DNA of 64,000 nucleotides, from positions 2,343,333 to 2,407,332 of the forward strand of contig OZ241976.1 in assembly GCA_965204205.1 (NCBI GenBank), read 5' to 3'. Shown piece by piece: positions 1-64,000 of this stretch. This DNA comes from an uncultured Candidatus Binatia bacterium (GTDB lineage Bacteria; Desulfobacterota; Binatia; UBA9968; JAJDTQ01). The notes under the pieces were generated by a model. That model saw only the letters and a list, made by a program, of their open reading frames with translations. It was not told the origin of the DNA and did no database searches. How positions within the stretch are numbered: the stretch's first letter is position 1; each line of letters opens with the position of its first letter. A program made the translations under genes and the position numbers.

Positions 1-1
1 G

Positions 2-1420
2 GTGGGGTTCCTGCCGGGCATCGGCGGTCCCACCACCCTGGCCATCATGCTTCCGTTCGTGATGACCATGCAGGACCCCTATCCGGTCATCGCGCTGCTG
101 GTGGGCATGGACGCGGTGGGCAACACCGCCAGCGCCTTCCCCTCCATCCTCATCTCCATACCCGGGAGCTCGGGCTCCCAGGCCACGATCCTGGATGGCT
201 ATCCCCTGGCGAAGCAGGGGCAGGCCGCCCGGGCGTTGAGCGCGTCCTTCGCGGCGTCGCTGCTGGGCGGGTTCGTGGGCGCCTTCGTCCTGGTGGCCTC
301 CCTGCCGGTGTTGCGGCCCCTGGTGCTCACCTTCGGCTCGCCGGAATTCTTCGTGCTCACGCTGTGGGGCCTCACCATGGTGGCGGTGCTGAGCGGCAAC
401 GCGCCCGTCAAGGGCATCATCGCCGGCATCATCGGAGTCCTGGTGGCCACCGTGGGCATGGACGTGAAGTCCGGAATACCCCGGTTCGACTTCGACTACG
501 ACTATCTCTGGGACGGCATCAGCCTCATCATCGTCGCCCTGGGGCTGTTCGGCATCCCCGAGATCATCGACCTGGCGAGCCGCAAGACCAGCATCGCCGA
601 GCACGAGGAACTGGGCAGCGGTTTCCTGGAGGGCATCAAGGACGTGTTCCGGCACTGGTGGCTGATGGTGCGCTCCTCCGCCATCGGCGCGTGGGTCGGT
701 TTCCTGCCGGGGCTCGGCAGCTCCGTCGCCGACTGGTTCGCCTATGCCCACGCGGTGCAGACCGAGAGGAACACCGACGGCTTCGGCAAGGGCGACATCC
801 GCGGGGTCATCGCGCCCGAGGCCTCCAACAACGCCAAGGAAGGCGGCGGGTACATCCCCACCCTGGCCTTCGGCATCCCCGGCAGCACCTCCACCGCGTT
901 GATCCTCACCGCCTTCGTGGCCGTGGGCATCAAGCCCGGCCCCGACATGCTGACCTCGCAGCTCGACCTCACCTTCGCGGTGATCTGGACCCTGGTCATC
1001 GGCAACGTCATCGCGGTGGCGATGTGCTGCGCCCTCGCCAGGCCCATGGCGCGGGCATGCTTCATGCCGTTCCACAGCATCGTGCCGCTGGTGGCGGTGT
1101 TCGTCTTCATCGGCGCCTTCGCCGCCAACTTCAGCGTCAACGACCTGCGGGCGCTGCTGGTGTTCTCGCTGCTGGGCTTCATGATGCGGCGGCACGGGTG
1201 GCCGCGGCCGCCGCTGCTTTTGGGGGTGGTGCTGGGCACCAAGATGGAGACCTACCTATGGCTCTCCTACACCCGGTACGGACTTGAATGGCTGCTGCGC
1301 CCGGCCGTCATCGTGCTGCTGATACTGGTGGCGGCCTCGCTCTGCTACCCGATGCTGAAGGCGCGCCGTGAGCGCCGGCTGGCCGCCGCCGAGGCCGGCG
1401 GGGAACCGAGCGGGACATGA
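2..1420 (+). CDS. tctA: Tripartite tricarboxylate transporter large permease TctA (5' partial, runs off window start)
   Basis: 472-aa polytopic membrane ORF with repeated G-rich permease segments typical of the TctA family. It is in frame from base 2 with no upstream start inside the window. Confidence 0.8.
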   Translation: MGFLPGIGGPTTLAIMLPFVMTMQDPYPVIALLVGMDAVGNTASAFPSILISIPGSSGSQATILDGYPLAKQGQAARALSASFAASLLGGFVGAFVLVASLPVLRPLVLTFGSPEFFVLTLWGLTMVAVLSGNAPVKGIIAGIIGVLVATVGMDVKSGIPRFDFDYDYLWDGISLIIVALGLFGIPEIIDLASRKTSIAEHEELGSGFLEGIKDVFRHWWLMVRSSAIGAWVGFLPGLGSSVADWFAYAHAVQTERNTDGFGKGDIRGVIAPEASNNAKEGGGYIPTLAFGIPGSTSTALILTAFVAVGIKPGPDMLTSQLDLTFAVIWTLVIGNVIAVAMCCALARPMARACFMPFHSIVPLVAVFVFIGAFAANFSVNDLRALLVFSLLGFMMRRHGWPRPPLLLGVVLGTKMETYLWLSYTRYGLEWLLRPAVIVLLILVAASLCYPMLKARRERRLAAAEAGGEPSGT

Positions 1421-1899
1421 ACGGAGACCGGCGACAACGCTACGAGGGCGCCCTCTTCACCGTGGTCATCGGGCTGGTGCTGTTGTGGGCGCTGCAGGTG
1501 GCCCACGGGTGGGACGAGTTGCGGGCATCCATCATCGTGTTCTTCCTGGGCGGCATCGGCGTGTGCCTGGCCGCGCTCCAGCTCGTGATGGATCTGCGCT
1601 CGGGCCGCGGCGGGACGGGGGCGCCGGGTATCCACATGGATGTCCCGTCCGTGCAGCCCGGAAGCCGTTGGGGCAACGTCGAAATCTGGGCCTGGATCCT
1701 GGGGTTCTATGCCGCCATCCGCATCATCGGGTTCCCGCCGGCGGTGCCCCTGTTCGTGTTCACCTACGCCAAAACCTACGGCGGGGGCTGGTTCCTCTCC
1801 GGCCTCCTGGCCGCGCTGGCCTGGGGGTTCGTCTACGGCGTGTTCGAGCACATCCTGCACGTGCCCTGGCCGGAGCCGTGGCTGTGGGGACCCGATTGA
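1417..1899 (+). CDS. Small 4-TM membrane protein, TctB-like (putative)
   Basis: 160 aa, four hydrophobic helices, start overlaps the tctA stop (ATGA). The tctA-then-tctB order is atypical, so this is tentative. Confidence 0.45.
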   Translation: MNGDRRQRYEGALFTVVIGLVLLWALQVAHGWDELRASIIVFFLGGIGVCLAALQLVMDLRSGRGGTGAPGIHMDVPSVQPGSRWGNVEIWAWILGFYAAIRIIGFPPAVPLFVFTYAKTYGGGWFLSGLLAALAWGFVYGVFEHILHVPWPEPWLWGPD

Positions 1900-1931
1900 G
1901 TGCCGCCCGGCACGCTGCCGTGCGGCGGTCC

Positions 1932-1968
1932 GCAGGGGCCACCGGCCGGTGGCCCCTGCACCCTGTTT
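1932..1968 (+). terminator. Perfect 14-bp-stem palindrome GCAGGGGCCACCGG/CCGGTGGCCCCTGC followed by a weak T-rich tail; putative terminator after tctB
   Basis: Perfect inverted repeat read directly about 30 bp after the tctB stop. The downstream TGTTTC run is only weakly U-rich. Confidence 0.4.
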
Positions 1969-1976
1969 CAGCCCAA

Positions 1977-2136
1977 GTGTCCTGTCCGGTCAATTAGCAC
2001 AATAATCTGCGGGTCTTTTTCGCCGTCGGCGGCGTTGCTCTTCCTCGCGTGGTGCCCGCCACAGCTCGTCATCGCGCCTTGCCGACAACGAAAAATCCTC
2101 CGCATATTATCATGCCAATTTAACCGGACAGGACAC
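1977..2136. repeat. 160-bp MITE-like element with 14-bp perfect terminal inverted repeats (GTGTCCTGTCCGGT ... ACCGGACAGGACAC), abutting IS5 copy A
   Basis: TIRs read directly at 1977-1990 and 2123-2136. The internal 2030-2136 segment recurs at 40025-40155. Confidence 0.4.
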
Positions 2137-3437
2137 TAGCAGGCCGTGGAAAAACCCACGGATTTGAGTGTTGGTGACTGATGCAAAGGGAATCGGACCC
2201 TCGACGGGCTGGGATAGAGGTCATTCGCACGCCTTTTCATGCCAACGACCGTGGCGCAGACGCACGCCTCCACAGGAAGTGTGGTCACGTGCCCACTCCC
2301 AAGGTGCGCAGCCGCACCAGGTTGTAGGCCGCGAAGGTCAGGGTGAACTGGAAGTCCACCTTCGGAAGCCCCCGATGCTTGAGCTTGCGCAACCCGCCGA
2401 CGGTCTTGGCCCATCCGAAGGCTTCCTCGATCCGCTTGCGCACTCGCTGGCTCTGAGTGTAGCCAGCGTGGCGGGTGGTGCGGCCGTCAATGGCCGAACG
2501 CCGATTGGTGTCGTTCTGCGCCACATGAGGACTCGCGTTCGCCCAGCGCAACCCCTCGACAAAGTCACGGGTATCGTACCCCTTGTCCGCACCCACGGTG
2601 AGCCGGCCCTTGCCGGGTCGCCCCTCGATCATGGACAGCGCCGACTCCCGCTCAGCCCGGCCGCTGGCCTGGGTGGTACGCGTGTCGACGATCAGTCCAT
2701 GGCGGTTGTCCATCAAGGCATGCCCCAGGTAGCACAACTTCGCTTCCTGCCCCTTGCCCTTGCGGTACTGCAGGGCCTGCGGGTCGGTGGTGGACTCATG
2801 GGTCGCATTGCTGCGCTTCTCGCCCCGGAAGTCCTCCTCGGCATTGCGTCCGCCGCCGCCCCGCGGTCCCTCGCCCCCTTTGGGGCGAAACGACTTCATC
2901 GACGCCCAGGCCTCCAGCAGCGTCCCATCGACACTGAAGTGCTCATCCGACAAAAGCCGGGCGTCACGCGCCTGCACCAGGATCTTCGCAAAGAACTCCC
3001 GGGCGATGTCCGAGCCGATCAACCGCTCCCGGTTCTTCGTGAACGTCGAGTGGTCCCACATCGCCTCGTCCATCGACAGCCCCACAAACCACCGGAACAA
3101 GAGGTTGTAGTCCAGTTGCTCCACCAACAGCCGCTCGCTGCGGATCGAGTAAAGCACCTGCAACAGCAACGCCCGCAGCAACTGTTCCGGCGCGATCGAA
3201 GGCCGCCCCGTGTGCGAGTACATCGCCTCCAACTCCCCGGACAGATCTTCCAGCGCCCGGTTCACCATCTCCCGGATCGGTCGCAACGGATGGTCCTTGG
3301 GAACACGGGCTTCCGGCGATACATAGCTGAACATGCCTTCTTGACGCGGATCAGTGCCTCTCATCGACTCCTCCGTCCCAGTACGAACATACAAAATATG
3401 TACCCGCGTCAGACGGACTTTTTCAACAACCTGCTAG
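2137..3437 (-). mobile_element. IS5-family insertion sequence, copy A (about 1.29 kb body flanked by CTAG at both ends)
   Basis: Near-identical to the element at 56236..57537. Imperfect terminal IRs CAGG(C/T)(C/T)GT(G/T)GAAAA. CTAG is present at 2137-2140 and 3434-3437, consistent with IS5-group YTAR targets and 4-bp duplication. Confidence 0.85.
2285..3394 (-). CDS. IS5-family DDE transposase (DUF772 N-terminal region plus DDE_Tnp_1)
   Basis: 369-aa ORF. The N-terminus MFSYVSPEARVPKDHPLRPIR is characteristic of IS5-group transposases. A second copy in the window differs at about nine residues. Confidence 0.9.
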   Translation of the reverse strand: MYVRTGTEESMRGTDPRQEGMFSYVSPEARVPKDHPLRPIREMVNRALEDLSGELEAMYSHTGRPSIAPEQLLRALLLQVLYSIRSERLLVEQLDYNLLFRWFVGLSMDEAMWDHSTFTKNRERLIGSDIAREFFAKILVQARDARLLSDEHFSVDGTLLEAWASMKSFRPKGGEGPRGGGGRNAEEDFRGEKRSNATHESTTDPQALQYRKGKGQEAKLCYLGHALMDNRHGLIVDTRTTQASGRAERESALSMIEGRPGKGRLTVGADKGYDTRDFVEGLRWANASPHVAQNDTNRRSAIDGRTTRHAGYTQSQRVRKRIEEAFGWAKTVGGLRKLKHRGLPKVDFQFTLTFAAYNLVRLRTLGVGT

Positions 3438-4231
3438 CGGAACGTGATCACCGAGCTCACGCCGCGGCCGGCGTCGGTGTGGATCACCTCGCCGGTCATG
3501 ATGCGGGACTGGGACGACGCCAGCAGCAAGTAGGCGGCGGCGTGGTCCTCCGGGACCACGGCGACTTCGAGGAGGTTGTTGCCGAGGCCCGCGGGCGGTC
3601 GGGGAGCGCCGAAGACGTCGTCTCCGCCGGCTCCGGGGGCCAGGGACGGCGCCGCGCGCAGGCCGGTGGCGGTGCCGGACGGCGCCACCCCGTTCACCCG
3701 GACCGTGGGGGCCAGCTCGTTGGCCAACTGCCGCACCAAGCCCAGGGCGGCGTGCTTGGAGGCGACGTACAGGGTCCCGCCGCTCACGTAGTAGGACGAC
3801 GTGGACAGCGTGAACACCATGTTGCCGCGGGTCTTGATCAGCTCGGGGATGGCGGCCTTGGCGCCCAGGAAATAGCCCTTGACATTGACTCCGAGGACCT
3901 CGTCGTAGCCCTTCTCCAGCTCCTCGTCCGATAGCTCCGCCAGGGGCCGTCTGGCGTCGTGGATGCCGGCGTTGCCTACGAACACCGTCAGCTTTCCGAA
4001 CTCCGACACCGCCGCGGCCACCGCCCGGCGGTTGTCCTCCAGGCTGCGCACGTCGCCGGACACCACCGCCACTCCCTCGCCCACCTCGTCCTTCAGCGCG
4101 GCCAGTCGTTCCGCGGAACGGTCGAAGGCCACCACCTTGGCGCCCTCCTCGACGAAACGGACCACCACGGCCTTGCCGATCCCCGAACCGGCCCCGGTCA
4201 CGACCGCCACCTCGTTCTCGAGCCATTGCAT
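3434..4231 (-). CDS. SDR-family short-chain dehydrogenase/reductase
   Basis: TGAGSGIG Rossmann motif, NAG and YxxxK-like catalytic region. Start chosen at MQWLENE (ATG 4231) because an AAGGAG RBS lies 9 nt upstream. The stop TAG lies within the CTAG at the IS5 copy A junction. Confidence 0.85.
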   Translation of the reverse strand: MQWLENEVAVVTGAGSGIGKAVVVRFVEEGAKVVAFDRSAERLAALKDEVGEGVAVVSGDVRSLEDNRRAVAAAVSEFGKLTVFVGNAGIHDARRPLAELSDEELEKGYDEVLGVNVKGYFLGAKAAIPELIKTRGNMVFTLSTSSYYVSGGTLYVASKHAALGLVRQLANELAPTVRVNGVAPSGTATGLRAAPSLAPGAGGDDVFGAPRPPAGLGNNLLEVAVVPEDHAAAYLLLASSQSRIMTGEVIHTDAGRGVSSVITFR

Positions 4232-4438
4232 GGACGTTACCTCCTTGAGTGTGGGCTGTACCATACCAATCGCCGGGCCGGTTCGGAACCGTCCGGCGTC
4301 ACTCCGACCGGCGCCCTTCGGCTTCGCGCCGGCGGCGCGAAGCCGAAGGGCGCCATCCTGCTCGGCAGCAATGGATCAGCGCTTCCTTGACACCGCCACG
4401 CGCCCGGGGATAGAGTCGCCTGAGCGGACGGTGCGTCC

Positions 4439-5477
4439 CATGACGGTACGATTTCCCACAACCGGGGCCATCGCGGGCGACCTTTACGGCATGGTGTTGC
4501 GTGAGCTGACTCTGTGCAAGGCGACGTCCGACGAGACCATCGTTGTCTTCACCGACACCCGCACCAACGCCAACTACGCCGCCGCCTTCCTGGCCGCCGC
4601 CAAGGAAGTGGCCGCCAGCGCGTTCGAGATCAAGATCCCGCTGCTGCCCGGCACCGCCGGGGGCGACACCGACGTGACGCCGGTGGTGGAGATCCTGAAG
4701 AGCGCTCACCTGGTGGTGGACCTCACCACCGGTGGCGTCCTCTACCTCTACAGCAAGAGACTTGCGGACGTGCTGTCCGGCGGCACCCGGGTGCTGCAGG
4801 TGCGCGGCACCGAGGACCAGCTCCGGCGCTGCTTTCCCGACGAAGCGGTGCGGCGGCGGACCCTGAACGGCGCCCGGAAACTGGAGGACGCCGGCGAGAT
4901 ACGGGTCACCACCGGCACCGGCACGGACCTCTCCATGCGCAAGGACGGCCGGCGCGGCGTGACGCAGTACGGCATCAGCGACGTGGCCGGCCGCTGGGAC
5001 AGCTGGCCCTCGGGGTTCTTGTACTGCGCGCCGCTGGAGGACAGCGCCAACGGCACGCTGATGCTCGACCCCGGGGACCTGCTGGTGATGCTGGGCCGAT
5101 ACGTGCAGCAGCCGGTGCGCATCGAGGTCAAGGACGGCCGCATCACGGCCGTCGAAGGGGGCGTGGACGCCATCCTGCTCAAGGAGCACCTCGAGCAGTC
5201 GGGTGACCCCCAGGCCTTCATCATCTCGCACATCGGCTGGGGCACGGACGCGCGGGCGCGCTGGGTGGAGGTGGCGCAGCGCGGCACCGAGGAGGGCGCG
5301 CGCGACGCCCGCTCCACCTACGGCAACGTGCAGATCGCCTTCGGCGCCAACTACGCGCTGGGCGGAAAGAACACCACGCTGGCCCACGAGGACCTGATCC
5401 TGCGCCGGGCCGCTTTCCATCTCGACGGAGAGATGATCGTCGACGACGGCCAAATCATCCCCGAAGAGCTGAGGTGA
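4439..5477 (+). CDS. 2,5-dihydroxypyridine 5,6-dioxygenase-like protein (NicX / M29 aminopeptidase-like fold)
   Basis: C-terminal motifs GRWDSWPSGF, ISHIGWG and YGN..GG match my recollection of Pseudomonas NicX. Start ambiguous (ATG 4439 chosen; 4371 or 4491 possible). The long upstream ORF extension is antisense to the SDR gene. Confidence 0.6.
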
Positions 5478-5520
5478 CGGCTGTAGGCCGTAACGCCGTC
5501 GACACTGCAGGAGGAATCCC

Positions 5521-6375
5521 ATGAGCCTGACCGTCAAGCCCGTCTGCCCCGCCGTCGGCGCCGAGATCGAGGGCCTGGATCTGCGCGAGCCGCTGACCGA
5601 GGAAGCCCGTGAACAGATCCTGGACGCCTTTCACGAGTACGTGCTGCTGCTGTTCCGGGGACAGGAACTGACCGAGGATCAGCAGACGGCTTTCGCCACC
5701 ACCTTCGGCGAGTTGGGCAAGCGCACCGTGGGGGCCCGTTTCGTCAAGTCCCCCAAGGACACCTACGCCAACCCGGTGATGATGGTCACCAACCGCAGCG
5801 ACGACGGACCCACGGGCAACACCGCCTCCTTCGGCGACGGCGAGATGTGGTTCCACCACGACACCTGCTTCTACCCGGTGCCCAACATCGTCACCATGCT
5901 GTACGGCATGGAGGTCACCACCAGCGGCGGACTGACGCGTATCGCGAACATGTACCTGGCGTACGACAGTATCCCCCGGGAACTGCGCGACCGGCTGGAG
6001 GGACGAACCGTCCTGCAGGTTTACGACTACAACCGCTACCGCATCGACCCCAACGTGGACATGGCCGGCGCCCGAAGCCACGTGCAGCCCATCTTCATCA
6101 CCCACCCGGTGACCGGCAAGAAAGCGCTCTACGTGAACCGGACCATGACCGCGCACATCGAAGGGATGGACCGCGCCGAGAGCGACGCCATCCTGGACCA
6201 ACTGTTCGAAATCGCCGAGGACGACCGCATCGTTTACGACCACCAGTGGCGGGTGGGCGACCTGCTCATGTGGGACAACCGCTGCTCCACCCACGCGCGC
6301 ACCGACTTCCCCGCCGAGGAGGCGCGAATCCTGCGGCGCTGCACGGTGGCCGGGAAGGAGCCGGTCCACGCGTAG
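5521..6375 (+). CDS. TauD/TfdA-family Fe(II)/2-oxoglutarate-dependent dioxygenase, paralog 1
   Basis: 284 aa. HHD...H metal-binding pattern and an R near the C-terminus. AGGAGG RBS upstream. 55-60% identical to the next gene by eye. Confidence 0.85.
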   Translation: MSLTVKPVCPAVGAEIEGLDLREPLTEEAREQILDAFHEYVLLLFRGQELTEDQQTAFATTFGELGKRTVGARFVKSPKDTYANPVMMVTNRSDDGPTGNTASFGDGEMWFHHDTCFYPVPNIVTMLYGMEVTTSGGLTRIANMYLAYDSIPRELRDRLEGRTVLQVYDYNRYRIDPNVDMAGARSHVQPIFITHPVTGKKALYVNRTMTAHIEGMDRAESDAILDQLFEIAEDDRIVYDHQWRVGDLLMWDNRCSTHARTDFPAEEARILRRCTVAGKEPVHA

Positions 6376-6405
6376 GGACCGATTCCTCGGGAACAGGAGA
6401 AGACC

Positions 6406-7263
6406 ATGAGCTTGAACACAAGACCGCTGTCACCGGCCCTGGGAGTCGAGATCCTCGGACTGGACGTGAGCGAGCCGCTGGATGAAAAGGTCCGGGACGA
6501 GATCCTTGCGGAGTTCTACCAACACGTCGCGCTGCTGTTCCGCGGCCAGGACCTCACGGTGGAGCAGCAGAACCGCTTCACCACCACCTTCGGCGACATC
6601 GGCAAGCGCACCATCGGCCCCCGTCTTCGGAAATCCGCCGACGACATCTACACCACGCCGGTGATGGTGGTGAGCAACATCAAGGAGAACGGCAAGCCGC
6701 TCGAGGGGTCCTCGGCCAACGGCGACCGGGAGATGGGCTTCCACCAGGACACCGCCTTTCACGAGATCCCCGACCACGTCACCATCCTGTACGGCATCGA
6801 GGTGTCGTCCCACGGCGGCCATACCATGGTGACCAACCAGTACGCCGCCTACGACAGCGTCCCGGCCGACCTCAAGACGAAGCTGGAAGGATGCAAGGTG
6901 CTGCAGGTCTACGACTACCAGCGGCACACCGTGGGTCCCGACCTCGATCTGAGCGGCGCCCGCTATTTCATGCAGCCCATCTTCATCACCCACCCGGTCA
7001 CGGGCCGCAAGGCGCTGTACGTGAACCGCATGATGTCCGTCCACATCGAGGGCATGAACCGGGCCGAGAGCGACGCCATCCTGGGCGACCTGTTCGACAT
7101 CACCGAGGACCCGCGCTTCAGGTACGAGCACGTGTGGGAGGTGGGAGACCTGCTGATGTGGGACAACTTCTGCTCGATCCACGCCCGCACGTTCTACCCG
7201 GACGAGGAGCGCCGGCTGCTGCGGCGCACCACCGTGGCCGGCAAGGGCCAGTTGCACGCGTAA
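6406..7263 (+). CDS. TauD/TfdA-family Fe(II)/2-oxoglutarate-dependent dioxygenase, paralog 2
   Basis: 285 aa tandem paralog of 5521..6375. CAGGAG RBS upstream. Confidence 0.85.
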   Translation: MSLNTRPLSPALGVEILGLDVSEPLDEKVRDEILAEFYQHVALLFRGQDLTVEQQNRFTTTFGDIGKRTIGPRLRKSADDIYTTPVMVVSNIKENGKPLEGSSANGDREMGFHQDTAFHEIPDHVTILYGIEVSSHGGHTMVTNQYAAYDSVPADLKTKLEGCKVLQVYDYQRHTVGPDLDLSGARYFMQPIFITHPVTGRKALYVNRMMSVHIEGMNRAESDAILGDLFDITEDPRFRYEHVWEVGDLLMWDNFCSIHARTFYPDEERRLLRRTTVAGKGQLHA

Positions 7264-7365
7264 GCCGGTCTCGCCCGGCCCCCTGGACCCCGGGTCAAGC
7301 CCGGGGTAACGGAAGTGTCGGCCGGGGTGACGGAAGGGGCGTGCCGAGCCTTCCGGGACCGCGCG

Positions 7366-7761
7366 TCAGGTCAGTCCCGTCTTGACCTCGATCTGGTTGC
7401 CGTCCGGATCCAGGATGTACTGCGAGTCGCTGCGCCCGGTGGCGCCGGTGCGCGGCACCACGCCGCCTTCGAGCCTCACCCCCATGGCTTTTGTCCGGTC
7501 GAGGATTTCCCGGAACTCGGGGTCGGTGAAGGTCAGGCAGAAGTGGTCCACGCCGCCGTGCTCCTCCGGGCTGCGGGACCGGAACGATGCCTCGTTCAAC
7601 AGGAAGATAATGCTTCCGCCCACCTCCATGGCGGCCGCCTCGACATTGCTCCTTCCGAGCATGCGGCGGTCCACCATCTCGAAGCCGAAGAGATCGCTGT
7701 AGAACCGGATGGAGCGGTCGAGGTCGGTGACCTTGACCCCCACGTGGTCGAGTAGCGGCAT
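7366..7761 (-). CDS. VOC/glyoxalase-bleomycin-resistance family protein
   Basis: 131 aa from MPLLDHVGVKV. Typical glyoxalase-I-like betaalphabetabetabeta signature (HVGV..D...FY) and an ILDPDGN motif. Confidence 0.8.
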   Translation of the reverse strand: MPLLDHVGVKVTDLDRSIRFYSDLFGFEMVDRRMLGRSNVEAAAMEVGGSIIFLLNEASFRSRSPEEHGGVDHFCLTFTDPEFREILDRTKAMGVRLEGGVVPRTGATGRSDSQYILDPDGNQIEVKTGLT

Positions 7762-7897
7762 CACGCACCTCCTTGTCGGATACACGCTTATACCCCGAAC
7801 GGGGGGCGAAGGGTATCGGCACCCTCCCGACAGCTTCATGCGTGGCGGCGGATCAGGTAGACTAGGAGCCTGTCCGAACGATCGAATGGTTGCGGGT

Positions 7898-7920
7898 AGG
7901 GGCGACCGCGGGTCGCCCCT
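7898..7920. repeat. REP-like palindrome AGGGGCGACCGCGGGTCGCCCCT
   Basis: Perfect 9-bp stem with 5-nt loop. Member of a dispersed family with at least eight copies in the window. Confidence 0.5.
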
Positions 7921-7980
7921 ACGGGAGTCCACCTCAGCGTAGGACCCGGCCAATCATCCTCGAAAGCCCCGGTCACGCAC

Positions 7981-10329
7981 ATGAGCGACGCGGAAAGAGA
8001 CGGTACTAAGGCCAGGCGCGAGCCGCCGCTGGACTTCATCCGCACCATCGTGCGGGACGACCTCGCCGCCGGCAAGCACGCGGGCGGGGTGGTGACGCGT
8101 TTCCCGCCGGAACCCAACGGCTTTCTCCACATCGGCCACGCCAAGTCCATCTGCCTCAACTTCGGGGTCGCCGGAGAGTTCGGCGGGCGTTGCAACCTGC
8201 GCTTCGACGACACCGACCCCGCCAAGGAAGACACGCTTTTCGTCGAAGCCATCAAGGACAACATCCGCTGGCTGGGCTTCGACTGGGGAGAGGGCCTCTA
8301 CAACGCTTCCGACTACTTCGAGGAGCTCTACCGGTTCGCCGTGCAGCTCATCGAGCGGGGCGGCGCCTACGTCTGCAGCCTGAGCGAGGCGGAGATTCGC
8401 GAGACCCGGGGCACGGTGACGGAACCGGGCCGCGGGAGCCCGCACCGCGGCCGCGGCGTCGACGAGAACCTGGACCTCTTCGCGCGCATGCGCGACGGGG
8501 AGTTCCCGGACGGCGCCCACGTGCTGCGGGCGAAGATCGACATGGCGTCCCCGAACATGAAGATGCGCGATCCCGTGATCTACCGCATCCGCCACGTCAC
8601 CCACCACCACACCGGCGACGCCTGGCCCATCTACCCCATGTACGACTTCGCCCATCCGCTGTCGGATGCCCTGGAAGGCGTCACCCACTCGCTCTGCACG
8701 CTGGAGTTCGAGAACAACCGCGAGTTCTACGACTGGATTCTCGGACAGGTGGACGTCCCTTCCACGCCGCGCCAGATCGAGTTCGCCCGGCTGAACCTCG
8801 ACTACACCGTCATGAGCAAGCGCCGGCTGCTGGAGTTGGTGGAGGAGAAGCACGTAGCCGGCTGGGACGATCCGCGCATGCCCACCCTGGCCGGGCTGAG
8901 GCGGCGCGGCTACACACCGGAGGCGATCCGCAACTTCTGCCACAGCGTGGGCATCGCCAAGAGCGACAACACGGTGGAGATCGGGCAACTCGAGCACTTC
9001 GTCCGGGACGACCTGAACCACAAGGCGCCGCGGGTGTTGGCGGTGGAGCGGCCGCTCAAGGTGGTCCTCACCAACTTCCCGGAGGACCGCGTTGAGGAGC
9101 TGGAAGCCCCTTACTTCCCCCACGACGTTCCCAGGGAGGGTTCGCGCACCATCCCCTTTTCCCGCGAGCTCTACATCGAACGGGACGACTTCCTCGAAGA
9201 GCCTCCCAAGGGATACCATCGGCTGGCGCCGGGCCGGGAAGTCCGGCTGCGCTACGCCTACGTCATCCGCTGCGACGAGGCGGTCAAGGACCCCGACACC
9301 GGGGCGGTGCGGGAGTTGCGTTGTTCCTACGACCCGGAGACCCGGAGCGGCTCCGACAGGAGCGGCAAAAAGGTCCAGGGTACCATCCAATGGGTGTCCG
9401 CCGCGCATGCCCTGGAAGCCGAGTTGCGGCTCTACGACCGGCTGTTCTCGGCGCCGGACCCCCAGGGCGATCCGGGCCGCGACTACCGCGAGCTCATGAA
9501 CCCCCGGTCCCTGGAAACCGTCAGCGGCCGGGTGGAGCCGAGCCTGGCCGGCGCGCGTGCGGGCGACCGCTTCCAGTTCGAACGGCTGGGATACTTCTGC
9601 GTGGACCCGGACTCCACGGCCGATGCCCTGGTCTTCAACCGCATCGTGACGCTCCGGGACTCGTGGGCCAAGATCGTGCGGCGAGGCGAGGGCGGCGGAG
9701 AGCGCCGGCGTTCGCGCGGGACGCCGGCAGCCCGCTCGAGCGCCGGCAAGGTTCCGGCCCGGACGCGCGGACCCGTGGACCCGGGATTGCCGGCGGCCCG
9801 GCGTTCGCGCATGGAGCACTACCGCGACCGGTTGGGCCTCGCGCCCGGCGACGCGCTGCTGCTGGCCACGGAGGACGCCCCGGCCGCGTTCTTCGACGAG
9901 GCGGTCCGCGGCCACGACAATCCCAGGGCCGTGGCCAACTGGGTCGTCAACGAGTTGCGCCCGGCGCTGAAGGACAAGCCCCTGGAGTCACTGCCGCTGA
10001 CGCCGGCGGCGCTGGCGGAGCTGGTGGCTCTCATCGACGGCCAGGCCATTTCCGGCAACGCCGCCAAGCAGGTCTTCGCGATGTTGCTCGAGGACGGGGG
10101 GAGCCCGGCGGGGATCGTCGAAAGACTGGGGCTCCGCCAGGTGGCCGACGCCGGACAGATCGAGCCCGCGGTGGACGCGGTCATCGCCGCCAACCCGGCC
10201 AACGTCGCCCTCTATCGTGAAGGAAAGACCAGTCTGCTCGGATTCTTCGTCGGCCAGGTGATGAAATCCACCAACGGCAAGGCCGACCCCCGCCTGGTCA
10301 ACGAGTTGCTGCGCTCGAAGCTCGCGTGA
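7981..10329 (+). CDS. glnS: Glutaminyl-tRNA synthetase with C-terminal YqeY/GatB-like extension
   Basis: HIGH motif (FLHIGHAKS), VMSKR (KMSKS variant) and a class I core of about 555 aa. This is followed by a roughly 220-aa Arg-rich linker plus a YqeY-like helical domain, as in Deinococcus-type GlnRS. Confidence 0.9.
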
Positions 10330-10942
10330 CGGGCGGCAACGGCCGCCCCGGCCGCATGCGGGCGAACGTCGGCCGCCGGATGCCGCGACTGTCGGCCCTT
10401 TGGTGAAACCGAGGGCTGGAATCGCTCCTCCGTTTCCGGAACATCCGATGGCACCCCGAGCAGTTCTCCTGCAAACGCGCGAAGACGGCGTCGGGCGGCA
10501 TCGCCGCAAGCTCCCGCGGCGTAGGTTCCCCGGTGGCTGCGGGGGCGGCGCGGCCCGCCCCACGTTCATTGGATGCCGCCGCCGCCAACGCACCGGCGTA
10601 GTCGGTGAGTTGCCGCGCCATGGCGGAGAAACGCTCCCAATCGACCCATATCTCGGCCTTCGCCCGTGTCGGGTGTTGCAGGCTCCCTTCCGGGAACAAC
10701 GCGGTCAGCTTCTCGTCCCCGTGTCGGGCGATGATTCCCGCGTATGTCTTGACCCGTCCGGCATCGTAGGGTTGCCTTCCGCGCATCATCGCCCCTAAAG
10801 CCTTCATGGCTCGCCCCATGTCTTCCATGGCGTCCATGCGCTGCTTGACGATACCGGTGGCGCCGCGGTGTGCCAGCACCCCGGAGGAAGCCAACGGCAG
10901 CGTCAGGGCGACGGTAGCGGCCAACAAAACCTTCGGCAGCAT
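10298..10942 (-). CDS. Class II c-type cytochrome (cytochrome c'-like) with unusual C-terminal tail
   Basis: Signal peptide [24 protein letters not shown]. Single CSGCH haem site near the C-terminus. A 49-aa basic tail follows and overlaps the convergent glnS 3' end by 32 bp. Confidence 0.6.
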
Positions 10943-10961
10943 GGCGACGGCTCCGAGCACC

Positions 10962-11405
10962 TCAAAAGATTCCCTTGGCGCGTTGCAGCGCCCGCACGTA
11001 GCCAATGATGTCCTTGACCTGGCCGTCCGAAAGGCCCGGAACCGGCGCCATGTTGCCGAAACGCCAGTGATGGGCGCGCACGCCCCTCCTCACGGCCAGG
11101 ATGAACGCCATGTCCGAATGGTGGCCCGGCTCGTAGTAGCGGTGAACCAGCGGCGGCCCCTGAGCCGATCCGGCCGCGTTCAGGCCGTGGCAAACCGCGC
11201 ACTTCTGTTTGAACAGCGCCTCGCCGGGCATGCCCTTGACGGGGGCGGCCGGGACCATGGCGGCCATGTTGCCGGGGGTTTGCGTCATGTGCCGGCCATG
11301 GCCGGGCCACATGGCCCATGCCGCCGCCAGCACGGCCGCGACCGCCGCAACGATGAGTATCCTGCTTTTCGTCACTGCCAACGGCCTCGCTCTACGACGC
11401 ACCAC
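10962..11405 (-). CDS. Class I c-type cytochrome (membrane-anchored, CAVCHG)
   Basis: N-terminal hydrophobic anchor, CxxCH, and an M residue about 60 aa downstream as a likely axial ligand. Listed start is GTG; true start uncertain. Confidence 0.65.
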   Translation of the reverse strand: MVRRRARPLAVTKSRILIVAAVAAVLAAAWAMWPGHGRHMTQTPGNMAAMVPAAPVKGMPGEALFKQKCAVCHGLNAAGSAQGPPLVHRYYEPGHHSDMAFILAVRRGVRAHHWRFGNMAPVPGLSDGQVKDIIGYVRALQRAKGIF

Positions 11406-11456
11406 GAAAACGTACCTTTGCCGGAAGGTCGGGAGATGGAAGGGCGGGTCCGGATG

Positions 11457-11996
11457 TCAGGACTTGCCCAGCGTCACCAGCAGACTCGCCAGGTCGTCGG
11501 CGTGCTCCTCTTCCATCTTGAGGATGTCCTCGATGATCCGGCGGGTGGTGGGGTCGTCGTTGGCGAGCCAGCGTATAATCTCGGAGTAGGTCTCGATGGC
11601 CACCCGCTCGGCTACCAGGTCTTCCTTGATCATCGCCTCCAGGGTGTCGCCCTCTTCGTAGGCCGCGTGGGAACGGGTCGCCAGCCCCTCGGGACTGAAG
11701 TTGGGCGAGCCGCCGAGCTGGGTGATGCGCTGGGCCACCCAGTCCGCGTGCATCTGCTCTTCGTTGGCGTGCTGGAGGAACTCCGCCGCCACCGGACCGG
11801 CGTTGATGCCGCTGGCCATGAAATAATGATTCTTGTAGCGCAGGATGCACACGATCTCGGTGGCCAGCACCTCGTTCAGCACCGCCAGCACCTGCTCCCG
11901 GTTGGCCAGATAGGCGCCGGTGACGGCCCCCTGTTCCATCTTCTCCCGCGCCCGTTTCTGGATCGCCTCAAGGTCCGTCTTGAAGGGCTCCTTCAT
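11457..11996 (-). CDS. bfr: Bacterioferritin
   Basis: Ferritin-like four-helix pattern. E...EEQMHADW and ILRYKNHYFMASG resemble Bfr di-iron and haem-Met regions. Start MKEPFKTD placed by codon arithmetic from the ORF end. Confidence 0.8.
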   Translation of the reverse strand: MKEPFKTDLEAIQKRAREKMEQGAVTGAYLANREQVLAVLNEVLATEIVCILRYKNHYFMASGINAGPVAAEFLQHANEEQMHADWVAQRITQLGGSPNFSPEGLATRSHAAYEEGDTLEAMIKEDLVAERVAIETYSEIIRWLANDDPTTRRIIEDILKMEEEHADDLASLLVTLGKS

Positions 11997-12138
11997 TCCG
12001 CTCCCTCCTTCGAAGTGTGTTCGGGTCTGCTGTCCCAACACTTCATTGTACCGCGTTTTCTTGAGGTCCAGAAATGGCGAAGGTGCCGCGATCGGTTTCT
12101 CCTGACACGAAAGCGATACGAAGAGGTGCCGCTCCTCC

Positions 12139-14616
12139 TCAGAACTGCATTCCGAGGCTGAGAAAGAAGGTGCGCCCCCAACCGGCTTCCGTGGGGCCGT
12201 CCACGGCACTCGGGTTGGAGGTGTCCACCGCGAGGCCGGTGTCGGTGACGTTGAATACGCCCGCCGACACGCGCGCACCTTTCAGACCCAGCGGGTCGGC
12301 CCAGTCCAGCACCAGATCGTGGCCGGTCCAGGACCTGAAAGTTCCGGTACCCGTCCGGTTCTTGTAGCCGGCGCGGTAATAGGTGGTCCAGATGGCACTC
12401 AGGCCGCCCCGCCGCGCAAGGATTCCCATGCGGGCGACATTCTTGGGGAGGGGAAACCGGTCCTCTTCGCCCGCGATTCGGAGTTCGGTGCTGGTGACGT
12501 GCCGCCAGGCCGCGCGCAGGCCGACCACTCCCCAGCCCGTCCGGAAGCCCCCGCCGAGCCGTGTATTGATGCCCGAGAGATCGGTCTCGACGACGTTTGC
12601 ATACTTGGCGTGAATCGTGATGTCGCCGGCGGTGCGCTCGATGCAGTTCTCCCTTTCGCCCTCCGCGCATTCATGCAGGTTTTCCATGTGCCAATCCGCG
12701 CTGTTCTGCCCCGGCAGACCGGAGCGAGAAAGCCGATACCATTCCACGTTCAGGAAGAACGGCCCCTTGCGGGCCTCGGCGCCGGCTGCGAGCCTTTCGG
12801 TGTCCCAAGGATCGAGTTCCGGGTTGCCCACCGTCACGCGCGTCACCTGCCGTGGGTTGAGCTCGTCGCAAGAGCGGGGCGGGCTCCCGCTCCCCGGATC
12901 GCACTCGATGTAGGGGTGGCCCTGCACCTCCGAGCTGTAGAGATACAGCATGGAGGGCGGCCTCTCTCCCGCGCCCCAGGAGCCGCGCAGGGTGATGAGG
13001 TCGCTCAGCCGGTAGTCGGCCCCAAGGCGCCAGGACGCCATTCCGCCCACATCGTCGGTTTCGTCCCCGCGCGCCGCGACCCTGAGATCCAGGTTCCCGG
13101 CCAGCGGCAGTGACATCTCGGCAAAGGCCGCGGCGGCCTTGCGCTCGCCTTCATAACTGGCTCCACCGGAACCAAGCACCTGTGACACGTCATAGGTCTC
13201 GCCGTCATTGCTCCGATAGAGGGAGATGTCACGCGCTTTCCCGGTGCCCAGCTCGAGCCCCGCGGTCCATGCGGAATCCCGGCCGCCTATGGCGAATCCG
13301 GACCCTTCCAGCGCCATCCGGGCATCCAGGCCGTCCCAGCCGAAATCGTTCTCCAGCCGCAGGCTGCTGTACTCGATGGCATCCAAATGCTCTTGGGCGT
13401 TCGAGAACGGGTCCGCGAGGTTGTAGCGTCCTGCCCGGATTTCCTCTGTTATCCTTTCGGAGTGCACGAAGGTGTTGCCGTCCACGAAACCGTCCAGCCG
13501 AGAGGCGCTGATACGTGCATCGTAGCCGAGGTCCTCCGTTATCCGCCCTTCGAGGCCGACGGAAACGTCGTATTCCTCGGTGTCCGTCAGCCAGTCCCGG
13601 TTGCCGTGGCGGACAAAGCGATGCGCCGCCACGAACAGGTCGTTGCCGTCCGCCTCGAAGGACGAGCCGGCTGCTTCGTTGATCTCATCCCGCAAGCCCG
13701 GGTTCGGCGTGAACGTGAACGAATCGATGGACGGCGCGTAGCGGAACGCCGCATCGCCCCGCGTTACGTTCACGTCCAGGTGCAGCTCGGACTCTTCGGT
13801 GAGCGGATGGTCCAGGTTCAGGATCGCGCTCTTCTGCTCGTAGCTCCTGGTGTTCCACATGATCGCGCCGTAGGCGAAACCGCAGCCCTTGTCGCCAGGC
13901 GAGGTGATGCTCGGAGGGTTTCTGAGGGGGCCGGTATAGCCTCTCGCCGGGTCGCACTCCCCCAGCGCGACCGACCTCACGCCAGTCGGCATTCCGCCTT
14001 CATCTCGCTGGACGACCCAGACCGTGTTGCCGCCGACGCTGACGTTCTGCGCTTCGTTGAACGCGCCGTCCTTCTTCCAGACGGAACGGCTGTAGTCCCT
14101 GCTCCGGGCGGTAATCTCCTGGCGTGTGAGGACGTCCGCGCCCAGGGTCATGCGGCCCTTGCCCACCGCGCCGCCCCAGAAGACGCTTCCCTGCCAGCCG
14201 TCGCCGCCGTCCCGGCTCGGCATCCGCGCGAGCGCTCGCGTCTCGAAGCCGTCCAGGTCGGTCCGCAGCACGACGTTGAGGGCGCCGCGCACGGCACTGC
14301 CGCCGAGAGTGCCCAGGCTGTCGCCGCTGAGAAGCTCGAGGCGCTCGATGGCCGAAAGCGGCAAGGTGTCCAGATCGCCGGCAGTAGTGGCGTAGGGCCT
14401 GCCGTCGACCATGACGAGCAGGGACTGCCCTCCGGTGAGGAAGTAGCGGGCGATGCCGGTGTCCAGCAGTTCCTGCAGCGTCTGGGCGCCGGAACGCTCG
14501 ATAAAATCCCGCTCGAACTTGGCGATGACGCGCGGGGCGGGCGCCAGCGGGCCGGCATGGACCGCGCTCACCGCCAGTACGGCGAAAACGGCAAGCAAAG
14601 CCAAGAACCTCTTCAT
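12139..14616 (-). CDS. TonB-dependent outer-membrane receptor
   Basis: Signal peptide MKRFLALLAVFAVLAVSAVHA. Plug-domain motifs near the N-terminus. Long beta-rich body and a terminal aromatic F. Confidence 0.8.
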   Translation of the reverse strand: MKRFLALLAVFAVLAVSAVHAGPLAPAPRVIAKFERDFIERSGAQTLQELLDTGIARYFLTGGQSLLVMVDGRPYATTAGDLDTLPLSAIERLELLSGDSLGTLGGSAVRGALNVVLRTDLDGFETRALARMPSRDGGDGWQGSVFWGGAVGKGRMTLGADVLTRQEITARSRDYSRSVWKKDGAFNEAQNVSVGGNTVWVVQRDEGGMPTGVRSVALGECDPARGYTGPLRNPPSITSPGDKGCGFAYGAIMWNTRSYEQKSAILNLDHPLTEESELHLDVNVTRGDAAFRYAPSIDSFTFTPNPGLRDEINEAAGSSFEADGNDLFVAAHRFVRHGNRDWLTDTEEYDVSVGLEGRITEDLGYDARISASRLDGFVDGNTFVHSERITEEIRAGRYNLADPFSNAQEHLDAIEYSSLRLENDFGWDGLDARMALEGSGFAIGGRDSAWTAGLELGTGKARDISLYRSNDGETYDVSQVLGSGGASYEGERKAAAAFAEMSLPLAGNLDLRVAARGDETDDVGGMASWRLGADYRLSDLITLRGSWGAGERPPSMLYLYSSEVQGHPYIECDPGSGSPPRSCDELNPRQVTRVTVGNPELDPWDTERLAAGAEARKGPFFLNVEWYRLSRSGLPGQNSADWHMENLHECAEGERENCIERTAGDITIHAKYANVVETDLSGINTRLGGGFRTGWGVVGLRAAWRHVTSTELRIAGEEDRFPLPKNVARMGILARRGGLSAIWTTYYRAGYKNRTGTGTFRSWTGHDLVLDWADPLGLKGARVSAGVFNVTDTGLAVDTSNPSAVDGPTEAGWGRTFFLSLGMQF

Positions 14617-14648
14617 CGAAAAACTCCTTCCCTTCACACCTGACCGGT

Positions 14649-16292
14649 TCAACGTGCGCCCCGGACTTCCGTGGTGATGAGGTCCAGGATGTCCTGGCTC
14701 GTGATCGAGCCGACGAACGCCTTGGACTCCCGGTCGATCACCGGTATCGCCGTGAGCGAGCTCTCCGTCATCCGCTGGAGGGCGTCTTCCGCCGGCTCGT
14801 CCGCCCACGTATTCGGCGTGCTGGTGCGCGCAATCTTTCCCAGGTCGGTGTCCGCCCACGCATGCTTGGGCAGATACCTGAGCATGGCGAGGGACACGAT
14901 GCCCGCCGATCCGTCACTGCCCTTGATCACGTAGTCCTGTTGTCCGGGCGCGATCCACCGGTCGGCGAACTCGCGAACCGTCAGGTCCGTCTCCGGGTGA
15001 GGATGGTTGCGGTCGATGATGTCGCCGACGGTGATGTCGTCGAGGGCGAAGCGAATCATGGACGGCGGCACCGGCTGGGGCAACGACACAGGATCCGTGG
15101 GCTTGGCCCGGCTTACCGCGAAGCTGATGGCCGGAGGAGTCAGCAGAATGTAGGCGAGCATGATGAGCACGAACAACGAGAAGATGTCGGACCCGATGAG
15201 GCCGTGTTCCAGGAGCACGAGCAGCACGGCGATCTCGGCGACGCCCTTGGCCATCAGGCCGGTGGCGATGGTGAAGGGCATCTCCAGACGGGCCGCCGAT
15301 GCCCCCAGCCAGGCGCCGGCGAAGTTCCCCACCAACGGCACCACGATCAGCGCCACGATGGTCCATATCTGCAACTCGGTGAACGACAGGCTGAGGTGCA
15401 GCCCCGCCGAGCTGAAGAAGAGCGGCACGAAGAAGCCGTCCGCGACGCTCTTCATTCCCGGGATGATATCCCGGTGAACCTGGTGAGGCAGCCGCGAGAG
15501 CGCCACCCCCAGGAGCAACGCCCCGAGGGAGCCGTGCAGACCGATCCGCTCCGCCCCCACCACGGCGATGAACAGGACGCCGAGAATCAGCCCGAACGAC
15601 AGTTGCGGGACCCGCAGCAACCGTTCCAGCAACTCGATCAGCGGTGGGATGACCCGGCCGGCCAGAATCCAGGTGCCCACGATGAAGACGGCGATCTGTC
15701 CAAGCAGGAGCAGCACGCCGTCCAGGCTCACGTGCTCGGCGTGCTCGCCGATGGTGAACCCTATGATCAGCAGCACGAGCAGCTCGGCGATGAGCGCGAC
15801 GGTGAACATTTGGAGCCCGATGGGTTGCCGCAGGCGGTCCGCGTCGATCAACACCTTGGCGACAACGCCCAGGCTGGTGAGAGACAGTACCCCGGCCAAC
15901 GCCAGCGAACCGCTGAAGTCGAGACCCAGGCCGAAGTCGAAGATCAGGTCGAAGGTGACCACCAGGGAGGCCATGATCGGGATCACGACCGATATGACCG
16001 CGGCGATGAAGAACCGGCGATGGATCGCCGCCATGAACGCCGAGACGTCGAGCTCGTCCAGCCCGATCAGGAAGAAATAGAGGAAGATGCCGATGCTGAG
16101 AAGGACCTGCAGGTAGCTGTTGAGCTCGACGATGCCCGTTATCGGGCCGAGGAGAATCCCCGTGGCGGTGTAGGCGACGATGGAGTTCAGCCGGAAGCGC
16201 TGAAGAATGCCTTCCGCCAGCTTGGCGACGACAATGAGCAACCCGGTGGAGAGCAGCGCGTCTTCGAGCATGTCGGATGTTGCGGTCGGCAA
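14649..16292 (-). CDS. Cation:proton antiporter (CPA family Na+/H+ exchanger) with C-terminal CBS-pair domain
   Basis: 10-12 TM helices, then a roughly 130-aa soluble tail with a tandem CBS-like pattern. Confidence 0.8.
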   Translation of the reverse strand: MPTATSDMLEDALLSTGLLIVVAKLAEGILQRFRLNSIVAYTATGILLGPITGIVELNSYLQVLLSIGIFLYFFLIGLDELDVSAFMAAIHRRFFIAAVISVVIPIMASLVVTFDLIFDFGLGLDFSGSLALAGVLSLTSLGVVAKVLIDADRLRQPIGLQMFTVALIAELLVLLIIGFTIGEHAEHVSLDGVLLLLGQIAVFIVGTWILAGRVIPPLIELLERLLRVPQLSFGLILGVLFIAVVGAERIGLHGSLGALLLGVALSRLPHQVHRDIIPGMKSVADGFFVPLFFSSAGLHLSLSFTELQIWTIVALIVVPLVGNFAGAWLGASAARLEMPFTIATGLMAKGVAEIAVLLVLLEHGLIGSDIFSLFVLIMLAYILLTPPAISFAVSRAKPTDPVSLPQPVPPSMIRFALDDITVGDIIDRNHPHPETDLTVREFADRWIAPGQQDYVIKGSDGSAGIVSLAMLRYLPKHAWADTDLGKIARTSTPNTWADEPAEDALQRMTESSLTAIPVIDRESKAFVGSITSQDILDLITTEVRGAR

Positions 16293-16413
16293 CGAAACCG
16301 GGGTGCGTCCATGGCAAAGGAGAAGCCACTTCGACGCCCGGCGGCCGATCCCGCGGGCACTCTAGTCGATTCGAGGTGGCGGTGCAACCCGCCGACTCGC
16401 GGCGCTCCGTGCC

Positions 16414-16971
16414 TCAAGCGGGGTTCAATCCGAGGCGCTCGTCACGCCGGCGCAGCCAGACGATGAAGGGCAAGGCGAGCACCACCATCCAGGACTTCCC
16501 GAGCACTTGTCCCAGCAGGAACTCGATGCTGCCGAAGGCCAAGTACAGGAACAGGATGCTGTCGACGATGAGGCCCACGATGCTGCTGGCGAATACGGCC
16601 AGGATCAGCCGGCGCCGCTGCAACGGCGTATAGACGGCAAGGTCGGCGGTCTCCGAGAAGAGAAAGGCCGCGCCGGATGCCACCACCAGCGCCGGCGGCG
16701 CGACGAGCGCCGACAACAGGGCGCCGACGACCACGGCCACCGCCGCCCACCGGACGCCGATCCGGCGCTGCACCAGGTCACGGAGCACGAACGCCAGGCC
16801 GATCACCACCACCCCGCTCGGCGCCATGACCCCGGGCGCCACCGGAATCAGGCACGGCGAGTTCGGCGGGCACACCGTCCCCACGTTCCCGATGAGCCAG
16901 TTGGCGGCCGGGATGCACAAACCGAACCCGATTAGAAAAAGGACCCCTTCCCTGCGCCTTCGACGTTCCAT
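16414..16971 (-). CDS. VUT-family (YhhQ/queuosine-precursor transporter-like, COG1738) membrane protein
   Basis: Small polytopic protein with the conserved internal pattern of the DUF165/VUT family. Start chosen at MERRRRREG. Confidence 0.6.
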   Translation of the reverse strand: MERRRRREGVLFLIGFGLCIPAANWLIGNVGTVCPPNSPCLIPVAPGVMAPSGVVVIGLAFVLRDLVQRRIGVRWAAVAVVVGALLSALVAPPALVVASGAAFLFSETADLAVYTPLQRRRLILAVFASSIVGLIVDSILFLYLAFGSIEFLLGQVLGKSWMVVLALPFIVWLRRRDERLGLNPA

Positions 16972-17087
16972 ATCGGACACCAGCGTACCTCCCACCTGTG
17001 CACCTTCTAGCGGGTTCGTCCCGCGGTGCGCAAGGTCGCGGCGTCGTAACGCTACAGCGAGTCAGCGCAGACCGTCGGATACCGCGC

Positions 17088-17546
17088 TCATGCCCGGGAG
17101 CGGTAGCGCTTCGGCGGCTGCGGGTTGTTGGCGGGGTTGGTGTCGTGTTTCGCCATGGCGGTAACCACCGAGCCGCCCACCAGGGGCTTCAGATCGGCCT
17201 CCAGCGCGTCGGCTTTGTCCTTGTCGTAGACCTCGTCGCCGTCCACGTAGAGGGTGAAGGACTTGATGTACCTCGCCTTCTTCACGGGGTCCTCGATGGT
17301 GGCCCGGGTCCAGGCGTAGAGCGGGAATCGGTCGACGCCCTGCCGCTCGGCCTCGGCGCAATAGCCGGCGAAGGCGTCGTACTGGCATTGCAGCACGGCG
17401 TTGTGTCTGGCGAGTATGTCGTCGAGCGGCTCGAGGTCCGGATGCCCCTCACCGGCCCGGGCGGCCTTGGCGGCCTCGTCCGCGAGATCGATGCGTAGCT
17501 GGTACCGCCATCGGCCGGCGGTCCCTTTGGAAGCGTCCTCTGCCAT
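17088..17546 (-). CDS. Hypothetical protein
   Basis: 152-aa ORF with host-like codon bias, lying between the VUT and MFS genes. No recognisable motif. Confidence 0.4.
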   Translation of the reverse strand: MAEDASKGTAGRWRYQLRIDLADEAAKAARAGEGHPDLEPLDDILARHNAVLQCQYDAFAGYCAEAERQGVDRFPLYAWTRATIEDPVKKARYIKSFTLYVDGDEVYDKDKADALEADLKPLVGGSVVTAMAKHDTNPANNPQPPKRYRSRA

Positions 17547-17628
17547 AGCCTCATCTCCGGTCCCGAGTCTGATATCGAACGGCCTGCTCCGGCAACCGCG
17601 CCGCGGCCAGCGCTCCGCGAGCCTTCGC

Positions 17629-18801
17629 CTACCGCTCCAGCGTCTCCTTTGCGACGAACGCCAGCCCGGCGGCGGCGCCCAGCAGAATCGGCGCGTAGAA
17701 GAGGAACGTCGTGCCGGCGCTCATGAGGTCCACGAGCCAGCCGCCCACCAGCGGTCCCATCACCGCGCCGGACTCGCCCACGGTCCGGCGCAACCCCTGA
17801 AGGCGTCCCCGGGCCTCCGCCGGGATCACGTCGTAGGTGGACACCGCCAGGGCGCCCAGGGAGATGCCCTGGGCAAGGCCGATGACTACCATGATGACCG
17901 TGAGCTCGGACAGCGTCGAGGCGAACGGGAAGGCAAGGAAGGCGATGCCCGGGAGCGCCGTGCTGGGGACGCTGGCATACTTGCGGCCGACGCGGTCGGT
18001 GATGAAGCCCGCGGGCAGGATCATCAGCAGGACGAAAACGCCGGAAACGCCGAACAGGCCGCCCACGTGCGCCGCGGAGAATCCGAGCTCGACCCCGGCG
18101 TAAAGCGGCAGCATGCCCTGGAGCGTGGTGCGGTACATCTGCATGCTGAAAGTCGCGATCACCAGCGTCACGAAGGTGGCGCGCAGGCCGGGAAGGACGT
18201 CCGAGACCTTTCCCCACCAGGCGATCTTGCCCACGTGTCCCCGCGCCGTGTCTTTCCGGGCCAGCACCGCGGTCACGAACACCGCCAGGGCGACGGCCGC
18301 GTAGACCGTGAACACCATCCTGAACCCCACCCACTGGGCAATGATCCCGCCCGCCACCGGACCGAGGGCCATGCCCGCCGACTTGACCCCCATGAAGCCG
18401 CTCAGCAGGCGCCCCCGCTGACGCCGGGGCACCATCTCGACGCCCGACACCTCGCGCCCCATGGTCCAGACGCTGTCGCCGACGCCGGCCAGGAACTGCC
18501 CGAGAAAGAGCAGAGCGAAGTAGGGGGTGACGGCGGTCATGAAGGCGCCGCTCAGCACCAAGGCGCTCCCCACGAGCATGGTAACCTTGGCGCCGTAGCG
18601 GTCCAGGAGCAAGCCCGCCGGGATCAGGACGACGGTCCGGCCCAGGGCGTGGGCGGTCACCACCTGCACCGCCAGTCCCGCCGACACCGCGAAGGACTCC
18701 GCCAGCAAGGGGATGGTGGGGAACACCATACCCTGCCCCAGGCTCATGACGAGGACCGTGCTGTAAAGAAGTGCGAGGCTGCCGGCCCCTGGGCCCGTCA
18801 T
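17629..18801 (-). CDS. MFS transporter
   Basis: 390 aa, 12 TM helices, DRxGRK-like loop motif (DRYGAKV; DRVGRKY). Start MTGPGAGSL confirmed by cat at 18799-18801. The 1250-aa ORF-track extension is antisense to other genes. Confidence 0.8.
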   Translation of the reverse strand: MTGPGAGSLALLYSTVLVMSLGQGMVFPTIPLLAESFAVSAGLAVQVVTAHALGRTVVLIPAGLLLDRYGAKVTMLVGSALVLSGAFMTAVTPYFALLFLGQFLAGVGDSVWTMGREVSGVEMVPRRQRGRLLSGFMGVKSAGMALGPVAGGIIAQWVGFRMVFTVYAAVALAVFVTAVLARKDTARGHVGKIAWWGKVSDVLPGLRATFVTLVIATFSMQMYRTTLQGMLPLYAGVELGFSAAHVGGLFGVSGVFVLLMILPAGFITDRVGRKYASVPSTALPGIAFLAFPFASTLSELTVIMVVIGLAQGISLGALAVSTYDVIPAEARGRLQGLRRTVGESGAVMGPLVGGWLVDLMSAGTTFLFYAPILLGAAAGLAFVAKETLER

Positions 18802-18827
18802 CGAGAAGCACCCGGAGCCGGAACCGG

Positions 18828-19424
18828 TCAGGGCTTGGAACCGCCGTAGAGGGAAAGTCCGGAGCTTTTCTGATGGCAGGACACGTCCCCGAAGCCGGCG
18901 TTCCGGAACCAGCCGAGCTGGTCGTCCATCGATGCCGAGCCGCGGTCGAGGTTGAAGAAGCGGCCGCCGGAGCGCACGCGTCCGAAGATCTCCTCGTAGA
19001 CCGCCTGGATGGTGTCCCCCACCCGAACGTTGTGGATCGCGTTGCAGGAAACCACGAGATCGAACTCGCCGTCCGCCACCTGGCTCCAGTTCTTCTTGCT
19101 GAAGTCCGAGATCACGTACTCGAACCGACCTTCCAGCTCGTTCATGCGTTCGCCGCCCAGCTTGGCCATGGCCGCCGAGCCGTCGTGGCACACCGCGGTG
19201 GACCCGGGGAAGGTCTCCAGGAGGAACTTGCTGAGCGCCCCGTAGCCGCAACCCACATCCATGAAACGGAAGGCCGCCTCGCGGTCGAAAGGCACGAGGC
19301 TTGCCAGCAACGCGAACTGCTTGGCTCGAAGCGTCTCGTTGCGCATTTGGCGTTGCGCCCAATCCTCCACGTATTCCTCGGAGTTCCAATCGTGTTGACG
19401 CAACGGGTCGGTGATCTGTGCCAT
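18828..19424 (-). CDS. Class I SAM-dependent methyltransferase
   Basis: Motif I VGCGYGALS, motif post-I acidic residue, and small size (198 aa from MAQITDPLR). Confidence 0.75.
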   Translation of the reverse strand: MAQITDPLRQHDWNSEEYVEDWAQRQMRNETLRAKQFALLASLVPFDREAAFRFMDVGCGYGALSKFLLETFPGSTAVCHDGSAAMAKLGGERMNELEGRFEYVISDFSKKNWSQVADGEFDLVVSCNAIHNVRVGDTIQAVYEEIFGRVRSGGRFFNLDRGSASMDDQLGWFRNAGFGDVSCHQKSSGLSLYGGSKP

Positions 19425-19686
19425 GTGTGCTTCTCGACCTCCTGTGGAGTGGCTGTGTCCTGATCCCTGTCCGGCGGCGGTGTCGGTGGTGAACGGGCGC
19501 GGACGCGCTGAAACCGGCCCTTGCACCTCGTGTCGGACACGGGCGGGATTGAGAACCCGTCCCTACAATTAGATGAAATAGGCGCGGATGTCCAGGTTGA
19601 CACCCGGCCACGGCGGACCTATACGGGCTATAGGCCACGGACCGCCGGTTTCCGCGCGACATCGGTCCCGGCCCGGAGGCGGATGC

Positions 19687-21135
19687 ATGACGAGCGAACC
19701 AAGGGACGTCGAAGCGGCCCTGAACCTGCGGACCTTCATCGAGCGGCTCAAGCAGACGGGGAAGCTCAAGGAGGTACGGAACGCCCACTGGGACCTGGAG
19801 ATCGGCGCGCTCACCGAGATCGGCGCGGAGTCCGAAGGACGCCCGGCGCTGCTGTTCGACGCCATTCCGGACCACCCCGAGGGCTACCGCGTCCTCAGCA
19901 ACGTTCTCAGGTCCCCCGAGTCCGACGCCCTGGCCCTGGGCATGTCGCCGGACGTCCGCGGTCTCGACGTGGTCCGGGCCGTCAAGAGCCGGCTCCAGGA
20001 CCTGAAACCCATTCCCCCGGCGGAGATCGGCGAATCGCCGCTGCTGGAGAACGTCGCCTTCGACGGCGATGTCAACGTGCTCAAGTTCCCCACTCCCAAG
20101 TGGCACGCGGACGACGGCGGCCGCTACATCGGCACCTTCACCGCCACGGTCTGCCGCGATCCCGACACCGGCTACGTCAACGTCGGCACCTACCGCGTCC
20201 AGGTCCACAACGAAAACACCCTGGGCGTGTGGATGATCGCCGGAAAACACGGCGACCTCATCACCCGGAAATACTGGGCGCGGGGGGAAGCGTGTCCCGT
20301 GGCCATCATCTGCGGCCTCCCCCCGGGAATGATGACCGCGAGCGCGGTGGGCATCCCCTGGAACATGAGCGAGTACGACTTCCTGGGCGGAATGCTGCAG
20401 ACCCCGGTACCGGTCATCAAGGGACAGAAGACCGGGCTGCCGGTACCTGCGTTCGCGGACATCGTCCTCGAAGGGTCCATTCCGCCCCCGGAGCAGGAGA
20501 CCCACGAGGAGGGGCCTTTCGGCGAGTGGCCCGGATACTATGCGTCCGGGTCGCGGCAGGCTCCAGTGGTCAAGGTGGAAGCCGTCTATCACCGTAACGA
20601 CCCCATCATCACCGGCGACCCGCCGCTCAGGACCTTCCTCAACAGCGAGACCCACAAGTACATCCGCTCCGCCAACATCTGGTCGGCGATGGAGCGCGCG
20701 GGCATTCCCGAGGTGACCGGGGTGTGGTTCCCGGGTCAGGGGCGCTTCATGGTGACCGTCGCCGTCAGGCAGCGCTACTCGGGCCACGCCAAGCAGGCCG
20801 GTTACGGCGTCCTCGCCACCCGCGACGGCGGCCGGGACGTGCGCATGGTCATCGTGGTGGACGAGGACGTGGACATCACCAACACCGCCGAGCTGCTCTG
20901 GGCCATGTCCACCCGCTGGGACCCCAGGGCCGACTCCGAGATCCTCGACGTGGCCGCGAGCATCCTGAACCCGCGGCTTTCGCCGGAAGACAAGCAGCGC
21001 CGGGAGCTGACCACCTCGTGCATGGTGGTGGACGCGTGCCGGCCCTACAGTTGGAAGGACGCCTTCCCGAAGATCTCCGGCACCAGCGCGGAGTACAAAG
21101 CCGAGATCCTCGCTAAGTGGGGGGACCGGTTGTGA
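19687..21135 (+). CDS. UbiD-family (prFMN-dependent) aromatic acid decarboxylase
   Basis: About 480 aa with conserved UbiD middle-domain motifs (RY.G...G..G; GPFGEW.GYY). Start at MTSEPRD. Confidence 0.85.
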   Translation: MTSEPRDVEAALNLRTFIERLKQTGKLKEVRNAHWDLEIGALTEIGAESEGRPALLFDAIPDHPEGYRVLSNVLRSPESDALALGMSPDVRGLDVVRAVKSRLQDLKPIPPAEIGESPLLENVAFDGDVNVLKFPTPKWHADDGGRYIGTFTATVCRDPDTGYVNVGTYRVQVHNENTLGVWMIAGKHGDLITRKYWARGEACPVAIICGLPPGMMTASAVGIPWNMSEYDFLGGMLQTPVPVIKGQKTGLPVPAFADIVLEGSIPPPEQETHEEGPFGEWPGYYASGSRQAPVVKVEAVYHRNDPIITGDPPLRTFLNSETHKYIRSANIWSAMERAGIPEVTGVWFPGQGRFMVTVAVRQRYSGHAKQAGYGVLATRDGGRDVRMVIVVDEDVDITNTAELLWAMSTRWDPRADSEILDVAASILNPRLSPEDKQRRELTTSCMVVDACRPYSWKDAFPKISGTSAEYKAEILAKWGDRL

Positions 21136-21235
21136 CCCGGGCGGTCGGCGCCCACGCCCGGTCTCCCCGCAGGGAGACACGCCCATGAGATGCCCGTTAC
21201 GATTCGCGGCGGCGTAGGGGGTCGGAGGAAACCGC

Positions 21236-21964
21236 ATGGAAAACACGGACGTGCGGCTGAACGGCGTCGAAGGCGTATGGAAAGAGCTGGTGGATCTCGT
21301 CAACCGGCAGTTCGAGACCCAGCCCTTCCGGCGGCTGCTTGGGTTGAAGTTCTCCCAGGCGCGCGCCCAGGCCCTGTCCATCCAGATGAAGCACTACGTG
21401 GGCAACCGGCGGGACTGCTGGGCGTTCGTGGCCGGTGCGGCGCCTCTGAGCGTCAAGCGGCTCATCTGGGAGCACGAGGGCGAGGAGCTCATGGGCGACA
21501 AGGCCGCGGGCAAGGTGGACCATATCACCCTGGCGGTGCAGGAGGGAAAGATCTTCGGGCTCTCCCCCGAGGACTACGAGCGCGTGCGCCCGCTCGACGC
21601 GGCGGTGGCATGCTTCTATGCCTGGATCCATCTGGCCAAGGACCGCCCCTGGCGCGAGGCGATTGCGGCCTCGGCGGTGCTGGAGATGCGCAACTCCGAC
21701 GACTTGGTGCGCGGCGGTTCGCTCTCCTACCGCGTGGGCAAGAACCTTGAACGCGACCTGGGGATCCCGCTGAAACGGCAGATCAACAACGCCGAGCACG
21801 TCACCGCCGACGTGGAGCACGGCCAGCTCCTGCTGGAGGTGGCGCGGGAACACTGCCGGACCGGGGAGGAGCAACAGGCGCTCTTGCGGGGAGCACGGGA
21901 GAGTCTCATGATCGACCGCGCCTACCGCGAGCAGCTCGCCAACATGATGGAGGCGCTCGACTGA
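21236..21964 (+). CDS. TenA/PqqC-like haem-oxygenase-fold protein (iron-containing redox enzyme family), paralog 1
   Basis: 242 aa all-helical protein. H/E/D pattern and overall similarity to TenA_E/PqqC-like proteins. GGAGGA RBS upstream. Confidence 0.6.
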   Translation: MENTDVRLNGVEGVWKELVDLVNRQFETQPFRRLLGLKFSQARAQALSIQMKHYVGNRRDCWAFVAGAAPLSVKRLIWEHEGEELMGDKAAGKVDHITLAVQEGKIFGLSPEDYERVRPLDAAVACFYAWIHLAKDRPWREAIAASAVLEMRNSDDLVRGGSLSYRVGKNLERDLGIPLKRQINNAEHVTADVEHGQLLLEVAREHCRTGEEQQALLRGARESLMIDRAYREQLANMMEALD

Positions 21965-22045
21965 GTCGCCGTTACGGCGGCCGGCGCCGTAGAAGGCGCC
22001 GTGAGACGCGGAACCGGCCGCTGAGCCCGACAGGAGTCCGTTGAC

Positions 22046-22753
22046 ATGCCCGATATCGCCAAGCTCAAGAGCACGCTGAACGAGATGTGCAACCGCCAAT
22101 ACGGCACCGACGAGTTCCAGGACCTGCTGACGCTGCCCTGGACCATGGAGCGGGGGCGCTACTACGTGGTGCAGAACGCCCTCTACACCCGGAACCGGCG
22201 GGATTGCTGGGGCTACGTGCAGGCCGCCGCGCCGCTGGACGTCAAGGCGCTGGTGTGGCAGCACGAGAGCGACGAGCTGATAAACGACCCGCGGGCCGGC
22301 ATGGACCACTACTCGCTCACGGTCAAGCAGGGGGAGGTCATCGGCCTCGATCGCGAGGACTTCGAGAGGGCCGAGCTGCCGCCCATGGCGCAGGCGGCGT
22401 TCCTGGCCTGGCACCACATCGCCATCAAGGGCCCGTGGCTTGCGTCGTTCACCTCCTCGCAGATGCTGGAGCGGCGCAACAACCCGGACATCGTGAAGAA
22501 CGGCGGCATGTCCTACCGCATCGGCAAGAAGTTCGAGAACGAGCTCGGCATCAGCCTCAAGCGGATGATCTCGCTGAACGTGCACTCCACCGCCGACACC
22601 GAGCACTCCGACATGATGGACGGCGTGTACGACAAGCACGTGCTCACCCGGGAAGACTACGACACGGTGCTCCGGGCAGCCACGCAGTGCATGGCCATCG
22701 ACCGCGCCTATCGCGGCGGACTGGCCTACGCCATGCGGCGCATCGAGGGCTAG
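22046..22753 (+). CDS. TenA/PqqC-like haem-oxygenase-fold protein, paralog 2
   Basis: Tandem paralog of 21236..21964 with shared motifs (NRRDCW, AAPL.VK.L.W.HE.EEL, SYR.GK..E.ELGI.LKR). CAGGAG RBS upstream. Confidence 0.6.
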   Translation: MPDIAKLKSTLNEMCNRQYGTDEFQDLLTLPWTMERGRYYVVQNALYTRNRRDCWGYVQAAAPLDVKALVWQHESDELINDPRAGMDHYSLTVKQGEVIGLDREDFERAELPPMAQAAFLAWHHIAIKGPWLASFTSSQMLERRNNPDIVKNGGMSYRIGKKFENELGISLKRMISLNVHSTADTEHSDMMDGVYDKHVLTREDYDTVLRAATQCMAIDRAYRGGLAYAMRRIEG

Positions 22754-22780
22754 CGGCAACCAACGCGTGGACGCCATTTT

Positions 22781-22803
22781 GGGGGCGACCCGCGGTCGCC
22801 CCC
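22781..22803. repeat. REP-like palindrome GGGGGCGACCCGCGGTCGCCCCC
   Basis: Same family, immediately 3' of the paralog 2 stop. Confidence 0.5.
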
Positions 22804-22842
22804 GACGGAGAAAGGCACCAAGGGCCACGTAGGGAGACGACC

Positions 22843-23880
22843 ATGAACCTCGACGAACTCAACAGGGACCTGGCCACCAAGCAGTTGGCGGGTTTCTGGG
22901 CTTCCAACATCACCGACAACGACGGCGAGGTGCTGGAGCCCCGGACCACCGTGGTCCCCTACCTGTGGAAGTGGCACGACATCCACGACGGGCTCTTGCA
23001 GGCCGGCGAGCTGGTGAGCCTGGAGCAGTCGGAGCGCCGCACCATCCGGCTCCTCAATCCCGGCGTGCCCGGCACCACCGGGGCCACCAACACGGTGCAC
23101 ACCTCCATCCAGCTCGTGAAGCCCGGCGAGATCGCCAAGGCCCACCGCCATACCCTGACCGCGCTGCGCTTCGTGCTCCGGGGCGGCGGCGCCTTCACCA
23201 CGGTAGAGGGCGAGCGTTTCACCATGCACCCCGGCGACCTGATCCTGACGCCGCAGTGGACCTGGCACGACCACTACAACGGCACCGGCGAGAACATCGT
23301 CTGGCTGGACGGCCATGACGGCCCCCTGCTCAAGGCCCTGGAGGTGATGGCGGTGGAGCCCTTCGGCGAGAAGCAGCAGCCGGTGGAGGCGATGCCGGAC
23401 TTCAGCCTGCACCAGTTCGGCTGGGCGCGGCCGCCCGAGCAGCTCTCGGAATTCCCGGACCCGCCCTTCCGCTACCCGTGGGAGACCACCTACGAATCGC
23501 TGAAGGCGCTGGCGTCGACCCCGGGCGACGAGTGCGACGGCGTGCTGCTGCGCTACGTCAACCCCCGGAACGGGGGCTTCACGCTGCGCACCATCGGCTG
23601 CGAGATCCAGATGATCCGGCCCGACGAGAAGACGCGCTCGCATCGCCACACCAGCACCACCATCTATCACGCGTTCCGGGGCAGCGGCGCCACCGTCGTC
23701 AACGGCCAGCGCATCGAATGGAGCCAGGGCGACTTCTTCACCGTGCCGCTGTGGTCCTGGCACCAGCACGAAAACGGCAGCAAGGACGAAGCCATCCTGT
23801 TCTCGGTCAACGACCGCCCGGTGAAGGAGGCCTTCGGGCTCTACCGGGAAGAAAGGCGCCAAGCGCAGTCTGACCGGTAG
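22843..23880 (+). CDS. Gentisate 1,2-dioxygenase (bicupin)
   Basis: Two cupin modules each with an HRH...H...G motif (AHRHTLTALRF; SHRHTSTTIYH). 345 aa. AGGGAG RBS. Confidence 0.85.
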   Translation: MNLDELNRDLATKQLAGFWASNITDNDGEVLEPRTTVVPYLWKWHDIHDGLLQAGELVSLEQSERRTIRLLNPGVPGTTGATNTVHTSIQLVKPGEIAKAHRHTLTALRFVLRGGGAFTTVEGERFTMHPGDLILTPQWTWHDHYNGTGENIVWLDGHDGPLLKALEVMAVEPFGEKQQPVEAMPDFSLHQFGWARPPEQLSEFPDPPFRYPWETTYESLKALASTPGDECDGVLLRYVNPRNGGFTLRTIGCEIQMIRPDEKTRSHRHTSTTIYHAFRGSGATVVNGQRIEWSQGDFFTVPLWSWHQHENGSKDEAILFSVNDRPVKEAFGLYREERRQAQSDR

Positions 23881-23897
23881 AGTCGTGGCGAGGGCAA

Positions 23898-23919
23898 GGG
23901 CGACCGGCCGGTCGCCCCT
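23898..23919. repeat. REP-like palindrome AGGGCGACCGGCCGGTCGCCCCT
   Basis: Same family. First of two copies between the GDO stop and the next gene. Confidence 0.5.
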
Positions 23920-23958
23920 ACGAGTTCCCGTCCGCAATGCGGACCCCGGAGCGAAGGT

Positions 23959-23980
23959 AGGGGCGACCGGCGGTCGCCCT
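23959..23980. repeat. REP-like palindrome AGGGGCGACCGGCGGTCGCCCT
   Basis: Same family, 40 bp from the previous copy. Confidence 0.5.
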
Positions 23981-24048
23981 TGCGGGGTTCCGCCGCAACG
24001 CAAGGTCCCGGAGATCAGGCCCGTAACCCGCAGTAAGGAGCATTCACC

Positions 24049-25164
24049 ATGAGCAAGCCCGCAACCGTCGACACAGCCAACGGAACGGAACGAAACCTGA
24101 ACGAGGCTTCGGCCTTCGCCCCCATCAGCCCCTACGAGATCTACCAGCAGTGGGAGGGAATCCCGGTCTACAAGGGGTTCATCATCGACGACCTGCTGGA
24201 GCTGGAGCTCGGAGAGTGGGCGCGCACCGGCGGCAAGGGCGCGTTCGTGAACCTGGACGGCGCCGGCGGCACCTGCGATACCGTGATTCAGGAGATCGCG
24301 CCAGGCGGGGAGCTGCGGCCGCAGCACCACCTCTTCGAGGAGGCGGTGTTCATCCTGTCCGGACAAGGCGCCACCACGCTGTGGAACGAGGGCGGCCGGA
24401 AGCACACGCTGGAATGGCAGAAGGGAAGCCTCTTCTCCATCCCGCTCAACACCTGGTTCCAGCATTTCAATGCCCAGGGGCGGGAGCCGGTGCGGATGAT
24501 CTCGCTCACCGATGCCACCGTGATCATCAACCGCTACCGGAACCTGGACTACGTCTTCAACAACCCCTTCACCTTCGGCGACCGCTACGCGGGTGACGCC
24601 AACGAATGGGGCAGGCCCGGGCGCTATCTCGAAGGGGTCAAGAAGGGCCGCGTGTGGGAGTCCAACTTCATCGCGGACCTGTGGCAGTTCCAGCCGAAGG
24701 ACTACAAGGAGCGCGGCGGCGGCAACCGCACCACCCTGTTCGAGTTCGTCGACAACACCATGAGCGCCCACCTCTCGGAGTTCCCGGTGGGCAAGTACAA
24801 GAAGGCCCACCGCCACGGCGCCGGGGCGCACATCATCATGCTGACCGGTTCCGGATATTCATTCCTGTGGGAGGAAGGCGCGCCCAGGAAGCGCGTGGAG
24901 TGGGGCCGCATGAGCATGTTCGTGCCGCCCATCCAGTGGTGGCACCAGCACTTCAACAACGGCGCCGAGCCCGCTCGCTACCTGGCGCTCAAGCCCTGGG
25001 GCTTCAAGTACAAGGTGGAGGAGCTGAAGGACACCGGCGAGGACGTCAAGAAGGGCGGCGCGCAGATCGAGTACCAGGACCAGGACCCCGAGATCCACCG
25101 GGTGTTCGAGGAGGAGTGCCGGAAGAGCGGCGCCGAAGTCGACATGGCGCAGTTCGGTTTCTGA
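24049..25164 (+). CDS. Bicupin dioxygenase-like protein (divergent gentisate/1-hydroxy-2-naphthoate dioxygenase-like)
   Basis: 371 aa, two cupin modules with His-rich motifs (QHHLFEE; AHRHGAGAH). AAGGAG RBS. Confidence 0.7.
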   Translation: MSKPATVDTANGTERNLNEASAFAPISPYEIYQQWEGIPVYKGFIIDDLLELELGEWARTGGKGAFVNLDGAGGTCDTVIQEIAPGGELRPQHHLFEEAVFILSGQGATTLWNEGGRKHTLEWQKGSLFSIPLNTWFQHFNAQGREPVRMISLTDATVIINRYRNLDYVFNNPFTFGDRYAGDANEWGRPGRYLEGVKKGRVWESNFIADLWQFQPKDYKERGGGNRTTLFEFVDNTMSAHLSEFPVGKYKKAHRHGAGAHIIMLTGSGYSFLWEEGAPRKRVEWGRMSMFVPPIQWWHQHFNNGAEPARYLALKPWGFKYKVEELKDTGEDVKKGGAQIEYQDQDPEIHRVFEEECRKSGAEVDMAQFGF

Positions 25165-25192
25165 GCGGCGTCTCTTCCCCGCTCCGTTCGCC

Positions 25193-27016
25193 TCACGCTT
25201 CCGCCCTTTCTCCGGCGAGCCGGCGCCGGAGAGCGTCGGTGGCCTCGGGGTTCACTTGGCGAGTCCCGGGGTCCAGCACCACGCCGTAGATGTCCCGGGC
25301 CGCGTCCTCGGAAACCACGCCGTCCTCCACGTCCGCCTGCACCAGGCCCGGCTCCCGCGCCAGCGGATCGCCGTAGCCGCCTCCGCTGGCCACCCGCATG
25401 TAGAGGACGTCCCCCTCGTTGAAGTCAAAGTTGCAATACGGCAACACGCGCTCCTGCCCGCCGACGTCGTCAAGGTTCACCGCGTTCCGGTCGCCGGCCA
25501 TCAGCTCACGCACCCGCGTGCTTCCCCTCAGCACGATGACGCTGGGCGCGCCGGGATAGCCGCCGTACATGCCGTGGCCGGAGTTCCGGAGCCCGGCCAC
25601 GCCATAAGCCACGCCGCCCAACCTTCCCTCGGGTGCGTCGTGCGGCGTGTGGGCCGTCTCCACGGCGAGCCCGCCGCGGAACCTGCCGGGGCCCGCGGAG
25701 TCCGTCGCGTGGCGGCGGAACAGGTAGAGCACCGGGAAGTTGAGCTCGAACCACTCGGCGTTGGGACAGCTCATGTAGGTGCCGCCGGAGTCGATGCCGT
25801 CGCGGTAGGCGCGGGCGCCGTTGCCGTCCATGGCGCCGTGGGCGAGGTTGAACACGCAATAGCGCCCGAACTGGTTCACTCCCGAGTGCTTGCCGTTGCG
25901 GTGGCTGGCGTTGGGCGTCACGATCTCGTCCTTCCAGCGCTCGTGGGTGCCCAGCATCTGCATCAGCACCGAGCTGGCCAAAAACCCGATGCCGAAGCCG
26001 CACGAGGTGGTGTTCATCGACACCGGACCGGGGTACCTGACGTTCACCAGCGTCCCCTCGGGAGCGATGATCTCCAGCGGCCGCAGCACGCCGTGGTTCT
26101 TGGGCAGATCGTACACCAGGGTGGTGAGGATTGCGGCAAAGCAGAACCCGGCGGTGCCGTGGAACGGCAGGTTGACGCCGGTCGCCGCCTGGGGGTCGGT
26201 GCCGGTGAAGTCGAAAACGAGGCGGTCGCCGCGCTTCCGCAGCTCCACCCTCATGCGCCAGGTATCCTGGGCCTCCAGCGCCAGCTCCTCGGTCCACTCG
26301 CCGTCCTCGAACGAGGCGATCCGCTCCCGGAGGATGGCCTCGGTGTAGCGGATCATCTCGTTGCCCACCGACTCCAGCAATTCCGGGCCGTAGTGGTCGT
26401 ACATCTCACCAAGGCGCGCCTTGGCCACGTTGTTGGCGGCAATCTCGCACTTGAAATCCAGTCCCACCATGCCGGGCTGGCGGGTCATGTTGGTCAAGGT
26501 TTCGAACACGTCCTGGCGCAGCGTGCCCCGCTCCACCAGCTTGACCCCGGGAACCCGCAGCCCCTCGTGGAAGATCTCGGTGGCGTCGGGGGAGTCTCCC
26601 CCGGGCGACTGGGCGCCGACGTCATTCACGTGGACGAAGGTGGCGCTCCAGGCCACCAGCCGGCCGCGGTGGTGGATCGGCGCGATGACGTAGACGTCGG
26701 ATTGATGGATGGCGGCCAGGTAGGGATCGTTCAGCAGGAAGACGTCGTCCTCGAAAACCTCCTCCGGCGGAAACCGCTCGATGATGCGCTTGACCGCGCA
26801 ACTGGCGCAGGCCACGTGCTGTCCCAGCGTGGCGCCGGCGCAGAGGATCTCGCCGTCCGGGCGGTAGAGGGACGCCATGTAATCCCGCTGCTGCGTGGTG
26901 TTGACGGTGCCGCCGGTGCGCTCCAGGGTGATGCCCATCTCGCGGGTCACCTGGTGCAGCCGGTGCGACAGGATCTCGAAGGTCACGGGATCGACGCCGC
27001 GGATTCGCGTGTCCAT
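25193..27016 (-). CDS. hyuB: Hydantoinase B/oxoprolinase-family protein (HyuB)
   Basis: 607 aa with characteristic HyuB conserved blocks. Directly downstream of hyuA on the same strand. Confidence 0.85.
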   Translation of the reverse strand: MDTRIRGVDPVTFEILSHRLHQVTREMGITLERTGGTVNTTQQRDYMASLYRPDGEILCAGATLGQHVACASCAVKRIIERFPPEEVFEDDVFLLNDPYLAAIHQSDVYVIAPIHHRGRLVAWSATFVHVNDVGAQSPGGDSPDATEIFHEGLRVPGVKLVERGTLRQDVFETLTNMTRQPGMVGLDFKCEIAANNVAKARLGEMYDHYGPELLESVGNEMIRYTEAILRERIASFEDGEWTEELALEAQDTWRMRVELRKRGDRLVFDFTGTDPQAATGVNLPFHGTAGFCFAAILTTLVYDLPKNHGVLRPLEIIAPEGTLVNVRYPGPVSMNTTSCGFGIGFLASSVLMQMLGTHERWKDEIVTPNASHRNGKHSGVNQFGRYCVFNLAHGAMDGNGARAYRDGIDSGGTYMSCPNAEWFELNFPVLYLFRRHATDSAGPGRFRGGLAVETAHTPHDAPEGRLGGVAYGVAGLRNSGHGMYGGYPGAPSVIVLRGSTRVRELMAGDRNAVNLDDVGGQERVLPYCNFDFNEGDVLYMRVASGGGYGDPLAREPGLVQADVEDGVVSEDAARDIYGVVLDPGTRQVNPEATDALRRRLAGERAEA

Positions 27017-27028
27017 GGTATCCCCTTC

Positions 27029-29146
27029 TCAGTGCCCGATGAGCAGCCTCACGTTGCGGTACTCGTCCATGCACGCCCGGTCCCCGGGGTTGACCACGAT
27101 CGTGGTCACCGGCGTCTCGATGATGGCCGGGCCGGCAATCTCGTTCCCGGAACGCAAGAGCGCGAAGCCGTACACAGGGATCTCACGCGGCTCTTCGAAC
27201 TCCTCGAAGAGGACCTTCCTGCGTCCCTTGACCGCCGCCCCCGGGTCGCCCGTGGTCAACCGGTACCGCTGCAGCCGCGGCTTGTCCAGTGTCCCGGTGG
27301 CGGTAAGCCGGAAGTTCATGATCTCCTTGCCCGCGTCGCGGTAGCCGGAGCCGCGGCCGTAGGTTCGTTCATAAAGTTCGTCGAAACGTTCGTAGATGTG
27401 TGCAAGCTCCTGCTCGGACAACGCCGCGTCGCCCTCGGGCATACCGACGTTCAGCTCGTGCACCTGGTAACGATACCTCATATCGAGGCTTCGCTCGATG
27501 CCAACGCGCTCCTTCTCGAAACCGGCGGCGGCGAGGTCGGCGCGGGCGCGCCCCACCAGCTCCTCGAAGTTGCGGTTGACTCGCTCGCGTTCCGCCGGCA
27601 CCAGCAGCCGGTCCGACTTGCCGTACTGGTAGACGATGTCCGAGCTGACCAGGCCGGTGGCGCTGTGCACCGAGGCCGTCAGCGGCACCACCACCTGCCG
27701 GATGCCCAAGTCCGCCGCATAGCGGGCGGCGTGCACCGGCCCGGCGCCGCCGAACGCGAACAGGGTGAAATCCCGGGGGTCATGACCCCGCTCCACGGTG
27801 GCGCGGCGGATGAGGTCGCTCATATGCGCGTTGATGATGCGGAAAATACCGGCGGCAGCGGCCTCCACCGACAGTCCCAGGGGCTCCGCGACCCGTAGCT
27901 CGACAACGCGCCGGGCCGCTTCCGGGTCGAGGGACATGCGCCCGCCCAGGAAGTAATCCGGATTGAGGTAACCGAGCACGAGGTCGGCATCGGACACCGT
28001 GGGCTCGGTACCGCCCAAGCCGTAGCAGGCGGGGCCGGGTTGCGCCCCCGCGCCCTCCGGACCCACCTTCAGCAACCCTGTCTTGGGATCGGTCCAGGCG
28101 ATGCTGCCGCCACCGGCGCCGATGGACTCCACCCAGATCTTGGTGGAGTAGATCTGGTGGCGCAGCAGCACCGGCTTGTAGTCCATTTCGATGGCGCCGT
28201 CGCGGATCACGCTGACCTTGAAGGTCGTGCCGCCCATGTCCGTGGCCAGGATATCGGGGAGATCCATGAGGCTGCCCAGCCACGCGCTACCCGACACCCC
28301 GGCCGCGGGGCCGGACTCGATGGTGCCGATGGCGTTTCGGGCGGTGGCCTCAACCCCCAGCACGCCGCCGTAGGACTGCATGATCAGCGGCTCTCCGTCG
28401 AGTCCCCGCTCCCGCAGCCGGTCTCCCAGCCGCTTGACGTACGTGGAGACCCGCGGCCCGATGCTGGCGTTGAACACGGTGGTGGCGGTGCGCTCGTACT
28501 CCCCCAGGTAGGGCGCCACCTCGCTGGAAAGGCTGAGGAACACCTGCGGGTGTCTCTTGGCGACGATGTCTGCGATGGCCCGCTCGTGGCGATCATTGGC
28601 GACGGACCAGATGAGGCTCACCGCCAGGGCCTCCACGCCGCGGGATTCCAGCTCCGCCAGCGCCTTCTCGACCTGGGCGTGGTCCAGCCGCACCAGAACC
28701 GAGCCCTTGTAGTCCACCCGCTCGTCAACCTCCTGGATCAGAGGCCGTGGCACCATGGGAGCGGGCTTGTCGAGGGTAGCCAGGTGGAAGATCTCGGATT
28801 CGGGGATGCCGTCGGTGAAGCGCCCGCGCATGATCCGAAGGGTATCGGCGAACCCCTTGGTGGTGATCAGCCCGGTGACCGCTCCGGAGCCCGTGATGAG
28901 GGCATTGTCGCCGATGGTGCAGGCGTGGAAGAACAACCGGGTGGATGCGAGGAGCTCGGCTTCGTCCGCCAGGCCCAGACTCTCGGCCGCGTTCCGCACC
29001 GCGTTCAACGCCCCCACCGAGTAGTCCTCCGGAGTCGAGAGGGACTTGCCCACGGTCACCGTGCCCTGTTCGTCCATGGTGACGCAGTCGGTAAAGGTGC
29101 CGCCGATGTCCACGCCGACACGGAATCGGGTTCCCGAGTGACCCAT
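27029..29146 (-). CDS. hyuA: Hydantoinase A/oxoprolinase-family protein (HyuA)
   Basis: 705 aa from MGHSGTRFRVGVDIGGTFTDC, the typical HyuA N-terminal ATPase-fold motif. cat confirmed at 29144-29146. Confidence 0.85.
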   Translation of the reverse strand: MGHSGTRFRVGVDIGGTFTDCVTMDEQGTVTVGKSLSTPEDYSVGALNAVRNAAESLGLADEAELLASTRLFFHACTIGDNALITGSGAVTGLITTKGFADTLRIMRGRFTDGIPESEIFHLATLDKPAPMVPRPLIQEVDERVDYKGSVLVRLDHAQVEKALAELESRGVEALAVSLIWSVANDRHERAIADIVAKRHPQVFLSLSSEVAPYLGEYERTATTVFNASIGPRVSTYVKRLGDRLRERGLDGEPLIMQSYGGVLGVEATARNAIGTIESGPAAGVSGSAWLGSLMDLPDILATDMGGTTFKVSVIRDGAIEMDYKPVLLRHQIYSTKIWVESIGAGGGSIAWTDPKTGLLKVGPEGAGAQPGPACYGLGGTEPTVSDADLVLGYLNPDYFLGGRMSLDPEAARRVVELRVAEPLGLSVEAAAAGIFRIINAHMSDLIRRATVERGHDPRDFTLFAFGGAGPVHAARYAADLGIRQVVVPLTASVHSATGLVSSDIVYQYGKSDRLLVPAERERVNRNFEELVGRARADLAAAGFEKERVGIERSLDMRYRYQVHELNVGMPEGDAALSEQELAHIYERFDELYERTYGRGSGYRDAGKEIMNFRLTATGTLDKPRLQRYRLTTGDPGAAVKGRRKVLFEEFEEPREIPVYGFALLRSGNEIAGPAIIETPVTTIVVNPGDRACMDEYRNVRLLIGH

Positions 29147-29166
29147 GTTCCTGCGAGCTTGCCGTG

Positions 29167-30318
29167 TCAGCCGCGGAGCTTCGGGACATTGGCGAGCGAC
29201 AGCACGAGCTGTACCAACTCCATCTGCCGGGATATCCGGTGCTTTTCGAAGATTCGTTTGATGTGCCAACGGACGGTGTTTTCGCTCCGCCCCACGGCAT
29301 CCGCGATGCTGCGGATGGTGTTTCCCTCGGCCAACAAGACCGCAACGCGGCTTTCGGCCGGTGTGAGGTCCAGTGTGGCCGCGACCAGTCTCGGATCGAT
29401 GGGTGCCCGATTGAGCGGATCGACCACCAACACGAGCGCGGCAACGTGCCTGGGGAACAAGTCCATCCGTCCTCCGTTCGTGGGGGTGACGTGCAACACG
29501 AGCCGCGGCGAAAGAAGCGAGCGTGTCACCACCATCGACCCGCCAATGCGCTGAACGCCGAAGGGCGGGAGCGCGCGTGCCAAAAGCTCCTGGAGGCGGA
29601 CGTCGTCTTCCGCCGAGGAGGCGTGCAGGAAACCGCCCTGGTCGGCCAACCCGTCGCCTCTGCGCAGGAGGTCAAGGGCATAGTCGTTGACCGCCACGAT
29701 CCGTCCACGCCGGGCAAGTTGAATGACGCCGACCCTCATGTCCTCAAGCAGCGCGGCGTGTGACGAGCCCAGCGCATTGGCATCCACGAGCGCCTGTCTG
29801 GCGCGCACGAATTGACGAAGGTGGGGCAGAAGGCCCTTGATCGTCCGGACCTGAGAGGACGACCAGCCGTCCGGCTCCACGGGATCGGCGATTCCCCAGC
29901 CGATGTGGGACCCGCCCGGGCCATCGAGACGCACGCTGAGGCTGTTCCGAGCCTCAAAGAGGGGCAGCACCTCGTTGTATACGATCGATGTCCTTGCCTC
30001 CTGGGCGGTGAAGAGCGAGGAGACGTGTACCAGTTGGCTGTCCGGCCGATGTTGCATGCGTGGAATGCGTTCATCCACGGACCAGTAGAACTTGAAGTAA
30101 AGACGCTCGAAGTCTTGGTGGCGTTTCCCCTGGCTGCAATATCGAGAAAGGAGGATGTCGAAGTCACGTTGAGTTGTTCCCTGGGCCAAGAACAGAAAGT
30201 TGCCCTTTGCGCCGCAGGCTTCATCGATGAGGGCACCGGTTGCAGGCCATTGGGAATCGTCGAACACCGCTTCGTGAAACGACACCAGGATTCGCTGCAT
30301 CAGGTCTTGTCGACCCAT
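29167..30318 (-). CDS. LuxR-family transcriptional regulator with large N-terminal sensor domain
   Basis: C-terminal HTH LTPAESRVAVLLAEGNTIRSIADAVGRSENTVRWHIKRIF. Start at MGRQDLM with a GGAG RBS. Confidence 0.75.
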   Translation of the reverse strand: MGRQDLMQRILVSFHEAVFDDSQWPATGALIDEACGAKGNFLFLAQGTTQRDFDILLSRYCSQGKRHQDFERLYFKFYWSVDERIPRMQHRPDSQLVHVSSLFTAQEARTSIVYNEVLPLFEARNSLSVRLDGPGGSHIGWGIADPVEPDGWSSSQVRTIKGLLPHLRQFVRARQALVDANALGSSHAALLEDMRVGVIQLARRGRIVAVNDYALDLLRRGDGLADQGGFLHASSAEDDVRLQELLARALPPFGVQRIGGSMVVTRSLLSPRLVLHVTPTNGGRMDLFPRHVAALVLVVDPLNRAPIDPRLVAATLDLTPAESRVAVLLAEGNTIRSIADAVGRSENTVRWHIKRIFEKHRISRQMELVQLVLSLANVPKLRG

Positions 30319-30388
30319 AACGCTCTCCGTTCCGAAGACCGCACTCTGTAACCGCCATACACCATAATGGACGTCGGCTCCTACGCCC

Positions 30389-31588
30389 CTACCACGCTCC
30401 TTCAAGCACCCGCAGCACTTCTTCGGGATCGGTCACGGTCCTGGGGTTGTAGATGATGTTGGGAGACACGACGACCTTCCGGGCGATGTCCGGAAGATCG
30501 TCGCGGCTTATGCCCACGTCCCGCAGCCGGGTAGGCAGGTCCAGGTCTCGGACCAGGCCGGCCACGGCCGCCCGCGCGCTCTCGGCCAACTCGTCGTCGC
30601 CAACCCCTTCGGCTGCCAACGCCCGTCCGAGAGCGGCCTGGGAAGACACGCTTACGGAACGGTTGAAGTCCATGACGTGGGGCAGCATGACGCAGGAGGT
30701 GTGGCCGTGGGCGACGCCATAGGCGCCGAGTTGCCAGCCGATGACTTGTGACAGGCCCTTGTGGACGCCGCGCCCGTGGAAACCCACGCCCACCAGCGCC
30801 TCGTGGCACCGGGTGAAGGCTTCCAGATCCTCCGGGTTGTCCTTGCAGCGCGGCAGGTGGCGGTAGAGCAACTCGCCGGCCTTGAGGCACATGTTGTCAA
30901 CCACCGGGTTGCGGTCCACGGTATAGAGCTTCTCCACCACGTGCTCCATGGCCTTGAGGCCAGTGGCGCACCAAAGGCCGGGCGGGGTGGACGAAGCGAT
31001 GGCCGCGTCGAGGATCACCGCCCTGGGCACAAGGTCCGGGTGCCGCACGTGGTCCTTGAACTTGCGCTCCGGCCGGTTGATGGTCACCGACCAGGTCGCC
31101 TCCGACGCCGACAGGGTGGTAGGAATCGCCACCTGGGGAACGGGCGGACGAGGCAGGGCGGCCAGCCGCTGGTTGTCCGGCGAAGCCACGTAGCCGTCCA
31201 GCTCCTTTATCGACTCGAGGCCCTGGGCAAGGATGAACGCCACCGCCTTGCCCCAATCCGCCACGCTGCCGCCGCCGACGGTGACGATGACGTCGGGCTC
31301 GACATCCCGCGCTTGGCGGGCGGTGTCGAAGCACAACCAGTCGGGGGTGAACTCCGCGCTATCACTGCGGACTGCCGCCACCATGCCGCCCAACCCGTCG
31401 ACGATCCGGTCCACCCAGGGGGTGCGCTTCTTGAGAGAGCCGCTGGTGAGGAGCAGCACCCGGCTGCACCCCAAACCCTCAAGCACTCCTCTCAGCCGCT
31501 CATGGGAGCCCGCGCCCCAGATCACGTGGTCGGGGACCGCGGCTCGGTCGCGCCACTCGCCCTGAAGATCGTCGAGCGCCGTCGTCAT
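30389..31588 (-). CDS. Iron-containing alcohol dehydrogenase family protein (maleylacetate reductase-like)
   Basis: GGGS dinucleotide motif VTVGGGSVADWGKA and the His-rich metal site of the Fe-ADH fold. Strong [12 protein letters not shown]. Confidence 0.8.
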   Translation of the reverse strand: MTTALDDLQGEWRDRAAVPDHVIWGAGSHERLRGVLEGLGCSRVLLLTSGSLKKRTPWVDRIVDGLGGMVAAVRSDSAEFTPDWLCFDTARQARDVEPDVIVTVGGGSVADWGKAVAFILAQGLESIKELDGYVASPDNQRLAALPRPPVPQVAIPTTLSASEATWSVTINRPERKFKDHVRHPDLVPRAVILDAAIASSTPPGLWCATGLKAMEHVVEKLYTVDRNPVVDNMCLKAGELLYRHLPRCKDNPEDLEAFTRCHEALVGVGFHGRGVHKGLSQVIGWQLGAYGVAHGHTSCVMLPHVMDFNRSVSVSSQAALGRALAAEGVGDDELAESARAAVAGLVRDLDLPTRLRDVGISRDDLPDIARKVVVSPNIIYNPRTVTDPEEVLRVLEGAW

Positions 31589-31713
31589 GGATGATCCTCC
31601 TCCCGTGGCGTGTTACCACAAATCGCGCGTGCGTGCCCTCTCGCTCCCAGGAAAACCATCGGGCTTGCCAGTCCGGCGCGACTGTGCGAGAAGTGAAGCC
31701 GGAGGGTACGATC

Positions 31714-32844
31714 ATGAGCGACCGAATCATCTCTGCCGACGGACACATGGACCTCTTCTACCTCGACGAGGACACCTTCCGGTCCCGCGCTCCGGCGAAC
31801 CTGAAGGACCGCGTGCCCAACGTGCGCACGGTGGAAGGCAAGCCCACGTGGGTGGGCGACGGCGCGTTGATGGGCGGGCATCGGGCGTGGATGGGCCGAC
31901 AGCCCATGACCAACCACCGCGGTCGTAGAATGCGGGAGGCCGGGTGGGAGCCCACGCACCCTTCGGATCCCGGGCTGCGAGCCAGAGACCTCGACATCGA
32001 CAACATCGCGGCCGAAGTCATCTACGGCATCCGTTTCGTAGAGGACAGCATCAAGGACCCGGACGTGATCACCGCCACCTACCGGGCCTACAACGACTTC
32101 ATTGCCGAGTTCTGCGAGTACGACCCCAACCGCTTCATCGGCATCGCCGACATCCCCGCGCATTCCGCCGACGCCGCGGCGGCGGAGATTCGCCGCATCG
32201 GGAAGAACGGGCTCGGGCTCAAGGGCGCGCTGTTCGACTTCTTCAACGGCCCCGCGTCCATCTGGCACGAGATGTGGGAACCCATGTGGGCCGCGGCCGA
32301 GGAGGAGGAAGTGGCGCTGTCCTTCCATATCGGCGCGGGCCACGGCACCACCACGGTCGGCCCCCGGAGCGCGGAGGAAAAGCTCAGGGGGGATATCCCG
32401 AAGGTTTCCCGGGAAGCCCACGTAGCGGTGGTGGCCATGCAGGCCGACGAGTGTCTCGTGTCGATCATCCTGTGCGGCGCCCTGGAGCGCCATCCCGCCC
32501 TCAAGGTGGTCATGGCGGAAAGCCACATCGGCTGGATCCCCTACGTGCTGGAGCGGCTCGACACCAAGTTCGGGGAAGGCGAGTACGAGGGCCTGATCAG
32601 CACGCCGCCGAGCGCGCTGTTCCGGCGCCAGATGTGGGCCACCTTCCAGGACGACAAGGTCGGCGCCCACCTGGCCGAGGAGTATGCCCCGGAAAACTTC
32701 TGCTGGGCTTCCGACTATCCGCACCGGGACGGGGTCTGGCCCGATTCCCAGGAGTTCATCGCGCACACCATGGGCGGGCTGAGCGAGAAGATGCGCCGGC
32801 GGCTAACCGCGGACAACGTGGCGCGGCTATACGACATCCAATAG
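31714..32844 (+). CDS. Amidohydrolase_2 (PF04909, ACMSD/LigW-like metal-dependent hydrolase or decarboxylase), copy A
   Basis: Starts ISADGHMD (HxH-type metal ligand). TIM-barrel amidohydrolase pattern with a D near the C-terminus. GGAGGG RBS. Confidence 0.8.
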   Translation: MSDRIISADGHMDLFYLDEDTFRSRAPANLKDRVPNVRTVEGKPTWVGDGALMGGHRAWMGRQPMTNHRGRRMREAGWEPTHPSDPGLRARDLDIDNIAAEVIYGIRFVEDSIKDPDVITATYRAYNDFIAEFCEYDPNRFIGIADIPAHSADAAAAEIRRIGKNGLGLKGALFDFFNGPASIWHEMWEPMWAAAEEEEVALSFHIGAGHGTTTVGPRSAEEKLRGDIPKVSREAHVAVVAMQADECLVSIILCGALERHPALKVVMAESHIGWIPYVLERLDTKFGEGEYEGLISTPPSALFRRQMWATFQDDKVGAHLAEEYAPENFCWASDYPHRDGVWPDSQEFIAHTMGGLSEKMRRRLTADNVARLYDIQ

Positions 32845-32856
32845 GGAAGCGGGCGG

Positions 32857-32878
32857 AGGGCGACCGCCGGTCGCCCCT
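32857..32878. repeat. REP-like palindrome GAGGGCGACCGCCGGTCGCCCCT
   Basis: Same family, 3' of the amidohydrolase A stop. Confidence 0.5.
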
Positions 32879-32929
32879 ACGTGGGCGTTTCGGGCGCAGG
32901 TCGAGTTGGCCGAAGGCGTAACCCGACTC

Positions 32930-33556
32930 CTACAGGATCTGGATCTTGGCGCGGTTGTAGGCGGCCACCGACGCGGCCGAAGCGCGGCTGTCAAGATAGT
33001 CGGCGGCATCCAGGCTCCACACCATGGTGTCCCGCACAAGTCCATCCGCGTCGGTCTTGTTGCCGTAGAGCGTCGAACGGTGCACGTAGCCGAGCTTCTC
33101 GGCCACCCGGGCGCTGGCCTCGTTGCGCGGGTCGCAGCGTATCTCCACCCGCTCCACCCGGTTGATCTCGAAGGCCACGCGGGTGAGCGCGGCCGTGGAC
33201 TCGGTGGCCAGCCCCTTGTTGGCGTACGGCCGGGCGATCCAGTAGCCGATCTCCCGCGCGTCCTTGTTCTCCCGCTTGTGCAATCCGGTGCCGCCGACGA
33301 TGCGCACGCCGTCGGCGCCGAAGATGCCGTAGACGAAATCCCGCCGGGAGAGGAAATCGTCACGGAACCGTCGCAGGCGCTCCGTCTTCATTTCCAGGGA
33401 TTCCGGCTCCTGCCGCGCCCAGTCCATCCACGGGCGCAGGTAGTCCAGGTTGTCGTTGATCGCGCGTTGCAGCCGGCTGGCATCGGTGGGATGCCAGCAG
33501 CGGAGGATCAGACGCGGCGTGTGAATGCTGTAGGCCAGTCCCGAGGGGCGAGCCAT
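32930..33556 (-). CDS. GNAT-family N-acetyltransferase (RimJ/RimL-like)
   Basis: Acetyltransf_3-like pattern: LRCW, the acetyl-CoA loop (R/Q)xxGxG/A region and a conserved YxN. Confidence 0.8.
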   Translation of the reverse strand: MARPSGLAYSIHTPRLILRCWHPTDASRLQRAINDNLDYLRPWMDWARQEPESLEMKTERLRRFRDDFLSRRDFVYGIFGADGVRIVGGTGLHKRENKDAREIGYWIARPYANKGLATESTAALTRVAFEINRVERVEIRCDPRNEASARVAEKLGYVHRSTLYGNKTDADGLVRDTMVWSLDAADYLDSRASAASVAAYNRAKIQIL

Positions 33557-33611
33557 CTAGCTGGTGTCCTGCCTCAAGGCCCGCCCCTCGTTGACGGAAA
33601 CGTGGTACCCG

Positions 33612-34646
33612 CTACTTCTTGGCAGCAAAGGTCTTCTTGATGGTCGCCATCAGCTCCGCCGGCAGCTTGGCGATGTTGCCCACGAGCCGTTCCACTTCCT
33701 CGCCGGAGACGGGCGTGATGTCGAACTTGCCTTTCGCCTCGGCCAGGAGCTTGGGGTCCTTGGTGGCGGCGTCGAAGGCGCGGCGCAGGATCATCACCCG
33801 GTCCTTGGGGGTCCCCGGGGGCAGTGAGTACGGCCGGTTGAGGGAGCCGCCGATATCGTGGACCACGGTCTTCATGACCACCCTGCCCTCCTCCGTCTTC
33901 ATCTGGTCGATGCCCAGGGGCACCTTGGTGAGGGCGTAGTGGGGCTTGTCCACGAACTGCATCAGCACGCGCACGTCGCCGCTCGCCAGCGCCGCGGCCC
34001 AGGGGTTCTTGAGTCCTTCCCAGCTCGCGCACACGCCGCCTACCTCGCCCCTCTCCGCCGCCAACCGCACCGGCGCGGTGCCGCCGTACCCCTCGATGAG
34101 CTTGAGGGGAAGGTCCGTGTGCCTGCTCAGGATCATCGGGATGTCCGACATGGTGGAGCCGGGCCGCTGGCCGCCGAACTTGAGCGGCTTCTTGGCCGCG
34201 CTCCACGAGGCCAGGTCGGTGACGCCGCTGCTCTTGTGGGCCATGCACACGTTGTGGATGCGCACCGGCGCGCCGACCCACTCGAAGTTGGCCGCGTCGA
34301 ACTTCACCCCCTTGTCCCCCAGGTACTGCTGCAGGATAAGGCCGCCGATCCACATGCCCATGGTCAGCCCGTCGGGCTTGGCCTTGTTGTACATGTAGTT
34401 GGCGGTGATGCGGCCGCCGGCTCCGGGGCGGTTCTGGACGATCATCGTGGGGTTGCCCGGTATGTGCCTGGGCATGTGCCGCGCCAGCATCCGCGAGTAG
34501 GCGTCGAACCCACCGCCCGGGGAGGCCGCGACCATGATGTGCATGGTCTTGCCGGCGAAAAAGCTGTCGGCGGCATGCGCCGCCGAGGCGGCCATGGCAA
34601 AGGCCGCGAACAGAGCCAACGACGTAAGCGCGAGTTTCCGGGTCAT
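33612..34646 (-). CDS. tctC: Tripartite tricarboxylate transporter substrate-binding protein TctC (Bug family), orphan
   Basis: Signal peptide MTRKLALTSLALFAAFAMAASAAHA. Bug-family length and motifs. AGGAGG RBS. Located about 32 kb from tctAB. Confidence 0.85.
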   Translation of the reverse strand: MTRKLALTSLALFAAFAMAASAAHAADSFFAGKTMHIMVAASPGGGFDAYSRMLARHMPRHIPGNPTMIVQNRPGAGGRITANYMYNKAKPDGLTMGMWIGGLILQQYLGDKGVKFDAANFEWVGAPVRIHNVCMAHKSSGVTDLASWSAAKKPLKFGGQRPGSTMSDIPMILSRHTDLPLKLIEGYGGTAPVRLAAERGEVGGVCASWEGLKNPWAAALASGDVRVLMQFVDKPHYALTKVPLGIDQMKTEEGRVVMKTVVHDIGGSLNRPYSLPPGTPKDRVMILRRAFDAATKDPKLLAEAKGKFDITPVSGEEVERLVGNIAKLPAELMATIKKTFAAKK

Positions 34647-35098
34647 GGGTTCCTCCTGTGTCATCGAGGTTGACGATGTTGGAAACAACAGGTCAAGATT
34701 TCCAACGTATACCACAGGCACCCTATTTCGGTTCAAACGAATTATGAAGGTCTCCCTTTCAAGGCGGTGGTGGAGCCGGCCCCCGGCGATGACGGCAAGC
34801 GCATCCAGGCCGCCATCGACCGGGTGTCGCGGATGGAGCCCGACGCCGGCGGACACCGGGGCGCCGTGCTGCTGCGGAGAGGCAAGTACCAGATCGCCGG
34901 AACGCTTCGGATATCGACGGGTGGCGTGGTGCTGCGCGGAGAGGGACGGGAGCAGGACGGCACCGTGCTGGAAGCCACCGGAAACAGCGTCTCGCGCTCG
35001 TCGTTGAGCCCGTCGCGCAGCCCTGCGCAAGGTCGCTCGAATTGTCGAACAGGGCCCATTCGTCCGCAAGTTGCCGATAGACCTGCCGGAAGTTGCGC

Positions 35099-35500
35099 CT
35101 ACTTCCGCCGCGGCGGGGCGTAGAGCTGCAGCAGGTTGCCGTCGGGGTCGAAGAAGTAGAAGCCGCGGCCGGATCGGCGCTCCACCACCGGGACCTCGTG
35201 GATGCGGACGCCGGCGGCGCGCATTCTCTCCTCGGCGGTGTCGAAGTCATCGCTGTCGACGTAGAAGGCCTGGTGAGTCACGCCGTCTTCGGCCAGGGCG
35301 TCCCGGTCGATGGGCTCGGGGCGCTGGAACAGCACCACGATGCTCTTGCCGGAGCGCATGTCGGCGCGGCCCAGGCCTCGGAGGTCGTCCCGGGCGACAT
35401 TTGCCACCTCCATCCCCAGGACGTCACGGTAGAATGCCACCGCCCGGTCGATGTCGTTGACGGGGATGCCGCTGTGGTAGAGTCCCTTGGTCTTGATCAT
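35099..35500 (-). CDS. VOC/glyoxalase-family protein
   Basis: 133 aa from MIKTKGLYHSGIPV. Glyoxalase-like fold motifs. GGGAGG RBS. Confidence 0.75.
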   Translation of the reverse strand: MIKTKGLYHSGIPVNDIDRAVAFYRDVLGMEVANVARDDLRGLGRADMRSGKSIVVLFQRPEPIDRDALAEDGVTHQAFYVDSDDFDTAEERMRAAGVRIHEVPVVERRSGRGFYFFDPDGNLLQLYAPPRRK

Positions 35501-35620
35501 GTCCGACCTCCCGGCCCCTCGGGGCCTTGACACTCACTTTCAATCGAATCCCGGAGAGAAACGTGCTATGGCAGAGTCTCTGTCATCACAAGTCATAGCA
35601 CCAGCCAGAGGATACCACCG

Positions 35621-36904
35621 ATGAACGATCTGTGCCGACTTTCCGCCAGCGAAGCCGTGAACCTCATCAACCAGGGCAAGGTCACCTCCGAAGAGCTGGT
35701 CCGGGCGTGCCTGGAGCGAATCGAGGAGCGGGAACCGCAGGTGGAAGCCTGGGTCCACCTCGACGCCGAATATTCGTTGGCCCAGGCTCGGGAACGTGAT
35801 CGCGCATCGAGCCGAGGTCCCGTGCACGGCCTGCCGTTCGCGGTCAAGGATATCATGGACACCGCCGACATGCCCACGGGCTACGGCTCGCCCATCTGGG
35901 AGGGCTTCCGGCCCCGGGCGGACGCGGCGTGCGTGGCGCTGACCCGGGCCGCGGGCGGCGTGCTGCTGGGCAAGACCGTCACCGCGGAGTTCGCGAGCCG
36001 CCATCCCGGCAAGACCCGCAACCCCCACGACCCGACCCACACCCCCGGCGGCTCCTCCAGCGGCTCGGCCGCGGCGGTAGGGGACTACATGGCCTACATG
36101 GCCTTCGGCACCCAGACCCTCGGCTCGGTGATCCGGCCGGCGTCCTTCTGCGGCTGCGTGGCGTATAAGCCCACCTACGGCGAGATCAGCGCCGAGGGGG
36201 TCAAGGAGAACACCGGCTCCTTCGACACGGTGGGGCTGTTCGGCCGGGCGGTGGAAGACCTCCCGCTCTTCCGTGCGGCGAACACCGGCGAGCCGGTGCG
36301 GCCCTTGGAGCCGGTTCCCGTCAAGGGCCTCCGGGTGGGGCTATGCCGCACGCCGTTGTGGGACCGGGCGCAGGACTACACCAAGGCGCTGGTGGAAGGC
36401 GCCGCTGCCGACCTCGCCAAGGCGGGGGCGGCGGTTTCGGACGTCGACCTCGGCGGACCGTTCGCCGACTTCGAGGCCACCGGCCGGCGCCTGAGCGACT
36501 ACGAGATCGCGCGCGCCTTGACGTGGGAGCGCACCCACCACTTCGATCTGTTGAGCGAGTACCAGCAGGGCAAGATGAAGGACTGGCCCGTGGTCAGCTA
36601 CGACGAGTACCGGGAGGCGGAGCGGGTCATGGTGGCGTGCCGGGCGCATCTGGACGAGGCATCGAGAGATCTCGACGTGCTGCTGACCCCGAGCGCCACG
36701 GGCGAGGCCCCCGAGGGGCTGGACAGCACCGGCGACACCGCCTTCAACATCCTCGCCACCTGGACCCACGTGCCGTGCGTGACGCTTCCTCTGTTCAAGG
36801 GCCCCTCGGGCCTCCCGGTAGGCTTGCAACTGGTGGGTCACCGCTGTCATGATCACCGCCTGTTCGAGATCAGCCGGGCCGTACACTCGGCGCTGTCCGG
36901 GTAA
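35621..36904 (+). CDS. Amidase (amidase-signature family)
   Basis: Ser-cisSer-Lys signature region GGSSSGSAAAV. 427 aa. AGAGGA RBS. Confidence 0.85.
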   Translation: MNDLCRLSASEAVNLINQGKVTSEELVRACLERIEEREPQVEAWVHLDAEYSLAQARERDRASSRGPVHGLPFAVKDIMDTADMPTGYGSPIWEGFRPRADAACVALTRAAGGVLLGKTVTAEFASRHPGKTRNPHDPTHTPGGSSSGSAAAVGDYMAYMAFGTQTLGSVIRPASFCGCVAYKPTYGEISAEGVKENTGSFDTVGLFGRAVEDLPLFRAANTGEPVRPLEPVPVKGLRVGLCRTPLWDRAQDYTKALVEGAAADLAKAGAAVSDVDLGGPFADFEATGRRLSDYEIARALTWERTHHFDLLSEYQQGKMKDWPVVSYDEYREAERVMVACRAHLDEASRDLDVLLTPSATGEAPEGLDSTGDTAFNILATWTHVPCVTLPLFKGPSGLPVGLQLVGHRCHDHRLFEISRAVHSALSG

Positions 36905-36937
36905 CGGCCCGTAACCCCCAAAGCCGCGGAGGATGCC

Positions 36938-38311
36938 ATGGACCGCCTGAACGCGTTCATCGACTCGGTCAACGCCTTCGCGTGGGGTCCGCCCATGCTG
37001 GGCATGCTGGGGGTGACCGGCGTGCTGCTCACGCTCGGGCTCGTGTTCATGCCCTGGCGCAAGGTCGGCTACGGCTTCCGGCTGTTGTTCGACAAGAGCG
37101 GCGCGGCCGGCGAGGGCGAGGTCAAGCCCTTCAACGCGCTCATGACCGCGCTGTCGGCCACGGTGGGCACCGGCAACATCGCCGGCGTCGCCACCGCCAT
37201 CGCGCTGGGCGGCCCGGGGGCGATCTTCTACATGTGGCTCATCGCGCTCTTCGGCATGGCCACCAAGTACGCGGAGGCGGTGTGCGCGGTCACCTACCGC
37301 GAGGTGGACCGCAACGGCCATCACGTCGGCGGCCCCATGTACTACCTGCGCAACGGCGTGGGCGAATTCGCCCCCGAACTGGGCAAGTGGCTGGGGCTGG
37401 CGTTCGCGGTCTTCGGCGCGGTGGCAGCCTTCGGCATCGGCAACGCGGTGCAGGTCAACTCCATGGCCACGGCGCTGGTGGACAGCTTCGGCGTGCCGAC
37501 GTGGCTCACCGGGGTGATCGTCGCCGCGCTGGTGGCGGTGGTGGTCATCGGCGGCATCCAGCGCATCGGCGAGGTGGCGGGCAAGCTGGTGCCGGCGATG
37601 ATCGTGCTCTACATCGGCGCCGCCCTGCTGATCATCCTCATCAACATCGCCTCGGTGCCGGCAGCCCTCGCGCTGATCTTCACCCACGCCTTCACGCCGG
37701 CCGCGGCGGCCGGAGGTTTCGCCGGGGCGGCGGTGGCGGCGGCCATCCGCTTCGGGGTAGCGCGCGGGGTGTTCTCCAACGAGTCCGGCCTGGGGTCGGC
37801 GGCCATCGCCCACGCGGCGGCCCAGACCAACAGCCCGGTGCGGCAGGGCGTCATCGCCATGCTGGGGACCTTCATCGACACCATCGTGGTCTGCACCATG
37901 ACGGCTCTGGTGATCCTGACCTCCGGGGCCTGGACCCTCACCGGCGCCGACGGCGGCGGCCTCACCGGCGTGGTGCTGACGTCCGCGGGCTTCGAGAGCA
38001 CCGTAACGGGCGGACGCTACATCGTCACCGTGGCGCTGGCGGTCTTCGCCTTCACCACCATCCTCGGCTGGTCCTACTACGGCGAGCGCTGCTGGCAGTA
38101 CCTCTTCAGCGAGAACAGCCTGTTGATCTACCGCGGGCTGTGGGTGCTGGCGGCGCTGACCTTCGCCAACGTCAAGGTGGCCTTCGTCTGGAACCTGTCG
38201 GACACACTCAACGGCCTGATGGCGGTGCCCAACCTTATCGGCCTGTTGCTGCTGGCGCCGATGGTCTTCAAGGTGACCCGGGAGTACTTCGACAAGGCAG
38301 AGAACCGGTAG
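36938..38311 (+). CDS. Alanine/glycine:cation symporter (AGCS family)
   Basis: Conserved AGCS N-terminal block LSATVGTGNIAGVATAI..GGPGA.F.MW. About 11 TM helices. GGAGG RBS. Confidence 0.85.
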   Translation: MDRLNAFIDSVNAFAWGPPMLGMLGVTGVLLTLGLVFMPWRKVGYGFRLLFDKSGAAGEGEVKPFNALMTALSATVGTGNIAGVATAIALGGPGAIFYMWLIALFGMATKYAEAVCAVTYREVDRNGHHVGGPMYYLRNGVGEFAPELGKWLGLAFAVFGAVAAFGIGNAVQVNSMATALVDSFGVPTWLTGVIVAALVAVVVIGGIQRIGEVAGKLVPAMIVLYIGAALLIILINIASVPAALALIFTHAFTPAAAAGGFAGAAVAAAIRFGVARGVFSNESGLGSAAIAHAAAQTNSPVRQGVIAMLGTFIDTIVVCTMTALVILTSGAWTLTGADGGGLTGVVLTSAGFESTVTGGRYIVTVALAVFAFTTILGWSYYGERCWQYLFSENSLLIYRGLWVLAALTFANVKVAFVWNLSDTLNGLMAVPNLIGLLLLAPMVFKVTREYFDKAENR

Positions 38312-38357
38312 CCTCGGCACGGTGAGCTTCTCGAATAGAGAAGGGGCTTGACGCGCA

Positions 38358-39221
38358 TTGTTCCGCCCGACGATATGGGGTCGACTCGTCCTAGTCGCCG
38401 TCCCGGCTATCCTGCTGATGAGCTTTACGGGCTTCCTCGAGAACTTCTTCCTGTACCACCCGCTCCGCAGGATCGACGTCACCCCTGCCGACCACGGCGC
38501 ACCGTTCCGGGATGTGCGCTTCCAGGCCAGGGACGGTGTCCGGCTGCACGGGTGGTACGTGGAACCCCCCGGACCGGACCGCCCGGTGCTGCTCTGGGCG
38601 CACGGCAACGCCGGCAACCTCTCCCACCGGGCCCAAAATATCGCCATGATCCACGAGGAACTGCGCGCGGGAGTCTTCCTGTTCGACTACAGGGGCTTCG
38701 GCCGGAGCGAGGGGAAACCCGGCGAGCCGGGTCTCTATGAGGATGCTTGGGGCGCGTACGCCTGGCTGCGCCGGCGGGTGGCGCCGGAACGGATCTTTCT
38801 TTTCGGGCGTTCTCTCGGCGCGGCCGTGGTGGTTCGCATCGTCGCGGAGGGAGCCGCGGCCCGCGGCCTGATACTCGAAGCACCCTTCGAAAACCTGGTG
38901 ACCATGGGGAAGAGCGTCTTCCCCTTCCTTCCCGTCAGTTGGCTCGTTTCCCAGGAGTTCGACAACGTCAACTATCTTCCCCGGGTGAGGATACCGGTCT
39001 TCATCCTTCACGGGGACGCCGATGGCATCGTCCCCTCCACTCAGGGACAGCGGCTCTTCGAGCTGGCCAATCCGCCCAAGCGCTTCTACCTGATTCCCGG
39101 AGCGGGGCACAACGATACGTGGCTCGCGGGGGGAGGGCCCTACTGGGACGCCTGGCGGTCGTTCACGGCGAACCCCGAGCGCGGAACCTCGGAATCAGAG
39201 CTTCGGCAGCCCGAGCGGTGA
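38358..39221 (+). CDS. Alpha/beta hydrolase (bem46-like, N-terminal TM anchor)
   Basis: GRSLG nucleophile elbow, HGDAD and HN catalytic region. TTG start, uncertain. Confidence 0.65.
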   Translation: MFRPTIWGRLVLVAVPAILLMSFTGFLENFFLYHPLRRIDVTPADHGAPFRDVRFQARDGVRLHGWYVEPPGPDRPVLLWAHGNAGNLSHRAQNIAMIHEELRAGVFLFDYRGFGRSEGKPGEPGLYEDAWGAYAWLRRRVAPERIFLFGRSLGAAVVVRIVAEGAAARGLILEAPFENLVTMGKSVFPFLPVSWLVSQEFDNVNYLPRVRIPVFILHGDADGIVPSTQGQRLFELANPPKRFYLIPGAGHNDTWLAGGGPYWDAWRSFTANPERGTSESELRQPER

Positions 39222-39232
39222 CCTTGCCGCTT

Positions 39233-40000
39233 CTAGAAGCCGATACGGATACCGGCCGCAAAGACGTGGTTCTCGGCCTCGGACTTGACCGATTGACCCG
39301 AGATCCAGTTGAGTTTGGGTTCTCCCGCGCCCTTGTACCGATATCCCACGTGAACCACCAGGGACTCCATCAGGCGATACGCCACCCCGCCGCCGAATTG
39401 GTAGGCGAGCACCCAATCGCCGTCGTCACCGCCAAAGCCGCTAATGACGTCAATAAGACCGGCCCCGGGAATCAACTCGGGTCCTTCCGGTACCCCCTTC
39501 GGCCGATCGATTTTGTACCTCTCGTACTGAACCCCAAGACCGCCGCCGAAATACGGGGTGAAACCAAGGCCCACGTCGAGGTCGTACCAGGCGTTGGCCA
39601 TCAGACCCAACGTCGTGCGGCTCCCTTTCCAATCTTCGGCGTTGATGGCTCTGACGGCGTCCGGCATGAGCTCGCGCCCGTTGAACGTGACTCGAGCGTA
39701 CTTGATGGAGTCGACGCCCGTCCGCCGCCAGGAGGCCTCTCCCTCCATCCGTAGCGGCCCCCAGCCGAAGCCGACGGCCAAGCTGTATCCCAGCGCGGAG
39801 TCGAAGTCGGTTTTGCCGTTAGCGTCCTTCGACTTGAAATCCGAGGCGGAACCCGAGGCCATGGCCACATCCGCGCCCAGATAGAGCCCGCTCCCCCGCT
39901 GGGCGTGCGCCGCGCTGGAGAAAACCAGCAGCGTCATGCACAGGAGCGCGGCGGCACCCACTGCACTCCTAAGAACCACCGGGCCGGCTAAGTTACCCAT
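39233..40000 (-). CDS. Outer-membrane beta-barrel protein (OmpW/OmpA-like porin family)
   Basis: Signal peptide ending AHA. Alternating amphipathic beta strands. C-terminal F. AGGAG RBS. Confidence 0.65.
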   Translation of the reverse strand: MGNLAGPVVLRSAVGAAALLCMTLLVFSSAAHAQRGSGLYLGADVAMASGSASDFKSKDANGKTDFDSALGYSLAVGFGWGPLRMEGEASWRRTGVDSIKYARVTFNGRELMPDAVRAINAEDWKGSRTTLGLMANAWYDLDVGLGFTPYFGGGLGVQYERYKIDRPKGVPEGPELIPGAGLIDVISGFGGDDGDWVLAYQFGGGVAYRLMESLVVHVGYRYKGAGEPKLNWISGQSVKSEAENHVFAAGIRIGF

Positions 40001-40067
40001 TTTGCAACTCCTTTCCCTCGCCTGCGAGGAGCGAACACTCGCTCTTCGTCGCGTGGTACCCGCCACA

Positions 40068-40090
40068 TGGGGCGACCGCCGGTCGCCCTT
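40068..40090. repeat. REP-like palindrome TGGGGCGACCGCCGGTCGCCCTT
   Basis: Same family, 3' of the M20 hydrolase stop. Confidence 0.5.
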
Positions 40091-40120
40091 ACAAAGTCAT
40101 CGCGCCTTGCCGACGACGAA

Positions 40121-40148
40121 AATTCCTGCGCAATTTATCGCAGGAATT
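40121..40148. promoter_or_regulatory. Perfect 10-bp-stem palindrome AATTCCTGCG-caatttat-CGCAGGAATT between the M20 hydrolase stop and the OMP gene start
   Basis: Read directly. AT-rich loop in an otherwise GC-rich intergenic region. Candidate operator or terminator. Confidence 0.3.
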
Positions 40149-40162
40149 TACGGGACACCACA

Positions 40163-41497
40163 CTAGCGACTCTCGGGGTCGAACACCTCCGTCGCGTCGA
40201 GCTTGCGCTGATACTCCAGGTACTCCTGCTTCGTCATGCGCGGCTTGTCGTTCTCGAGGATCCGCCGCGCCGCCCCGGCGTCGTCGTGCAGGAGGTCGAT
40301 GGCGGTCATGGCCAGGAGCTTGGCCGACTTGACGTACACCGAATCCTGGTCCACCAGAAGGTAGCCGTTGGTATGGCCGCCGCCCTGGGCGCCGGCGACG
40401 TAGGGCTGCACCGCCGGCATGATATGGGCCAGGTCGCCGAAGTCGGTGCTGCTGGTGCGGTGCTCGGTGCCGAGCGCGAACTGGCCGGCGCCGAACAACT
40501 CCTCCGCGTTCCCGCCCCACAGACGGGCCATGGCCTCGTTGTTGGTCTGAGGCAGGTAACCCGGTACCGTGGTGATCTCCACGCTTGCGCCGACCGCCAT
40601 GGCGGCGCCACGGAGCGCGTTGTCTACCTTGCGGTTGGCGTCGAGGATGCCCTCCAGGGTCTTGCCGCGAATGAAGGTCTCGACGGTCACCTCCGCCGGC
40701 ACCACGCTTACGGCGTCGCCGCCCCGGGTGATGATCGGATGGATGCGAATGGTGTCGTCATCGTAGAAGGTCTCGCGCTGGTAGGCGATGGCGGTCATGG
40801 CCAGGTTGGCGGCGTTGAGGGCGTTGATGCCCTTTTGCGGGCTCCCGCCGGCGTGCGCCGCCTTGCCGATGAAGCGTATCTTCTTGATGACGGCGCCGTT
40901 GGACGACCGTGCAACGTGGGAGGCGAGGGTGTCGGTCTTGGTATGGAACATCATCGCCAGGTCGACGTCGTCGAAGTGGCCGAGCCGGATGAGCTCCGCC
41001 TTGCCCGAAAGAAACTCGAGCTCGTCCCGCGCCTTGCGCTGCATGCGCCCGTCGACGTCGATCATCTCTTCGGCCGGAACGGCGAAGAACACCAGCGAAC
41101 CGCTGAGTTCCGGCAACACCGCGGCGGACAGCAGGCCCATGGCCGCGCCCACCATCCCCGCCACCTGCGCGTTGTGGCCGCAGGCATGGGCCGCGCCGGT
41201 TCGGGGATCGGCATGGGGGTGGTCCGGCACCCGGAGCGCGTCCAGCTCACCGAGTATGGCCAGTGTCGGACCCGGGCCGCCGCAGTCGCGGCGGCCCTTG
41301 ACGCCGGTGATGGCCAGACCCCGCCGCGGCTCGACCCCGAGCCCCTGGAGCCGCGCGGCTACCAGGTCCGCGGTGTTGTTCTCGTTGAAGCCCGTCTCCG
41401 GGTTGCGCAGGATCGTCTCGCCGACGTCCACGATCTCCCCCCTGCGGGCGTCGATGACCCGGCACGCCTCGGCCTTGAGATCCTCCCTGGAGGTCAT
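40163..41497 (-). CDS. M20-family metallohydrolase (amidohydrolase/hippurate hydrolase-like)
   Basis: 444 aa. Metal-binding H/D/E pattern of the M20 peptidase family (HACGH; H.K.D). Start MTSREDL, cat confirmed at 41495-41497. Confidence 0.8.
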   Translation of the reverse strand: MTSREDLKAEACRVIDARRGEIVDVGETILRNPETGFNENNTADLVAARLQGLGVEPRRGLAITGVKGRRDCGGPGPTLAILGELDALRVPDHPHADPRTGAAHACGHNAQVAGMVGAAMGLLSAAVLPELSGSLVFFAVPAEEMIDVDGRMQRKARDELEFLSGKAELIRLGHFDDVDLAMMFHTKTDTLASHVARSSNGAVIKKIRFIGKAAHAGGSPQKGINALNAANLAMTAIAYQRETFYDDDTIRIHPIITRGGDAVSVVPAEVTVETFIRGKTLEGILDANRKVDNALRGAAMAVGASVEITTVPGYLPQTNNEAMARLWGGNAEELFGAGQFALGTEHRTSSTDFGDLAHIMPAVQPYVAGAQGGGHTNGYLLVDQDSVYVKSAKLLAMTAIDLLHDDAGAARRILENDKPRMTKQEYLEYQRKLDATEVFDPESR

Positions 41498-41979
41498 GGA
41501 TCGTGCCGGAGCGCGTCTTCCAGCAGCGCCAGGGCGGCCTCGGTGAAAGCCCACATGTTGGCTTCCCGGTCCGGGCTGCCGGTTTCGATGGTGATGGCTT
41601 TCTCCACCGGTCCCACGATGGCCATGCAACTGTGGCCGGCCGCGTCACCGTAGCGATTCCCGGCCGGGCCGGTGGCGCCGCTTTCGGAAAGGCCCCAGGT
41701 GGTGTTCAACCGTCCCTGGATCAATCGCGCCATGTTCAGCGCATAGGACTCGGTGCTGCCCCGGACCGTCACCTCGCTCTCCGGCATCATCAGGAGACCG
41801 GCCCGGGCGTGCCGGGTGTAGATGACCCCGCCGCCGACGAAATAGGCCGAAGCCCCGGGCAGCGACAGCAGCGCGGCGGAGATCAACCCGCCGGTGGAGG
41901 ATTCAGCCACCGCCACGGTCTGGTTCTTCTCCTTGAGCAACTCGCCCACGGAACGTCCGAGGGTGATCAGATCCGGCAT
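41494..41979 (-). CDS. CinA-family protein (PncC-like nicotinamide-nucleotide amidohydrolase domain)
   Basis: 161 aa, motif VAESSTGGLISAAL. AAGGGGAGG RBS. 4-bp overlap with the downstream M20 gene. Confidence 0.8.
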   Translation of the reverse strand: MPDLITLGRSVGELLKEKNQTVAVAESSTGGLISAALLSLPGASAYFVGGGVIYTRHARAGLLMMPESEVTVRGSTESYALNMARLIQGRLNTTWGLSESGATGPAGNRYGDAAGHSCMAIVGPVEKAITIETGSPDREANMWAFTEAALALLEDALRHDP

Positions 41980-42089
41980 GGGCCCTCCCCTTCTGGATTC
42001 CGGCTTCCGCCGGAATGACGGATGCGAAGCGTCATTGGTTCACCCGCCGGCCACGGGCCTTCCAAAGCAGCAACGGAAGCTCCCCGAAG

Positions 42090-43553
42090 TCATGCGCCGC
42101 CGCCCTTCTGCAACGACAGCGACAGGCCCGGCCGGCGCACGTGGATGCCGGCGTAGCGGCCGCGGTCGGTGAGCCGCTCCATCAGCTTCATCATGGGAAG
42201 CCTGGCGCTCAGGTACTCCCGCGGCGGGCCGGCGGCGCGCATGGCGGCGATCTCTTCCTCGCTCAACATCCACCGCAGCAGCAACTCCTCGTCGCTCACA
42301 CCCGGGCCGCCGAGCTTGCGTCTCACCTCTTCGATGGTGAGATCCGGCGGCTCCCACGCGGCCATCTCCTTGCCCCGGGGACGGTCCAGGATCTTGTGCC
42401 TGACGTCCGGGTCCATGGTCTCGGAGCCTTCCCGGCCCCAGAGCCCGAGCGCGTACTGGATGATCTGGTCGGTGACCTCGCGGTAGGGTTCGCCGACGAT
42501 GACGTTGATGGCCGCCTGACTGCCGACGAACTGCGAGAGCGGCGTGACCATGATGGGATAGCCGAGATCGGCCCGCACCCGCACGACCTCCTCCAGCGCC
42601 TCTTCCACCTTGCCTTCCAGACCCACCTTGGCGAGCTGGTGGCGCAGATTCGAGATCATCCCCCCCGGGACCTGGTGCTGGTACTGGGCGTAGTCGTATT
42701 CCACCGGCGCGCCCATGGGAAAGCCCTCCCGCCGGGCCACGGCGGTGAAAAATTCCGACACTTCCTCAAGGGCGTCGGTGTCCACGGCGCAGTCATAGCC
42801 CAGGGCGCGGAGGTTGGCGGCGACGCTGAACACCGACGGGTTCGAGGAGGCGTTGGCCAGCGGCGGCACCGCCGTGTTCACCGTGCGGATGCCGAGCTTG
42901 ACCGCCTCCAGGCAGCACAACGGACCCAGCCCCGTGGTGCAGTGGGTGTGCAACTCCACCGGGATGCCGCCGGCGTTCTCGAAGATCATCGGCACCAGGG
43001 TGCGGGTGCGCTCGGGGGTGAGGAGGCCGCCGGGATCCTTGAGGCAGAGGAACGGCACGCCCAGGGACGCGGCCTCGCGGGTCTTCCGCGCGTAGTACTC
43101 GTCGGTGTGCTTCGGAGACACCGAGTAGATCAGGTTGACGATGGGCTGGAGGCCGTTCTTGCGCGCGATGCCGACCTTGCGCTCCCACCCCTCCAGCTCG
43201 TTCCACTCCTCCGAGATGCGCGCCTGCCGGATGCCGTTGGCGGCCATGCGCTCGATGAAGAGCTCGTACACCGACACCGGCGTGATCTCGAACGCGTTGA
43301 CGCGGCCGGCCATGAGCCGCAGTGGCGTCCGCGTGACGCGCTCCGCCACCATGCGCACGCGGTCCCAGGGATCCTCCTTGAGCTCCCGGACGCACTTCTT
43401 GAGGTGGGACGCGGACATGAGCTCGATGGCGTCGAAGCCGGCCTCGTCCATGGTCCGGGCCACCGGCAGCATCATGCCCGTGGTCATCCGCTCGGCCCAC
43501 AGGCTCTGGTGGCCGTCGCGCAACGTGGTGTCTACGAATCGGATTTCGTCCAT
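42090..43553 (-). CDS. Carboxyltransferase (oxaloacetate decarboxylase alpha / pyruvate carboxylase subunit B-like 5S domain) lacking an obvious biotinyl domain
   Basis: N-terminal DTTLRDGHQS (HMGL-like TIM barrel). 487 aa. No AMKM biotin-attachment motif seen. GAGGA RBS. Confidence 0.75.
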   Translation of the reverse strand: MDEIRFVDTTLRDGHQSLWAERMTTGMMLPVARTMDEAGFDAIELMSASHLKKCVRELKEDPWDRVRMVAERVTRTPLRLMAGRVNAFEITPVSVYELFIERMAANGIRQARISEEWNELEGWERKVGIARKNGLQPIVNLIYSVSPKHTDEYYARKTREAASLGVPFLCLKDPGGLLTPERTRTLVPMIFENAGGIPVELHTHCTTGLGPLCCLEAVKLGIRTVNTAVPPLANASSNPSVFSVAANLRALGYDCAVDTDALEEVSEFFTAVARREGFPMGAPVEYDYAQYQHQVPGGMISNLRHQLAKVGLEGKVEEALEEVVRVRADLGYPIMVTPLSQFVGSQAAINVIVGEPYREVTDQIIQYALGLWGREGSETMDPDVRHKILDRPRGKEMAAWEPPDLTIEEVRRKLGGPGVSDEELLLRWMLSEEEIAAMRAAGPPREYLSARLPMMKLMERLTDRGRYAGIHVRRPGLSLSLQKGGGA

Positions 43554-43622
43554 CGGTCCTCGCGCGGCCGGCGCCGGCCGCCAAGAAATATTCGCCGCCT
43601 TGCGCTTCGCGGCGGTGCCCAC

Positions 43623-43645
43623 AGGGGCGACCGCGGGTCGCCCCT
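43623..43645. repeat. REP-like palindrome AGGGGCGACCGCGGGTCGCCCCT
   Basis: Identical core to the 7898 copy. 3' of the amidohydrolase B stop. Confidence 0.5.
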
Positions 43646-43777
43646 GCCCAGGATGCTGGACCCAACAGGGTCGCCACGTTGTCCCACGGGACGCGGGCGG
43701 CCCCTAGGCCCTCACCCGGCCTTCGGCCACCATCTCCCAGAGGGAGAGGGGTTGCGTTCGACTAGTCGGACAGACTC

Positions 43778-44947
43778 CTACTCCAGGATGCGGGAACCGA
43801 ACAGCGTCACCGCGTTGTCCCACAGGATCTTGGCCTTGGCCTCGTCCGGTATCGGTTGCGCGTCCAGGTCCGGCAGCGCCTTCTCCGGCCGCGGCGCGTC
43901 CGGATGGGGATAGTCGGTGTTCCAGGCGATGTTGTCCCCGCCCAGGTGGTCCACCGCGTAGGACAGCGCGCTCTCGTCGCTGTCGCAGGTCACCGTGATC
44001 TGGCGCTTGAAATACTCGCTCGGCAGCATCGGCAAACGCTCCACCGCGTTGCCCATGACGCTGTTGCGCCCATGGGTATGCTCATCCATCCGGCCGAGCC
44101 AGAAAGGCACCCAGCCGACGTTGGACTCGAGGATCCCCAGCCGCAGCTTGGGGAAACGCTCGAGGATGCCGGTGAAGATGAACTGTCCCATGGTGGCCAT
44201 GTTGTCGCACGGGAAACCCAGGGCGTGGTCGAGACCCCGCAGCGCCAACATCTGCATGTCGCGATCGTCCACGTTGCCGCGGTTGCCGCCGGCGAAGGGA
44301 TGGAAGCGGCGCTGACGGTACTCGCCGTGAACCGAAATGGGGAACTCCAGCTCGCAGGCCAGTTCCCACAGCGCGTCGTACTCGGGCTCGTGCAGCCAGC
44401 GGCCCTCGGGCAGGAACGGGTTCCGCACGGACACCGCGCCCAACTCGTCCACCGCCCGCCGCGCCTCCACCAGCATGGCGTCGGTATCCGATCCCGGAAG
44501 CACGGCGACGAACTTGAGGCGCTTGGGGTCTGCGTCGCAGTAGTCCCGGCACCAGTTGTTGTAGGCCCGGCACATGGCCGCCCCGAGCTTGGCGTCCTTC
44601 AGCGCCACCCGGTAGGCGAAGTTGCCGTTGTTGCCCGTGGGCAGCAGCACCTGCACGTCCCAGCCGTGCGTGTCCATGTCCTTGAGCCGGGTTTCCGCGG
44701 ACCACCACGTGCGGTACCCGTCGCCGTACTTGGCTTCCATGTCGGCCCACGCCGTGGCGGGCAGCTTCGGCTGCTTCTCGGTCTTGGGGATGATCCGCCC
44801 ATCCGGCTCGTAGACCATGAAGGCGCCGTCCATGAACGCCACCTTGGGCACCTGGTCCCGGTACGCGGGCTCGACGTAGCGCTCCCACAGGTACTGCGGC
44901 TCGTGCATGTGCGCGTCCGCGTCCATCACCTTGAATCCCTTCCACAT
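43778..44947 (-). CDS. Amidohydrolase_2 (PF04909) family protein, copy B
   Basis: N-terminal MDADAHMHEP metal-ligand motif. AAGGAG RBS. Confidence 0.8.
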   Translation of the reverse strand: MWKGFKVMDADAHMHEPQYLWERYVEPAYRDQVPKVAFMDGAFMVYEPDGRIIPKTEKQPKLPATAWADMEAKYGDGYRTWWSAETRLKDMDTHGWDVQVLLPTGNNGNFAYRVALKDAKLGAAMCRAYNNWCRDYCDADPKRLKFVAVLPGSDTDAMLVEARRAVDELGAVSVRNPFLPEGRWLHEPEYDALWELACELEFPISVHGEYRQRRFHPFAGGNRGNVDDRDMQMLALRGLDHALGFPCDNMATMGQFIFTGILERFPKLRLGILESNVGWVPFWLGRMDEHTHGRNSVMGNAVERLPMLPSEYFKRQITVTCDSDESALSYAVDHLGGDNIAWNTDYPHPDAPRPEKALPDLDAQPIPDEAKAKILWDNAVTLFGSRILE

Positions 44948-45114
44948 GATGGCGCTCCTTTCAGTCGCGCGCCGTCTGCAGGCACGGCACGGTACGCCTG
45001 TTACTATTCACTGTTTCGCGTCCCGCTTCAACCGCACGGCCGGCCCTTGACAGCCGCGCGACGATTCCATTAGGGTCCCGGCCGTACCCACAAGGCCGAA
45101 CTCGAGAGAACATC

Positions 45115-45783
45115 GTGACGTCGCACGCCTTTGTAGCCTCGGTTGTTGAGGAGATCATCGCCCCCGGAGTCGAACGGCTGCTGGCGGGACGGTATTTTTC
45201 CGACCTGCGCCACGGCACGCTGTCGAAGCGAAGACTCCAGGGCTTCGCGCTTCAGCACTACCTCCTCAACGTCGCCATCAACAAGGGCTTCACCCTGTGC
45301 ATGGCCAAGAACGCCCACAACCAGGAACTCTACGACCTGTTCCTCCATGCGTTCACGGAAGAACAGACGCACCCGGACCTGATGAAGCGGTTCGGCCTTG
45401 CCATCGGCCTGACCGCAGAGGACTTCGACGAGGCCCTGCCCATCTTCGAATGCCAGGCCCACGCCGCGGCGATACTCAGGGGCATGTTCCTGGGCTCGCC
45501 CGCCGAAAGCCGCACGAGCGCACTGGTGAATGAGAGCATGGTGGGCCGTTACGCGGCGGAGTTCGACGCCTGCCTTGCCCAAGGGTACGGCATCAACGAC
45601 TACGACCGGGAGTTCTTCACGGTGCACGCGGTGGCGGACCAGGAGCACACGGCGCTGGCGGCGCGGGTTGTCGAACGGTACTGCACGACCGAGCGGGACC
45701 GTCGCGTCGTCGAGCACGCGGCCCGCAACATGGTCCGCTTCAAGCTGGCCAAGTTCGACGGCATCTATGACGCCTACGCGTGA
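45115..45783 (+). CDS. TenA/PqqC-like haem-oxygenase-fold protein, paralog 3 (more divergent)
   Basis: All-helical 222-aa protein with an H/E-rich pattern similar to the two upstream paralogs. GTG start, weak RBS. Confidence 0.5.
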   Translation: MTSHAFVASVVEEIIAPGVERLLAGRYFSDLRHGTLSKRRLQGFALQHYLLNVAINKGFTLCMAKNAHNQELYDLFLHAFTEEQTHPDLMKRFGLAIGLTAEDFDEALPIFECQAHAAAILRGMFLGSPAESRTSALVNESMVGRYAAEFDACLAQGYGINDYDREFFTVHAVADQEHTALAARVVERYCTTERDRRVVEHAARNMVRFKLAKFDGIYDAYA

Positions 45784-45854
45784 GCCGAGCGGTCGTGTGA
45801 GCGGAACGGTTGACGGCCGGCGGAGCGGCTCTATAATCAGGGAAGGGGGTCAGC

Positions 45855-46541
45855 ATGGAAGACAAGACCGAATCCGTCTCGTTGCCCGGAATCCTTTCCG
45901 TGTTTCCGCTTACCGGCGTGCTGCTGCTGCCCGGCACGCGGCTTCCGCTGCACATTTTCGAGCCCCGCTACCGGAACATGGTGCATGACGCGCTCGAGGC
46001 GGAGGGCGTTTTCGGCATGATCCAGCCCTTCGTTCCGCAAAAGGACAACCGCCCCCAACCCGGCGCCGAACGCAGCATGCCCGACCTCTACCCCGTCGGT
46101 TGCGCCGGGCACATCGAGCGCTGGGAGCAAGCCCCCGACGGCCGCTACATGGTGCAGCTTCGCGGCATCAGCCGGTTCCGCGTCAAGGAAGAGCTGTCCC
46201 TCGAACGCGGCTATCGCCGCGTTTTGCCGGACTACGACTGTTTCGGCGACCTCGCGGAGACGGACCCCCCGACCGTCGACCGCCAGCACCTGACGCAGGC
46301 GCTGGAAGGCTATGCACAGGGCCACGGCCTCAACATCGACATTCGTCAACTCGACCCGGTGTCGGATGCCGACCTGATCAACTTCCTGGGAGTCGCCATG
46401 CCCTTCCATCCGTCGGAAAAGCAGGCACTGCTGGAAGCCGGTTCCGTGGAGGACCGGGAGCAGGTCCTCATCAGCCTGCTGGAATTCGGCGGCGGCGCCG
46501 CGCCGGCGCCCTCCACCCCGGGCTCACGCACCCTCAACTGA
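45855..46541 (+). CDS. LON substrate-binding (Lon N-terminal) domain protein
   Basis: LPLFPLTGVLLLPGTRLPLHIFEPRY motif typical of Lon-N/PUA-like domains. GAAGGGGG RBS. Confidence 0.75.
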   Translation: MEDKTESVSLPGILSVFPLTGVLLLPGTRLPLHIFEPRYRNMVHDALEAEGVFGMIQPFVPQKDNRPQPGAERSMPDLYPVGCAGHIERWEQAPDGRYMVQLRGISRFRVKEELSLERGYRRVLPDYDCFGDLAETDPPTVDRQHLTQALEGYAQGHGLNIDIRQLDPVSDADLINFLGVAMPFHPSEKQALLEAGSVEDREQVLISLLEFGGGAAPAPSTPGSRTLN

Positions 46542-46558
46542 GTTTCGCGTTCCGAAGA

Positions 46559-47845
<1,287 letters not shown>

Positions 47846-47857
47846 TGGAAAGGATGC

Positions 47858-47881
47858 AGGGGCGACCGGCCGGCCGCCCCT
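47858..47881. repeat. Degenerate REP-like palindrome AGGGGCGACCGGCCGGCCGCCCCT
   Basis: Same family with one stem mismatch. Between the amidohydrolase C stop and the rSAM start. Confidence 0.4.
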
Positions 47882-47898
47882 GCGATTTCAACCGCCGC

Positions 47899-48759
47899 TC
47901 AATCCATGCCGAAGAACTTCTTGGCGTTGTCCAGCATGAGCTTCTGCTTGACCTCGGGCTTGATGGTGATCTTCTCGAAGTCGTCCAGCCAGCGCTCCAC
48001 GCCGATGGCCGGCCAGTCGGACCCGAACATGGCCTTGTCCTGCAGGATCGAGTTCACCTGCTGAATCAGCTCGGCCGCGAAGTACTTGGGCGACCAGCCC
48101 GACAGATCGATGTAGAAGTTGCTCTTGTGCCGGGCGATGGCCAGGCTCTCGGCCGTCCAGGGCCACGACGGGTGAGCGCAGATGATCTTCAGCTCGGGGA
48201 AGTCCGCGGCGACGTCGTCCAGGTGGATGGGCTGGGTGAACTTGAGCTTGTTGCCCATGCCGCCGGGGGTGCCGGCGCCGGCGCCGGCCATGCCGCTGTG
48301 GAACAGGATCGGCAGCTCGAGCTTCTGGCATTCCTCCCACAGGGGATAGAAGCGCGTGTCGTTGGGGAAGAACTGCTGCCGCGCCGGGTTGATCTCGCCC
48401 ACGCCGTGCAGGCCCATGTCCTTGATGCGCCGGATCTCCTGCAGCGCCACCTTCTGCTGCCACGGATCGATGACGCCGAAGCCCAGGAAGACGTCGGAGT
48501 TCCGCTTCACGCCGTCGGCCACGTGCTCGTTGGGCACCGGTTTCAGCCCCGTGATGGTTTCGTCGGTGGTGTTCTGAATCACCGCCATCATGTTGCGCGC
48601 GCGGTACTCGTCCGCCATCTCGTCGATGGAAACCGGCTTGCGTTCCCGCTTGAAGTACTGGGCCATCTGCTTCGGGCGGTCGCCCTTGGAGCTCAGGGTC
48701 AGCTCGTCGCAAAGGTGTACGTGCACGTCAATGGCAATCGGGTCCGTAATCGGGTCCAT
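47899..48759 (-). CDS. Amidohydrolase_2 (PF04909) family protein, copy C
   Basis: Starts IDVHVHL (HxH). 286 aa. AGGAGG RBS. cat confirmed at 48757-48759. Confidence 0.8.
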   Translation of the reverse strand: MDPITDPIAIDVHVHLCDELTLSSKGDRPKQMAQYFKRERKPVSIDEMADEYRARNMMAVIQNTTDETITGLKPVPNEHVADGVKRNSDVFLGFGVIDPWQQKVALQEIRRIKDMGLHGVGEINPARQQFFPNDTRFYPLWEECQKLELPILFHSGMAGAGAGTPGGMGNKLKFTQPIHLDDVAADFPELKIICAHPSWPWTAESLAIARHKSNFYIDLSGWSPKYFAAELIQQVNSILQDKAMFGSDWPAIGVERWLDDFEKITIKPEVKQKLMLDNAKKFFGMD

Positions 48760-48875
48760 GCTTCCTCCTTGGGGGTTTCTCGAAAGTCGAAGGGCGCCGT
48801 GACAACAGAGTTTCCCTAGCACGATCCGCAATGGCTGGCCAGTGCATCACGCGGCTCGGGAATTGAAGTGCCTGC

Positions 48876-49361
48876 CTATTCCTCCCAGGGCGCGGCGGTC
48901 AACGCGTTGAGGGCATTGTCGAGCATCCGCCGCATGAACTCGGAGTTGCTGCCCTCGTTCAACTCGTAGCGCACGCCGGTCACGATCGTCACACCCTGCT
49001 CCTGGTCTTCCAGCACCGTGTGAAGCTCCACCTGGAACAGCGCGAAGGGGGTGTCGTCCAGCCGCTCCCGGGTCCGCGTGGCATTGCCCTTGAGGTAGTA
49101 GTTGAGGCCGTGGTCGGTGACCACCAGGGTCAGCGCGCCGGTGCGCACGAGGTTCCTTTCCGTGGTGCTGTTCTTGCCCACGGCCAGGTGGATGCGTCCC
49201 GGGCTCTTGGCCACCAGCTCGTAGTAGGAGCCCATGGCCGGGTGGCACCAGCCGGTCTCGTCCACCGTCGCCATGATGAAAACCTTGCCGGCTTCGACGG
49301 CCTTGCCGCTCATCAGCGCGAACAGGTCGTCCGGCATTTCTTTGCCCACTAGTCGTGACAC
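48876..49361 (-). CDS. Pyridoxamine 5'-phosphate oxidase-family (FMN-binding split-barrel) protein
   Basis: 161 aa, PNPOx-like beta-barrel pattern. GTG start with a GGGAGGA RBS 7 nt upstream. Confidence 0.65.
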   Translation of the reverse strand: MSRLVGKEMPDDLFALMSGKAVEAGKVFIMATVDETGWCHPAMGSYYELVAKSPGRIHLAVGKNSTTERNLVRTGALTLVVTDHGLNYYLKGNATRTRERLDDTPFALFQVELHTVLEDQEQGVTIVTGVRYELNEGSNSEFMRRMLDNALNALTAAPWEE

Positions 49362-49421
49362 GATGCGATCCTCCCTGTCTCGATGCGGTCCCAGGCCCGC
49401 CGCGGTTCCGGTCCGGCGGCG

Positions 49422-49895
49422 TCAGTCCTTGCCCAGGGCCAACTCCTGCCTCTTGCCGAACCCTTGCTGATTGTCGATGTAGTACAAGGTCTCCGGAATC
49501 ACGCGGTAGAACTTCACCTTGAGAAACGCCCGGTGATAGACCCCGCTCGAAGGGTCCGTGAACAGCTTGATGACGCCGGGGTATTTCCGCGCGTAGACCG
49601 CCATGGCCTTGGCCTTGGTCACCACTGAATCCACCAGCTCCACGGTCCCCTCAAGCTGGATACCCTTGATCTCTCGCCAGTCCTTGTAGTCCTCCTGGAC
49701 CGTCACCGCTACCCGCGGGTTGGCCGCGAGATTGGTACAGTGACGCGAGTCCGGGGCGGAGAAGAAATAGAGATGGAAGCCGTCGCTGGCGTAGAACACC
49801 GTGGCATTCCACGGCGCCCCGTCCGCGCAGGTGCCGAGGGTCATGGTGTTGTGGGTCCGGAGGTAGTCGAGGACCTGTTCCTCAAGATCGGCCAT
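49422..49895 (-). CDS. Pyridoxamine 5'-phosphate oxidase-family (general stress protein 26-like) protein
   Basis: 157 aa from MADLEEQVLDYL. Motif NATVFYASDGFHLYF resembles the PNPOx split barrel. An alternative TTG start lies 7 codons upstream. Confidence 0.65.
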   Translation of the reverse strand: MADLEEQVLDYLRTHNTMTLGTCADGAPWNATVFYASDGFHLYFFSAPDSRHCTNLAANPRVAVTVQEDYKDWREIKGIQLEGTVELVDSVVTKAKAMAVYARKYPGVIKLFTDPSSGVYHRAFLKVKFYRVIPETLYYIDNQQGFGKRQELALGKD

Positions 49896-49990
49896 GTGTA
49901 GAAAGGCTCGGGACAAACGGTTGCGAAACCGTTTCCCGTTGGTCCTGAGCGTAGCTCCGCGTCAGCGGAGCGAAGTCGGAGGACGACAAA

Positions 49991-50584
49991 CTACCCCTCG
50001 TCTCCGGGATAGCGGCTCAGGGACTCCTCGTCCCACCGGTGGAACATGTCGGTCTCGATCTCGAACTGGTCCAGGATGCGCGCCACGGTCTGGTTGATGA
50101 CGTCGTCCAGGGTCTTGGGGCGGTGGTAGAAGGCCGGCACGGGCGGAAAGATCACCGCGCCCATGCGGGTGAGCTGGGCCATGCTTTCCAGGTGGCCCAG
50201 GTGGAGCGGAGTCTCCCGGGCCACCAGCACGAGCTTCTTCCGCTCCTTGAGGATCACGTCGGAAGCGCGCACCAGCAGGTCGCCCCCCACCGACAGCACG
50301 ATGCCGCCCATGGACTTCATGGAGCACGGCGCGATGACCATGCCGGCGGTGCGGAAGGATCCGCTGGCGATGCTGGCGCCGATATTGTTGATATCGTGCA
50401 CTACGTCGGCCAGCCCCTCCACTTCCTTCACCGAGTGCGGCGTCTCCACCTGGGCGGTCATCTTGGCGGCCTTGCTCATCACCAGGTGGGTCTCGACGTC
50501 CGGCATCCTCGCCAGCACCTGGAGAATGCGGATCCCGTAGATGGATCCGGTGGCCCCTGACATGCCTACGATGAGACGACGCAT
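49991..50584 (-). CDS. ubiX: Flavin prenyltransferase UbiX
   Basis: N-terminus MRRLIVGMSGATGSIYG and 197 aa, as in canonical UbiX/Pad1. TAGGAGGT RBS. Confidence 0.9.
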   Translation of the reverse strand: MRRLIVGMSGATGSIYGIRILQVLARMPDVETHLVMSKAAKMTAQVETPHSVKEVEGLADVVHDINNIGASIASGSFRTAGMVIAPCSMKSMGGIVLSVGGDLLVRASDVILKERKKLVLVARETPLHLGHLESMAQLTRMGAVIFPPVPAFYHRPKTLDDVINQTVARILDQFEIETDMFHRWDEESLSRYPGDEG

Positions 50585-50597
50585 ACTGACTTACCTC

Positions 50598-51023
50598 CTA
50601 ACCGTCGAACACCACGGTCAACTCGTCCCCGTCCCGCACCGAGTGGGCCTGCTTGAACGAAACCGCGGCGATGAGCTCCAGCTTGTCGGCCGGGTATTCC
50701 GCCACCTCCGGCACCACCACCGCGACACGCTCCCGCGCTCTCGCGCCGGACTCCCATCCCTGGACAAAGCCCGTGAACAGGAAGGCGTTGCAGAAACCCG
50801 GATCCGGCGCCGGCAGGACGAACTTGCCGGCGTGTCGCCGGACCTCGCCCCACCGGGTGAGGTCGGCGCCGTCGGCGCGAATATTCAGCGTGCCGGGATA
50901 GGGATCGAAGCCCACGCGCTCGCGGATGGCCTTCCGCACCCAGTCGATGCCCACGAACGCCCCGGCCCGGCCCAGGTCCGAGAACACCACCCCTCTCACC
51001 CGGTTGTCGCGGGAACCGTTCAC
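50598..51023 (-). CDS. DUF120 / CTP-dependent riboflavin kinase-like protein (archaeal-type RFK fold)
   Basis: 142 aa. The motif GVVFSDLGRAGAFVGIDWV...GFDPYPGTLNI matches my recollection of the PF01982 PGTLN signature. GTG start overlaps the upstream xdhC stop (GTGA). Confidence 0.5.
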   Translation of the reverse strand: MNGSRDNRVRGVVFSDLGRAGAFVGIDWVRKAIRERVGFDPYPGTLNIRADGADLTRWGEVRRHAGKFVLPAPDPGFCNAFLFTGFVQGWESGARARERVAVVVPEVAEYPADKLELIAAVSFKQAHSVRDGDELTVVFDG

Positions 51024-51793
51024 TTGTTGCCGGAGAGGGACCGCGCCTTGCCGCCGCGCCGGACCTTGATGACCTCGCCCAGGATACCCAGCGCGATCTC
51101 CTCCGGAGTCTCGGTGGCGATGTCGAGCCCGATGGGCGCATACACCCGGGAGATGAGCTCCTCGGAAACGTGCTCCTCCTCCTTGAAGCGCTCGAAGCAG
51201 GCCTTGATGCGCCGCTTGCTGCCGATCATGCCGATGTACTTGGCCGGGCGGTCCAGCAGCTCGCGCAGACACGGCTCGTCGTACTTGTGGCCGCGGGTGA
51301 TGAGCACCACGTAGGTGGTCGGCGTGATGTCCATCTCCTTCACGGTCTCGGCCATGTCCCCCACCACCACCTCGTCGGCGTCGGGGAACCGCTCGCGGTT
51401 GGCGAAGAGGATGCGGTCGTCGATGACCACCACGTGGTAGTCCATGAGCTTGGCGATCCTGACCAGGGGCACGGCGATGTGGCCCGCTCCGACCACGACC
51501 AGCTTCGGCGGGGACGGCATGGCCTCGAAAAAGACGTCCGCCTGGCCTCCCGTCGAGGTCTCCACCGACACCAGCCGGGAGCGCTCTTCCGAGAGCCGCT
51601 CCGCCGCCTCCTGCAGCAGCGTCCGTTCGAGCTCCGCGTCGTTCACCTCTCCCAGAACGATGCGGCCGTCCCGGATGAGGCACTTGGCGCCGCTGTCGAA
51701 GCCGTCGAGGCCCTCGGACTCCACCACGGTAACGAGCACGGCGCCCGCGCCTTCGCTCTTGATCCTGATCAGCTCTTCAACCAGCGCGTCCAT
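51020..51793 (-). CDS. XdhC-family molybdenum-cofactor insertion chaperone, C-terminal (Rossmann-like) half
   Basis: Motif VVVGAGHIAVPLVRIAKLMDYHVVVIDDR, typical of XdhC_C. Confidence 0.8.
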   Translation of the reverse strand: MDALVEELIRIKSEGAGAVLVTVVESEGLDGFDSGAKCLIRDGRIVLGEVNDAELERTLLQEAAERLSEERSRLVSVETSTGGQADVFFEAMPSPPKLVVVGAGHIAVPLVRIAKLMDYHVVVIDDRILFANRERFPDADEVVVGDMAETVKEMDITPTTYVVLITRGHKYDEPCLRELLDRPAKYIGMIGSKRRIKACFERFKEEEHVSEELISRVYAPIGLDIATETPEEIALGILGEVIKVRRGGKARSLSGNK

Positions 51794-51835
51794 TCATCGT
51801 GACCCTGTCACTCACCGGCCATCCGGCGCGGTAAC

Positions 51836-52165
51836 TCAATCGCCTTCCTGGTCCTTCCACCACGGATCGATGAAGACGTTCATGATGCCGCCGCACACCG
51901 CCGGGCTGTCGGACGAAATATCGTCCAAAAGGTCCACGCGCACGGTGCGTGGCTTGCGGGTCCGCACCACCTCGATGGCCTCGCGCCGGACGTCGGCCTC
52001 GCCGCATCCGCCGCCGATGGTGCCGAGGATCTCGCCCCACGCCGTCACCACCATCTTGGCCCCGACCTCCCGCGGCGTCGAGCCCTTGGTGGAGACGATG
52101 GTGGCCACCGCCACGGTCTCGCCCTTTTCGAGGAACTCCTTCACGTCGTCGTAGATGTCTTCCAT
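51836..52165 (-). CDS. XdhC/CoxI N-terminal domain protein (split XdhC)
   Basis: 109 aa with the motif ATIVSTKGSTPREVGAKMVV...GTIGGGC, typical of the XdhC_CoxI domain. Encoded separately from the C-terminal half. AAGGAGG RBS. Confidence 0.7.
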   Translation of the reverse strand: MEDIYDDVKEFLEKGETVAVATIVSTKGSTPREVGAKMVVTAWGEILGTIGGGCGEADVRREAIEVVRTRKPRTVRVDLLDDISSDSPAVCGGIMNVFIDPWWKDQEGD

Positions 52166-52245
52166 CGATGCCTCCTTGCGGCGTTCCGCCTGCTCCGCGA
52201 GCCTGGCGGCCTCCGAGAAAGTAACGCCATTTCTCGGATCATCTC

Positions 52246-53466
52246 CTACGCCACCAGCCTGCGCATGGTGTGGCCGAGATGGACCAGGCTGTTGGCGTTG
52301 TGCGCCGACAGGAACAGGTCCAGGTACGGCAGCGCCGCCTGCATGCCCTTGCACAAAGGCTCGTAGTTCTCGCTGGCCAGCAACGGATTGAGCCAGATCA
52401 TCTTGCCGCAGCGCCGCTTGAGGGCCTGCATCTGCCGCTCCAGCACCCCCACGTCGCCCCGGTCCCAGCCGTCGCTGATGATGACCACCACGGTGCGGTG
52501 GGTGACCATGCTGACCGCGAAGTCGCGGTTGAAGATCTCCAGCGAGCGCCCGATGTTGGTGCCCCCGGACCAGCCCAGCACGCTCTTGGAGATCTTCTCC
52601 AGGGCGTTGCCGATGTTCTTGGTGCGGATCAGGTGCGTGATGCGGCTCAGGGTGGTGCTGAAGACGAAGGTCTCCACGCCCCACAGCTCGTTCTGCAGGC
52701 CGTACATGAACTGGATCAGGAAGCGGCTGTAGCAGTCCATGGAGCCGCTCACGTCGCACAGCAGCACCACCCGCGTCTTCTTGATGCGGCGCTTGCGCGC
52801 CACCAACTCCACCAGCTCGCCGCCGTACTTGATGTTGCGGCGCATGGTGCCGCGGGGGTCGATCTCGGTGCCCCGCCGCGCGCGCTTCTTGCGCCGGCTC
52901 ACCTGGGTGGCGATCTTCGAGGCGATGAGCAGGATGGCCTGGGTCACGGCCCGGCTCTCCTCGATGCCCATCTCGCTGAAGTCCTTCTCGTTGAGCTGCT
53001 CGTTGGGACTGTAGGTGGGCACCATCAGCGGGTCGGGGTCGTCGGGCCCCTGGTCGTTGGCCCCCTCCTGCTCGGTCAGGGTCTCTTCCACCGTGCCGCT
53101 GCCGTCGTCGGATGAATCCAGCGCCTCGTCCGGACTCTGGGCCGGGACCTCCATGGTCTCGATGCCTTCTTCGATCTCCATGTCGCCCTGCCAGAAGGCG
53201 TCGAACACCTGGTCGAAGAGCTCGAGGTCCTCGTGGTCGTGCAGCAGGTTGGCGGCCAGCGCCCGGTGGAAGTCCGGCCGGCTCTGGATGTCGATGAGCG
53301 GCAGCGAGCGGTTGGCGTCGATGACCTGGCTCAGGCCGAGGCGGAAACCCAGGTCCTTGAGCACCCGGCCGAACATCAACATGTTCGCCAGCGTGCCCTG
53401 TCCGCGCAAGGGCTTGTAGCGCTCCACCGCGCGGACGATGTCTTGTTCGTTCAGCTCTCTCGCCAT
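52246..53466 (-). CDS. coxE: VWA-domain protein CoxE-like
   Basis: C-terminal VWA/MIDAS motif LLCDVSGSM. Acidic low-complexity central linker. Adjacent to the MoxR ATPase, as in cox accessory clusters. Confidence 0.8.
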   Translation of the reverse strand: MARELNEQDIVRAVERYKPLRGQGTLANMLMFGRVLKDLGFRLGLSQVIDANRSLPLIDIQSRPDFHRALAANLLHDHEDLELFDQVFDAFWQGDMEIEEGIETMEVPAQSPDEALDSSDDGSGTVEETLTEQEGANDQGPDDPDPLMVPTYSPNEQLNEKDFSEMGIEESRAVTQAILLIASKIATQVSRRKKRARRGTEIDPRGTMRRNIKYGGELVELVARKRRIKKTRVVLLCDVSGSMDCYSRFLIQFMYGLQNELWGVETFVFSTTLSRITHLIRTKNIGNALEKISKSVLGWSGGTNIGRSLEIFNRDFAVSMVTHRTVVVIISDGWDRGDVGVLERQMQALKRRCGKMIWLNPLLASENYEPLCKGMQAALPYLDLFLSAHNANSLVHLGHTMRRLVA

Positions 53467-53585
53467 GCTCCGTCCCTGTTACATGCTCCCCGTTCGTCCC
53501 GAGCCCTTCGTACAGGCCTGTCCTGGGCTTGTCGAAGGGCTCGGGACAGGCTTCGCGAAGCGAAGTCGAAGGGCATGACGGACTC

Positions 53586-54512
53586 CTATCCCTGCCCGCC
53601 CACCACCGTGGCCGGCTCCTTCAGGATGCGGTCCATGTCGAGCTTGTCGCCGGAGATCTCTTCCTCCAGGTGGTGCAGGTCCTCCCGGTACTTGAACACG
53701 CAGCCCACCGTCTCCTTCACGGTCTCCGGGTCCAGCTCGGCCCGGTTCAGGAGCAGCAGCGCCGACGCCCAGTCCAGGGTCTCGGCCACGCCCGGCCGCT
53801 TGTAGAAGTTCATCTGCCGCACCTGCTGCATGAACGCGCAGATCTGCTCGGCCATGAGCCTCTGGATCTCCGGGTGCTTGGTCATGATGATCTCGTACTC
53901 CTTCTCGAAAGTGGGGTACTCGATCCAGTGGTAGAGGCAGCGGCGCTTCAGCGCGTCGTGGATCTCCCGGGTGCGGTTGGAGGTCAGGAACACGTAGGGC
54001 CGCTTCTGCGCCTGGATGGTGCCCACCTCCGGAATGCTGATCTGGAAGTCCGACAGCACCTCCAGGAGGAACGCCTCGAACTCCATGTCCGCGCGGTCGA
54101 TCTCGTCGATGAGCAGCACCGGGGGCTCGGCGCCGTCGGTGCGGATGGCGTCCAGCAGCGGCCGGCTGATGAGGTACTCCTCCGAGAAAATCTCGGTCTC
54201 CACCGACTCGCGGTCCCGGGAGCCGATCTCCTCCAGCTTGATGCGCAGCATCTGCTTGGGGTAGTTCCACTCGTAGAGCGCGGTGTTGGAGTCCAGACCT
54301 TCGTAGCACTGGAGCCGGATCAGCCGGGTCTGGAGAACGTCCGCAAGCACCTTGGCGATCTCGGTCTTGCCCACGCCCGCCTCCCCTTCCAGCAGGATGG
54401 GCTTCCCCAGCCGCACCGAGAGGTAGACCACGGTGGCGAGGCTCCGGTCGCAAATATACTTGCGCTCCCTCAGGGAATCCCGGATCGATTCGACGGAAAT
54501 GCTGTCCAGATT
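53586..54512 (-). CDS. coxD: MoxR-family AAA+ ATPase (CoxD-like)
   Basis: Walker A GEAGVGKT, Walker B LLIDEIDRA. 308 aa from MNLDSISVE. Confidence 0.85.
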   Translation of the reverse strand, partial: NLDSISVESIRDSLRERKYICDRSLATVVYLSVRLGKPILLEGEAGVGKTEIAKVLADVLQTRLIRLQCYEGLDSNTALYEWNYPKQMLRIKLEEIGSRDRESVETEIFSEEYLISRPLLDAIRTDGAEPPVLLIDEIDRADMEFEAFLLEVLSDFQISIPEVGTIQAQKRPYVFLTSNRTREIHDALKRRCLYHWIEYPTFEKEYEIIMTKHPEIQRLMAEQICAFMQQVRQMNFYKRPGVAETLDWASALLLLNRAELDPETVKETVGCVFKYREDLHHLEEEISGDKLDMDRILKEPATVVGGQG

Positions 54513-54600
54513 CATGCGTATCCCTTCTTCGCGGACGGCCCCGTGATCTTGTGATTGCTTTTGATACGCGGCGGCGGCCACATGGACCGTGCGCGGCGGC

Positions 54601-54933
54601 TTACTTGTTCTCGGCGAGCTGCCGTTTCCACCCCAGGGTCCTGGCCTTGGCGCCGACGGCTTCGGCCTCCTCGATCATCCCCTTGCGCTGGTAGAAGATG
54701 GAAAGGCTCGTGTAGGCCAACTCATCGTCGGGGCTCACCTCGATCAGACGCTTGCCCACCTCGATGGCCTCATCCAGACGGTCGGTATTCGCGTACGCCA
54801 TCCCCAGGGCGTGCAGCGCGTCCGCATAGTCGGGGTCGTCGGCCAAAGCCTTGTTGTAAGACTCGATGGCCTCGTCCACCCGGTCGTCGGCATACGCCTC
54901 CATGCCCTGGATGTAATGGTCCTCTTTCGTCAT
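54601..54933 (-). CDS. Tetratricopeptide-repeat protein
   Basis: 110 aa, three TPR-like repeats (AYANTDRLDEAIEVGKRLIEVSPDD...). Confidence 0.65.
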   Translation of the reverse strand: MTKEDHYIQGMEAYADDRVDEAIESYNKALADDPDYADALHALGMAYANTDRLDEAIEVGKRLIEVSPDDELAYTSLSIFYQRKGMIEEAEAVGAKARTLGWKRQLAENK

Positions 54934-55076
54934 CGGGTTTCACCCAATGGACCTAATCTGTATTACGAAATCGTGATATTCTCAACCGAACGCGCGGGGC
55001 GAAGTGGCCGGCGTCCCGGCGCCGATGCCCCGACCCGCGGCCTCACGAAAGCCACATCGACCCGGAGGACCCCTTC

Positions 55077-56174
55077 ATGGCGGAAGCCGCAACTCTCGAA
55101 GAAATCAAGGACCGCATCCGCAAGCGCGTGGGCAGGCGGAGCCCGTTCCACCTGATGGATGCGGCGGAAGCCGAAGGCGTGCTGGCCGAGCTCAGCAGCC
55201 TCGAAGCCGACGCCTGGGCGGAAGCCTGGAGCAGACCCGGCGCACGCTGGCAGAAGACCGCGAAGGAAGCAGAGGAAAAGGGAAACGCCGATGAGGCCAG
55301 GGACGCCTACTTCCAGGCCGCCGCCTTCTACGGCACCGGCCGCCATCCCTTCCCCAGCTCTCCCGGCAAGCAGGAAGCCTACCGCAAGACCATCGAGAAC
55401 TACCTCGCCGCGGCGCGCTACTTCGATCCTCCGCTGGAGCGCATCGCCCTCCCCTTGCGGGACAAGGACGTGGTGGGCTACCTGCGCCTGCCCGCCAAAC
55501 GGCCGGCACCGCTGATCATGCACTGGGGAGGCATCGACAACTGGAAGGAGGATCGCCACAACTTCGTGGAGTCCATGCTCGCCGAGGACTGGGGCTGCTT
55601 CATCATGGACAGCCCCGGCACCGGAGAGTCGCCGGTGCCGGCGTCGGATACCGCCCACGAGGTCTACAGCACCGCGCTGCACTACCTTGCCACCCGGCCC
55701 GAGGTAGACCCGGCCCGCATCGCCGCCCTGGGCGCCAGCTTCGGCGGCTACTGGTCCACCAAGCTGGCCCACGTGGAGCCCGACCGGCTGTGCGCCGCGG
55801 TCAACTGGGGCGGCGGCATCCATGGCTTCTTCCAGCCCGAGTGGCAGCAGCGGTCCCGCAACGCCTCGTCCTACCTCTTCGACCTCATCGAGGCCCGCGC
55901 CAACCTCTTCGGCAAGCGGACCTTCGAGGAGCTGTGCGAGGTCATGCCCATCCTCTCCCTCAAGGACCAGGGTCTGCTCGACAAGCCCTGCGCCCCCATG
56001 CTGCTGGTCAACGGCAAGGACGACCTCCAGGTCCCCATCGACGACTTCTTCATGCTGCTGGAGTGCGGCAGCCCCAAGGCCATGCGCCTCTTCCCCGGCG
56101 GCCACATGGGCGAGTCCCCGGACGTGTTCCCGACGATACTGCGGTGGCTGCATAGAGAGCTGGACGGGGAGTGA
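55077..56174 (+). CDS. Alpha/beta hydrolase (FrsA/DUF1100-like esterase)
   Basis: GASFGG nucleophile elbow, a C-terminal D and H (GGHMGE). GGAGGA RBS. A decayed duplicate of its last roughly 190 bp lies at 60833..61025. Confidence 0.75.
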   Translation: MAEAATLEEIKDRIRKRVGRRSPFHLMDAAEAEGVLAELSSLEADAWAEAWSRPGARWQKTAKEAEEKGNADEARDAYFQAAAFYGTGRHPFPSSPGKQEAYRKTIENYLAAARYFDPPLERIALPLRDKDVVGYLRLPAKRPAPLIMHWGGIDNWKEDRHNFVESMLAEDWGCFIMDSPGTGESPVPASDTAHEVYSTALHYLATRPEVDPARIAALGASFGGYWSTKLAHVEPDRLCAAVNWGGGIHGFFQPEWQQRSRNASSYLFDLIEARANLFGKRTFEELCEVMPILSLKDQGLLDKPCAPMLLVNGKDDLQVPIDDFFMLLECGSPKAMRLFPGGHMGESPDVFPTILRWLHRELDGE

Positions 56175-56235
56175 ACGGACACCGTGGACCCTGGCAAGGC
56201 AAGCATGAACGCGCACGTTGCTGGAAAGGCGAAGA

Positions 56236-57537
56236 CTAGCAGGTTGTTGAAAAGGTCCGTCTGACGCGGGTACATATTTTGTATGTTCGTACTGGGACGG
56301 AGGAGTCGATGAGAGGCACTGATCCGCGTCAAGAAGGCATGTTCAGCTATGTGTCGCCGGAAGCCCGTGTTCCCAAGGACCATCCGTTGCGACCGATCCG
56401 GGAGATGGTGAACCGGGCGCTGGAAGATCTGTCCGGGGAGTTGGAGGCGATGTACTCGCACACGGGGCGGCCTTCGATCGCGCCGGAACAGTTGCTGCGG
56501 GCGTTGCTGTTGCAGGTGCTTTACTCGATCCGCAGCGAACGGCTGTTGGTGGAGCAACTGGACTACAATCTTTTGTTCCGTTGGTTTGTGGGACTGTCGA
56601 TGGACGAGGCGATGTGGGACCACTCGACGTTCACGAAGAACCGGGAGCGGTTGATCGGCTCGGACATCGCCCGGGAGTTCTTTGCGAAGATCCTGGTGCA
56701 GGCGCGTGACGCCCGGCTCTTGTCGGATGAGCACTTCAGCGTGGATGGCACGCTGCTGGAGGCGTGGGCGTCGATGAAGTCGTTTCGCCCCAAGGGGGGC
56801 GCGGGACCGCAGGGCGGCGGCGGGCGCAACGCCGAGGAGGACTTTCGGGGGGAGAAGCGCAGCAATGCGACCCATGAGTCTACCACCGATCCGCAGGCAC
56901 GGCAGTACCGCAAGGGCAAGGGGCAGGAGGCGAAGTTGTGCTACCTGGGGCATGCCTTGATGGACAACCGCCATGGACTGATCGTCGATACGCGCACCAC
57001 CCAGGCCAGCGGACGGGCTGAGCGGGAGTCGGCGCTGGCCATGATCGAGGCGCGACCCGGCAAGGGCCGGCTCACCGTGGGTGCGGACAAGGGGTACGAT
57101 ACCCGTGACTTTGTCGAGGGGTTGCGCTGGGCGAACGCGAGTCCTCATGTGGCACAGAACGACACCAACCGGCGTTCGGCCATTGATGGCCGCACCACCC
57201 GCCACCCTGGCTACGCTCACAGCCAACGGGTGCGCAAGCGGATCGAGGAAGCCTTCGGATGGGCCAAGACCGTCGGCGGGTTGCGCAAGCTCAAGCATCG
57301 GGGGCTTCCGAAGGTGGGCTTCCAGTTCACCCTGACCTTCGCGGCCTACAATCTGGTGCGGCTGCGCACCTTGGGAGTGGGCACGTGACCACACTTCCTG
57401 TGGAGGCGTGCGTCTGCGCCACGGTCGTTGGCATGAAAAGGCGTGCGAATGACCTCTATCCCAGCCCGTCGAGGGTCCGATTCCCTTTGCATCAGTCACC
57501 AACACTCAAATCCGTGGGTTTTTCCACGGCCTGCTAG
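56236..57537 (+). mobile_element. IS5-family insertion sequence, copy B (inverted relative to copy A)
   Basis: Same termini as copy A, with CTAG at 56236-56239 and 57534-57537. One mismatch to copy A over the 80-bp left end compared. Confidence 0.85.
56279..57388 (+). CDS. IS5-family DDE transposase
   Basis: 369 aa. About nine residue differences from the copy at 2285..3394. Confidence 0.9.
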   Translation: MYVRTGTEESMRGTDPRQEGMFSYVSPEARVPKDHPLRPIREMVNRALEDLSGELEAMYSHTGRPSIAPEQLLRALLLQVLYSIRSERLLVEQLDYNLLFRWFVGLSMDEAMWDHSTFTKNRERLIGSDIAREFFAKILVQARDARLLSDEHFSVDGTLLEAWASMKSFRPKGGAGPQGGGGRNAEEDFRGEKRSNATHESTTDPQARQYRKGKGQEAKLCYLGHALMDNRHGLIVDTRTTQASGRAERESALAMIEARPGKGRLTVGADKGYDTRDFVEGLRWANASPHVAQNDTNRRSAIDGRTTRHPGYAHSQRVRKRIEEAFGWAKTVGGLRKLKHRGLPKVGFQFTLTFAAYNLVRLRTLGVGT

Positions 57538-57597
57538 CAGTCCCGCACCTACCCGTGGGGACTCTCCGCACATAGGTCTTGCAGAAAGGTGACCCTG

Positions 57598-58965
57598 ATG
57601 GAGCAAATCACCCTCAAGAATTTCCGTTGCTTCCGAGAAGAACAAAACGTCCGTTTGGCTCCGCTCACACTGCTGGTAGGCGAGAACAGCACTGGAAAGA
57701 CATCCTTCATGGCCATGATTCGGACGTTGGCCGATGTCGCGTATTCCCATCGTGTACCGGATTTCAAGGAAGAACCCTACGACCTTGGTAGCTTTGACGA
57801 GATTGCTCACCACCGGGGTGGTAGAGGCGGTCGGGCAGAAGCCTTCGAAGGAGGGTTCAACGTCGCCTCAAGGACTGGAGCCGGCACAGGACACGAAACG
57901 GCCCACCGCCAACCCTATGCCTTTGCGGCAACTTTCCAGAAAAAGGGGACCGCACCGACGCCGGTGAAAATGCGGCTATCTCACGCAAACGTATGGGTCG
58001 AGGTGAGTCTGGAGGGCAGTGAGTGGCAAGTCCGCTTCGGAACGGCCAAGGGGGCCTGGCAATCTTCCCATCCCCTTCCCAACGTGTTGGAGGGCGAATA
58101 TGGTTTGGGTATACCCCTGTTCTATTTCCTCAGTCTAAGGGCAACATTTGAGGACCGTGAAAGCAAACCTCGTCCGACCGAGATGCACGTCGGCGAATCA
58201 CCTACCACCGAAGATCATCAACAGGTCACGCGGCTTGTTGAGAGCTATAGACGTGCCGCCTATAGCTACGACGAAGACAGACCTTACGCCAGCGCTCCGG
58301 TTCGTTCCACGCCACAGAGGACTTACAATCCCTCCCGTCCGACACGAGATCCAGAAGGCGACTACATTCCTATGTATCTTGCCAGAATGTACTTCCAGGA
58401 CCAAAGCAAGTGGAAACATCTACGAAATGCGCTTGAGAATTTTGGGGAGGCAGCGGGTCTGTTTGATGAAATATCCATCAAGCAACTAGGACGAAGGGAC
58501 AGTGAGCCCTTTCAAGTACAGATCAGGAAATCCGGCACCAAGCGCAAGGGGCCTCCACGCAACCTTATCGACGTAGGATACGGTGTCAGCCAAGTACTAC
58601 CGGTGATCACAGAACTACTACGCTCGGATGCTCCGTCTATGTTCTTGCTGCAACAACCCGAAGTTCATCTTCACCCCAGCGCTCAGGCGGCGCTAGGTAG
58701 TCTTTTCTGCCAAATCGCCTCGCCGGACCGTAAGTTGGTCGTCGAGACACATAGCGACCACCTCCTTGATAGAGTCCGTATGGACGTTCGTGACAGCAAA
58801 GGATCGCTGAGACCGGACGACGTTTCAATCCTGTTCTTTGAACGCGGTGACTTGGAAGTAAACATCCATTCCCTACGGCTTGACCAAGAGGGGAATGTTC
58901 TAGACGCACCGCCCAACTACCGAAAATTCTTTTTGCAAGAAACTCAGCGTTCTTTGGGAATGTGA
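57598..58965 (+). CDS. ABC/AAA_21-type (OLD/SMC-like) ATPase with long insert between Walker A and Walker B and a short C-terminal tail domain
   Basis: N-terminus MEQITLKNFRCF. Walker A GENSTGKTS. Walker B/D-loop LLQQPEVHLHP. H-loop ETHSDHLL. RBS AAAGGTGA before ATG 57598 (an alternative GTG lies at 57589). Visibly lower GC than the flanks. Confidence 0.8.
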   Translation: MEQITLKNFRCFREEQNVRLAPLTLLVGENSTGKTSFMAMIRTLADVAYSHRVPDFKEEPYDLGSFDEIAHHRGGRGGRAEAFEGGFNVASRTGAGTGHETAHRQPYAFAATFQKKGTAPTPVKMRLSHANVWVEVSLEGSEWQVRFGTAKGAWQSSHPLPNVLEGEYGLGIPLFYFLSLRATFEDRESKPRPTEMHVGESPTTEDHQQVTRLVESYRRAAYSYDEDRPYASAPVRSTPQRTYNPSRPTRDPEGDYIPMYLARMYFQDQSKWKHLRNALENFGEAAGLFDEISIKQLGRRDSEPFQVQIRKSGTKRKGPPRNLIDVGYGVSQVLPVITELLRSDAPSMFLLQQPEVHLHPSAQAALGSLFCQIASPDRKLVVETHSDHLLDRVRMDVRDSKGSLRPDDVSILFFERGDLEVNIHSLRLDQEGNVLDAPPNYRKFFLQETQRSLGM

Positions 58966-59444
58966 GCATGTGCGGAATCGTTGATGCGGACATCGCCCCT
59001 GAAGTGTTCGGGTCTAATCCCACTGAGGCTGGCGTGAAGTTCCTTGAGTGGCTTATTTCCGGACCCGGCAACTTGGTTGTGGGTGGCAAATTGCTGGACG
59101 AACTCCTCAAGACGCCAGCGACAAACTGGCTACCGCAACTCCAACTCGCTGGGAGAATGACTACCAAGAACAAGACTGATGTAAGCGAACGAACAGATCA
59201 GCTCTTAAGAGATCGCTCTTGTAAGTCGAATGACGCGCATGTAATTGCCTTGGCCCAGATCAGCGGCGCGCGCCTATTGTACACGGATGACGGTAAGTTG
59301 ATAGAGGACTTCAAAAATCGGCGCTTAATCGTCGGTCCACAGGGCAAAATATACCCCGCACGTGGAGATGGGAGGTTTCGTGACGGGAGCTTCAGTAAAA
59401 GTCACGAACGGCTCCTGAAACAGAAAAATTTGTGCCACGGGTAA
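58962..59444 (+). CDS. Small protein with putative PIN-like nuclease fold, translationally coupled to the ATPase
   Basis: GTG start overlaps the ATPase stop (GTGA); an alternative ATG lies at 58968. Acidic residues at positions typical of a PIN domain (IVDADI; E about 20; NDAHVIALA; LLYTDDGKL). Not verified by search. Confidence 0.5.
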   Translation: MSMCGIVDADIAPEVFGSNPTEAGVKFLEWLISGPGNLVVGGKLLDELLKTPATNWLPQLQLAGRMTTKNKTDVSERTDQLLRDRSCKSNDAHVIALAQISGARLLYTDDGKLIEDFKNRRLIVGPQGKIYPARGDGRFRDGSFSKSHERLLKQKNLCHG

Positions 59445-59455
59445 AGGGCTCCACT

Positions 59456-60777
59456 CAGTAGTGTCCGACACATTTCATAGCAAAACCAGTTGGTTACGGT
59501 CACCGGGGCTTTCTGGCGGCGCGGGCGTACCGGTAAGTAGCTGAATCAAGGGGACTTTTTCGAAAGGCGTAACGCTGAGGATCTGTAGCATCACATGCAA
59601 GGAGAGGTCGAGATTGAGACGTTTCTTGATGATAGCAACCAGCACGTAAACGGCGACGGCGATCCAGATTTGGCTTTTGACAGCGTTCTCGGAGGTGCCA
59701 AAAAAGCGCTTGATGCGGAGATGTTGTTTGATCCACTTGAAGAACAACTCCACTTGCCAGCGGCTCTTGTACAGAGCGCACACGCTCAGGGCGGGGATGG
59801 CGAAGTGGTTGGTCAAGAAGACCAGTGTTTTGCCTGTATCGGGGTCTTTGAAGCGGATGCGACGGAGCCTGTCGGGATAGGCGCGGCGGGAGTCGATCAC
59901 GGTCAACCGGACTTGCTGGTCGCAGATAAGCCCGGTGGTGCGATCGACGGGGGCAGAGTAGATCCTTTTGCACCGGAGGTTGGATTTGGCACGAGTGACG
60001 AAGAAGGCGCCCGTGCGGTGCAGGACATGCAGCCGTTGGAAATCGAGGTAGCCCCGGTCCATCACGTAGAAGGCGCCCGGTTCGGGCAACAGGACGTCCA
60101 GCACGTGGACATCGTGCAGTTTTCCGTCCGAGATGAAGATAAAGGCCGGGATGGCGCTGCGCAGGTCCAGCAGCGTATGCAGCTTCACGGCCGCTTTGGT
60201 CTGGCGGAAAGGCGCCCATGGAAAAAGCGACAAGCACAAGTCGATGGTGGTGGAGTCCAGGGCATAGACCGTGTTCGCCAAGTCCACGGCCAACGACTCG
60301 TGCGCATACAGTCGTCGCGCCATGCGGATCAGCGCCTGAGGAACTCGCAGTGAATGCGCCAGTCCCGCGCTTCGTTGGCGTCGGCCAGGTTGCTGCGCGT
60401 CACATTGCCTCGGATACCCAAGTGATAGAGCTTGCCCGGCTGTGCCCCAAGACACGCTTCGATATCCCGCAGGCTCTCCCGGTAGGTCAGTTGCGCAACC
60501 GCCATGCACAGAAACTGATCCAGACACCGAAAGGTACGCACGTTGAAATCCCCTCGGTACGTCCTCACCAGGCGACGAAACGTATGCCATGGAGCAAACT
60601 CCATCACCTGGGCGAACACAAGCTTTCCTGCGTGCATGGCCACCTCCCGGATCAAACCGGGAAGTCTGCCAAACTCCGATCTCGCCGTCCAAATCGGTTA
60701 CACCCTCAAAACTCACAAATATCGTGTCATTTCAGTGGGTTACAGGTTGACGCGAGCCAACGTGTCGGACACTACTG
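59456..60777 (-). mobile_element. IS4-family insertion sequence with 16-bp perfect terminal IRs (CAGTAGTGTCCGACAC) and 9-bp target-site duplication GGCTCCACT
   Basis: IRs read at 59456-59471 and 60762-60777. Direct repeats at 59447-59455 and 60778-60786. Confidence 0.8.
59475..60655 (-). pseudogene. IS4-family transposase (DUF4372 N-terminal region plus DDE_Tnp_1), frameshifted
   Basis: N-terminal 108-aa ORF (60329..60655) carries MHAGKLVFAQVMEFAPWHTFRRLV. The C-terminal frame (59475..about 60340) carries the YKSRWQVELFFKWIKQHL YREK signature. The two frames meet near 60330-60345. Confidence 0.75.
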
Positions 60778-60832
60778 GGCTCCACTACCAATCCATAACG
60801 AAACGGGTGTGTTGGGACTATGACAGATTGCA

Positions 60833-61025
60833 TCGCTTCGGAGATGTCAATGCCCATCCTCTCCCTCAAGTACCAGGGCCTGCTCGACAAACCCTGCGCC
60901 CCCATACTGCTGGAGTGCGGCCGCCCCAAGGCCATGGCCTCTTCCCCGGCGGCCACATGGGCGAGTCGCCGGGCGTGTTTCCGACGATACTGTGGCGGCT
61001 GCACCGGGAGCTTGACGGGGAGTGA
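60833..61025 (+). pseudogene. Decayed 3' fragment of an alpha/beta-hydrolase gene (paralogous remnant of 55077..56174)
   Basis: Roughly 85-90% identity by eye to 55951..56174. A 54-bp deletion is bounded by ATGCTGCTGG direct repeats in the intact gene, plus a 1-bp deletion (frameshift). No start codon or RBS. Confidence 0.7.
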
Positions 61026-61037
61026 AAGAAAGACACC

Positions 61038-62675
61038 CTACCCCACCTTCTCCCGCGCCTCCATGATCTTGCTGACCACGACCTCGACGTCCGCCTCGTC
61101 CACGAACGGCGACATGATGTAGGACTTCAGGGCGTAGATGGGTTCGCCGTAGGCTGTGCGGCGGTAGCAGTCGGTGGAGGAGATGACGACGCCGCGGCCG
61201 GCCATGGCCTCGGAGTGGGCGTAGCCGAAGATCTTCCGGTTGAACTCGTTGTGGCACAGCAGGGTGTCCCGGAAGGCCGGATCGTCCAGCTCCTGGCGCT
61301 TGATGGCGAAGGTGTCCACCCCCGGCGGGTAGGCGCGGAACAGGGTCACGGTGCCGAAGTTGTCGCGGTTGAGCACGGTGGTGCCTTCACGCCCCTCCAG
61401 ATGTTCGCGAAGGAGCTGCGCCATCTCCACCATGTGTCCCAACACCACCCGCAGGCCCTCGCGCCCGAACAGGCGGTAGTTGGCGATGGCCGCGAGCGGG
61501 CCGGTGCCGGCCCGCGACGTCTCCAGCGTGTACATGCCGGGCCGGTGCTCGCCGAAATGGTAGAGGTAGGGCATCTGCTCCGGGGAGCGCGCGACCCTCT
61601 GCAGGTCCGCGCGCTCCTTCACCAGCACCAGGCTGGAGATGTAGGGCGCGAAGCCGGTCTTGTGGAAGTCCACGCCCACCGAATCCGCCAGCGAAAGGTG
61701 GCGGATTCGGCGGCACGCCCCCGCCAGGGCGCGCAGGGTGCGCGGCCGGAAGCCCAGGGGATTGCCCTCGAAATCGTAGTCGTTGAACACCGCCCAAGCC
61801 CAGCCGATGACCGCGTCGGCGTGGATGTGCGGGCGGTAAGGAAGCTGGAACTCGTCCGCGAGCGTGTCCCGTAGCCGCGCGATGGCCTCGAGGTCGTCGA
61901 GGCCGAACGAATCGGTGGTCCCCATGGTGGCGATGATCGCCGCGATCTTCCTGCCCTCGGCGAGGACCCTTCGGGCGGCCTTCTCCAGCCCGGCCAGGTC
62001 GATCTCGTTGTCCGGCGTGGTGGGCACCGTCACCAGGTTCCGGGTGCCCAGGCCGAGCCAGCCGGCGATGTTGGCGGCGCAGTAGTGGCCGGCGTCCGAC
62101 ACCAGGATGACGGCGTCTTCGGAGACGCCGTTGCGGATGGTGTCCGGACAGGCCTTCTCCAGCCCCATCTTGACTCCGTAGAGGGAAGTGCCGGTGCCGC
62201 CGAAGGTGAACACCCCTCCGGCCCGTTCCGGGTCGTAGCCGACGAGTTCCGCGGTCATGCCCGTGGCCTCCACCTCCGCCAGCGCCACCAGCCGGCTGTA
62301 TTCGTCCCAGGCGACATTGGGGTTGTGCAACGCGGCCAGCAGCACGCCGATGACGCTGGGGATGGTGGGCGGCGGGATGACGTTCTGCTGCGTGCGGGGG
62401 TGGCCGAAAATGGTCATGCCCTGCAGGTAGTTCACGAGGTCGCCGGTCACCGCCTCCACCGACGACGTCCCCTCCGGCAAGACGGCCTTGCGCGCCGCCT
62501 CGAAGTCGCCTGCCGCCAGTTCGCCGAGGATCGGCAGCTCCGTCTTGAGCGCGTCCACCTGGTCGAGGGCGCGCATGATGGAGTGGACGAAGTACGAATC
62601 GTGGATGGGATCGGACACCGGCTGCGGAAACGCCAGCCGCACCTTGTCAAGGATGTCGCGATAGGGTGTTGCCAT
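61038..62675 (-). CDS. PLP-dependent group II decarboxylase (aspartate aminotransferase fold)
   Basis: 545 aa with internal PLP-lysine region and fold-type I pattern. M1 confirmed by cat at 62673-62675. Confidence 0.8.
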   Translation of the reverse strand: MATPYRDILDKVRLAFPQPVSDPIHDSYFVHSIMRALDQVDALKTELPILGELAAGDFEAARKAVLPEGTSSVEAVTGDLVNYLQGMTIFGHPRTQQNVIPPPTIPSVIGVLLAALHNPNVAWDEYSRLVALAEVEATGMTAELVGYDPERAGGVFTFGGTGTSLYGVKMGLEKACPDTIRNGVSEDAVILVSDAGHYCAANIAGWLGLGTRNLVTVPTTPDNEIDLAGLEKAARRVLAEGRKIAAIIATMGTTDSFGLDDLEAIARLRDTLADEFQLPYRPHIHADAVIGWAWAVFNDYDFEGNPLGFRPRTLRALAGACRRIRHLSLADSVGVDFHKTGFAPYISSLVLVKERADLQRVARSPEQMPYLYHFGEHRPGMYTLETSRAGTGPLAAIANYRLFGREGLRVVLGHMVEMAQLLREHLEGREGTTVLNRDNFGTVTLFRAYPPGVDTFAIKRQELDDPAFRDTLLCHNEFNRKIFGYAHSEAMAGRGVVISSTDCYRRTAYGEPIYALKSYIMSPFVDEADVEVVVSKIMEAREKVG

Positions 62676-62791
62676 GGAAAGAACCCTCTGACGGAAGCCC
62701 GGTTTTCGGCGATGAACGTGTCCCCCTCCATTCAGTTTACAGCAAATCGATGAAGTCGCTATAAACCGGGCAGCCGAAAGGAGCGACAGAT

Positions 62792-63427
62792 ATGATCACC
62801 CTCTACAGCAAGGCCACCTCCAACGGCCGCAAGGCCTCCATCATGCTGGAGGAATCGGGGCTGGACTACAGCGTCCGGCCCATGGAGTTGGAGAAAGGCG
62901 AGCAGAAGGAAGACTGGTACCTGGCCATCAACCCCAACGGCCGGATACCCTGCATCGTGGATGACGACGGCCCCGGCGGCCAGGCCGTCACCGTATTCGA
63001 GTCCGGCGCCATCCTGATCTACCTCGCGGAGAAGTCCGGCCGGCTGCTGCCCCAGGATCCGGCCGCCCGCATGGAAGTGCTGAACTGGCTCTTCTTCGCC
63101 TCCGGCCACATCACCCACACCGGCCTTGGCGTGCACTGGCAGATCCGCTGCCGTGACGCCGGCGAGGAGCACGCCCACCTGGGCGTCTGGCAGATGGAGA
63201 ACAACCGAGTCTACGGCGTGCTCAATCGTGGGTTGGAAGGACGGGCTTATCTGGCGGGGGAATACTCCATAGCCGACATCGCCTCCTATCCCTGGATCTA
63301 CCGCTGGGGGTTCCAGGAGATCGACATCGACCGCTTTCCCAACGTCCGGGGATGGCTGGCCCGCGTAGGTGAACGGCCGGCGGTGCAGCGGGGATTGCAA
63401 GTCCCGCCGAGAAATGACGGACTATAG
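62792..63427 (+). CDS. Glutathione S-transferase
   Basis: N-terminal thioredoxin-like domain (LYS..TSNGRKAS; ESGAILIYL) plus helical C-domain. AAGGAG RBS. Confidence 0.85.
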   Translation: MITLYSKATSNGRKASIMLEESGLDYSVRPMELEKGEQKEDWYLAINPNGRIPCIVDDDGPGGQAVTVFESGAILIYLAEKSGRLLPQDPAARMEVLNWLFFASGHITHTGLGVHWQIRCRDAGEEHAHLGVWQMENNRVYGVLNRGLEGRAYLAGEYSIADIASYPWIYRWGFQEIDIDRFPNVRGWLARVGERPAVQRGLQVPPRNDGL

Positions 63428-63434
63428 TAGCCTT

Positions 63435-63454
63435 GGGCGGCAGCAATGCCGCCC
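63435..63454. terminator. Stem-loop GGGCGGCA-gcaa-TGCCGCCC 8 bp after the GST stop (terminator-like, no U tract)
   Basis: Perfect 8-bp stem read directly. Lies between the convergent GST and the small minus-strand ORF. Confidence 0.3.
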
Positions 63455-63713
63455 GCAGGCAGCAACAAACTCTCGGGCACCCTACCGCCACCGTTCGCCC
63501 GGCATGATCCGGCGCATGAACTCATCGAACATCGGCACGGTGAAGGCCGTGTCTCCGTGACTCGGGCTCCAGATCATGCCCTTGTTGATCACCCGACGGC
63601 GCAACTCGTTGGCGATGTCTCCGGAACGATGCGGGCCGGGGCCAAGTTGCGCCATGGCGCGCAGATAAAGATTCGATAAACTGCCTAAACTTGCTATAAA
63701 TGTCTGTTTCGCC

Positions 63714-64000
63714 CTAACCGAACAGCCCCAGCAACGCATCCACCGCGGCCTTCGTGTCGGAGAAATCGGGCAGCAGCCGGTCCGCGTCCAGCTCCCGGAG
63801 CTCTTCCAGGGGGTGGTAGCGGCCGGTGGCCACCAGGAGGCACTTCATGCCGTTGGTCCGGGCGGCTTCGAGGTCCCTGGGGGTGTCGCCGACGATGACG
63901 CAGTGGCGGGGTTCCACCGGCAGGTCGAGGTGGCGGCGCCAGCGTTCCATGGCGATGGCCGGGAGGTCGTTGCGGTTCGCGGAATCGCTGCCGAAAGCGC
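63714..64000 (-). CDS. HAD-superfamily hydrolase, C-terminal part (N-terminus beyond window end)
   Basis: Frame stays open from 64000. Motif CVIVGDTPRDLEAARTNGMKCLLVATG (HAD motif III/IV). Stop at 63714-63716. Confidence 0.7.
   Translation of the reverse strand, partial: AFGSDSANRNDLPAIAMERWRRHLDLPVEPRHCVIVGDTPRDLEAARTNGMKCLLVATGRYHPLEELRELDADRLLPDFSDTKAAVDALLGLFG

Follow-up and report, generated by a model that had tools for sequence, protein, structure and literature searches.

The locus described here raises two questions. An IS5-family insertion sequence is found exactly at the end of a short, non-coding, palindromic element in the DNA of an uncultured Candidatus Binatia bacterium. What is this element, and does its end attract the insertion sequence? 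The original prediction saw in it a member of a small repeat family and, at its end, a hotspot for IS5 insertion. Throughout the text, the window is the whole stretch of DNA that was analysed, 64,000 nucleotides long.

Structure of the element and its junction with IS5

The full-length copy of the element (copy 1) occupies positions 1977..2136, as delimited by an end-to-end alignment with family copies, by its terminal inverted repeats (TIRs) and by its fold. We place it on the minus strand because the abutting upstream SDR gene reads that strand and the RNA hairpin is more stable there. The perfect 14-bp TIRs that had been predicted to bound a non-coding 160-bp element are indeed present at 1977-1990 (GTGTCCTGTCCGGT) and 2123-2136 (ACCGGACAGGACAC), and when extended to 1976-1993 and 2120-2137 they span 18 nt with 94% complementarity. 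The length of 160 bp is that between the flanking TA dinucleotides; with both flanking tetranucleotides, the left of which has decayed to CAAG whereas the right is an intact CTAG, the element measures 166 bp (1974-2139). At 160-166 bp and with no coding capacity, it falls within the MITE size limit of under about 300 bp. Copy 1 is located between convergent genes, and a GC-rich palindrome adjoins it at 1932-1959.

Copy 1 is self-complementary from end to end, with a match to its own reverse complement of 70% over 168 nt (E = 5e-16). The fold, which the original prediction had singled out for analysis, is predicted to be stable far beyond chance both for the DNA of the plus strand (-49.3 kcal/mol, z = -8.6) and for the RNA of the minus strand (-105.4 kcal/mol, z = -11.6); in either case none of 200 shuffled sequences folded as well. 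According to this modelling, the whole element can form a hairpin of about 70 bp.

The neighboring IS5-family insertion sequence (copy A) is 1294 bp long and lies at 2140..3433 on the minus strand. It has inverted repeats CAGGCCGTGGAAAAA and CAGGTTGTTGAAAAA and a transposase ORF at 2285-3364 on the same strand, which matches NCBIfam NF033581 with 297 bits and the Pfam domains DUF772 and DDE_Tnp_1. Its insertion exactly at the end of the element was described correctly: it begins directly behind the flanking CTAG at 2136-2139, and a second CTAG follows it at 3434-3437. The junction CTAG is composed of the last MITE base, the TA target duplication and a flanking G, and it serves at the same time as the left 4-bp duplication of IS5. 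The SDR gene (3434-4264) takes its stop codon from the minus-strand TAG of the right duplication, and therefore the MITE abutted this stop codon directly before the arrival of IS5. A derivation of the MITE from the adjacent IS5 was considered and rejected, as the IS5 ends CAGGCCGTGGAAAAACC and CAGGTTGTTGAAAAAGTCC are unlike the MITE ends GTGTCCTGTCCGGTCAATT; on comparison of the sequences, the IS5 inverted repeats are unrelated to the MITE termini.

A second copy with a nested REP-like unit

The window contains one further copy of the element (copy 2; 40041..40163, minus strand), situated in the interval that separates the stop codon of M20 from the start codon of OMP; both genes are on the minus strand. 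Copy 2 is truncated. It retains the apex and, on the right side, both arm and terminus (…ACGGGACACCACAC), and the left arm is missing. Its identity to copy 1 is 92.6% at 40041-40067 and 80.8% at 40096-40167. Although it was originally taken for a portion of the same element, its different arm, ACGGGACACCACAC, assigns it to a sister subfamily. The partial copy had also been credited with an intact CACTAG and no IS at its end, and this hexanucleotide is real, but at 40161-40166 it lies beyond position 40155, where the copy had been thought to end. The intact terminal CTAG (40163..40166) provides, with its minus-strand TAG, the stop codon at which the M20 peptidase gene (40163-41629) ends. Half copies that resemble copy 2 were found at loci L003, L007, L089 and L095.

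A REP palindrome had been noticed inside copy 2, and it is present at 40068..40095 (TGGGGCGACCGCCGGTCGCCCTTACAAA), nested in the apex; a REP unit occupies the same apex position in many family members elsewhere. The REP-like units of the window, this one included, fit a 20-40 nt palindrome with a GTAG head (…CCCTAC / GTAGGG…) and constitute a separate repeat family.

A repeat family in uncultured Binatia

The proposal that the element belongs to a repeat family, to be sought in relatives, proved correct, and the family is a large one. A 21-mer of its core, GCGCCTTGCCGACNACGAAAA, matched at least 111 stretches, almost all of them in about 17 Binatia MAGs and with many copies per chromosome; viral contigs gave no match to the 21-mer. 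The density of the family is roughly one copy per 30 kb, and we estimate its copy number at 100-200 per uncultured Binatia genome. For comparison of copies we used 111 Binatia loci of 8 kb (about 0.8 Mb in total) that were picked for containing an element, and a BLAST search with 44 representatives returned 134 copies or fragments, 132 in these loci and two in the window. Copy 1 can be aligned over its full length to 27 further distinct family copies, and to the 44 others in a 45-copy alignment. The MITE family is an undescribed one, with abundant copies in uncultured Binatia.

In its canonical form, a copy measures 165 bp and reads CTAG-TGTC…GACA-CTAG. CTAG is found at the left end in 46/91 and at the right end in 65/91 family copies, and the TIRs are conserved across the aligned copies as they are in the window copy. 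The copy in locus L041 ends in CTGG…CCAG, an inverted rather than a direct pair. From the outside in, a family member consists of about 12 conserved terminal nucleotides (TA followed by GTGTCSTGTC…), a subfamily-specific arm of about 22 nt and a self-complementary core of about 100 nt. Pairwise identity is uneven: the core is 92% identical, whereas the arms, which vary and covary, are 52% identical. The core is common to several subfamilies that differ in the IS630 lineage which their arms match. A conserved core with variable arms is the reverse of the typical MITE.

Target site and relationship to IS630-family elements

Evidence of mobility comes from one orthologous pair of sites. Locus L077 (OX638375.1) is filled and reads …CCCCCATGGG-CTAG-element-CTAG-TCAATTC…, and the orthologous site in L110 (OY761465.1) is empty and contains a single CTAG (…CCCCCATGGGCTAGTCAATTC…). 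This was the only clean filled/empty pair found. The window lacks the element at about 21960 (sequence GACTGAGTCGCC, no CTAG), where L040 has a copy, and this pair and the other candidates (L002/L086, L009/L017, L024/L026, L027/L060 and window/L007) were diverged or complex.

The parentage of the element is indicated by its ends. Locus L076 carries at 3578-4737 a 1160-bp IS630-family element whose termini are the same as those of the MITE. Its ORF at 3618-4736 encodes a 372-aa transposase that matches NF033545 with 260 bits (cut-off 100) and the Pfam domains DDE_3, HTH_32, HTH_23, HTH_28 and HTH_29. Compared with the MITE subfamilies, its right end matches over 32 nt at 94% and its left end over 22 nt at 95%; the left TIR of copy 1 matches the left end of this element (GTGTCCTGTCCGATTAATTAG). 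A second IS630 homologue, with 49.5% amino acid identity, was found in L085, and its end GTGTCCTGTCCCGCAAATAAC matches another MITE subfamily. IS630 copies are absent from the window. As the same termini are found on the IS630-family elements of L076 and L085, the element is an IS630-derived MITE.

The target of IS630 is given as the TA within CTAG (Tenzen & Ohtsubo 1991, as cited in PMC2170065), and duplication of TA is general among IS630-family elements (PMC2170065). A CTAG target site is borne out by the L077/L110 pair and by the ends of the family. Since CTAG is a palindrome, a 2-bp duplication of TA, a 4-bp duplication of CTAG and a CTAG within the inverted repeat all look alike in sequence; we infer that the duplicated unit would be TA and not CTAG. 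An IS630-type DDE transposase presumably acts in trans: it would bind both identical ends of the MITE, excise the element and reinsert it at the TA inside a 5'-CTAG-3', where TA would be duplicated. With TA duplicated inside CTAG, every insertion would be bracketed by two CTAGs.

The coding potential of the family was examined as well. The one small ORF that recurs, of 33 aa on the minus strand, was rejected as a small protein, since it is not maintained: it ends at the terminal TAG in 36/75 copies, and REP-bearing variants break it. Its last codons are a relic of the C-terminus of the IS630 transposase (…INQTPH and stop).

These data also bear on a different reading of the palindrome, namely that it belongs to the REP/BIME-type repeats and owes its movement to a RAYT (IS200/IS605-like) transposase, or that it is no transposon and merely a long bidirectional terminator. 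The convergent genes around copy 1 and the GC-rich palindrome beside it would suit such a reading, as would the genuine REP-like units with a GTAG head, which are found both in the window and within many copies of the family. However, these units are separate nested inserts that are found in some copies only, and the element itself, at 165 bp, is far larger than a REP unit and does not fit the REP/BIME description, which calls for a conserved GTAG head on a palindrome of 20-40 nt. The element matches IS630-family elements at its ends, its insertions are bracketed by CTAG, its empty site is clean, and its hairpin is not followed by a U-tract. We therefore consider a REP or terminator origin to be highly improbable. 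The element is, with high confidence, a non-autonomous MITE derived from an IS630-family (Tc1/mariner-type) insertion sequence, and the junction with IS5 is a meeting of two unrelated transposons at one rare target word.

The IS5 junction and the scarcity of CTAG

The end of the element is a CTAG and hence a YTAR-type target of IS5, as the original prediction had it; this agrees with the ends of the whole family and with the targets of the IS5 clade. Among 80 metagenomic IS5 relatives, which were gathered by a protein-based search, all 11 with both ends resolved are flanked by YTAR duplications (CTAG, CTAA, TTAG or TTAA). An exact 25-mer of the IS5 inverted repeat had no match among metagenome contigs, a plasmid collection contained only distant matches to IS5 (about 71-72% identity) and none to the element, and no record was returned when the IS5 transposase and the SDR protein were looked up by exact protein sequence. 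CTAG duplications flank both IS5 copies of the window. The second of these, copy B (56240..57533, plus strand), is 97% identical to copy A and inverted with respect to it, and its CTAGs are at 56236-56239 and 57534-57537.

CTAG is a rare word in this DNA. It occurs 19 times in the window, where base composition would predict 202 occurrences and a Markov model 77, and is thus about tenfold depleted. Four of the 19 are IS5 duplications, and of the 17 sites that were present prior to IS5 insertion two are at MITE ends. In the Binatia loci, 168/348 CTAGs lie at element ends. We estimate that 15-23% of CTAG sites genome-wide are MITE ends, an estimate based on the window and on the 8-kb loci selected for an element, not on a whole-genome count. 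Given the rarity of CTAG and this share of MITE ends, a YTAR-targeting IS5 will often land there by chance. A single junction is therefore not significant: a CTAG-targeting insertion hits a MITE end in about 12% of cases in the window. The most straightforward explanation is that IS5 sits at the MITE end because both elements insert into the rare CTAG.

Could the repeat family nevertheless be a preferred landing pad, with an IS5 transposase that recognizes the palindrome or its end in the manner of IS1397 and ISKpn1? The exact junction of copy A with the terminal CTAG of a MITE and the presence of CTAG at the ends of family members speak for this view. However, a second junction was found neither in the window, nor in the Binatia loci, nor among the metagenomic relatives, and the predicted hotspot was thus not upheld. 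Copy B is inserted at an unrelated CTAG with no MITE adjoining it, so that the only other IS5 copy of the window shows no association with the element. A tblastn search with the IS5 transposase detected no homologue in the 111 Binatia loci (about 0.8 Mb with about 130 family copies or fragments), and none of the 80 metagenomic relatives (0/80) adjoins a MITE, their targets being plain YTAR. The chance rates given above suffice for the single case. Specific recognition of the repeat by IS5 is, in our judgment, very improbable. An IS5-like end beside the element copy in L036 was also discarded, because no IS5 transposase homologue was detected by tblastn in any of the 111 loci, including this one.

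The target word also bears on the position of the insertions relative to genes. In these 66% G+C genomes, the surviving CTAGs are often C+TAG stop codons. With CTAG strongly depleted and many of the remaining sites being such stops, insertions that persist lie directly behind genes. The target duplication regenerates the stop codon of the upstream gene, and both window copies are so placed, after SDR and M20, respectively. IS5, with its YTAR/CTAG target and 4-bp duplication, entered the CTAG at the right edge of the MITE and parted the MITE from SDR. As this insertion rebuilt the SDR stop codon, it was probably neutral.

In a broader sense, unrelated transposons that share a strongly depleted target word can pile up at the same places without specific recognition of each other. 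In Binatia, a widespread uncultured lineage, about one CTAG site in five is estimated to come from the MITE family, and many genes take their stop codon from it. What is new for the annotation of these genomes is an abundant, undescribed MITE family together with its IS630 partners, and the family should be masked or labelled.

A possible role at the RNA level

Selfish transposition alone is insufficient to explain the pattern of conservation in core and arms. We considered an addition to the MITE reading, in which the element is mobile and also selected as a co-transcribed RNA hairpin, i.e. a 3'-UTR stabilizer, a processing site or a terminator. RNA-level roles of this kind have been proposed for ERIC, REP and Correia elements. 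Such selection, if it operates, would explain the strong conservation of the core, which at 92% identity exceeds not only the arms (52%) but also the orthologous genes, which are 65-88% identical across genomes. The orientation of the copies points in the same direction. According to crude gene calls that are GC3-based and flank-based, 40 elements in tandem gene contexts have one orientation and 11 have the opposite one, the arm reached first by transcription is the right one in 49 cases and the left one in 21, and the upstream gene stops at the terminal TAG at 21 right and 9 left ends (p = 0.04). As RNA, the favoured transcribed strand has the better fold in 44/45 copies, with a mean of -99.3 versus -87.6 kcal/mol, and counting from the pair table gives about 70 G·U versus about 5 A·C cells on that strand. 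Compensatory changes are found in 27/60 predicted pairs.

Several points speak against this reading. Complementary arms are to be expected in any case, as a single transposase has to bind both ends. The G·U asymmetry resides mostly in two inherited core columns, the cells of which are not independent events, and a coding-strand C-to-T mutation bias combined with the orientation bias could yield the same pattern. The element matches no Rfam family: nothing was detected at gathering thresholds over the whole window, and permissive searches around both copies returned noise. There is no convincing promoter or terminator either, since copy 1 gave a single weak promoter-like match, copy 2 gave no such match, and a terminator with a U-tract was found in neither. 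We treat selection on an RNA hairpin in addition to mobility as a tentative possibility. Somewhat more doubtful still is its stronger form, in which the core of about 100 nt would be a conserved, strand-specific 3' UTR RNA hairpin module that has acquired, time and again, the ends of different IS630 lineages. If true, transposition would have served Binatia to distribute a functional RNA element over their genomes. Taken together, core conservation, exchangeability of the arms and the orientation bias are a modest pointer to a role at the RNA level.

Comparison with known systems

The closest parallels of the Binatia element are the MITEs of IS630 and Tc1/mariner transposons, such as the eukaryotic Stowaway and the IS630-related MITEs of bacteria. 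Like these, it is short, non-coding and multicopy, its TIRs are identical with the TIRs of resident IS630-family elements, and it occupies a CTAG site in which TA or CTAG is duplicated and for which a clean empty counterpart exists. It differs in that only about 22-32 nt per end are derived from the insertion sequence, whereas nothing in the latter corresponds to the core of about 100 nt, which is more conserved than the arms that the transposase would bind.

Correia elements of Neisseria and ERIC elements of enterobacteria, which are MITE-like repeats that are transcribed and form hairpins, resemble the Binatia element in length (130-165 bp), in being an imperfect palindrome over the whole element, in having a TA-containing target and in their intergenic location near gene 3' ends. 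Correia elements are known to be processed by RNase III, to bind IHF and to have promoter activity. For the Binatia element, the orientation bias and the stable predicted RNA hairpin are consistent with co-transcription. In contrast to these elements, it belongs to another host phylum, has no sequence similarity to them, and its autonomous IS630 partner has been identified in Binatia.

IS1397 and ISKpn1 insert specifically into REP/BIME palindromes. In these systems the repeat itself is recognized, and many independent insertions are found at one position. The common feature, to which the original prediction had pointed for other IS families, is an IS at a repeated palindromic element; however, in the window there is one junction, and the common CTAG word explains it.

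Finally, MITEPsy1 of Pseudomonas syringae is a MITE of IS5 origin whose target is CTAG or YTAA and which has its ends in common with the IS5-family ISPsy2 (PMC3189936). It is similar to the Binatia element in being a small MITE with a CTAG target. However, the ends of the Binatia MITE (GTGTCCTGTCC) are unlike those of the adjacent IS5 (CAGGCCGTGGAAAAA) and resemble those of IS630 instead.

A palindromic element next to an IS5 copy

The element at 1977-2136 of the window (copy 1) is a 160-bp non-coding imperfect palindrome. Its outermost 14 nt, GTGTCCTGTCCGGT and ACCGGACAGGACAC, are complementary at 14 of 14 positions, the terminal pairing over 18 nt is 94%, and the whole copy matches its own reverse complement with 70% identity over 168 nt (E = 5e-16). 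It folds far more stably than shuffled sequence, both as DNA (plus strand, -49.3 kcal/mol, z = -8.6) and as RNA (minus strand, -105.4 kcal/mol, z = -11.6). The partial copy 2 (40041-40163) matches copy 1 at 92.6% in 40041-40067 and at 80.8% in 40096-40167, and a REP-like palindrome is nested in it at 40068-40095. Hence, the original prediction of a 160-bp element with perfect 14-bp terminal inverted repeats (TIRs), and of a partial copy with an embedded REP palindrome, holds in both respects. The terminal CTAG of copy 2 (40163-40166) includes the stop codon of the M20 gene on the minus strand.

Immediately to the right of copy 1 lies IS5 copy A (2140-3433, 1294 bp; NCBIfam NF033581, 297 bits; Pfam DUF772 and DDE_Tnp_1). 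It has CTAG on both sides (2136-2139 and 3434-3437) and starts, as had been proposed, exactly at the end of the element. The right-hand CTAG holds the TAG stop codon of the SDR gene (3434-4264, minus strand), so copy 1 would have directly adjoined this stop codon before the arrival of IS5. IS5 copy B (56240-57533), inverted relative to copy A and 97% identical to it, likewise has CTAG duplications, and no MITE-like sequence adjoins it.

Other repeats are present in the window. Three collinear direct repeats (90-94% identical; 55944-56175 and 60850-61026) extend over the 3' ends of two paralogues separated by about 4.9 kb, and the first of them is directly upstream of IS5 copy B. A 300-nt direct repeat (5994-6293 and 6882-7181, 76% identity, 888-bp spacing) probably reflects tandem paralogous genes.

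A repeat family in Binatia

A scan of one genome per species for the 21-mer GCGCCTTGCCGACNACGAAAA, conserved between both window copies, gave at least 111 matching stretches. The matches listed fell in about 17 MAGs that bear the label Candidatus Binatia or older names of this lineage, except for about seven chance matches outside Binatia MAGs; single Binatia chromosomes carried many. Among the Binatia MAGs covered, JAJEAI01 is the closest to the window, with orthologous genes 82-87% identical in nucleotide sequence. BLAST searches with 44 representatives recovered 134 copies or fragments, of which two lie in the window and 132 in the fetched Binatia loci (about 0.8 Mb); this bears out the repeat family originally suspected and shows it to be large. 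The canonical copy is 165 bp long, CTAG-TGTC(C/G)TGTC…GACA(G/C)GACA-CTAG, and the CTAG is intact at the left end of 46 and the right end of 65 of 91 family members. No conserved ORF was found in the family. A 46-bp mini-derivative (locus L087, 2005-2051) retains both terminal repeats of one subfamily, TAGTGTTGTGTCTC…GAGACACAACACTAG, but nothing of the core.

A separate family of REP-like units, GC-rich palindromes of the form GGGGCGACCNNNGGTCGCCCC, often with the GTAG/CTAC head typical of RAYT-associated REPs, occurs in the window at 7899, 22782, 23898, 23960, 32858, 40069 and 43624, and also at 47856-47889 and, left of copy 1, at 1932-1965. In many Binatia loci this unit or a second type, GGGCGGGTTTGAAACCCGCCC, is nested inside the MITE at exactly one apex position, between GCCAC and GTCATCGCG. 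A third small palindromic insert, ACGTCACCCCGGGCTTGACCCGGGGT, occupies one fixed site in the left half of the core, after GCTGCGTT, in several copies from different genomes (L035, L036, L091, L093, L103 and L106); MITE copies are thus mosaics of nested mini-palindromes.

Mobility and target site

Locus L077 (OX638375.1) reads …CCCCCATGGG-CTAG-[element]-CTAG-TCAATTC…, and its orthologous site in L110 (OY761465.1) reads …CCCCCATGGGCTAGTCAATTC… with a single CTAG. Judged by sequence, the two form a clean filled/empty pair. Locus L040 carries a copy where the window, near 21960, reads GACTGAGTCGCC, with neither element nor CTAG. Several MITEs stand head to tail with one common CTAG (five strict cases), which shows that the family also targets CTAGs of its own making. 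On this evidence the element is mobile and CTAG is its own target, the duplicated unit being TA or CTAG, which look alike in sequence.

One copy in L041 (OY761465.1) is bracketed by CTGG…CCAG instead of CTAG…CTAG. The two changes are inverted relative to each other and not directly repeated, a hint either that the tetranucleotide behaves like an integral piece of the inverted repeat or hairpin or that one arm has been homogenised against the other. L024 (2440-2830) contains a tandem pair of MITEs from different subfamilies, whereas the orthologous site in L026 (4821-4960) has neither. An 11-bp direct repeat, CAGGCTCCTAG, flanks the pair and replaces the normal right terminus, an arrangement suggestive of gene conversion or of a more complex rearrangement.

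IS630-family partners

A search for the terminal motif in the fetched loci outside known copies located a 1160-bp element (L076, 3578-4737) with the ends TAGTGTCCTGTCCGATTAATTAG… and …CGAATTAACCAGACACCACACTAG. Its 372-aa ORF ends with the terminal TAG as stop codon. The ORF scores 260 bits against NF033545 (cut-off 100) and carries Pfam DDE_3 and HTH domains, which identifies the product as an IS630-family transposase. The right end matches one MITE subfamily (32 nt at 94%) and the left end the subfamily of copy 1 (22 nt at 95%), with no match between this IS and the MITE beyond the two ends. A second IS630 homologue in L085 (49.5% amino acid identity) has an end, GTGTCCTGTCCCGCAAATAAC, that matches another MITE subfamily, and L102 contains a degraded IS630 shell with similar ends. 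Of the transposase, this shell (140-1508, OY761465.1) has kept no more than the N-terminal HTH portion (1053-1496), and it contains an unrelated 162-aa ORF (516-1004, minus strand).

IS630 inserts at the TA in 5'-CTAG-3' (Tenzen & Ohtsubo 1991, cited in PMC2170065), and IS630-family elements duplicate TA (PMC2170065). The matching ends, the transposase family and the CTAG target together place the element in IS630/Tc1-mariner and argue that it is an IS630-derived MITE, putatively mobilised in trans. Derivation from the adjacent IS5 was rejected, as the inverted repeats of the latter (CAGGCCGTGGAAAAA…) are unlike the MITE ends. A REP/BIME identity was also rejected, although true GTAG-headed REP units are nested in many copies.

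Is the MITE end an IS5 hotspot?

Metagenomic relatives of the window IS5 (59-85% amino acid identity) have CTAG, CTAA, TTAG or TTAA duplications in all 11 cases with both ends resolved. This confirms the YTAR target, which the CTAG at MITE ends supplies, as foreseen. The hotspot proposed on this basis found no support: there was no sign of preferential recognition, and tabulation of further IS5 copies gave no second IS5-MITE junction at copy B, in the 111 Binatia loci (no IS5 homologue by tblastn) or at the 80 metagenomic IS5 loci (MITE absent from all 80).

CTAG is scarce in the window: base composition predicts 202 occurrences, about ten times the 19 observed, and a Markov model predicts 77. 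IS5 duplications make up four of the 19, which leaves 17 pre-insertion sites, two of them (12%) MITE ends. From the window and the loci we estimate that a MITE occurs about every 30 kb and a non-MITE CTAG about every 4.4 kb, so that roughly 15-23% of all CTAG sites are MITE ends, in a sample biased towards loci chosen for containing the element. A CTAG-seeking IS5 would thus reach a MITE end about once in five by chance, and the junction has an ordinary explanation.

In 30 of 91 family members, a long, GC3-rich ORF uses the terminal TAG as its stop codon, and several other window CTAGs, e.g. at 22750, 39233 and 48816, lie at the stop-codon ends of listed ORFs. CTAG may therefore persist mainly as C+TAG at gene ends, where insertions would be harmless because the duplication restores the stop codon. 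By the same logic, the IS5 insertion beside SDR would have been neutral.

Core conservation and a possible RNA role

In a set of 28 distinct full-length copies, the central ~100 nt are 92% identical in pairwise comparison and the terminal 12 nt 89%, but arm positions 13-34 only 52%. Compensatory double changes occur in 27 of 60 predicted pairs, and the arms covary within each copy. Such covariation is expected because one transposase must bind both ends, and the subfamilies match different IS630 lineages. Subfamilies with different arms nevertheless have one common core, a less expected feature.

According to a crude flank-based gene caller, MITEs between co-directional genes are oriented 40 one way versus 11 the other, and transcription enters through the right arm in 49 cases and the left arm in 21. 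Stop codons overlap 21 right versus 9 left ends (p = 0.04). Both window copies have the favoured orientation, the favoured transcribed strand being the window minus strand. This strand gives the better RNA fold in 44 of 45 copies (mean -99.3 versus -87.6 kcal/mol) and has about 70 G·U cells versus about 5 A·C cells, as counted from the pair table. Core conservation, orientation bias and strand asymmetry together fit selection on a co-transcribed hairpin, a model already put forward for ERIC, REP and Correia elements. Two core columns, however, contain most of the G·U signal by inheritance, and strand-biased C-to-T mutation could account for it as well. On balance, we consider an RNA-level role of the MITE hairpin rather unlikely.

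Comparison with known systems

In IS1397-type hotspot systems insertions recur at one position, unlike the IS5/MITE arrangement of the window. The family itself shows the features of a MITE, i.e. small size, TIRs, many copies, a target site with an empty-site control and ends common to an autonomous IS. Rfam has no family matching the element, and no paper describing MITEs in Binatia was found in the literature. The family is thus previously undescribed, modestly unusual in architecture and useful for annotation, and it falls within the known class of IS630-derived MITEs.

Follow-up and report, generated by a model that had tools for sequence, protein, structure and literature searches.

Escherichia coli IS5 and the other members of the IS5 group encode, on 1.2-1.3 kb of DNA, one DDE transposase whose N-terminal domain is DUF772, are bounded by short imperfect terminal inverted repeats (TIRs) and insert at Py-T-A-Pu with a preference for CTAG, all features that recur in the two copies described here. 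The ends of IS5 begin GGAAGGTG... Two inverted copies of one IS around a segment represent the geometry of composite transposons of the Tn5/Tn10 type, and across bacteria, inversions have been linked to inverted repeats (bioRxiv 10.1101/2022.03.16.484558). The window considered in this study, a stretch of 64,000 nucleotides, contains two inverted IS5-family copies, A and B, which a previous sequence-only reading regarded as a pair that might invert the DNA between them or, in principle, mobilise it as a composite element. Our analysis of the sequences indicates that they are probably (we would say about 0.8) the result of two separate IS5 insertions into ancestral core chromosome, and not the borders of a mobile or flipped block.

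Anatomy, family and target of the element

The repeat search returned a single long inverted pair in the window, whose arms (2136-3437 and 56236-57537, 1302 nt) are 97% complementary and lie 52,798 nt apart, in agreement with the inverted orientation and the 52.8-kb separation originally described; the coordinates first given for the pair were also correct, except for the start at 2137, which falls one base inside the left CTAG. The alignment of the copies that the sequence-only reading had called for, carried out as a gapless comparison, counted 39 mismatches without any indel, for a DNA identity of 97.0%. The boundaries of both copies (Table 1) agree with those of three copies from outside the window (L081, L082 and L094). 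The termini are CAGG...CCTG and the terminal inverted repeats are imperfect (CAGGTTGTTGAAAAAGTCC vs. CAGGCCGTGGAAAAACC), with 12 of the first 15 positions matching between the ends CAGGTTGTTGAAAAA and CAGGCCGTGGAAAAA, which are also those of outside copies. With 1294 bp, one transposase ORF and short TIRs, the element has the compact build of the IS5 family (~1-1.5 kb).

Table 1. Features of the window discussed in the text, in order of position.
Feature	Position	Strand	Remarks
TctB	1417..1899	+	Outer neighbour of copy A
Palindromic MITE-like repeat	1974..2139	.	165 bp; self-complementary
CTAG, outer flank of copy A	2136..2139	.	Overlaps final bases of the MITE-like repeat
IS5-family element, copy A	2140..3433	-	1294 bp; IRR 2140-2161, IRL 3412-3433
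Transposase, copy A	2285..3364	-	359 aa from ATG; ORF reaches TTG at 3394 (369 aa)
CTAG, inner flank of copy A	3434..3437	.	Read on the minus strand, ends the SDR gene (stop codon TAG)
SDR (HcaB/BphB-like dehydrogenase)	3434..4231	-	Abuts copy A
Intervening segment	3438..56235	.	52.8 kb; Pfam annotation and collinearity with relatives
glnS	7981..10329		Within the intervening segment
FrsA-like hydrolase	55077..56174	+	Last conserved gene inside junction B
Strain-variable island	56179..60996	.	Holds copy B
CTAG, inner flank of copy B	56236..56239	.	
IS5-family element, copy B	56240..57533	+	1294 bp; IRL 56240-56261, IRR 57512-57533
Transposase, copy B	56309..57388	+	359 aa from ATG; 369 aa from TTG at 56279
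CTAG, outer flank of copy B	57534..57537	.	
AAA_15/AAA_21 ATPase	57589..58965		Island
ORF without known function	58962..59444		Island
IS4-family element	59456..60777		Island

The transposase ORF is uninterrupted in both copies, and 9 of the 369 residues differ, i.e., an identity of 97.6% where about 98% had been estimated. Its homologues (359-361 aa; more than 8000 exist) favour the ATG start over the TTG. The assignment to the IS5 family is upheld by the Pfam domains DUF772 (PF05598, 6e-26) and DDE_Tnp_1 (PF01609, 1e-13), with DDE_Tnp_1_6 also matched in copy A, and by the NCBIfam model NF033581, which scored 297-298 bits (copy A 296.8) against a curated cut-off of 140, while the IS1182 model stayed below its own cut-off (221-226 vs. 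270). In an alignment of 116 homologues, 16 of 16 near-invariant D/E columns are kept in both copies, and copy A departs from the family consensus at four conserved residues (L198, A300, T303, and D337), at which copy B equals it; both copies may be competent for transposition. The nearest named relative, the ISAzs10 family (Azospirillum sp. B510), an IS5-like element found in annotated plasmid records, aligns with the transposase of A and B over its full length (99% coverage) at only 67% amino acid identity. By the usual ISfinder thresholds, this value would make the element a new, unnamed IS.

CTAG was read at all four junctions, as the sequence-only reading had it. E. coli IS5 duplicates Py-T-A-Pu, CTAG most often (PMC5493358), i.e., 4 bp, whereas in the window the palindromic CTAG, identical at the four junctions, fits a duplication of 4 bp, of 2 bp (TA) or of 0 bp equally, and such flanks are therefore uninformative on whether copies A and B recombined. 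The YTAR target was recovered in the closest relatives outside the window, flanked by CTAA/CTAA in L081 and by CTAG/CTAG in L082 and L094, flanks that would favour a 4-bp duplication. The flanks of metagenomic copies were read with a TIR search anchored on the CAGG termini, as in an unanchored search of 80 metagenomic copies the repeat ran into the palindromic YTAR flanks. Across 66 related copies, YTAR accounted for 121 of the 131 flanking 4-mers; identical flanking 4-mers were found in 31 of 58 family copies, six of them non-palindromic, and seven family copies had mirror-image flanks (CTAA...TTAG), for which a duplication of TA alone might account. CTAG itself is rare in the window, with 19 occurrences observed vs. 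202 expected from base composition.

Divergence between copies A and B

The two copies had been called near-identical, which holds as regards their high similarity but not in the sense of recent sisters, since they are 3% apart, with differences that are nearly all synonymous and distributed as a mosaic. Inside the ORF, third codon positions account for 30 of 38 differences (dS 0.114, dN 0.011, dN/dS 0.095). The differences between A and B number 3, 21, 15, and 0 in regions 1-300, 301-700, 701-1117, and 1118-1294 of the element, respectively, vs. 15, 16, 22, and 21 between A and L081. Divergence thus reaches 4-5% in the centre, and the last 177 bp are the same in A and B, yet 12% off the nearest outside relative; the binomial probability that none of the 39 differences falls in this stretch is ~0.003 under a uniform rate and ~3e-6 when scaled to the A-L081 profile. 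The longest identical runs measure 185, 181, 125, and 102 bp. As judged from these comparisons, copies A and B appear not to be recent sisters.

One copy could nonetheless have derived from the other by transposition in this genome, the 3% difference having accrued in place, and it is consistent with such a history that A and B are mutually closest overall (97% vs. ≤94% to L081) and that both insertions seem fairly young, being absent from relatives at ~90% DNA identity. We consider this course of events unlikely, because a resident IS is expected to drift neutrally and the low dN/dS disagrees with it, because copy A is nearer to L081 than to copy B in region 301-700, and because the fastest-evolving part of the element, its last 177 bp, is the one that does not differ. 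The regional pattern of A, B and L081 requires recombination or separate ancestry and not simple divergence in place; it suggests that the two copies come from distinct active lineages, and their identical ends would stem from exchange among IS copies, by gene conversion or recombination.

A more extreme scenario sees A and B in active recombinational contact, with the identical 177-bp and the near-identical 300-bp ends as recent conversion tracts across 53 kb and with a source population holding both orientations, and we deem it decidedly improbable. If it were true, ~45 genes including glnS would be flipped relative to replication; the occurrence of both orientations would add one more IS-mediated inversion polymorphism to a class already well known.

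Gene order at the two junctions and origin of the arrangement

The segment between the copies harbors, among others, genes for an SDR, a NicX-like protein, two TauD, GlnRS-YqeY, a cytochrome c, a ferritin and NhaP, together with UbiD/UbiX, hydantoinase A/B, amidohydrolases, CoxD/E, XdhC and the FrsA-like hydrolase. The sequence-only reading had argued from glnS and respiratory genes against recent transposition of the segment as a unit: the argument from glnS is supported and the gene is confirmed; the term respiratory genes holds only loosely for the one cytochrome c, UbiD/UbiX and CoxD/CoxE/XdhC-type maturation genes of the segment. A search of genome contigs with the GlnRS protein gave 61% as the best identity among the matches listed (Sorangium; Gemmatimonadota and Myxococcota MAGs), and with so conserved a query no usable synteny was obtained among these matches. 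Rfam (gathering) and tRNA scans returned nothing in the whole window.

Relatives are collinear with the window at 82-93% DNA identity over 1-16.3 kb (L084, L085, L088, and L089) and over 46.5-56.2 kb (L090-L093), each of these stretches covering one junction and the middle (~16-46 kb) being only spot-checked (L083, 22.9-25.2 kb). All the compared relatives that span a junction share the orientation of the window, and at junction A metagenomic relatives without either IS copy, at ~88-92% DNA identity, have TctA-TctB followed by SDR-NicX-TauD-TauD-GlnRS. Since gene order at either junction is unchanged in IS-free relatives, we regard the segment as core chromosome in its ancestral orientation. 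Its GC content equals that of the left flank and of the conserved genes to the right of the island.

At junction A, the empty-site comparison proposed in the sequence-only reading succeeded with L088 (SDR 92% at the amino acid level, DNA 88-90%), in which GlnRS-glyoxalase-TauD-TauD-NicX-SDR are followed, after 66 bp, by TctB-TctA-TctC: 14 bp stand there in place of the 1474 bp of MITE-like repeat and IS of the window. No IS separates SDR and TctB in L084 either (SDR 97% at the amino acid level). The MITE-like repeat is absent from the TctB-SDR spacer of L088, and further copies of it were found in L088 (6772-6960 and 18383-18549), in L091 (4690-4825) and, partial, in the window (40041-40167). 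Copy A would have inserted into a CTAG at the tip of the repeat that lies between SDR and TctB, which are convergent; the CTAG duplicated in the process would provide the present stop codon of the SDR, whose C-terminus reads ...TFR* in the window vs. ...RQS* in L084 and ...RQG* in L088.

Junction B borders a variable region. L090-L093 keep the series radical-SAM...UbiX-XdhC-CoxE-CoxD-TPR-FrsA and then carry differing island cargo; homology of the window to relatives ends at 56164-56178 and is back at 60997 (L091) or 61470 (L090), after which the same decarboxylase (L091) or GST (L090) follows as in the window at 61038-63427. Within the island GC drops to 53%. A precise empty site for copy B was not found, as the island differs in every relative compared, and the inner flank of this copy had zero exact matches in the JGI metagenomes. 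Copy B presumably entered a 110-bp spacer that follows the FrsA-like gene and opens the island. The arrangement would thus go back to two simple insertions that took place independently, each by a slightly different isoform of one IS5-group element and at a rare CTAG of an otherwise ancestral chromosome, and the 52.8 kb, glnS included, would neither have arrived nor have moved as a unit.

With 1294 bp at 97.0% identity, the pair qualifies as an inverted repeat for homologous recombination, and a RecA-dependent crossover between A and B could invert the segment, although we saw no sign that it did. That an earlier IS-mediated inversion produced the present arrangement agrees with the long identical runs of the two copies and with a mosaic similarity that speaks for sequence exchange among IS copies in the lineage; it is nevertheless very improbable, given that gene order at both junctions is the same in five independent IS-free relatives, while after an inversion TctB would adjoin FrsA, and SDR the island. 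Because the junctions between flanks and IS ends stay the same when the crossover falls inside the IS, searches with short exact patterns, which do not reach across 1.3 kb, are blind to it. GC skew is no guide to inversion here, with flanks too short for it and an island as one of them.

Even less credence is due to a composite transposon, in which the IS copies and the 52.8 kb were acquired or moved as a unit via the outer (IRR) ends, the possibility that the sequence-only reading had allowed in principle. The segment does lie between two intact inverted copies of one IS, with the same 4-mer, CTAG, as the outermost flank on either side, but this match is uninformative when all four flanks show the commonest target of the family, and the block does not behave as a unit: the genes on the inner and outer sides are contiguous in relatives without the IS copies, the empty site of L088 contradicts a joint arrival, the cargo comprises a single-copy glnS and ~45 core metabolic genes, and its GC is that of the left flank and of the conserved genes on the far side of the island. 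An assembly artefact, with a single multi-copy IS misplaced or its copies collapsed, is scarcely conceivable, for although IS elements often break or confuse assemblies and many related metagenomic contigs have unequal flanks, the copies differ at 39 positions and each is set in unique sequence that matches the expected neighbours in relatives on both sides.

Comparison with known systems

Two separate insertions into ancestral chromosome, the reading we prefer, make this an ordinary finding: one more IS5-group element, in two isoforms, from an uncultured lineage with ~4 Mb genomes. Before a large block between inverted IS copies is taken for a composite element, it should be compared with relatives; duplications flanking an IS with a palindromic target say nothing on rearrangement, and divergence by region can expose exchange between IS copies. 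From E. coli IS5 the element differs in its CAGG... ends, in a transposase of 359 aa and in its uncultured host. With inversions mediated by ISs or other repeats through homologous recombination it shares the substrate, a 1.3-kb inverted repeat of 97% identity within one chromosome arm region; what differs is that the ancestral orientation alone was observed here. Unlike in transposons of the Tn5/Tn10 type, the bracketed 52.8 kb is core chromosome, syntenic with its flanks in relatives that carry neither IS copy.

The inverted IS5-family pair and the segment between its arms

A repeat search of the whole window returned a single long inverted pair, its arms (2136-3437 and 56236-57537) of 1302 nt each, 97% complementary and spaced by 52,798 nt, bearing out the two highly similar inverted IS copies around 52.8 kb described in the sequence-only reading. 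Each arm holds an IS5-family element (copies A and B) with CTAG directly outside both ends and imperfect terminal inverted repeats (CAGGTTGTTGAAAAAGTCC and CAGGCCGTGGAAAAACC). Aligning the two copies, a check that the same reading had proposed, gave 39 substitutions and no indels in a gapless comparison (97.0% DNA identity), and neither solo IS ends nor extra IS copies were found in the window.

The segment encodes an SDR dehydrogenase, a NicX-like protein, two TauD dioxygenases, a GlnRS with a C-terminal YqeY/GatB domain, cytochrome c, ferritin, a TonB-dependent receptor, NhaP, UbiD, UbiX, hydantoinase A/B, several amidohydrolases, an amidase, a radical-SAM/SPASM protein, XdhC, CoxE, CoxD, a TPR protein and an FrsA-like hydrolase. 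Close relatives at 82-93% DNA identity were available in ENA metagenome assemblies (among them circular contigs 3.65 and 3.97 Mb long), and the synteny comparison covered 1-16.3, 22.9-25.2 and 46.5-56.2 kb of the window together with the outer flanks, each relative being read over part of the 53 kb. In the relatives lacking the IS copies the inner genes are contiguous with their outer neighbours, and the contacts between TctB and FrsA and between SDR and the island beyond FrsA, expected from a past inversion, are absent. Together these observations argue that the segment belongs to the ancestral core chromosome and has kept its original orientation, and that copies A and B were probably acquired as separate simple insertions, later than the split from the compared relatives.

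Inversion polymorphism of the segment is possible. The earlier suggestion that inverted repeats this similar permit recombinational inversion holds mechanically, the repeat being 1.3 kb long and 97% identical, with perfect matches over stretches of 185, 181, 125 and 102 bp, and inverted repeats are a standard inversion substrate (bioRxiv 10.1101/2022.03.16.484558). If confined to one chromosome arm, an inversion would flip the orientation of about 45 genes; approximately 63% of the coding sequence of the segment lies on the minus strand (tally of ORF coordinates). A mismatch of 3% would reduce the crossover rate. Since a crossover inside the IS keeps all four flank-to-IS-end junctions, a minority orientation would be visible only in reads spanning a whole copy. 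A past inversion by recombination between the copies was rejected on the missing contacts at the two junctions, and arrival as a composite transposon, which the sequence-only reading had raised as possible in principle, was rejected on the contiguity in IS-free relatives.

Other features of the segment were noted. The GlnRS with GatB/YqeY fusion has an architecture known from Deinococcus GlnRS, and its full-length matches, among those listed, came from Sorangium and Myxococcales, Gemmatimonadales and Longimicrobiales MAGs (52-61% identity). The tandem paralogous TauD/TfdA-family genes (direct repeat, 71-76% DNA identity) are both kept in the relatives L084, L085 and L088, while L089 has a single TauD. 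Between ferritin and NhaP, L088 has only about 165 bp against about 2.65 kb in the window, where the TonB-dependent-receptor-like ORF lies; this is an insertion or deletion difference within the core segment.

Coordinates of the features discussed (window positions unless a relative's contig is named)
Feature	Position	Strand	Details
IS5-family copy A	2140-3433	minus (transposase)	1294 bp
IS5-family copy B	56240-57533	plus (transposase)	1294 bp
MITE-like repeat	1974-2139		165 bp
MITE-like repeat, partial	40041-40167
MITE-like repeats, L088	6772-6960; 18383-18549
MITE-like repeat, L091/L092	4690-4825
TauD/TfdA dioxygenases	5521-6375; 6406-7263		tandem
GlnRS-GatB/YqeY	7981-10329		782 aa
Ferritin-NhaP interval	11998-14650		about 2.65 kb
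TonB-dependent-receptor-like ORF	12139-14859
Island, window	56179-60996		copy B, AAA_15/AAA_21 ATPase, unknown 160-aa ORF, IS4-family element
Island, L090	11103-12824		Mrr, DUF2283
Island, L091	11089-19951		IS1595 transposase with methyltransferase/restriction system
Island, L092			UvrD, S8 peptidase, AAA protein
AAA_15/AAA_21 ATPase	57589-58965
160-aa ORF	58962-59444		translationally coupled
IS4-family element	59456-60777		1322 bp; 19-nt terminal inverted repeats, 95% complementary
IS4 transposase	59475-60716	minus	NF033592, 224 bits vs cut-off 115
IS4 target duplication	59447-59455; 60778-60786		GGCTCCACT, 9 bp
Stretch of outside contig L082 with IS copy, TrwC and TrwB/TraG genes	14780-19685		IS copy at 88% DNA identity

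The two insertion sites

Junction A, the TctB/SDR side, could be matched to L088, a 695-kb contig whose SDR shares 92% aa identity with that of the window and whose genes run NhaP, ferritin, cytochromes, GlnRS, glyoxalase, TauD, TauD, NicX, SDR, a 66-bp spacer, TctB, TctA and TctC. Nucleotide alignment placed window 1-1974 and window 3449 onward on adjoining L088 positions, the junction measuring 14 bp in L088 vs. 1474 bp in the window. L088 thus provides an empty site for copy A, of the kind that the sequence-only reading had proposed to look for in relatives. The 1474 bp consist of a palindromic MITE-like repeat and the IS, which was inserted exactly in the terminal CTAG of the repeat. Such repeats form an intergenic palindromic family of about 165 bp with a conserved core and consensus ends CTAGTGT..TGTCTGG...CCAGACA..ACACTAG, without a match in Rfam; being tipped with CTAG, they create preferred IS5 targets. 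The SDR stop codon is now supplied by the duplicated CTAG, and the C-terminus reads TFR-stop in the window vs. RQS-stop in L084 and RQG-stop in L088. The SDR-TctB gap of L084 (SDR 97% aa identity) holds a small toxin-antitoxin-like insert and no IS.

At junction B the relatives L090-L093 share the gene order radical-SAM, amidohydrolase, PNPOx, UbiX, RFK, XdhC, XdhC, CoxE, CoxD, TPR and FrsA, the last with 90-91% aa identity to the window FrsA. Homology ends a few bases from the FrsA stop codon (56164-56178) and picks up at the decarboxylase (60997, L091) or at the GST (62701, L090). A strain-variable island separates the FrsA-like gene from the pyridoxal-dependent decarboxylase/GST, and in the window its GC drops to 53%; the succession FrsA, island, decarboxylase, GST stays conserved despite the changes in cargo. 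With different cargo in every genome, copy B sits in a variable island and has no definable exact empty site. Beside copy B, a two-gene module joins an ATPase, whose best PADLOC match is NsnB (4e-49; AriA, GajA and PtuA weaker), to a 160-aa ORF with no match in Pfam, NCBIfam or PADLOC; lying between copy B and the IS4 element, whose 9-bp duplication is clean, the two genes are a candidate defence pair.

Divergence between copies A and B

The transposase ORF is intact in both copies (369 aa counted from TTG); homologues have 359-361 aa, which makes the ATG at 3364 (copy A) and 56309 (copy B) the likely start. The transposases differ at nine residues, and third codon positions hold 30 of the 38 within-ORF differences (dS 0.114, dN 0.011, dN/dS 0.095). 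In a 116-homologue alignment both copies retained all near-invariant acidic residues; copy A carries non-consensus residues at four fairly conserved positions (L198, A300, T303, D337), all of them matching the family consensus in copy B. The codon-position and dN/dS values indicate that the copies diverged as working transposase genes rather than as decaying residents.

The differences are unevenly distributed along the IS: positions 1-300, 301-700, 701-1117 and 1118-1294 hold 3, 21, 15 and 0 between A and B, vs. 15, 16, 22 and 21 between A and the outside copy L081, to which A is nearer than to B in the centre. A and B share an identical final 177 bp, though this is the fastest-evolving part across the family; the probability of 0 of 39 differences falling there, calculated from region counts, is about 0.003 under a uniform rate and about 3e-6 with the A-L081 profile as the scale. 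This mosaic is most simply read as recombination or gene conversion between copies of the IS; the exchange could have involved A and B themselves or a third copy at another place in the genome, or could predate insertion. On L082, genes for a TrwC relaxase and a TrwB/TraG coupling protein stand within a few kb of the IS copy, so that relatives of the IS ride on conjugative elements in sample ERZ25069412, also the source of L088; such adjacency would offer a way for variants to be imported.

Target choice and comparison with known elements

In the closest outside copies, flanks are CTAA on both sides of the L081 copy (94% DNA identity) and CTAG on both sides of the L082 and L094 copies; TTAG lies to the left of the truncated L083 copy. 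Among 66 related metagenomic copies YTAR accounts for 121 of 131 flanking 4-mers (CTAG 69, CTAA 25, TTAG 18, TTAA 9), and 31 of 58 complete pairs have equal flanks, six of them non-palindromic direct repeats. The CTAG/YTAR target proposed earlier is thus supported by outside copies, while the 4-bp duplication is ambiguous here: it cannot be proved from the window alone because the palindromic CTAG merely lengthens the inverted repeat. The four window flanks, all the same palindrome, are therefore uninformative on composite transposition or past recombination. CTAG is about ten-fold under-represented (19 in the 64-kb window vs. about 202 expected from base composition), so the IS picks rare sites; four of the 19 flank copies A and B. 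Mirror-image flanks (CTAA and TTAG, in either order) occur in seven related copies on JGI metagenome contigs (L098, L100, L102, L103, L124, L131, L147), more than random chimeras would yield, and duplication of TA alone, combined with a variable terminal base, therefore stays a candidate; IS-IS inversion products and assembly artefacts are also possible.

The IS5-family assignment made from the sequence is supported by NCBIfam model NF033581 (297 bits vs. cut-off 140) and by the Pfam domains DUF772 and DDE_Tnp_1, with DDE_Tnp_1_6 also present. The transposase scored below the cut-off of the IS1182 model. The family is very large, with more than 8000 database proteins at E < 1e-30, and the element is a new, unnamed member of this very common group that behaves ordinarily, the insertion in a CTAG at the end of a MITE-like repeat and the mosaic identity between the copies being its only mildly unusual features. 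In annotated plasmids, the named relative closest to it is the Azospirillum ISAzs10 family (67% aa identity to the window transposase). IS5 of E. coli duplicates Py-T-A-Pu, most often CTAG (PMC5493358), and this target matches the YTAR flanks of the related metagenomic copies.

Follow-up and report, generated by a model that had tools for sequence, protein, structure and literature searches.

Four genes occupy positions 4440–7761 of the window (i.e. the whole 64,000-nucleotide stretch of DNA analysed, derived from an uncultured Binatia bacterium). These genes encode a homologue of NicX (an enzyme of the same kind as Hpo, HpdF and PicD), hereafter the NicX-like protein, two TauD/TfdA paralogues (TauD1 and TauD2) and a convergent VOC protein, with matches to NicX, PF02668 and PF00903 that are far beyond chance (Table 1). 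The transporter genes at the start of the window are the end of an upstream catabolic cluster, as seen from synteny in loci L004–L011. In relatives, this cluster also contains TctC, a GDO/5-aminosalicylate-dioxygenase-like bicupin, a CADD-like protein, an FlK thioesterase, a CoA-transferase and two Amidohydro_2 genes. An IS5-family element, with terminal inverted repeats at 2136–2154 and 3419–3437 and CTAG at both ends, separates TctB from the SDR gene; it is missing from the same site in L010, has a second copy of 97% identity at 56236–57537 and is outside the functional unit.

Table 1. Features at and upstream of the NicX-like gene
Feature	Position	Strand	Details
TctA, partial	2-1420	+	PF01970 E=1e-123; TTT transporter membrane part
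TctB	1417-1899	+	PF07331 E=3e-9; TTT transporter membrane part
IS5-family insertion sequence	2136-3437	-	1302 bp; transposase 2285-3394, NCBIfam transpos_IS5_4 E=1.6e-88
SDR oxidoreductase, arene cis-dihydrodiol dehydrogenase type (BphB/HcaB/PahB-like)	3434-4231	-	divergent from NicX-like gene
Promoter-like site TTGACA-18 nt-TAGAGT, sigma-70-like	4387-4416	+	SDR/NicX-like divergent intergenic region; consensus match only
NicX-family non-haem Fe(II) dioxygenase homologue	4440-5477	+	345 aa; Gln177/Ser189/Ala302 clade
TauD/TfdA Fe(II)/2-oxoglutarate oxygenase paralogue 1 (TauD1)	5521-6375	+	284 aa; PF02668 E=4e-66
TauD/TfdA Fe(II)/2-oxoglutarate oxygenase paralogue 2 (TauD2)	6406-7263	+	285 aa; PF02668 E=7e-58
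VOC/glyoxalase-fold protein, small, single-domain	7366-7761	-	131 aa; PF00903 E=3e-15

The SDR protein resembles BphB, HcaB and PahB in sequence (PDB matches of 9e-68 to PahB and 1e-58 to BphB) but scored just under the equivalog cutoff of the HcaB-type NCBIfam model PRK06200 (E=7e-92; 307 bits against 330) and reached 230 bits against a cutoff of 460 for the BphB_TodD equivalog model. No Rieske dioxygenase partner was found in the 10 close-relative loci, a further difference from those enzymes. The divergent SDR|NicX-like pair was kept in 10/10 of these loci, and NicX-like genes of the Acidimicrobiia, a lineage independent of this one, also have an SDR gene as direct neighbour; as SDRs are so common, this adjacency is possibly coincidental. 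The promoter-like site between the two genes matches 10 of 12 consensus positions, and two such sites were present in 6.3 kb versus 0.5 expected.

The first-pass annotation had begun its range at position 4371. The true start of the NicX-like gene is the ATG at 4440: all of the 70+ full-length homologues are 345 aa long and begin MTVRFP, and the promoter-like site sits downstream of 4371. The two blocks by which the gene had been recognised, GRWDxWPSGF and ISHIGWG, are both present (as AGRWDSWPSGFLY and IISHIGWGT). NicX (7cn3) was the sole match in a phmmer search of the PDB (E=3.2e-52, aligning residues 46–367 of the 368-aa translation from ATG 4371 with residues 16–347 of 7cn3), an AF2 model compared with 7cn3 in Foldseek gave a TM of 0.86 (E=2.5e-33), and PF26233 is assigned to all homologues in precomputed annotation. 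The assignment to NicX is valid for family and fold: the NicX-like protein and P. putida KT2440 NicX (7cn3/7cnt/7cup; PMC7910607) have 33% identity over 345 and 350 aa, respectively, and have in common His265/His318/Asp320, Leu104, Arg293 and the GRWDxWPSGF and SHIGWG blocks. An identity as an M29 aminopeptidase was rejected. No M29 chain was matched in the PDB by phmmer, even at E<=10, no PF02073 match was obtained at E<=0.01, and there is only a remote likeness of fold to AmpS (1zjc), AmpT (2ayi) and PepS (4icq), with TM of 0.55–0.64, 11–13% identity and Foldseek E of 1e-11 to 1e-13, the NicX-like protein being about 60 residues shorter.

Residues of the active site were compared with those of NicX. 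The iron triad (His265/His318/Asp320 in NicX numbering; His264, His316 and Asp318 in the NicX-like protein) lies within ISHIGWG and LAHED and is invariant in a 17-sequence alignment, as are many Gly, Trp and Arg positions around it across the clade, a pattern that favours a conserved metal site. Ser302, the fourth iron ligand of NicX, is replaced by Ala in the NicX-like protein and in 16/16 clade members, whilst Gln and Ser, respectively, take the place of Glu177 and His189, the residues of NicX that form hydrogen bonds with N1 and O1 of 2,5-dihydroxypyridine (PMC7910607). The Leu of the Leu104-His105 gate is kept, His105 is changed to Tyr and Glu308 to Ala. In NicX, S302A abolishes both iron binding and activity, E177A and H189A keep 2.7% and 6.9% of activity and their double mutant 0%, and H105F and H105M are still active, H105A being dead (PMC7910607). 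Given this loss in S302A, the mode of iron binding might differ in the Ala clade. Ala is the commonest state at position 302 in the wider family (60/111 aligned sequences, the window and NicX itself included).

The Gln/Ser/Ala class is monophyletic (16/16) and stands apart from a 33-member clade that includes P. putida NicX; sequences with NicX's own residues are 42–51% identical to NicX as compared to 33% for the NicX-like protein. Among 1.84 billion 50%-cluster representatives, the clade formed one full-length cluster, with the next at 46% identity, and the tight clade was found only in Binatia-like MAGs. Many homologues bear the automatic JGI name '2,5-dihydroxypyridine 5,6-dioxygenase', which for this clade is probably an over-annotation. 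The NicX-like protein is a divergent relative of NicX and not an equivalog, such that the original proposal of a NicX-type enzyme holds for family and fold but not for 2,5-dihydroxypyridine dioxygenase activity, the residues at 302, 177, 189 and 105 having changed.

The description of two closely spaced Fe(II)/2-oxoglutarate oxygenase paralogues (55–60% identity, gaps of 30–45 bp and good ribosome-binding sites) was confirmed: TauD1 and TauD2 are 59% identical, are preceded by spacers of 43 and 30 bp, respectively, and have GGAGG-type ribosome-binding sites. Both share PF02668 and 27–30% identity with E. coli TauD (b0368) and retain all of its H99, D101, H255, T126, R266 and R270 in alignment. 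An identity as taurine dioxygenases was rejected, with NF007104 scores of 145 and 138 bits (cutoff 313), replacement by Arg of His70 (i.e. the sulfonate contact of E. coli TauD) and no tauABC transporter genes near the pair. The best solved relatives were of the RdpA/AAD-1 type (E of 6e-41 and 6e-38; phmmer 134–144 bits). Aryloxyalkanoate dioxygenases free a phenol or pyridinol from an ether, and RdpA and SdpA also form a pair, being related enzymes whose specificities complement one another. The HxD...H site and both C-terminal Arg residues are shared with this group (RdpA/AAD-1, SdpA/AAD-12-type and TfdA; 6d1o, 5bk9, 5bke), but the sequence likeness is moderate, the loop around residues 66–90 differs and a herbicide-catabolic context is lacking; any ether cleavage by the two proteins would be hypothetical.

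The VOC gene is convergent on TauD2, as had been noted for a glyoxalase-fold protein, and divergent from glnS. Its nearest solved structures are STM3117, GLOD5, a FosA-like protein and a BphC-III-related protein. A role as a type I extradiol dioxygenase was rejected, as the protein is one 131-aa module whereas a two-domain architecture of ~290 aa is typical; its sequence places it as a superfamily member outside the ring-cleavage subgroup.

The first-pass annotation had judged this layout to be non-standard and had treated NicX, both TauDs and the VOC protein as one catabolic module. Synteny upheld the former view: all 10 close-relative loci had a TauD gene within 10 kb of the NicX-family gene, as compared to 0/83 of the remaining NicX-family loci. 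The latter did not survive wider comparison, as the TauD1-TauD2|VOC-glnS block occurs without NicX in locus L091, with one-to-one orthologues of TauD1 and TauD2 (78% and 79% identity, respectively), a VOC gene product of 85% identity, the start of glnS and FUSC/AaeA efflux genes upstream in place of NicX, and a tandem TauD pair stands alone amid EamA/MFS genes in L176 and L177. Among 40 TauD-centred loci of at least 5 kb, a NicX-like gene was present in L090 alone, itself a close relative. NicX-like orthologues of 64–75% identity have other partners and no TauD, again at odds with a single module. Elsewhere, the same clade is accompanied by CADD/haem-oxygenase-like proteins, alpha/beta hydrolase, DUF3891, Mo-hydroxylase, UbiD and TTT transporters, as in the tight operons of L178 (genes for CADD-like, NicX-like and alpha/beta hydrolase proteins, separated by 19 and 10 bp) and L179 (TTT transporters, two Mo-hydroxylase large subunits, UbiD and DUF3891). 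The CADD-/haem-oxygenase-like partner was seen in 7/8 other clade loci and is ~6 kb upstream in the close relatives. Some clade members are near Mo-hydroxylases, alpha/beta hydrolase and isochorismatase (i.e. NicD/NicF-like types), and loci of the true-NicX class contained MoCoBD in 18/25 and isochorismatase in 12/25 cases. In the 10 close-relative loci, neither a Mo-hydroxylase structural gene nor an alpha/beta hydrolase or isochorismatase for the expected ring-fission product was detected within 10 kb (21 kb being scanned for the latter two in the window), and no nicD/nicF/nicE-type genes were near the NicX-like gene; unlike those of NicX, its neighbours are the SDR, TTT transporter, bicupin dioxygenase, CADD-like protein and TauD pair. 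The setting expected of a 2,5-dihydroxypyridine dioxygenase, with genes for N-formylmaleamate deformylase, maleamate amidase and a hydroxylase forming 2,5-dihydroxypyridine, was hence absent from these loci.

The NicX-like-TauD1-TauD2 order was preserved in every close relative examined. NicX-TauD1 spacers were unconserved, ranging from 43 to 118 bp by tblastn gene boundaries and being 4 bp between called genes in L090, and the TauD1-TauD2 spacers of relatives accommodate repeat insertions of 144–314 bp. No recognisable terminator or conserved internal promoter was found among the three plus-strand genes. With identities of at least 85%, the close relatives share a synteny that is weak evidence either way. 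The three genes may be co-transcribed in these genomes, and co-function in this lineage is therefore possible too.

The favoured explanation, with a probability of roughly 0.55, is that this 3.4-kb stretch is the junction of two separately inherited gene sets in uncultured high-GC Binatia and not one pathway, and that any co-transcription of the three plus-strand genes looks like a by-product of adjacency. Homology, residue states and synteny statistics are observed, whereas the chemistry, substrate class and SDR coupling that follow are inferred. The divergent SDR and NicX-like genes would form one unit at the end of an upstream island for catabolism of aromatic or hetero-aromatic acids, comprising a TTT transporter, a gentisate/5-aminosalicylate-dioxygenase-like bicupin, a CADD/haem-oxygenase-like protein, a thioesterase, a CoA-transferase and amidohydrolase-2 decarboxylase/hydrolase types. 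The aromatic diol would come from the BphB-like SDR, through oxidation of a dihydrodiol or hydroxylated precursor. The NicX-like protein most likely holds Fe(II) on a plain 2-His-1-Asp triad and most likely performs an O2-dependent opening of a para-dihydroxylated (5-hydroxy-2-pyridone-like) ring. As the pocket is rebuilt (Gln177, Ser189, Tyr105, Ala302), the substrate is probably not free 2,5-dihydroxypyridine but a substituted or different hydroxylated (hetero)aromatic, likely carboxylated. Because the protein provides one iron ligand fewer, this substrate may coordinate the iron directly. TauD1-TauD2 would be the second unit, an old self-contained pair that is predicted to be catalytically intact from the presence of all catalytic residues and that most likely hydroxylates a small anionic compound (carboxylate, sulfonate or sulfate ester) at a carbon adjacent to a heteroatom. 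The VOC protein and glnS are conserved neighbours of this TauD unit.

A lineage-specific pathway, with the NicX-like and both TauD genes as one operon in this Binatia group, is a tentative alternative of clearly lower probability. In that case, a pyridine or aryl-ether carboxylate would be hydroxylated or O-/N-dealkylated by the 2-oxoglutarate oxygenases to yield the compound whose ring is then cleaved, a task for which classical nic/pic/hpd clusters use Mo-hydroxylases or flavin monooxygenases. Consistent with this pathway are the shared strand, the strong ribosome-binding sites, the short gaps, which lack a terminator-like site, the single promoter-like site upstream of the NicX-like gene, the preserved order, the missing Mo-hydroxylase gene here (as compared to its prevalence at true-NicX loci) and the aryloxyalkanoate dioxygenases as closest solved relatives of both TauDs. 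However, the supporting synteny comes from the highly similar genomes only, the spacers vary or take up repeats, TauD is absent from the 83 other NicX-family loci, and a TauD pair exists elsewhere without NicX, alone or with VOC and glnS. Unlikely, in our estimation, is the more specific proposal that, in this lineage, a NicX-clade enzyme with a plain 2-His-1-Asp triad and an altered pocket was recruited with two 2-oxoglutarate oxygenases into a molybdenum- and flavin-independent route for a substituted pyridine or an aryl-/pyridyl-ether carboxylate, in which the TauDs would carry out two successive hydroxylation/dealkylation steps generating the ring-cleavage substrate.

Slightly more doubtful still is a loss of oxygenase function in the Gln/Ser/Ala clade, in which the NicX/M29 scaffold, now lacking the Ser ligand, would serve another reaction (such as hydrolysis, isomerisation or binding); the CADD-like di-iron protein found beside clade members elsewhere might take part. 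The loss of iron and activity in NicX S302A (PMC7910607), a fold common to metallopeptidases and the crocagin protein CgnB and the near-constant CADD-like partner point in this direction. Against this stand the invariant triad and its surroundings, the prevalence of Ala302 in the wider family sample and the lack of a Pfam M29 match. A 2-His-1-carboxylate triad alone is, moreover, the standard iron site of non-haem dioxygenases. Least probable is an ordinary 2,5-dihydroxypyridine 5,6-dioxygenase (i.e. a NicX/Hpo/HpdF equivalog), which would fit the automatic names, the strong sequence and fold matches, the retained triad, Leu104 and Arg293 and the NicD/NicF-like types and Mo-hydroxylases near some clade members, but not the low identity, the separate clade, the lack of NicD/NicF/NicE-like genes near the close-relative loci or the replacement of Ser302, Glu177 and His189, each of which is dead or nearly so as a single Ala mutant of NicX (PMC7910607).

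For gene order, the lesson is that close spacing within one genus was insufficient to define a pathway, and broader synteny divided the 'module' into two parts. To our knowledge, every NicX-family enzyme characterised to date has 2,5-dihydroxypyridine as its substrate. This narrow specificity was remarked on in the structural paper (PMC7910607). As the iron triad is kept whilst the unusual Ser ligand is changed, along with the two residues recognising the N-H/C=O edge of the pyridone, this clade is a concrete candidate for a second substrate specificity in the family. The value of the finding is moderate, being an enzyme variant in an uncultured lineage rather than a demonstrated new pathway. 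Were the recruitment with the two TauDs real, a substrate other than 2,5-dihydroxypyridine would be a first for a NicX-family enzyme, and N-heterocycle catabolism would gain a new upstream logic. The Gln/Ser/Ala clade also offers a natural test of the requirement for the Ser ligand in ring cleavage.

The first-pass annotation had placed a NicX-like gene, two tandem TauD/TfdA paralogues and a VOC gene at 4371-7761. Every particular of this description was borne out for the genes, spacers, ribosome-binding sites and paralogy, but the start codon of the NicX-like gene was reassigned. All full-length homologues are of 345 aa with the N-terminus MTVRFP and a promoter-like sequence (TTGACA-18-TAGAGT, 4387-4416) lies downstream of ATG 4371; these observations rule out ATG 4371 and indicate a start at ATG 4440. 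Spacers of 43 bp (NicX-like to TauD1) and 30 bp (TauD1 to TauD2) contain GGAGG-type ribosome-binding sites, and the two TauD proteins are 59% identical. The GC content of the window is 63-71%. Among public sequences, its nearest relatives are MAGs that bear the label Candidatus Binatia or 'Deltaproteobacteria'; two loci (L010 and L011) share this gene set, at 89-95% protein identity, and several related loci were derived from sponge-associated MAGs.

Features of the window (positions in window coordinates)
Feature	Position	Strand
TctA	2-1420	+
TctB	1417-1899	+
162-bp MITE-like element	1976-2137	
IS5-family insertion sequence, first copy	2136-3437	
SDR	3434-4231	-
NicX-like gene	4440-5477	+
TauD1	5521-6375	+
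TauD2	6406-7263	+
VOC gene	7366-7761	-
GlnRS-YqeY fusion gene	7981-10329	
UbiD decarboxylase, then two tandem Haem_oxygenas_2/TenA(CADD)-like genes	19582-22753	
Further Haem_oxygenas_2/TenA(CADD)-like gene	44950-45783	
UbiX-type flavoprotein	49991-50590	
XdhC, CoxE (VWA) and MoxR/CoxD-type AAA genes	51020-54674	
IS5-family insertion sequence, second copy	56236-57537	
AAA_15/AAA_21 ATPase and small PIN-like gene, adjoining another DDE transposase	57589-60716	

Several other features of the window were recorded. The two copies of the 1302-bp IS5-family element are 97% identical, inverted in orientation and flank ~52.8 kb containing the NicX-like/TauD locus. Both ends of the first copy carry CTAG. 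A 162-bp element of MITE-like appearance, bounded by terminal inverted repeats of 18 nt (AGTGTCCTGTCCGGTCAA / TTAACCGGACAGGACACT), abuts this copy; element and copy are both missing from the TctB-SDR spacer of L010. Beside the second copy, the ORFs at 57589-59444 match TctA/TctB in length but are not a second copy of these genes; they encode the ATPase and PIN-like protein, possibly a defence or toxin-antitoxin pair. Genes of the CADD-like family, a partner of NicX-like genes elsewhere, are abundant in this genome. Maturation genes for a Mo-hydroxylase are present (i.e. XdhC, CoxE and MoxR/CoxD-type), although no structural genes for such an enzyme were recognised within the window. A GatB/YqeY domain is fused to the C-terminus of the glutaminyl-tRNA synthetase (NF011291, 1109 bits), as known from Deinococcus-type GlnRS.

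The family assignment of the NicX-like protein rests on phmmer searches of the PDB, Foldseek and precomputed PF26233 (NicX family model) annotations, the only source in which this model was seen, as local Pfam and NCBIfam scans returned no match. Pseudomonas putida NicX (7cn3) was the sole phmmer match among all PDB chains (E=3.2e-52), with no M29 aminopeptidases detected even at E<=10. An AlphaFold model (pLDDT 75) superposed on 7cn3 with a TM of 0.86 (E=2.5e-33); PepS, AmpS and AmpT followed, with TM values of 0.55-0.64 and identities of 11-13%. The iron ligands of NicX (i.e. His265, His318 and Asp320) align with His, His and Asp in the ISHIGWG and LAHED motifs. The phmmer result, the fold match and the conserved triad uphold the proposal that the first gene encodes a NicX-type protein and not an M29 aminopeptidase; in both family and fold, the protein is NicX-like.

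Differences from NicX were observed within the active site. In NicX, Ser302 is a fourth iron ligand whose alanine mutant contains no iron and has no activity, while Glu177 and His189 form hydrogen bonds with N1 and O1 of the substrate; alanine mutants of these residues retain 2.7 and 6.9% of activity, respectively, and the double mutant none (PMC7910607). The window protein has Ala, Gln and Ser at positions 302, 177 and 189, respectively, Leu/Tyr in place of the Leu104/His105 gate (PMC7910607) and Ala in place of Glu308. Counted along the window protein, the first three are Ala300, Gln175 and Ser187. Judged by these residues, the protein is probably not a 2,5-dihydroxypyridine (2,5-DHP) dioxygenase.

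The distribution of these substitutions was examined in 111 aligned sequences (i.e. 109 NicX-family genes extracted from 80 species-representative genome loci and from MAG contigs, the window protein and NicX), classed by residues 177/189/302. The Glu/His/Ser class contained 26 sequences, namely NicX and others, chiefly actinobacterial, of 42-51% identity to it; Gln/His/Ala was found in 37 and Gln/His/Ser in 13, alongside several smaller classes. Gln/Ser/Ala was restricted to the window protein and its relatives (16/111), which were monophyletic (16/16) in a neighbour-joining tree and lay apart from a 33-member clade holding NicX. When 1.84 billion 50%-identity representatives were searched exhaustively with HMMER, 153 clusters reached E<=1e-30, with one full-length cluster for the Gln/Ser/Ala clade and the next at 46% identity. 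The residue classes, tree and clusters together identify the protein, at the sequence level, as a NicX-family member from an uncharacterised, narrowly distributed clade with a predicted rebuilt active site.

NicX-family genes were also observed in other arrangements. In a Binatia chromosome (OY761159.2, L028 5130-15197), a Glu/His/Ser NicX gene lies between two Rieske oxygenase alpha subunits with a Mo-hydroxylase large subunit, a 155-aa VOC protein, luciferase-like monooxygenases and a second paralogue (Ser/Asn/Ser) nearby, in what looks like a distinct N-heterocycle cluster. Seven loci of Caldilineaceae MAGs (L021, L031, L032, L041, L047, L064 and L089) each contain three paralogues, of the classes Gln/His/Ser, Gln/Asn/His with Gly for Asp320, and Leu/His/Ala. 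On one contig (L003 8001-15861), two paralogues of the window's clade each have a TenA/haem-oxygenase-like gene and binding proteins of the NMT1 type as partners, which suggests a multi-substrate catabolic island.

The order SDR / NicX-like, TauD, TauD / VOC, glnS was kept in all close relatives (L004-L011 and L090), with intact copies exhibiting 84-95% protein identity, but was lost beyond them. To count neighbours at 93 NicX-family loci, every ORF up to 10 kb away was scanned with profiles and phmmer. TauD genes were present at all 10 close-relative loci, together with SDR (10), VOC (9), CADD-like (7) and bicupin (7) genes. No TauD gene was found at any of the other 83: eight further Gln/Ser/Ala loci (CADD-like 7, alpha/beta hydrolase 6, DUF3891 5, Mo-hydroxylase large subunit 3, UbiD 3), 25 of the true NicX class, Glu/His/Ser (Mo-hydroxylase 18, CoxM 14, isochorismatase 12), and 50 of all remaining classes. 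Two contigs illustrate other members of the clade: in L178 (71% identical), gaps of 19 and 10 bp separate CADD-like, NicX-like and alpha/beta hydrolase genes, and in L179 (70% identical) the series comprises TTT transporters, NicX-like, TctC, RpiR, two Mo-hydroxylase large subunits, UbiD, DUF3891 and CoxM.

From the TauD side, one locus (L091) contained one-to-one orthologues of TauD1 (78%), TauD2 (79%) and VOC (85%) and the start of glnS, with FUSC/AaeA efflux genes instead of a NicX-like gene upstream of the TauD pair. Another tandem TauD pair (L176/L177, ~50% identity) stood alone amid EamA and MFS genes. Only one of 40 TauD-centred loci of at least 5 kb had a NicX-like gene, namely the close relative L090. 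A metagenome scan with a TauD1 orthologue alignment recovered only relatives of <=59% identity and served as a negative control for NicX co-occurrence, not for orthologue-level synteny.

The spacers were also variable. That between NicX-like and TauD1 ranged from 43 to 118 bp among close relatives (tblastn gene boundaries). In the L090 contig, which is probably full of errors, the called genes are only 4 bp apart, and its 369-aa NicX-like and 246-aa TauD1 calls look like indel errors of a long-read assembly. The TauD1-TauD2 spacer was expanded to 144-314 bp in L004, L005, L010 and L090 by several copies of REP-like palindromic repeats (core GTCATTCCCGCGAAAGCGGGAATGAC), as compared to 30 bp in the window. 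Synteny from both sides and these spacers thus argue that the NicX-like and TauD parts are separable units that happen to adjoin in one lineage, and the composite NicX-TauD-TauD-VOC module of the first-pass annotation was not sustained. A lineage-specific operon of the NicX-like and TauD genes would fit the order in the close relatives and the lack of a conserved internal promoter 5' of TauD1 across these and L091; given the TauD-free NicX loci and the L091 block, it is unlikely, if still a serious contender. A Mo- and flavin-independent N-heterocycle route, with the TauD paralogues feeding the NicX-like enzyme, is decidedly improbable. Literature searches found no papers linking NicX with TauD-type enzymes and nothing relevant on DUF3891 or on NicX with haem-oxygenase-like proteins.

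Both TauD proteins retain H99, D101, H255, T126, R266 and R270 of Escherichia coli TauD, which bind iron (H99, D101, H255), 2-oxoglutarate (T126, R266) and the substrate anion (R270); they are predicted to be intact 2-oxoglutarate oxygenases with an anionic substrate. Assignment as taurine dioxygenases was rejected, as equivalog scores of 145 and 138 are far under the cutoff of 313, His70 is replaced by Arg and tauABC is absent. Among solved proteins, both are closest to the aryloxyalkanoate dioxygenases RdpA/AAD-1 and TfdA. The two paralogues arose by a duplication older than the divergence from L091. The VOC protein, convergent on TauD2 and kept beside glnS, is a single-module, glyoxalase-like protein of 131 aa; its size and nearest solved relatives (STM3117, GLOD5 and FosA-type) argue against a ring-cleavage enzyme. 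The TauD pair, the SDR and the VOC protein each belong to a very large family, in which they are unremarkable.

In close relatives, an upstream block is transcribed towards the SDR and ends beside it. This block encodes two Amidohydro_2 proteins, a family III CoA-transferase, an FlK-type thioesterase, a CADD-family haem-oxygenase-like protein, TctCAB and a bicupin closest to 5-aminosalicylate (E=2.5e-100) and gentisate (4e-82) 1,2-dioxygenases, both under equivalog cutoffs. The SDR falls just short of the equivalog cutoff for arene cis-dihydrodiol dehydrogenases (307 versus 330 bits; PahB 9e-68). SDR genes also directly follow, on the same strand, Gln/His/Ala-class NicX-like genes in Acidimicrobiia MAGs, a lineage unrelated to the window (L037, L039, L040, L054, L055, L059 and L063; ~11036-11800), an adjacency giving mild support to a functional pair.

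On the evidence of the upstream block, the SDR and the partners of the clade elsewhere (i.e. TTT carboxylate transporters, Mo-hydroxylases, UbiD and alpha/beta hydrolase), the most economical reading is that the NicX-like protein would be an Fe(II)-dependent dioxygenase opening a para-dihydroxylated ring, either hetero- or carbo-aromatic, that originates from an aromatic acid. Its pocket departs from that of NicX at just the positions with which NicX recognises the unsubstituted edge of the pyridone. Loss of the Ser ligand would leave the canonical three open coordination sites, so that the substrate may chelate the iron directly. The NicX structure paper notes no known substrate other than 2,5-DHP (PMC7910607), and 2,5-DHP is the substrate of every characterised NicX-family enzyme found in the literature. 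The automatic name '2,5-dihydroxypyridine 5,6-dioxygenase' probably over-annotates the window protein, which would represent a new variant inside the known NicX family.
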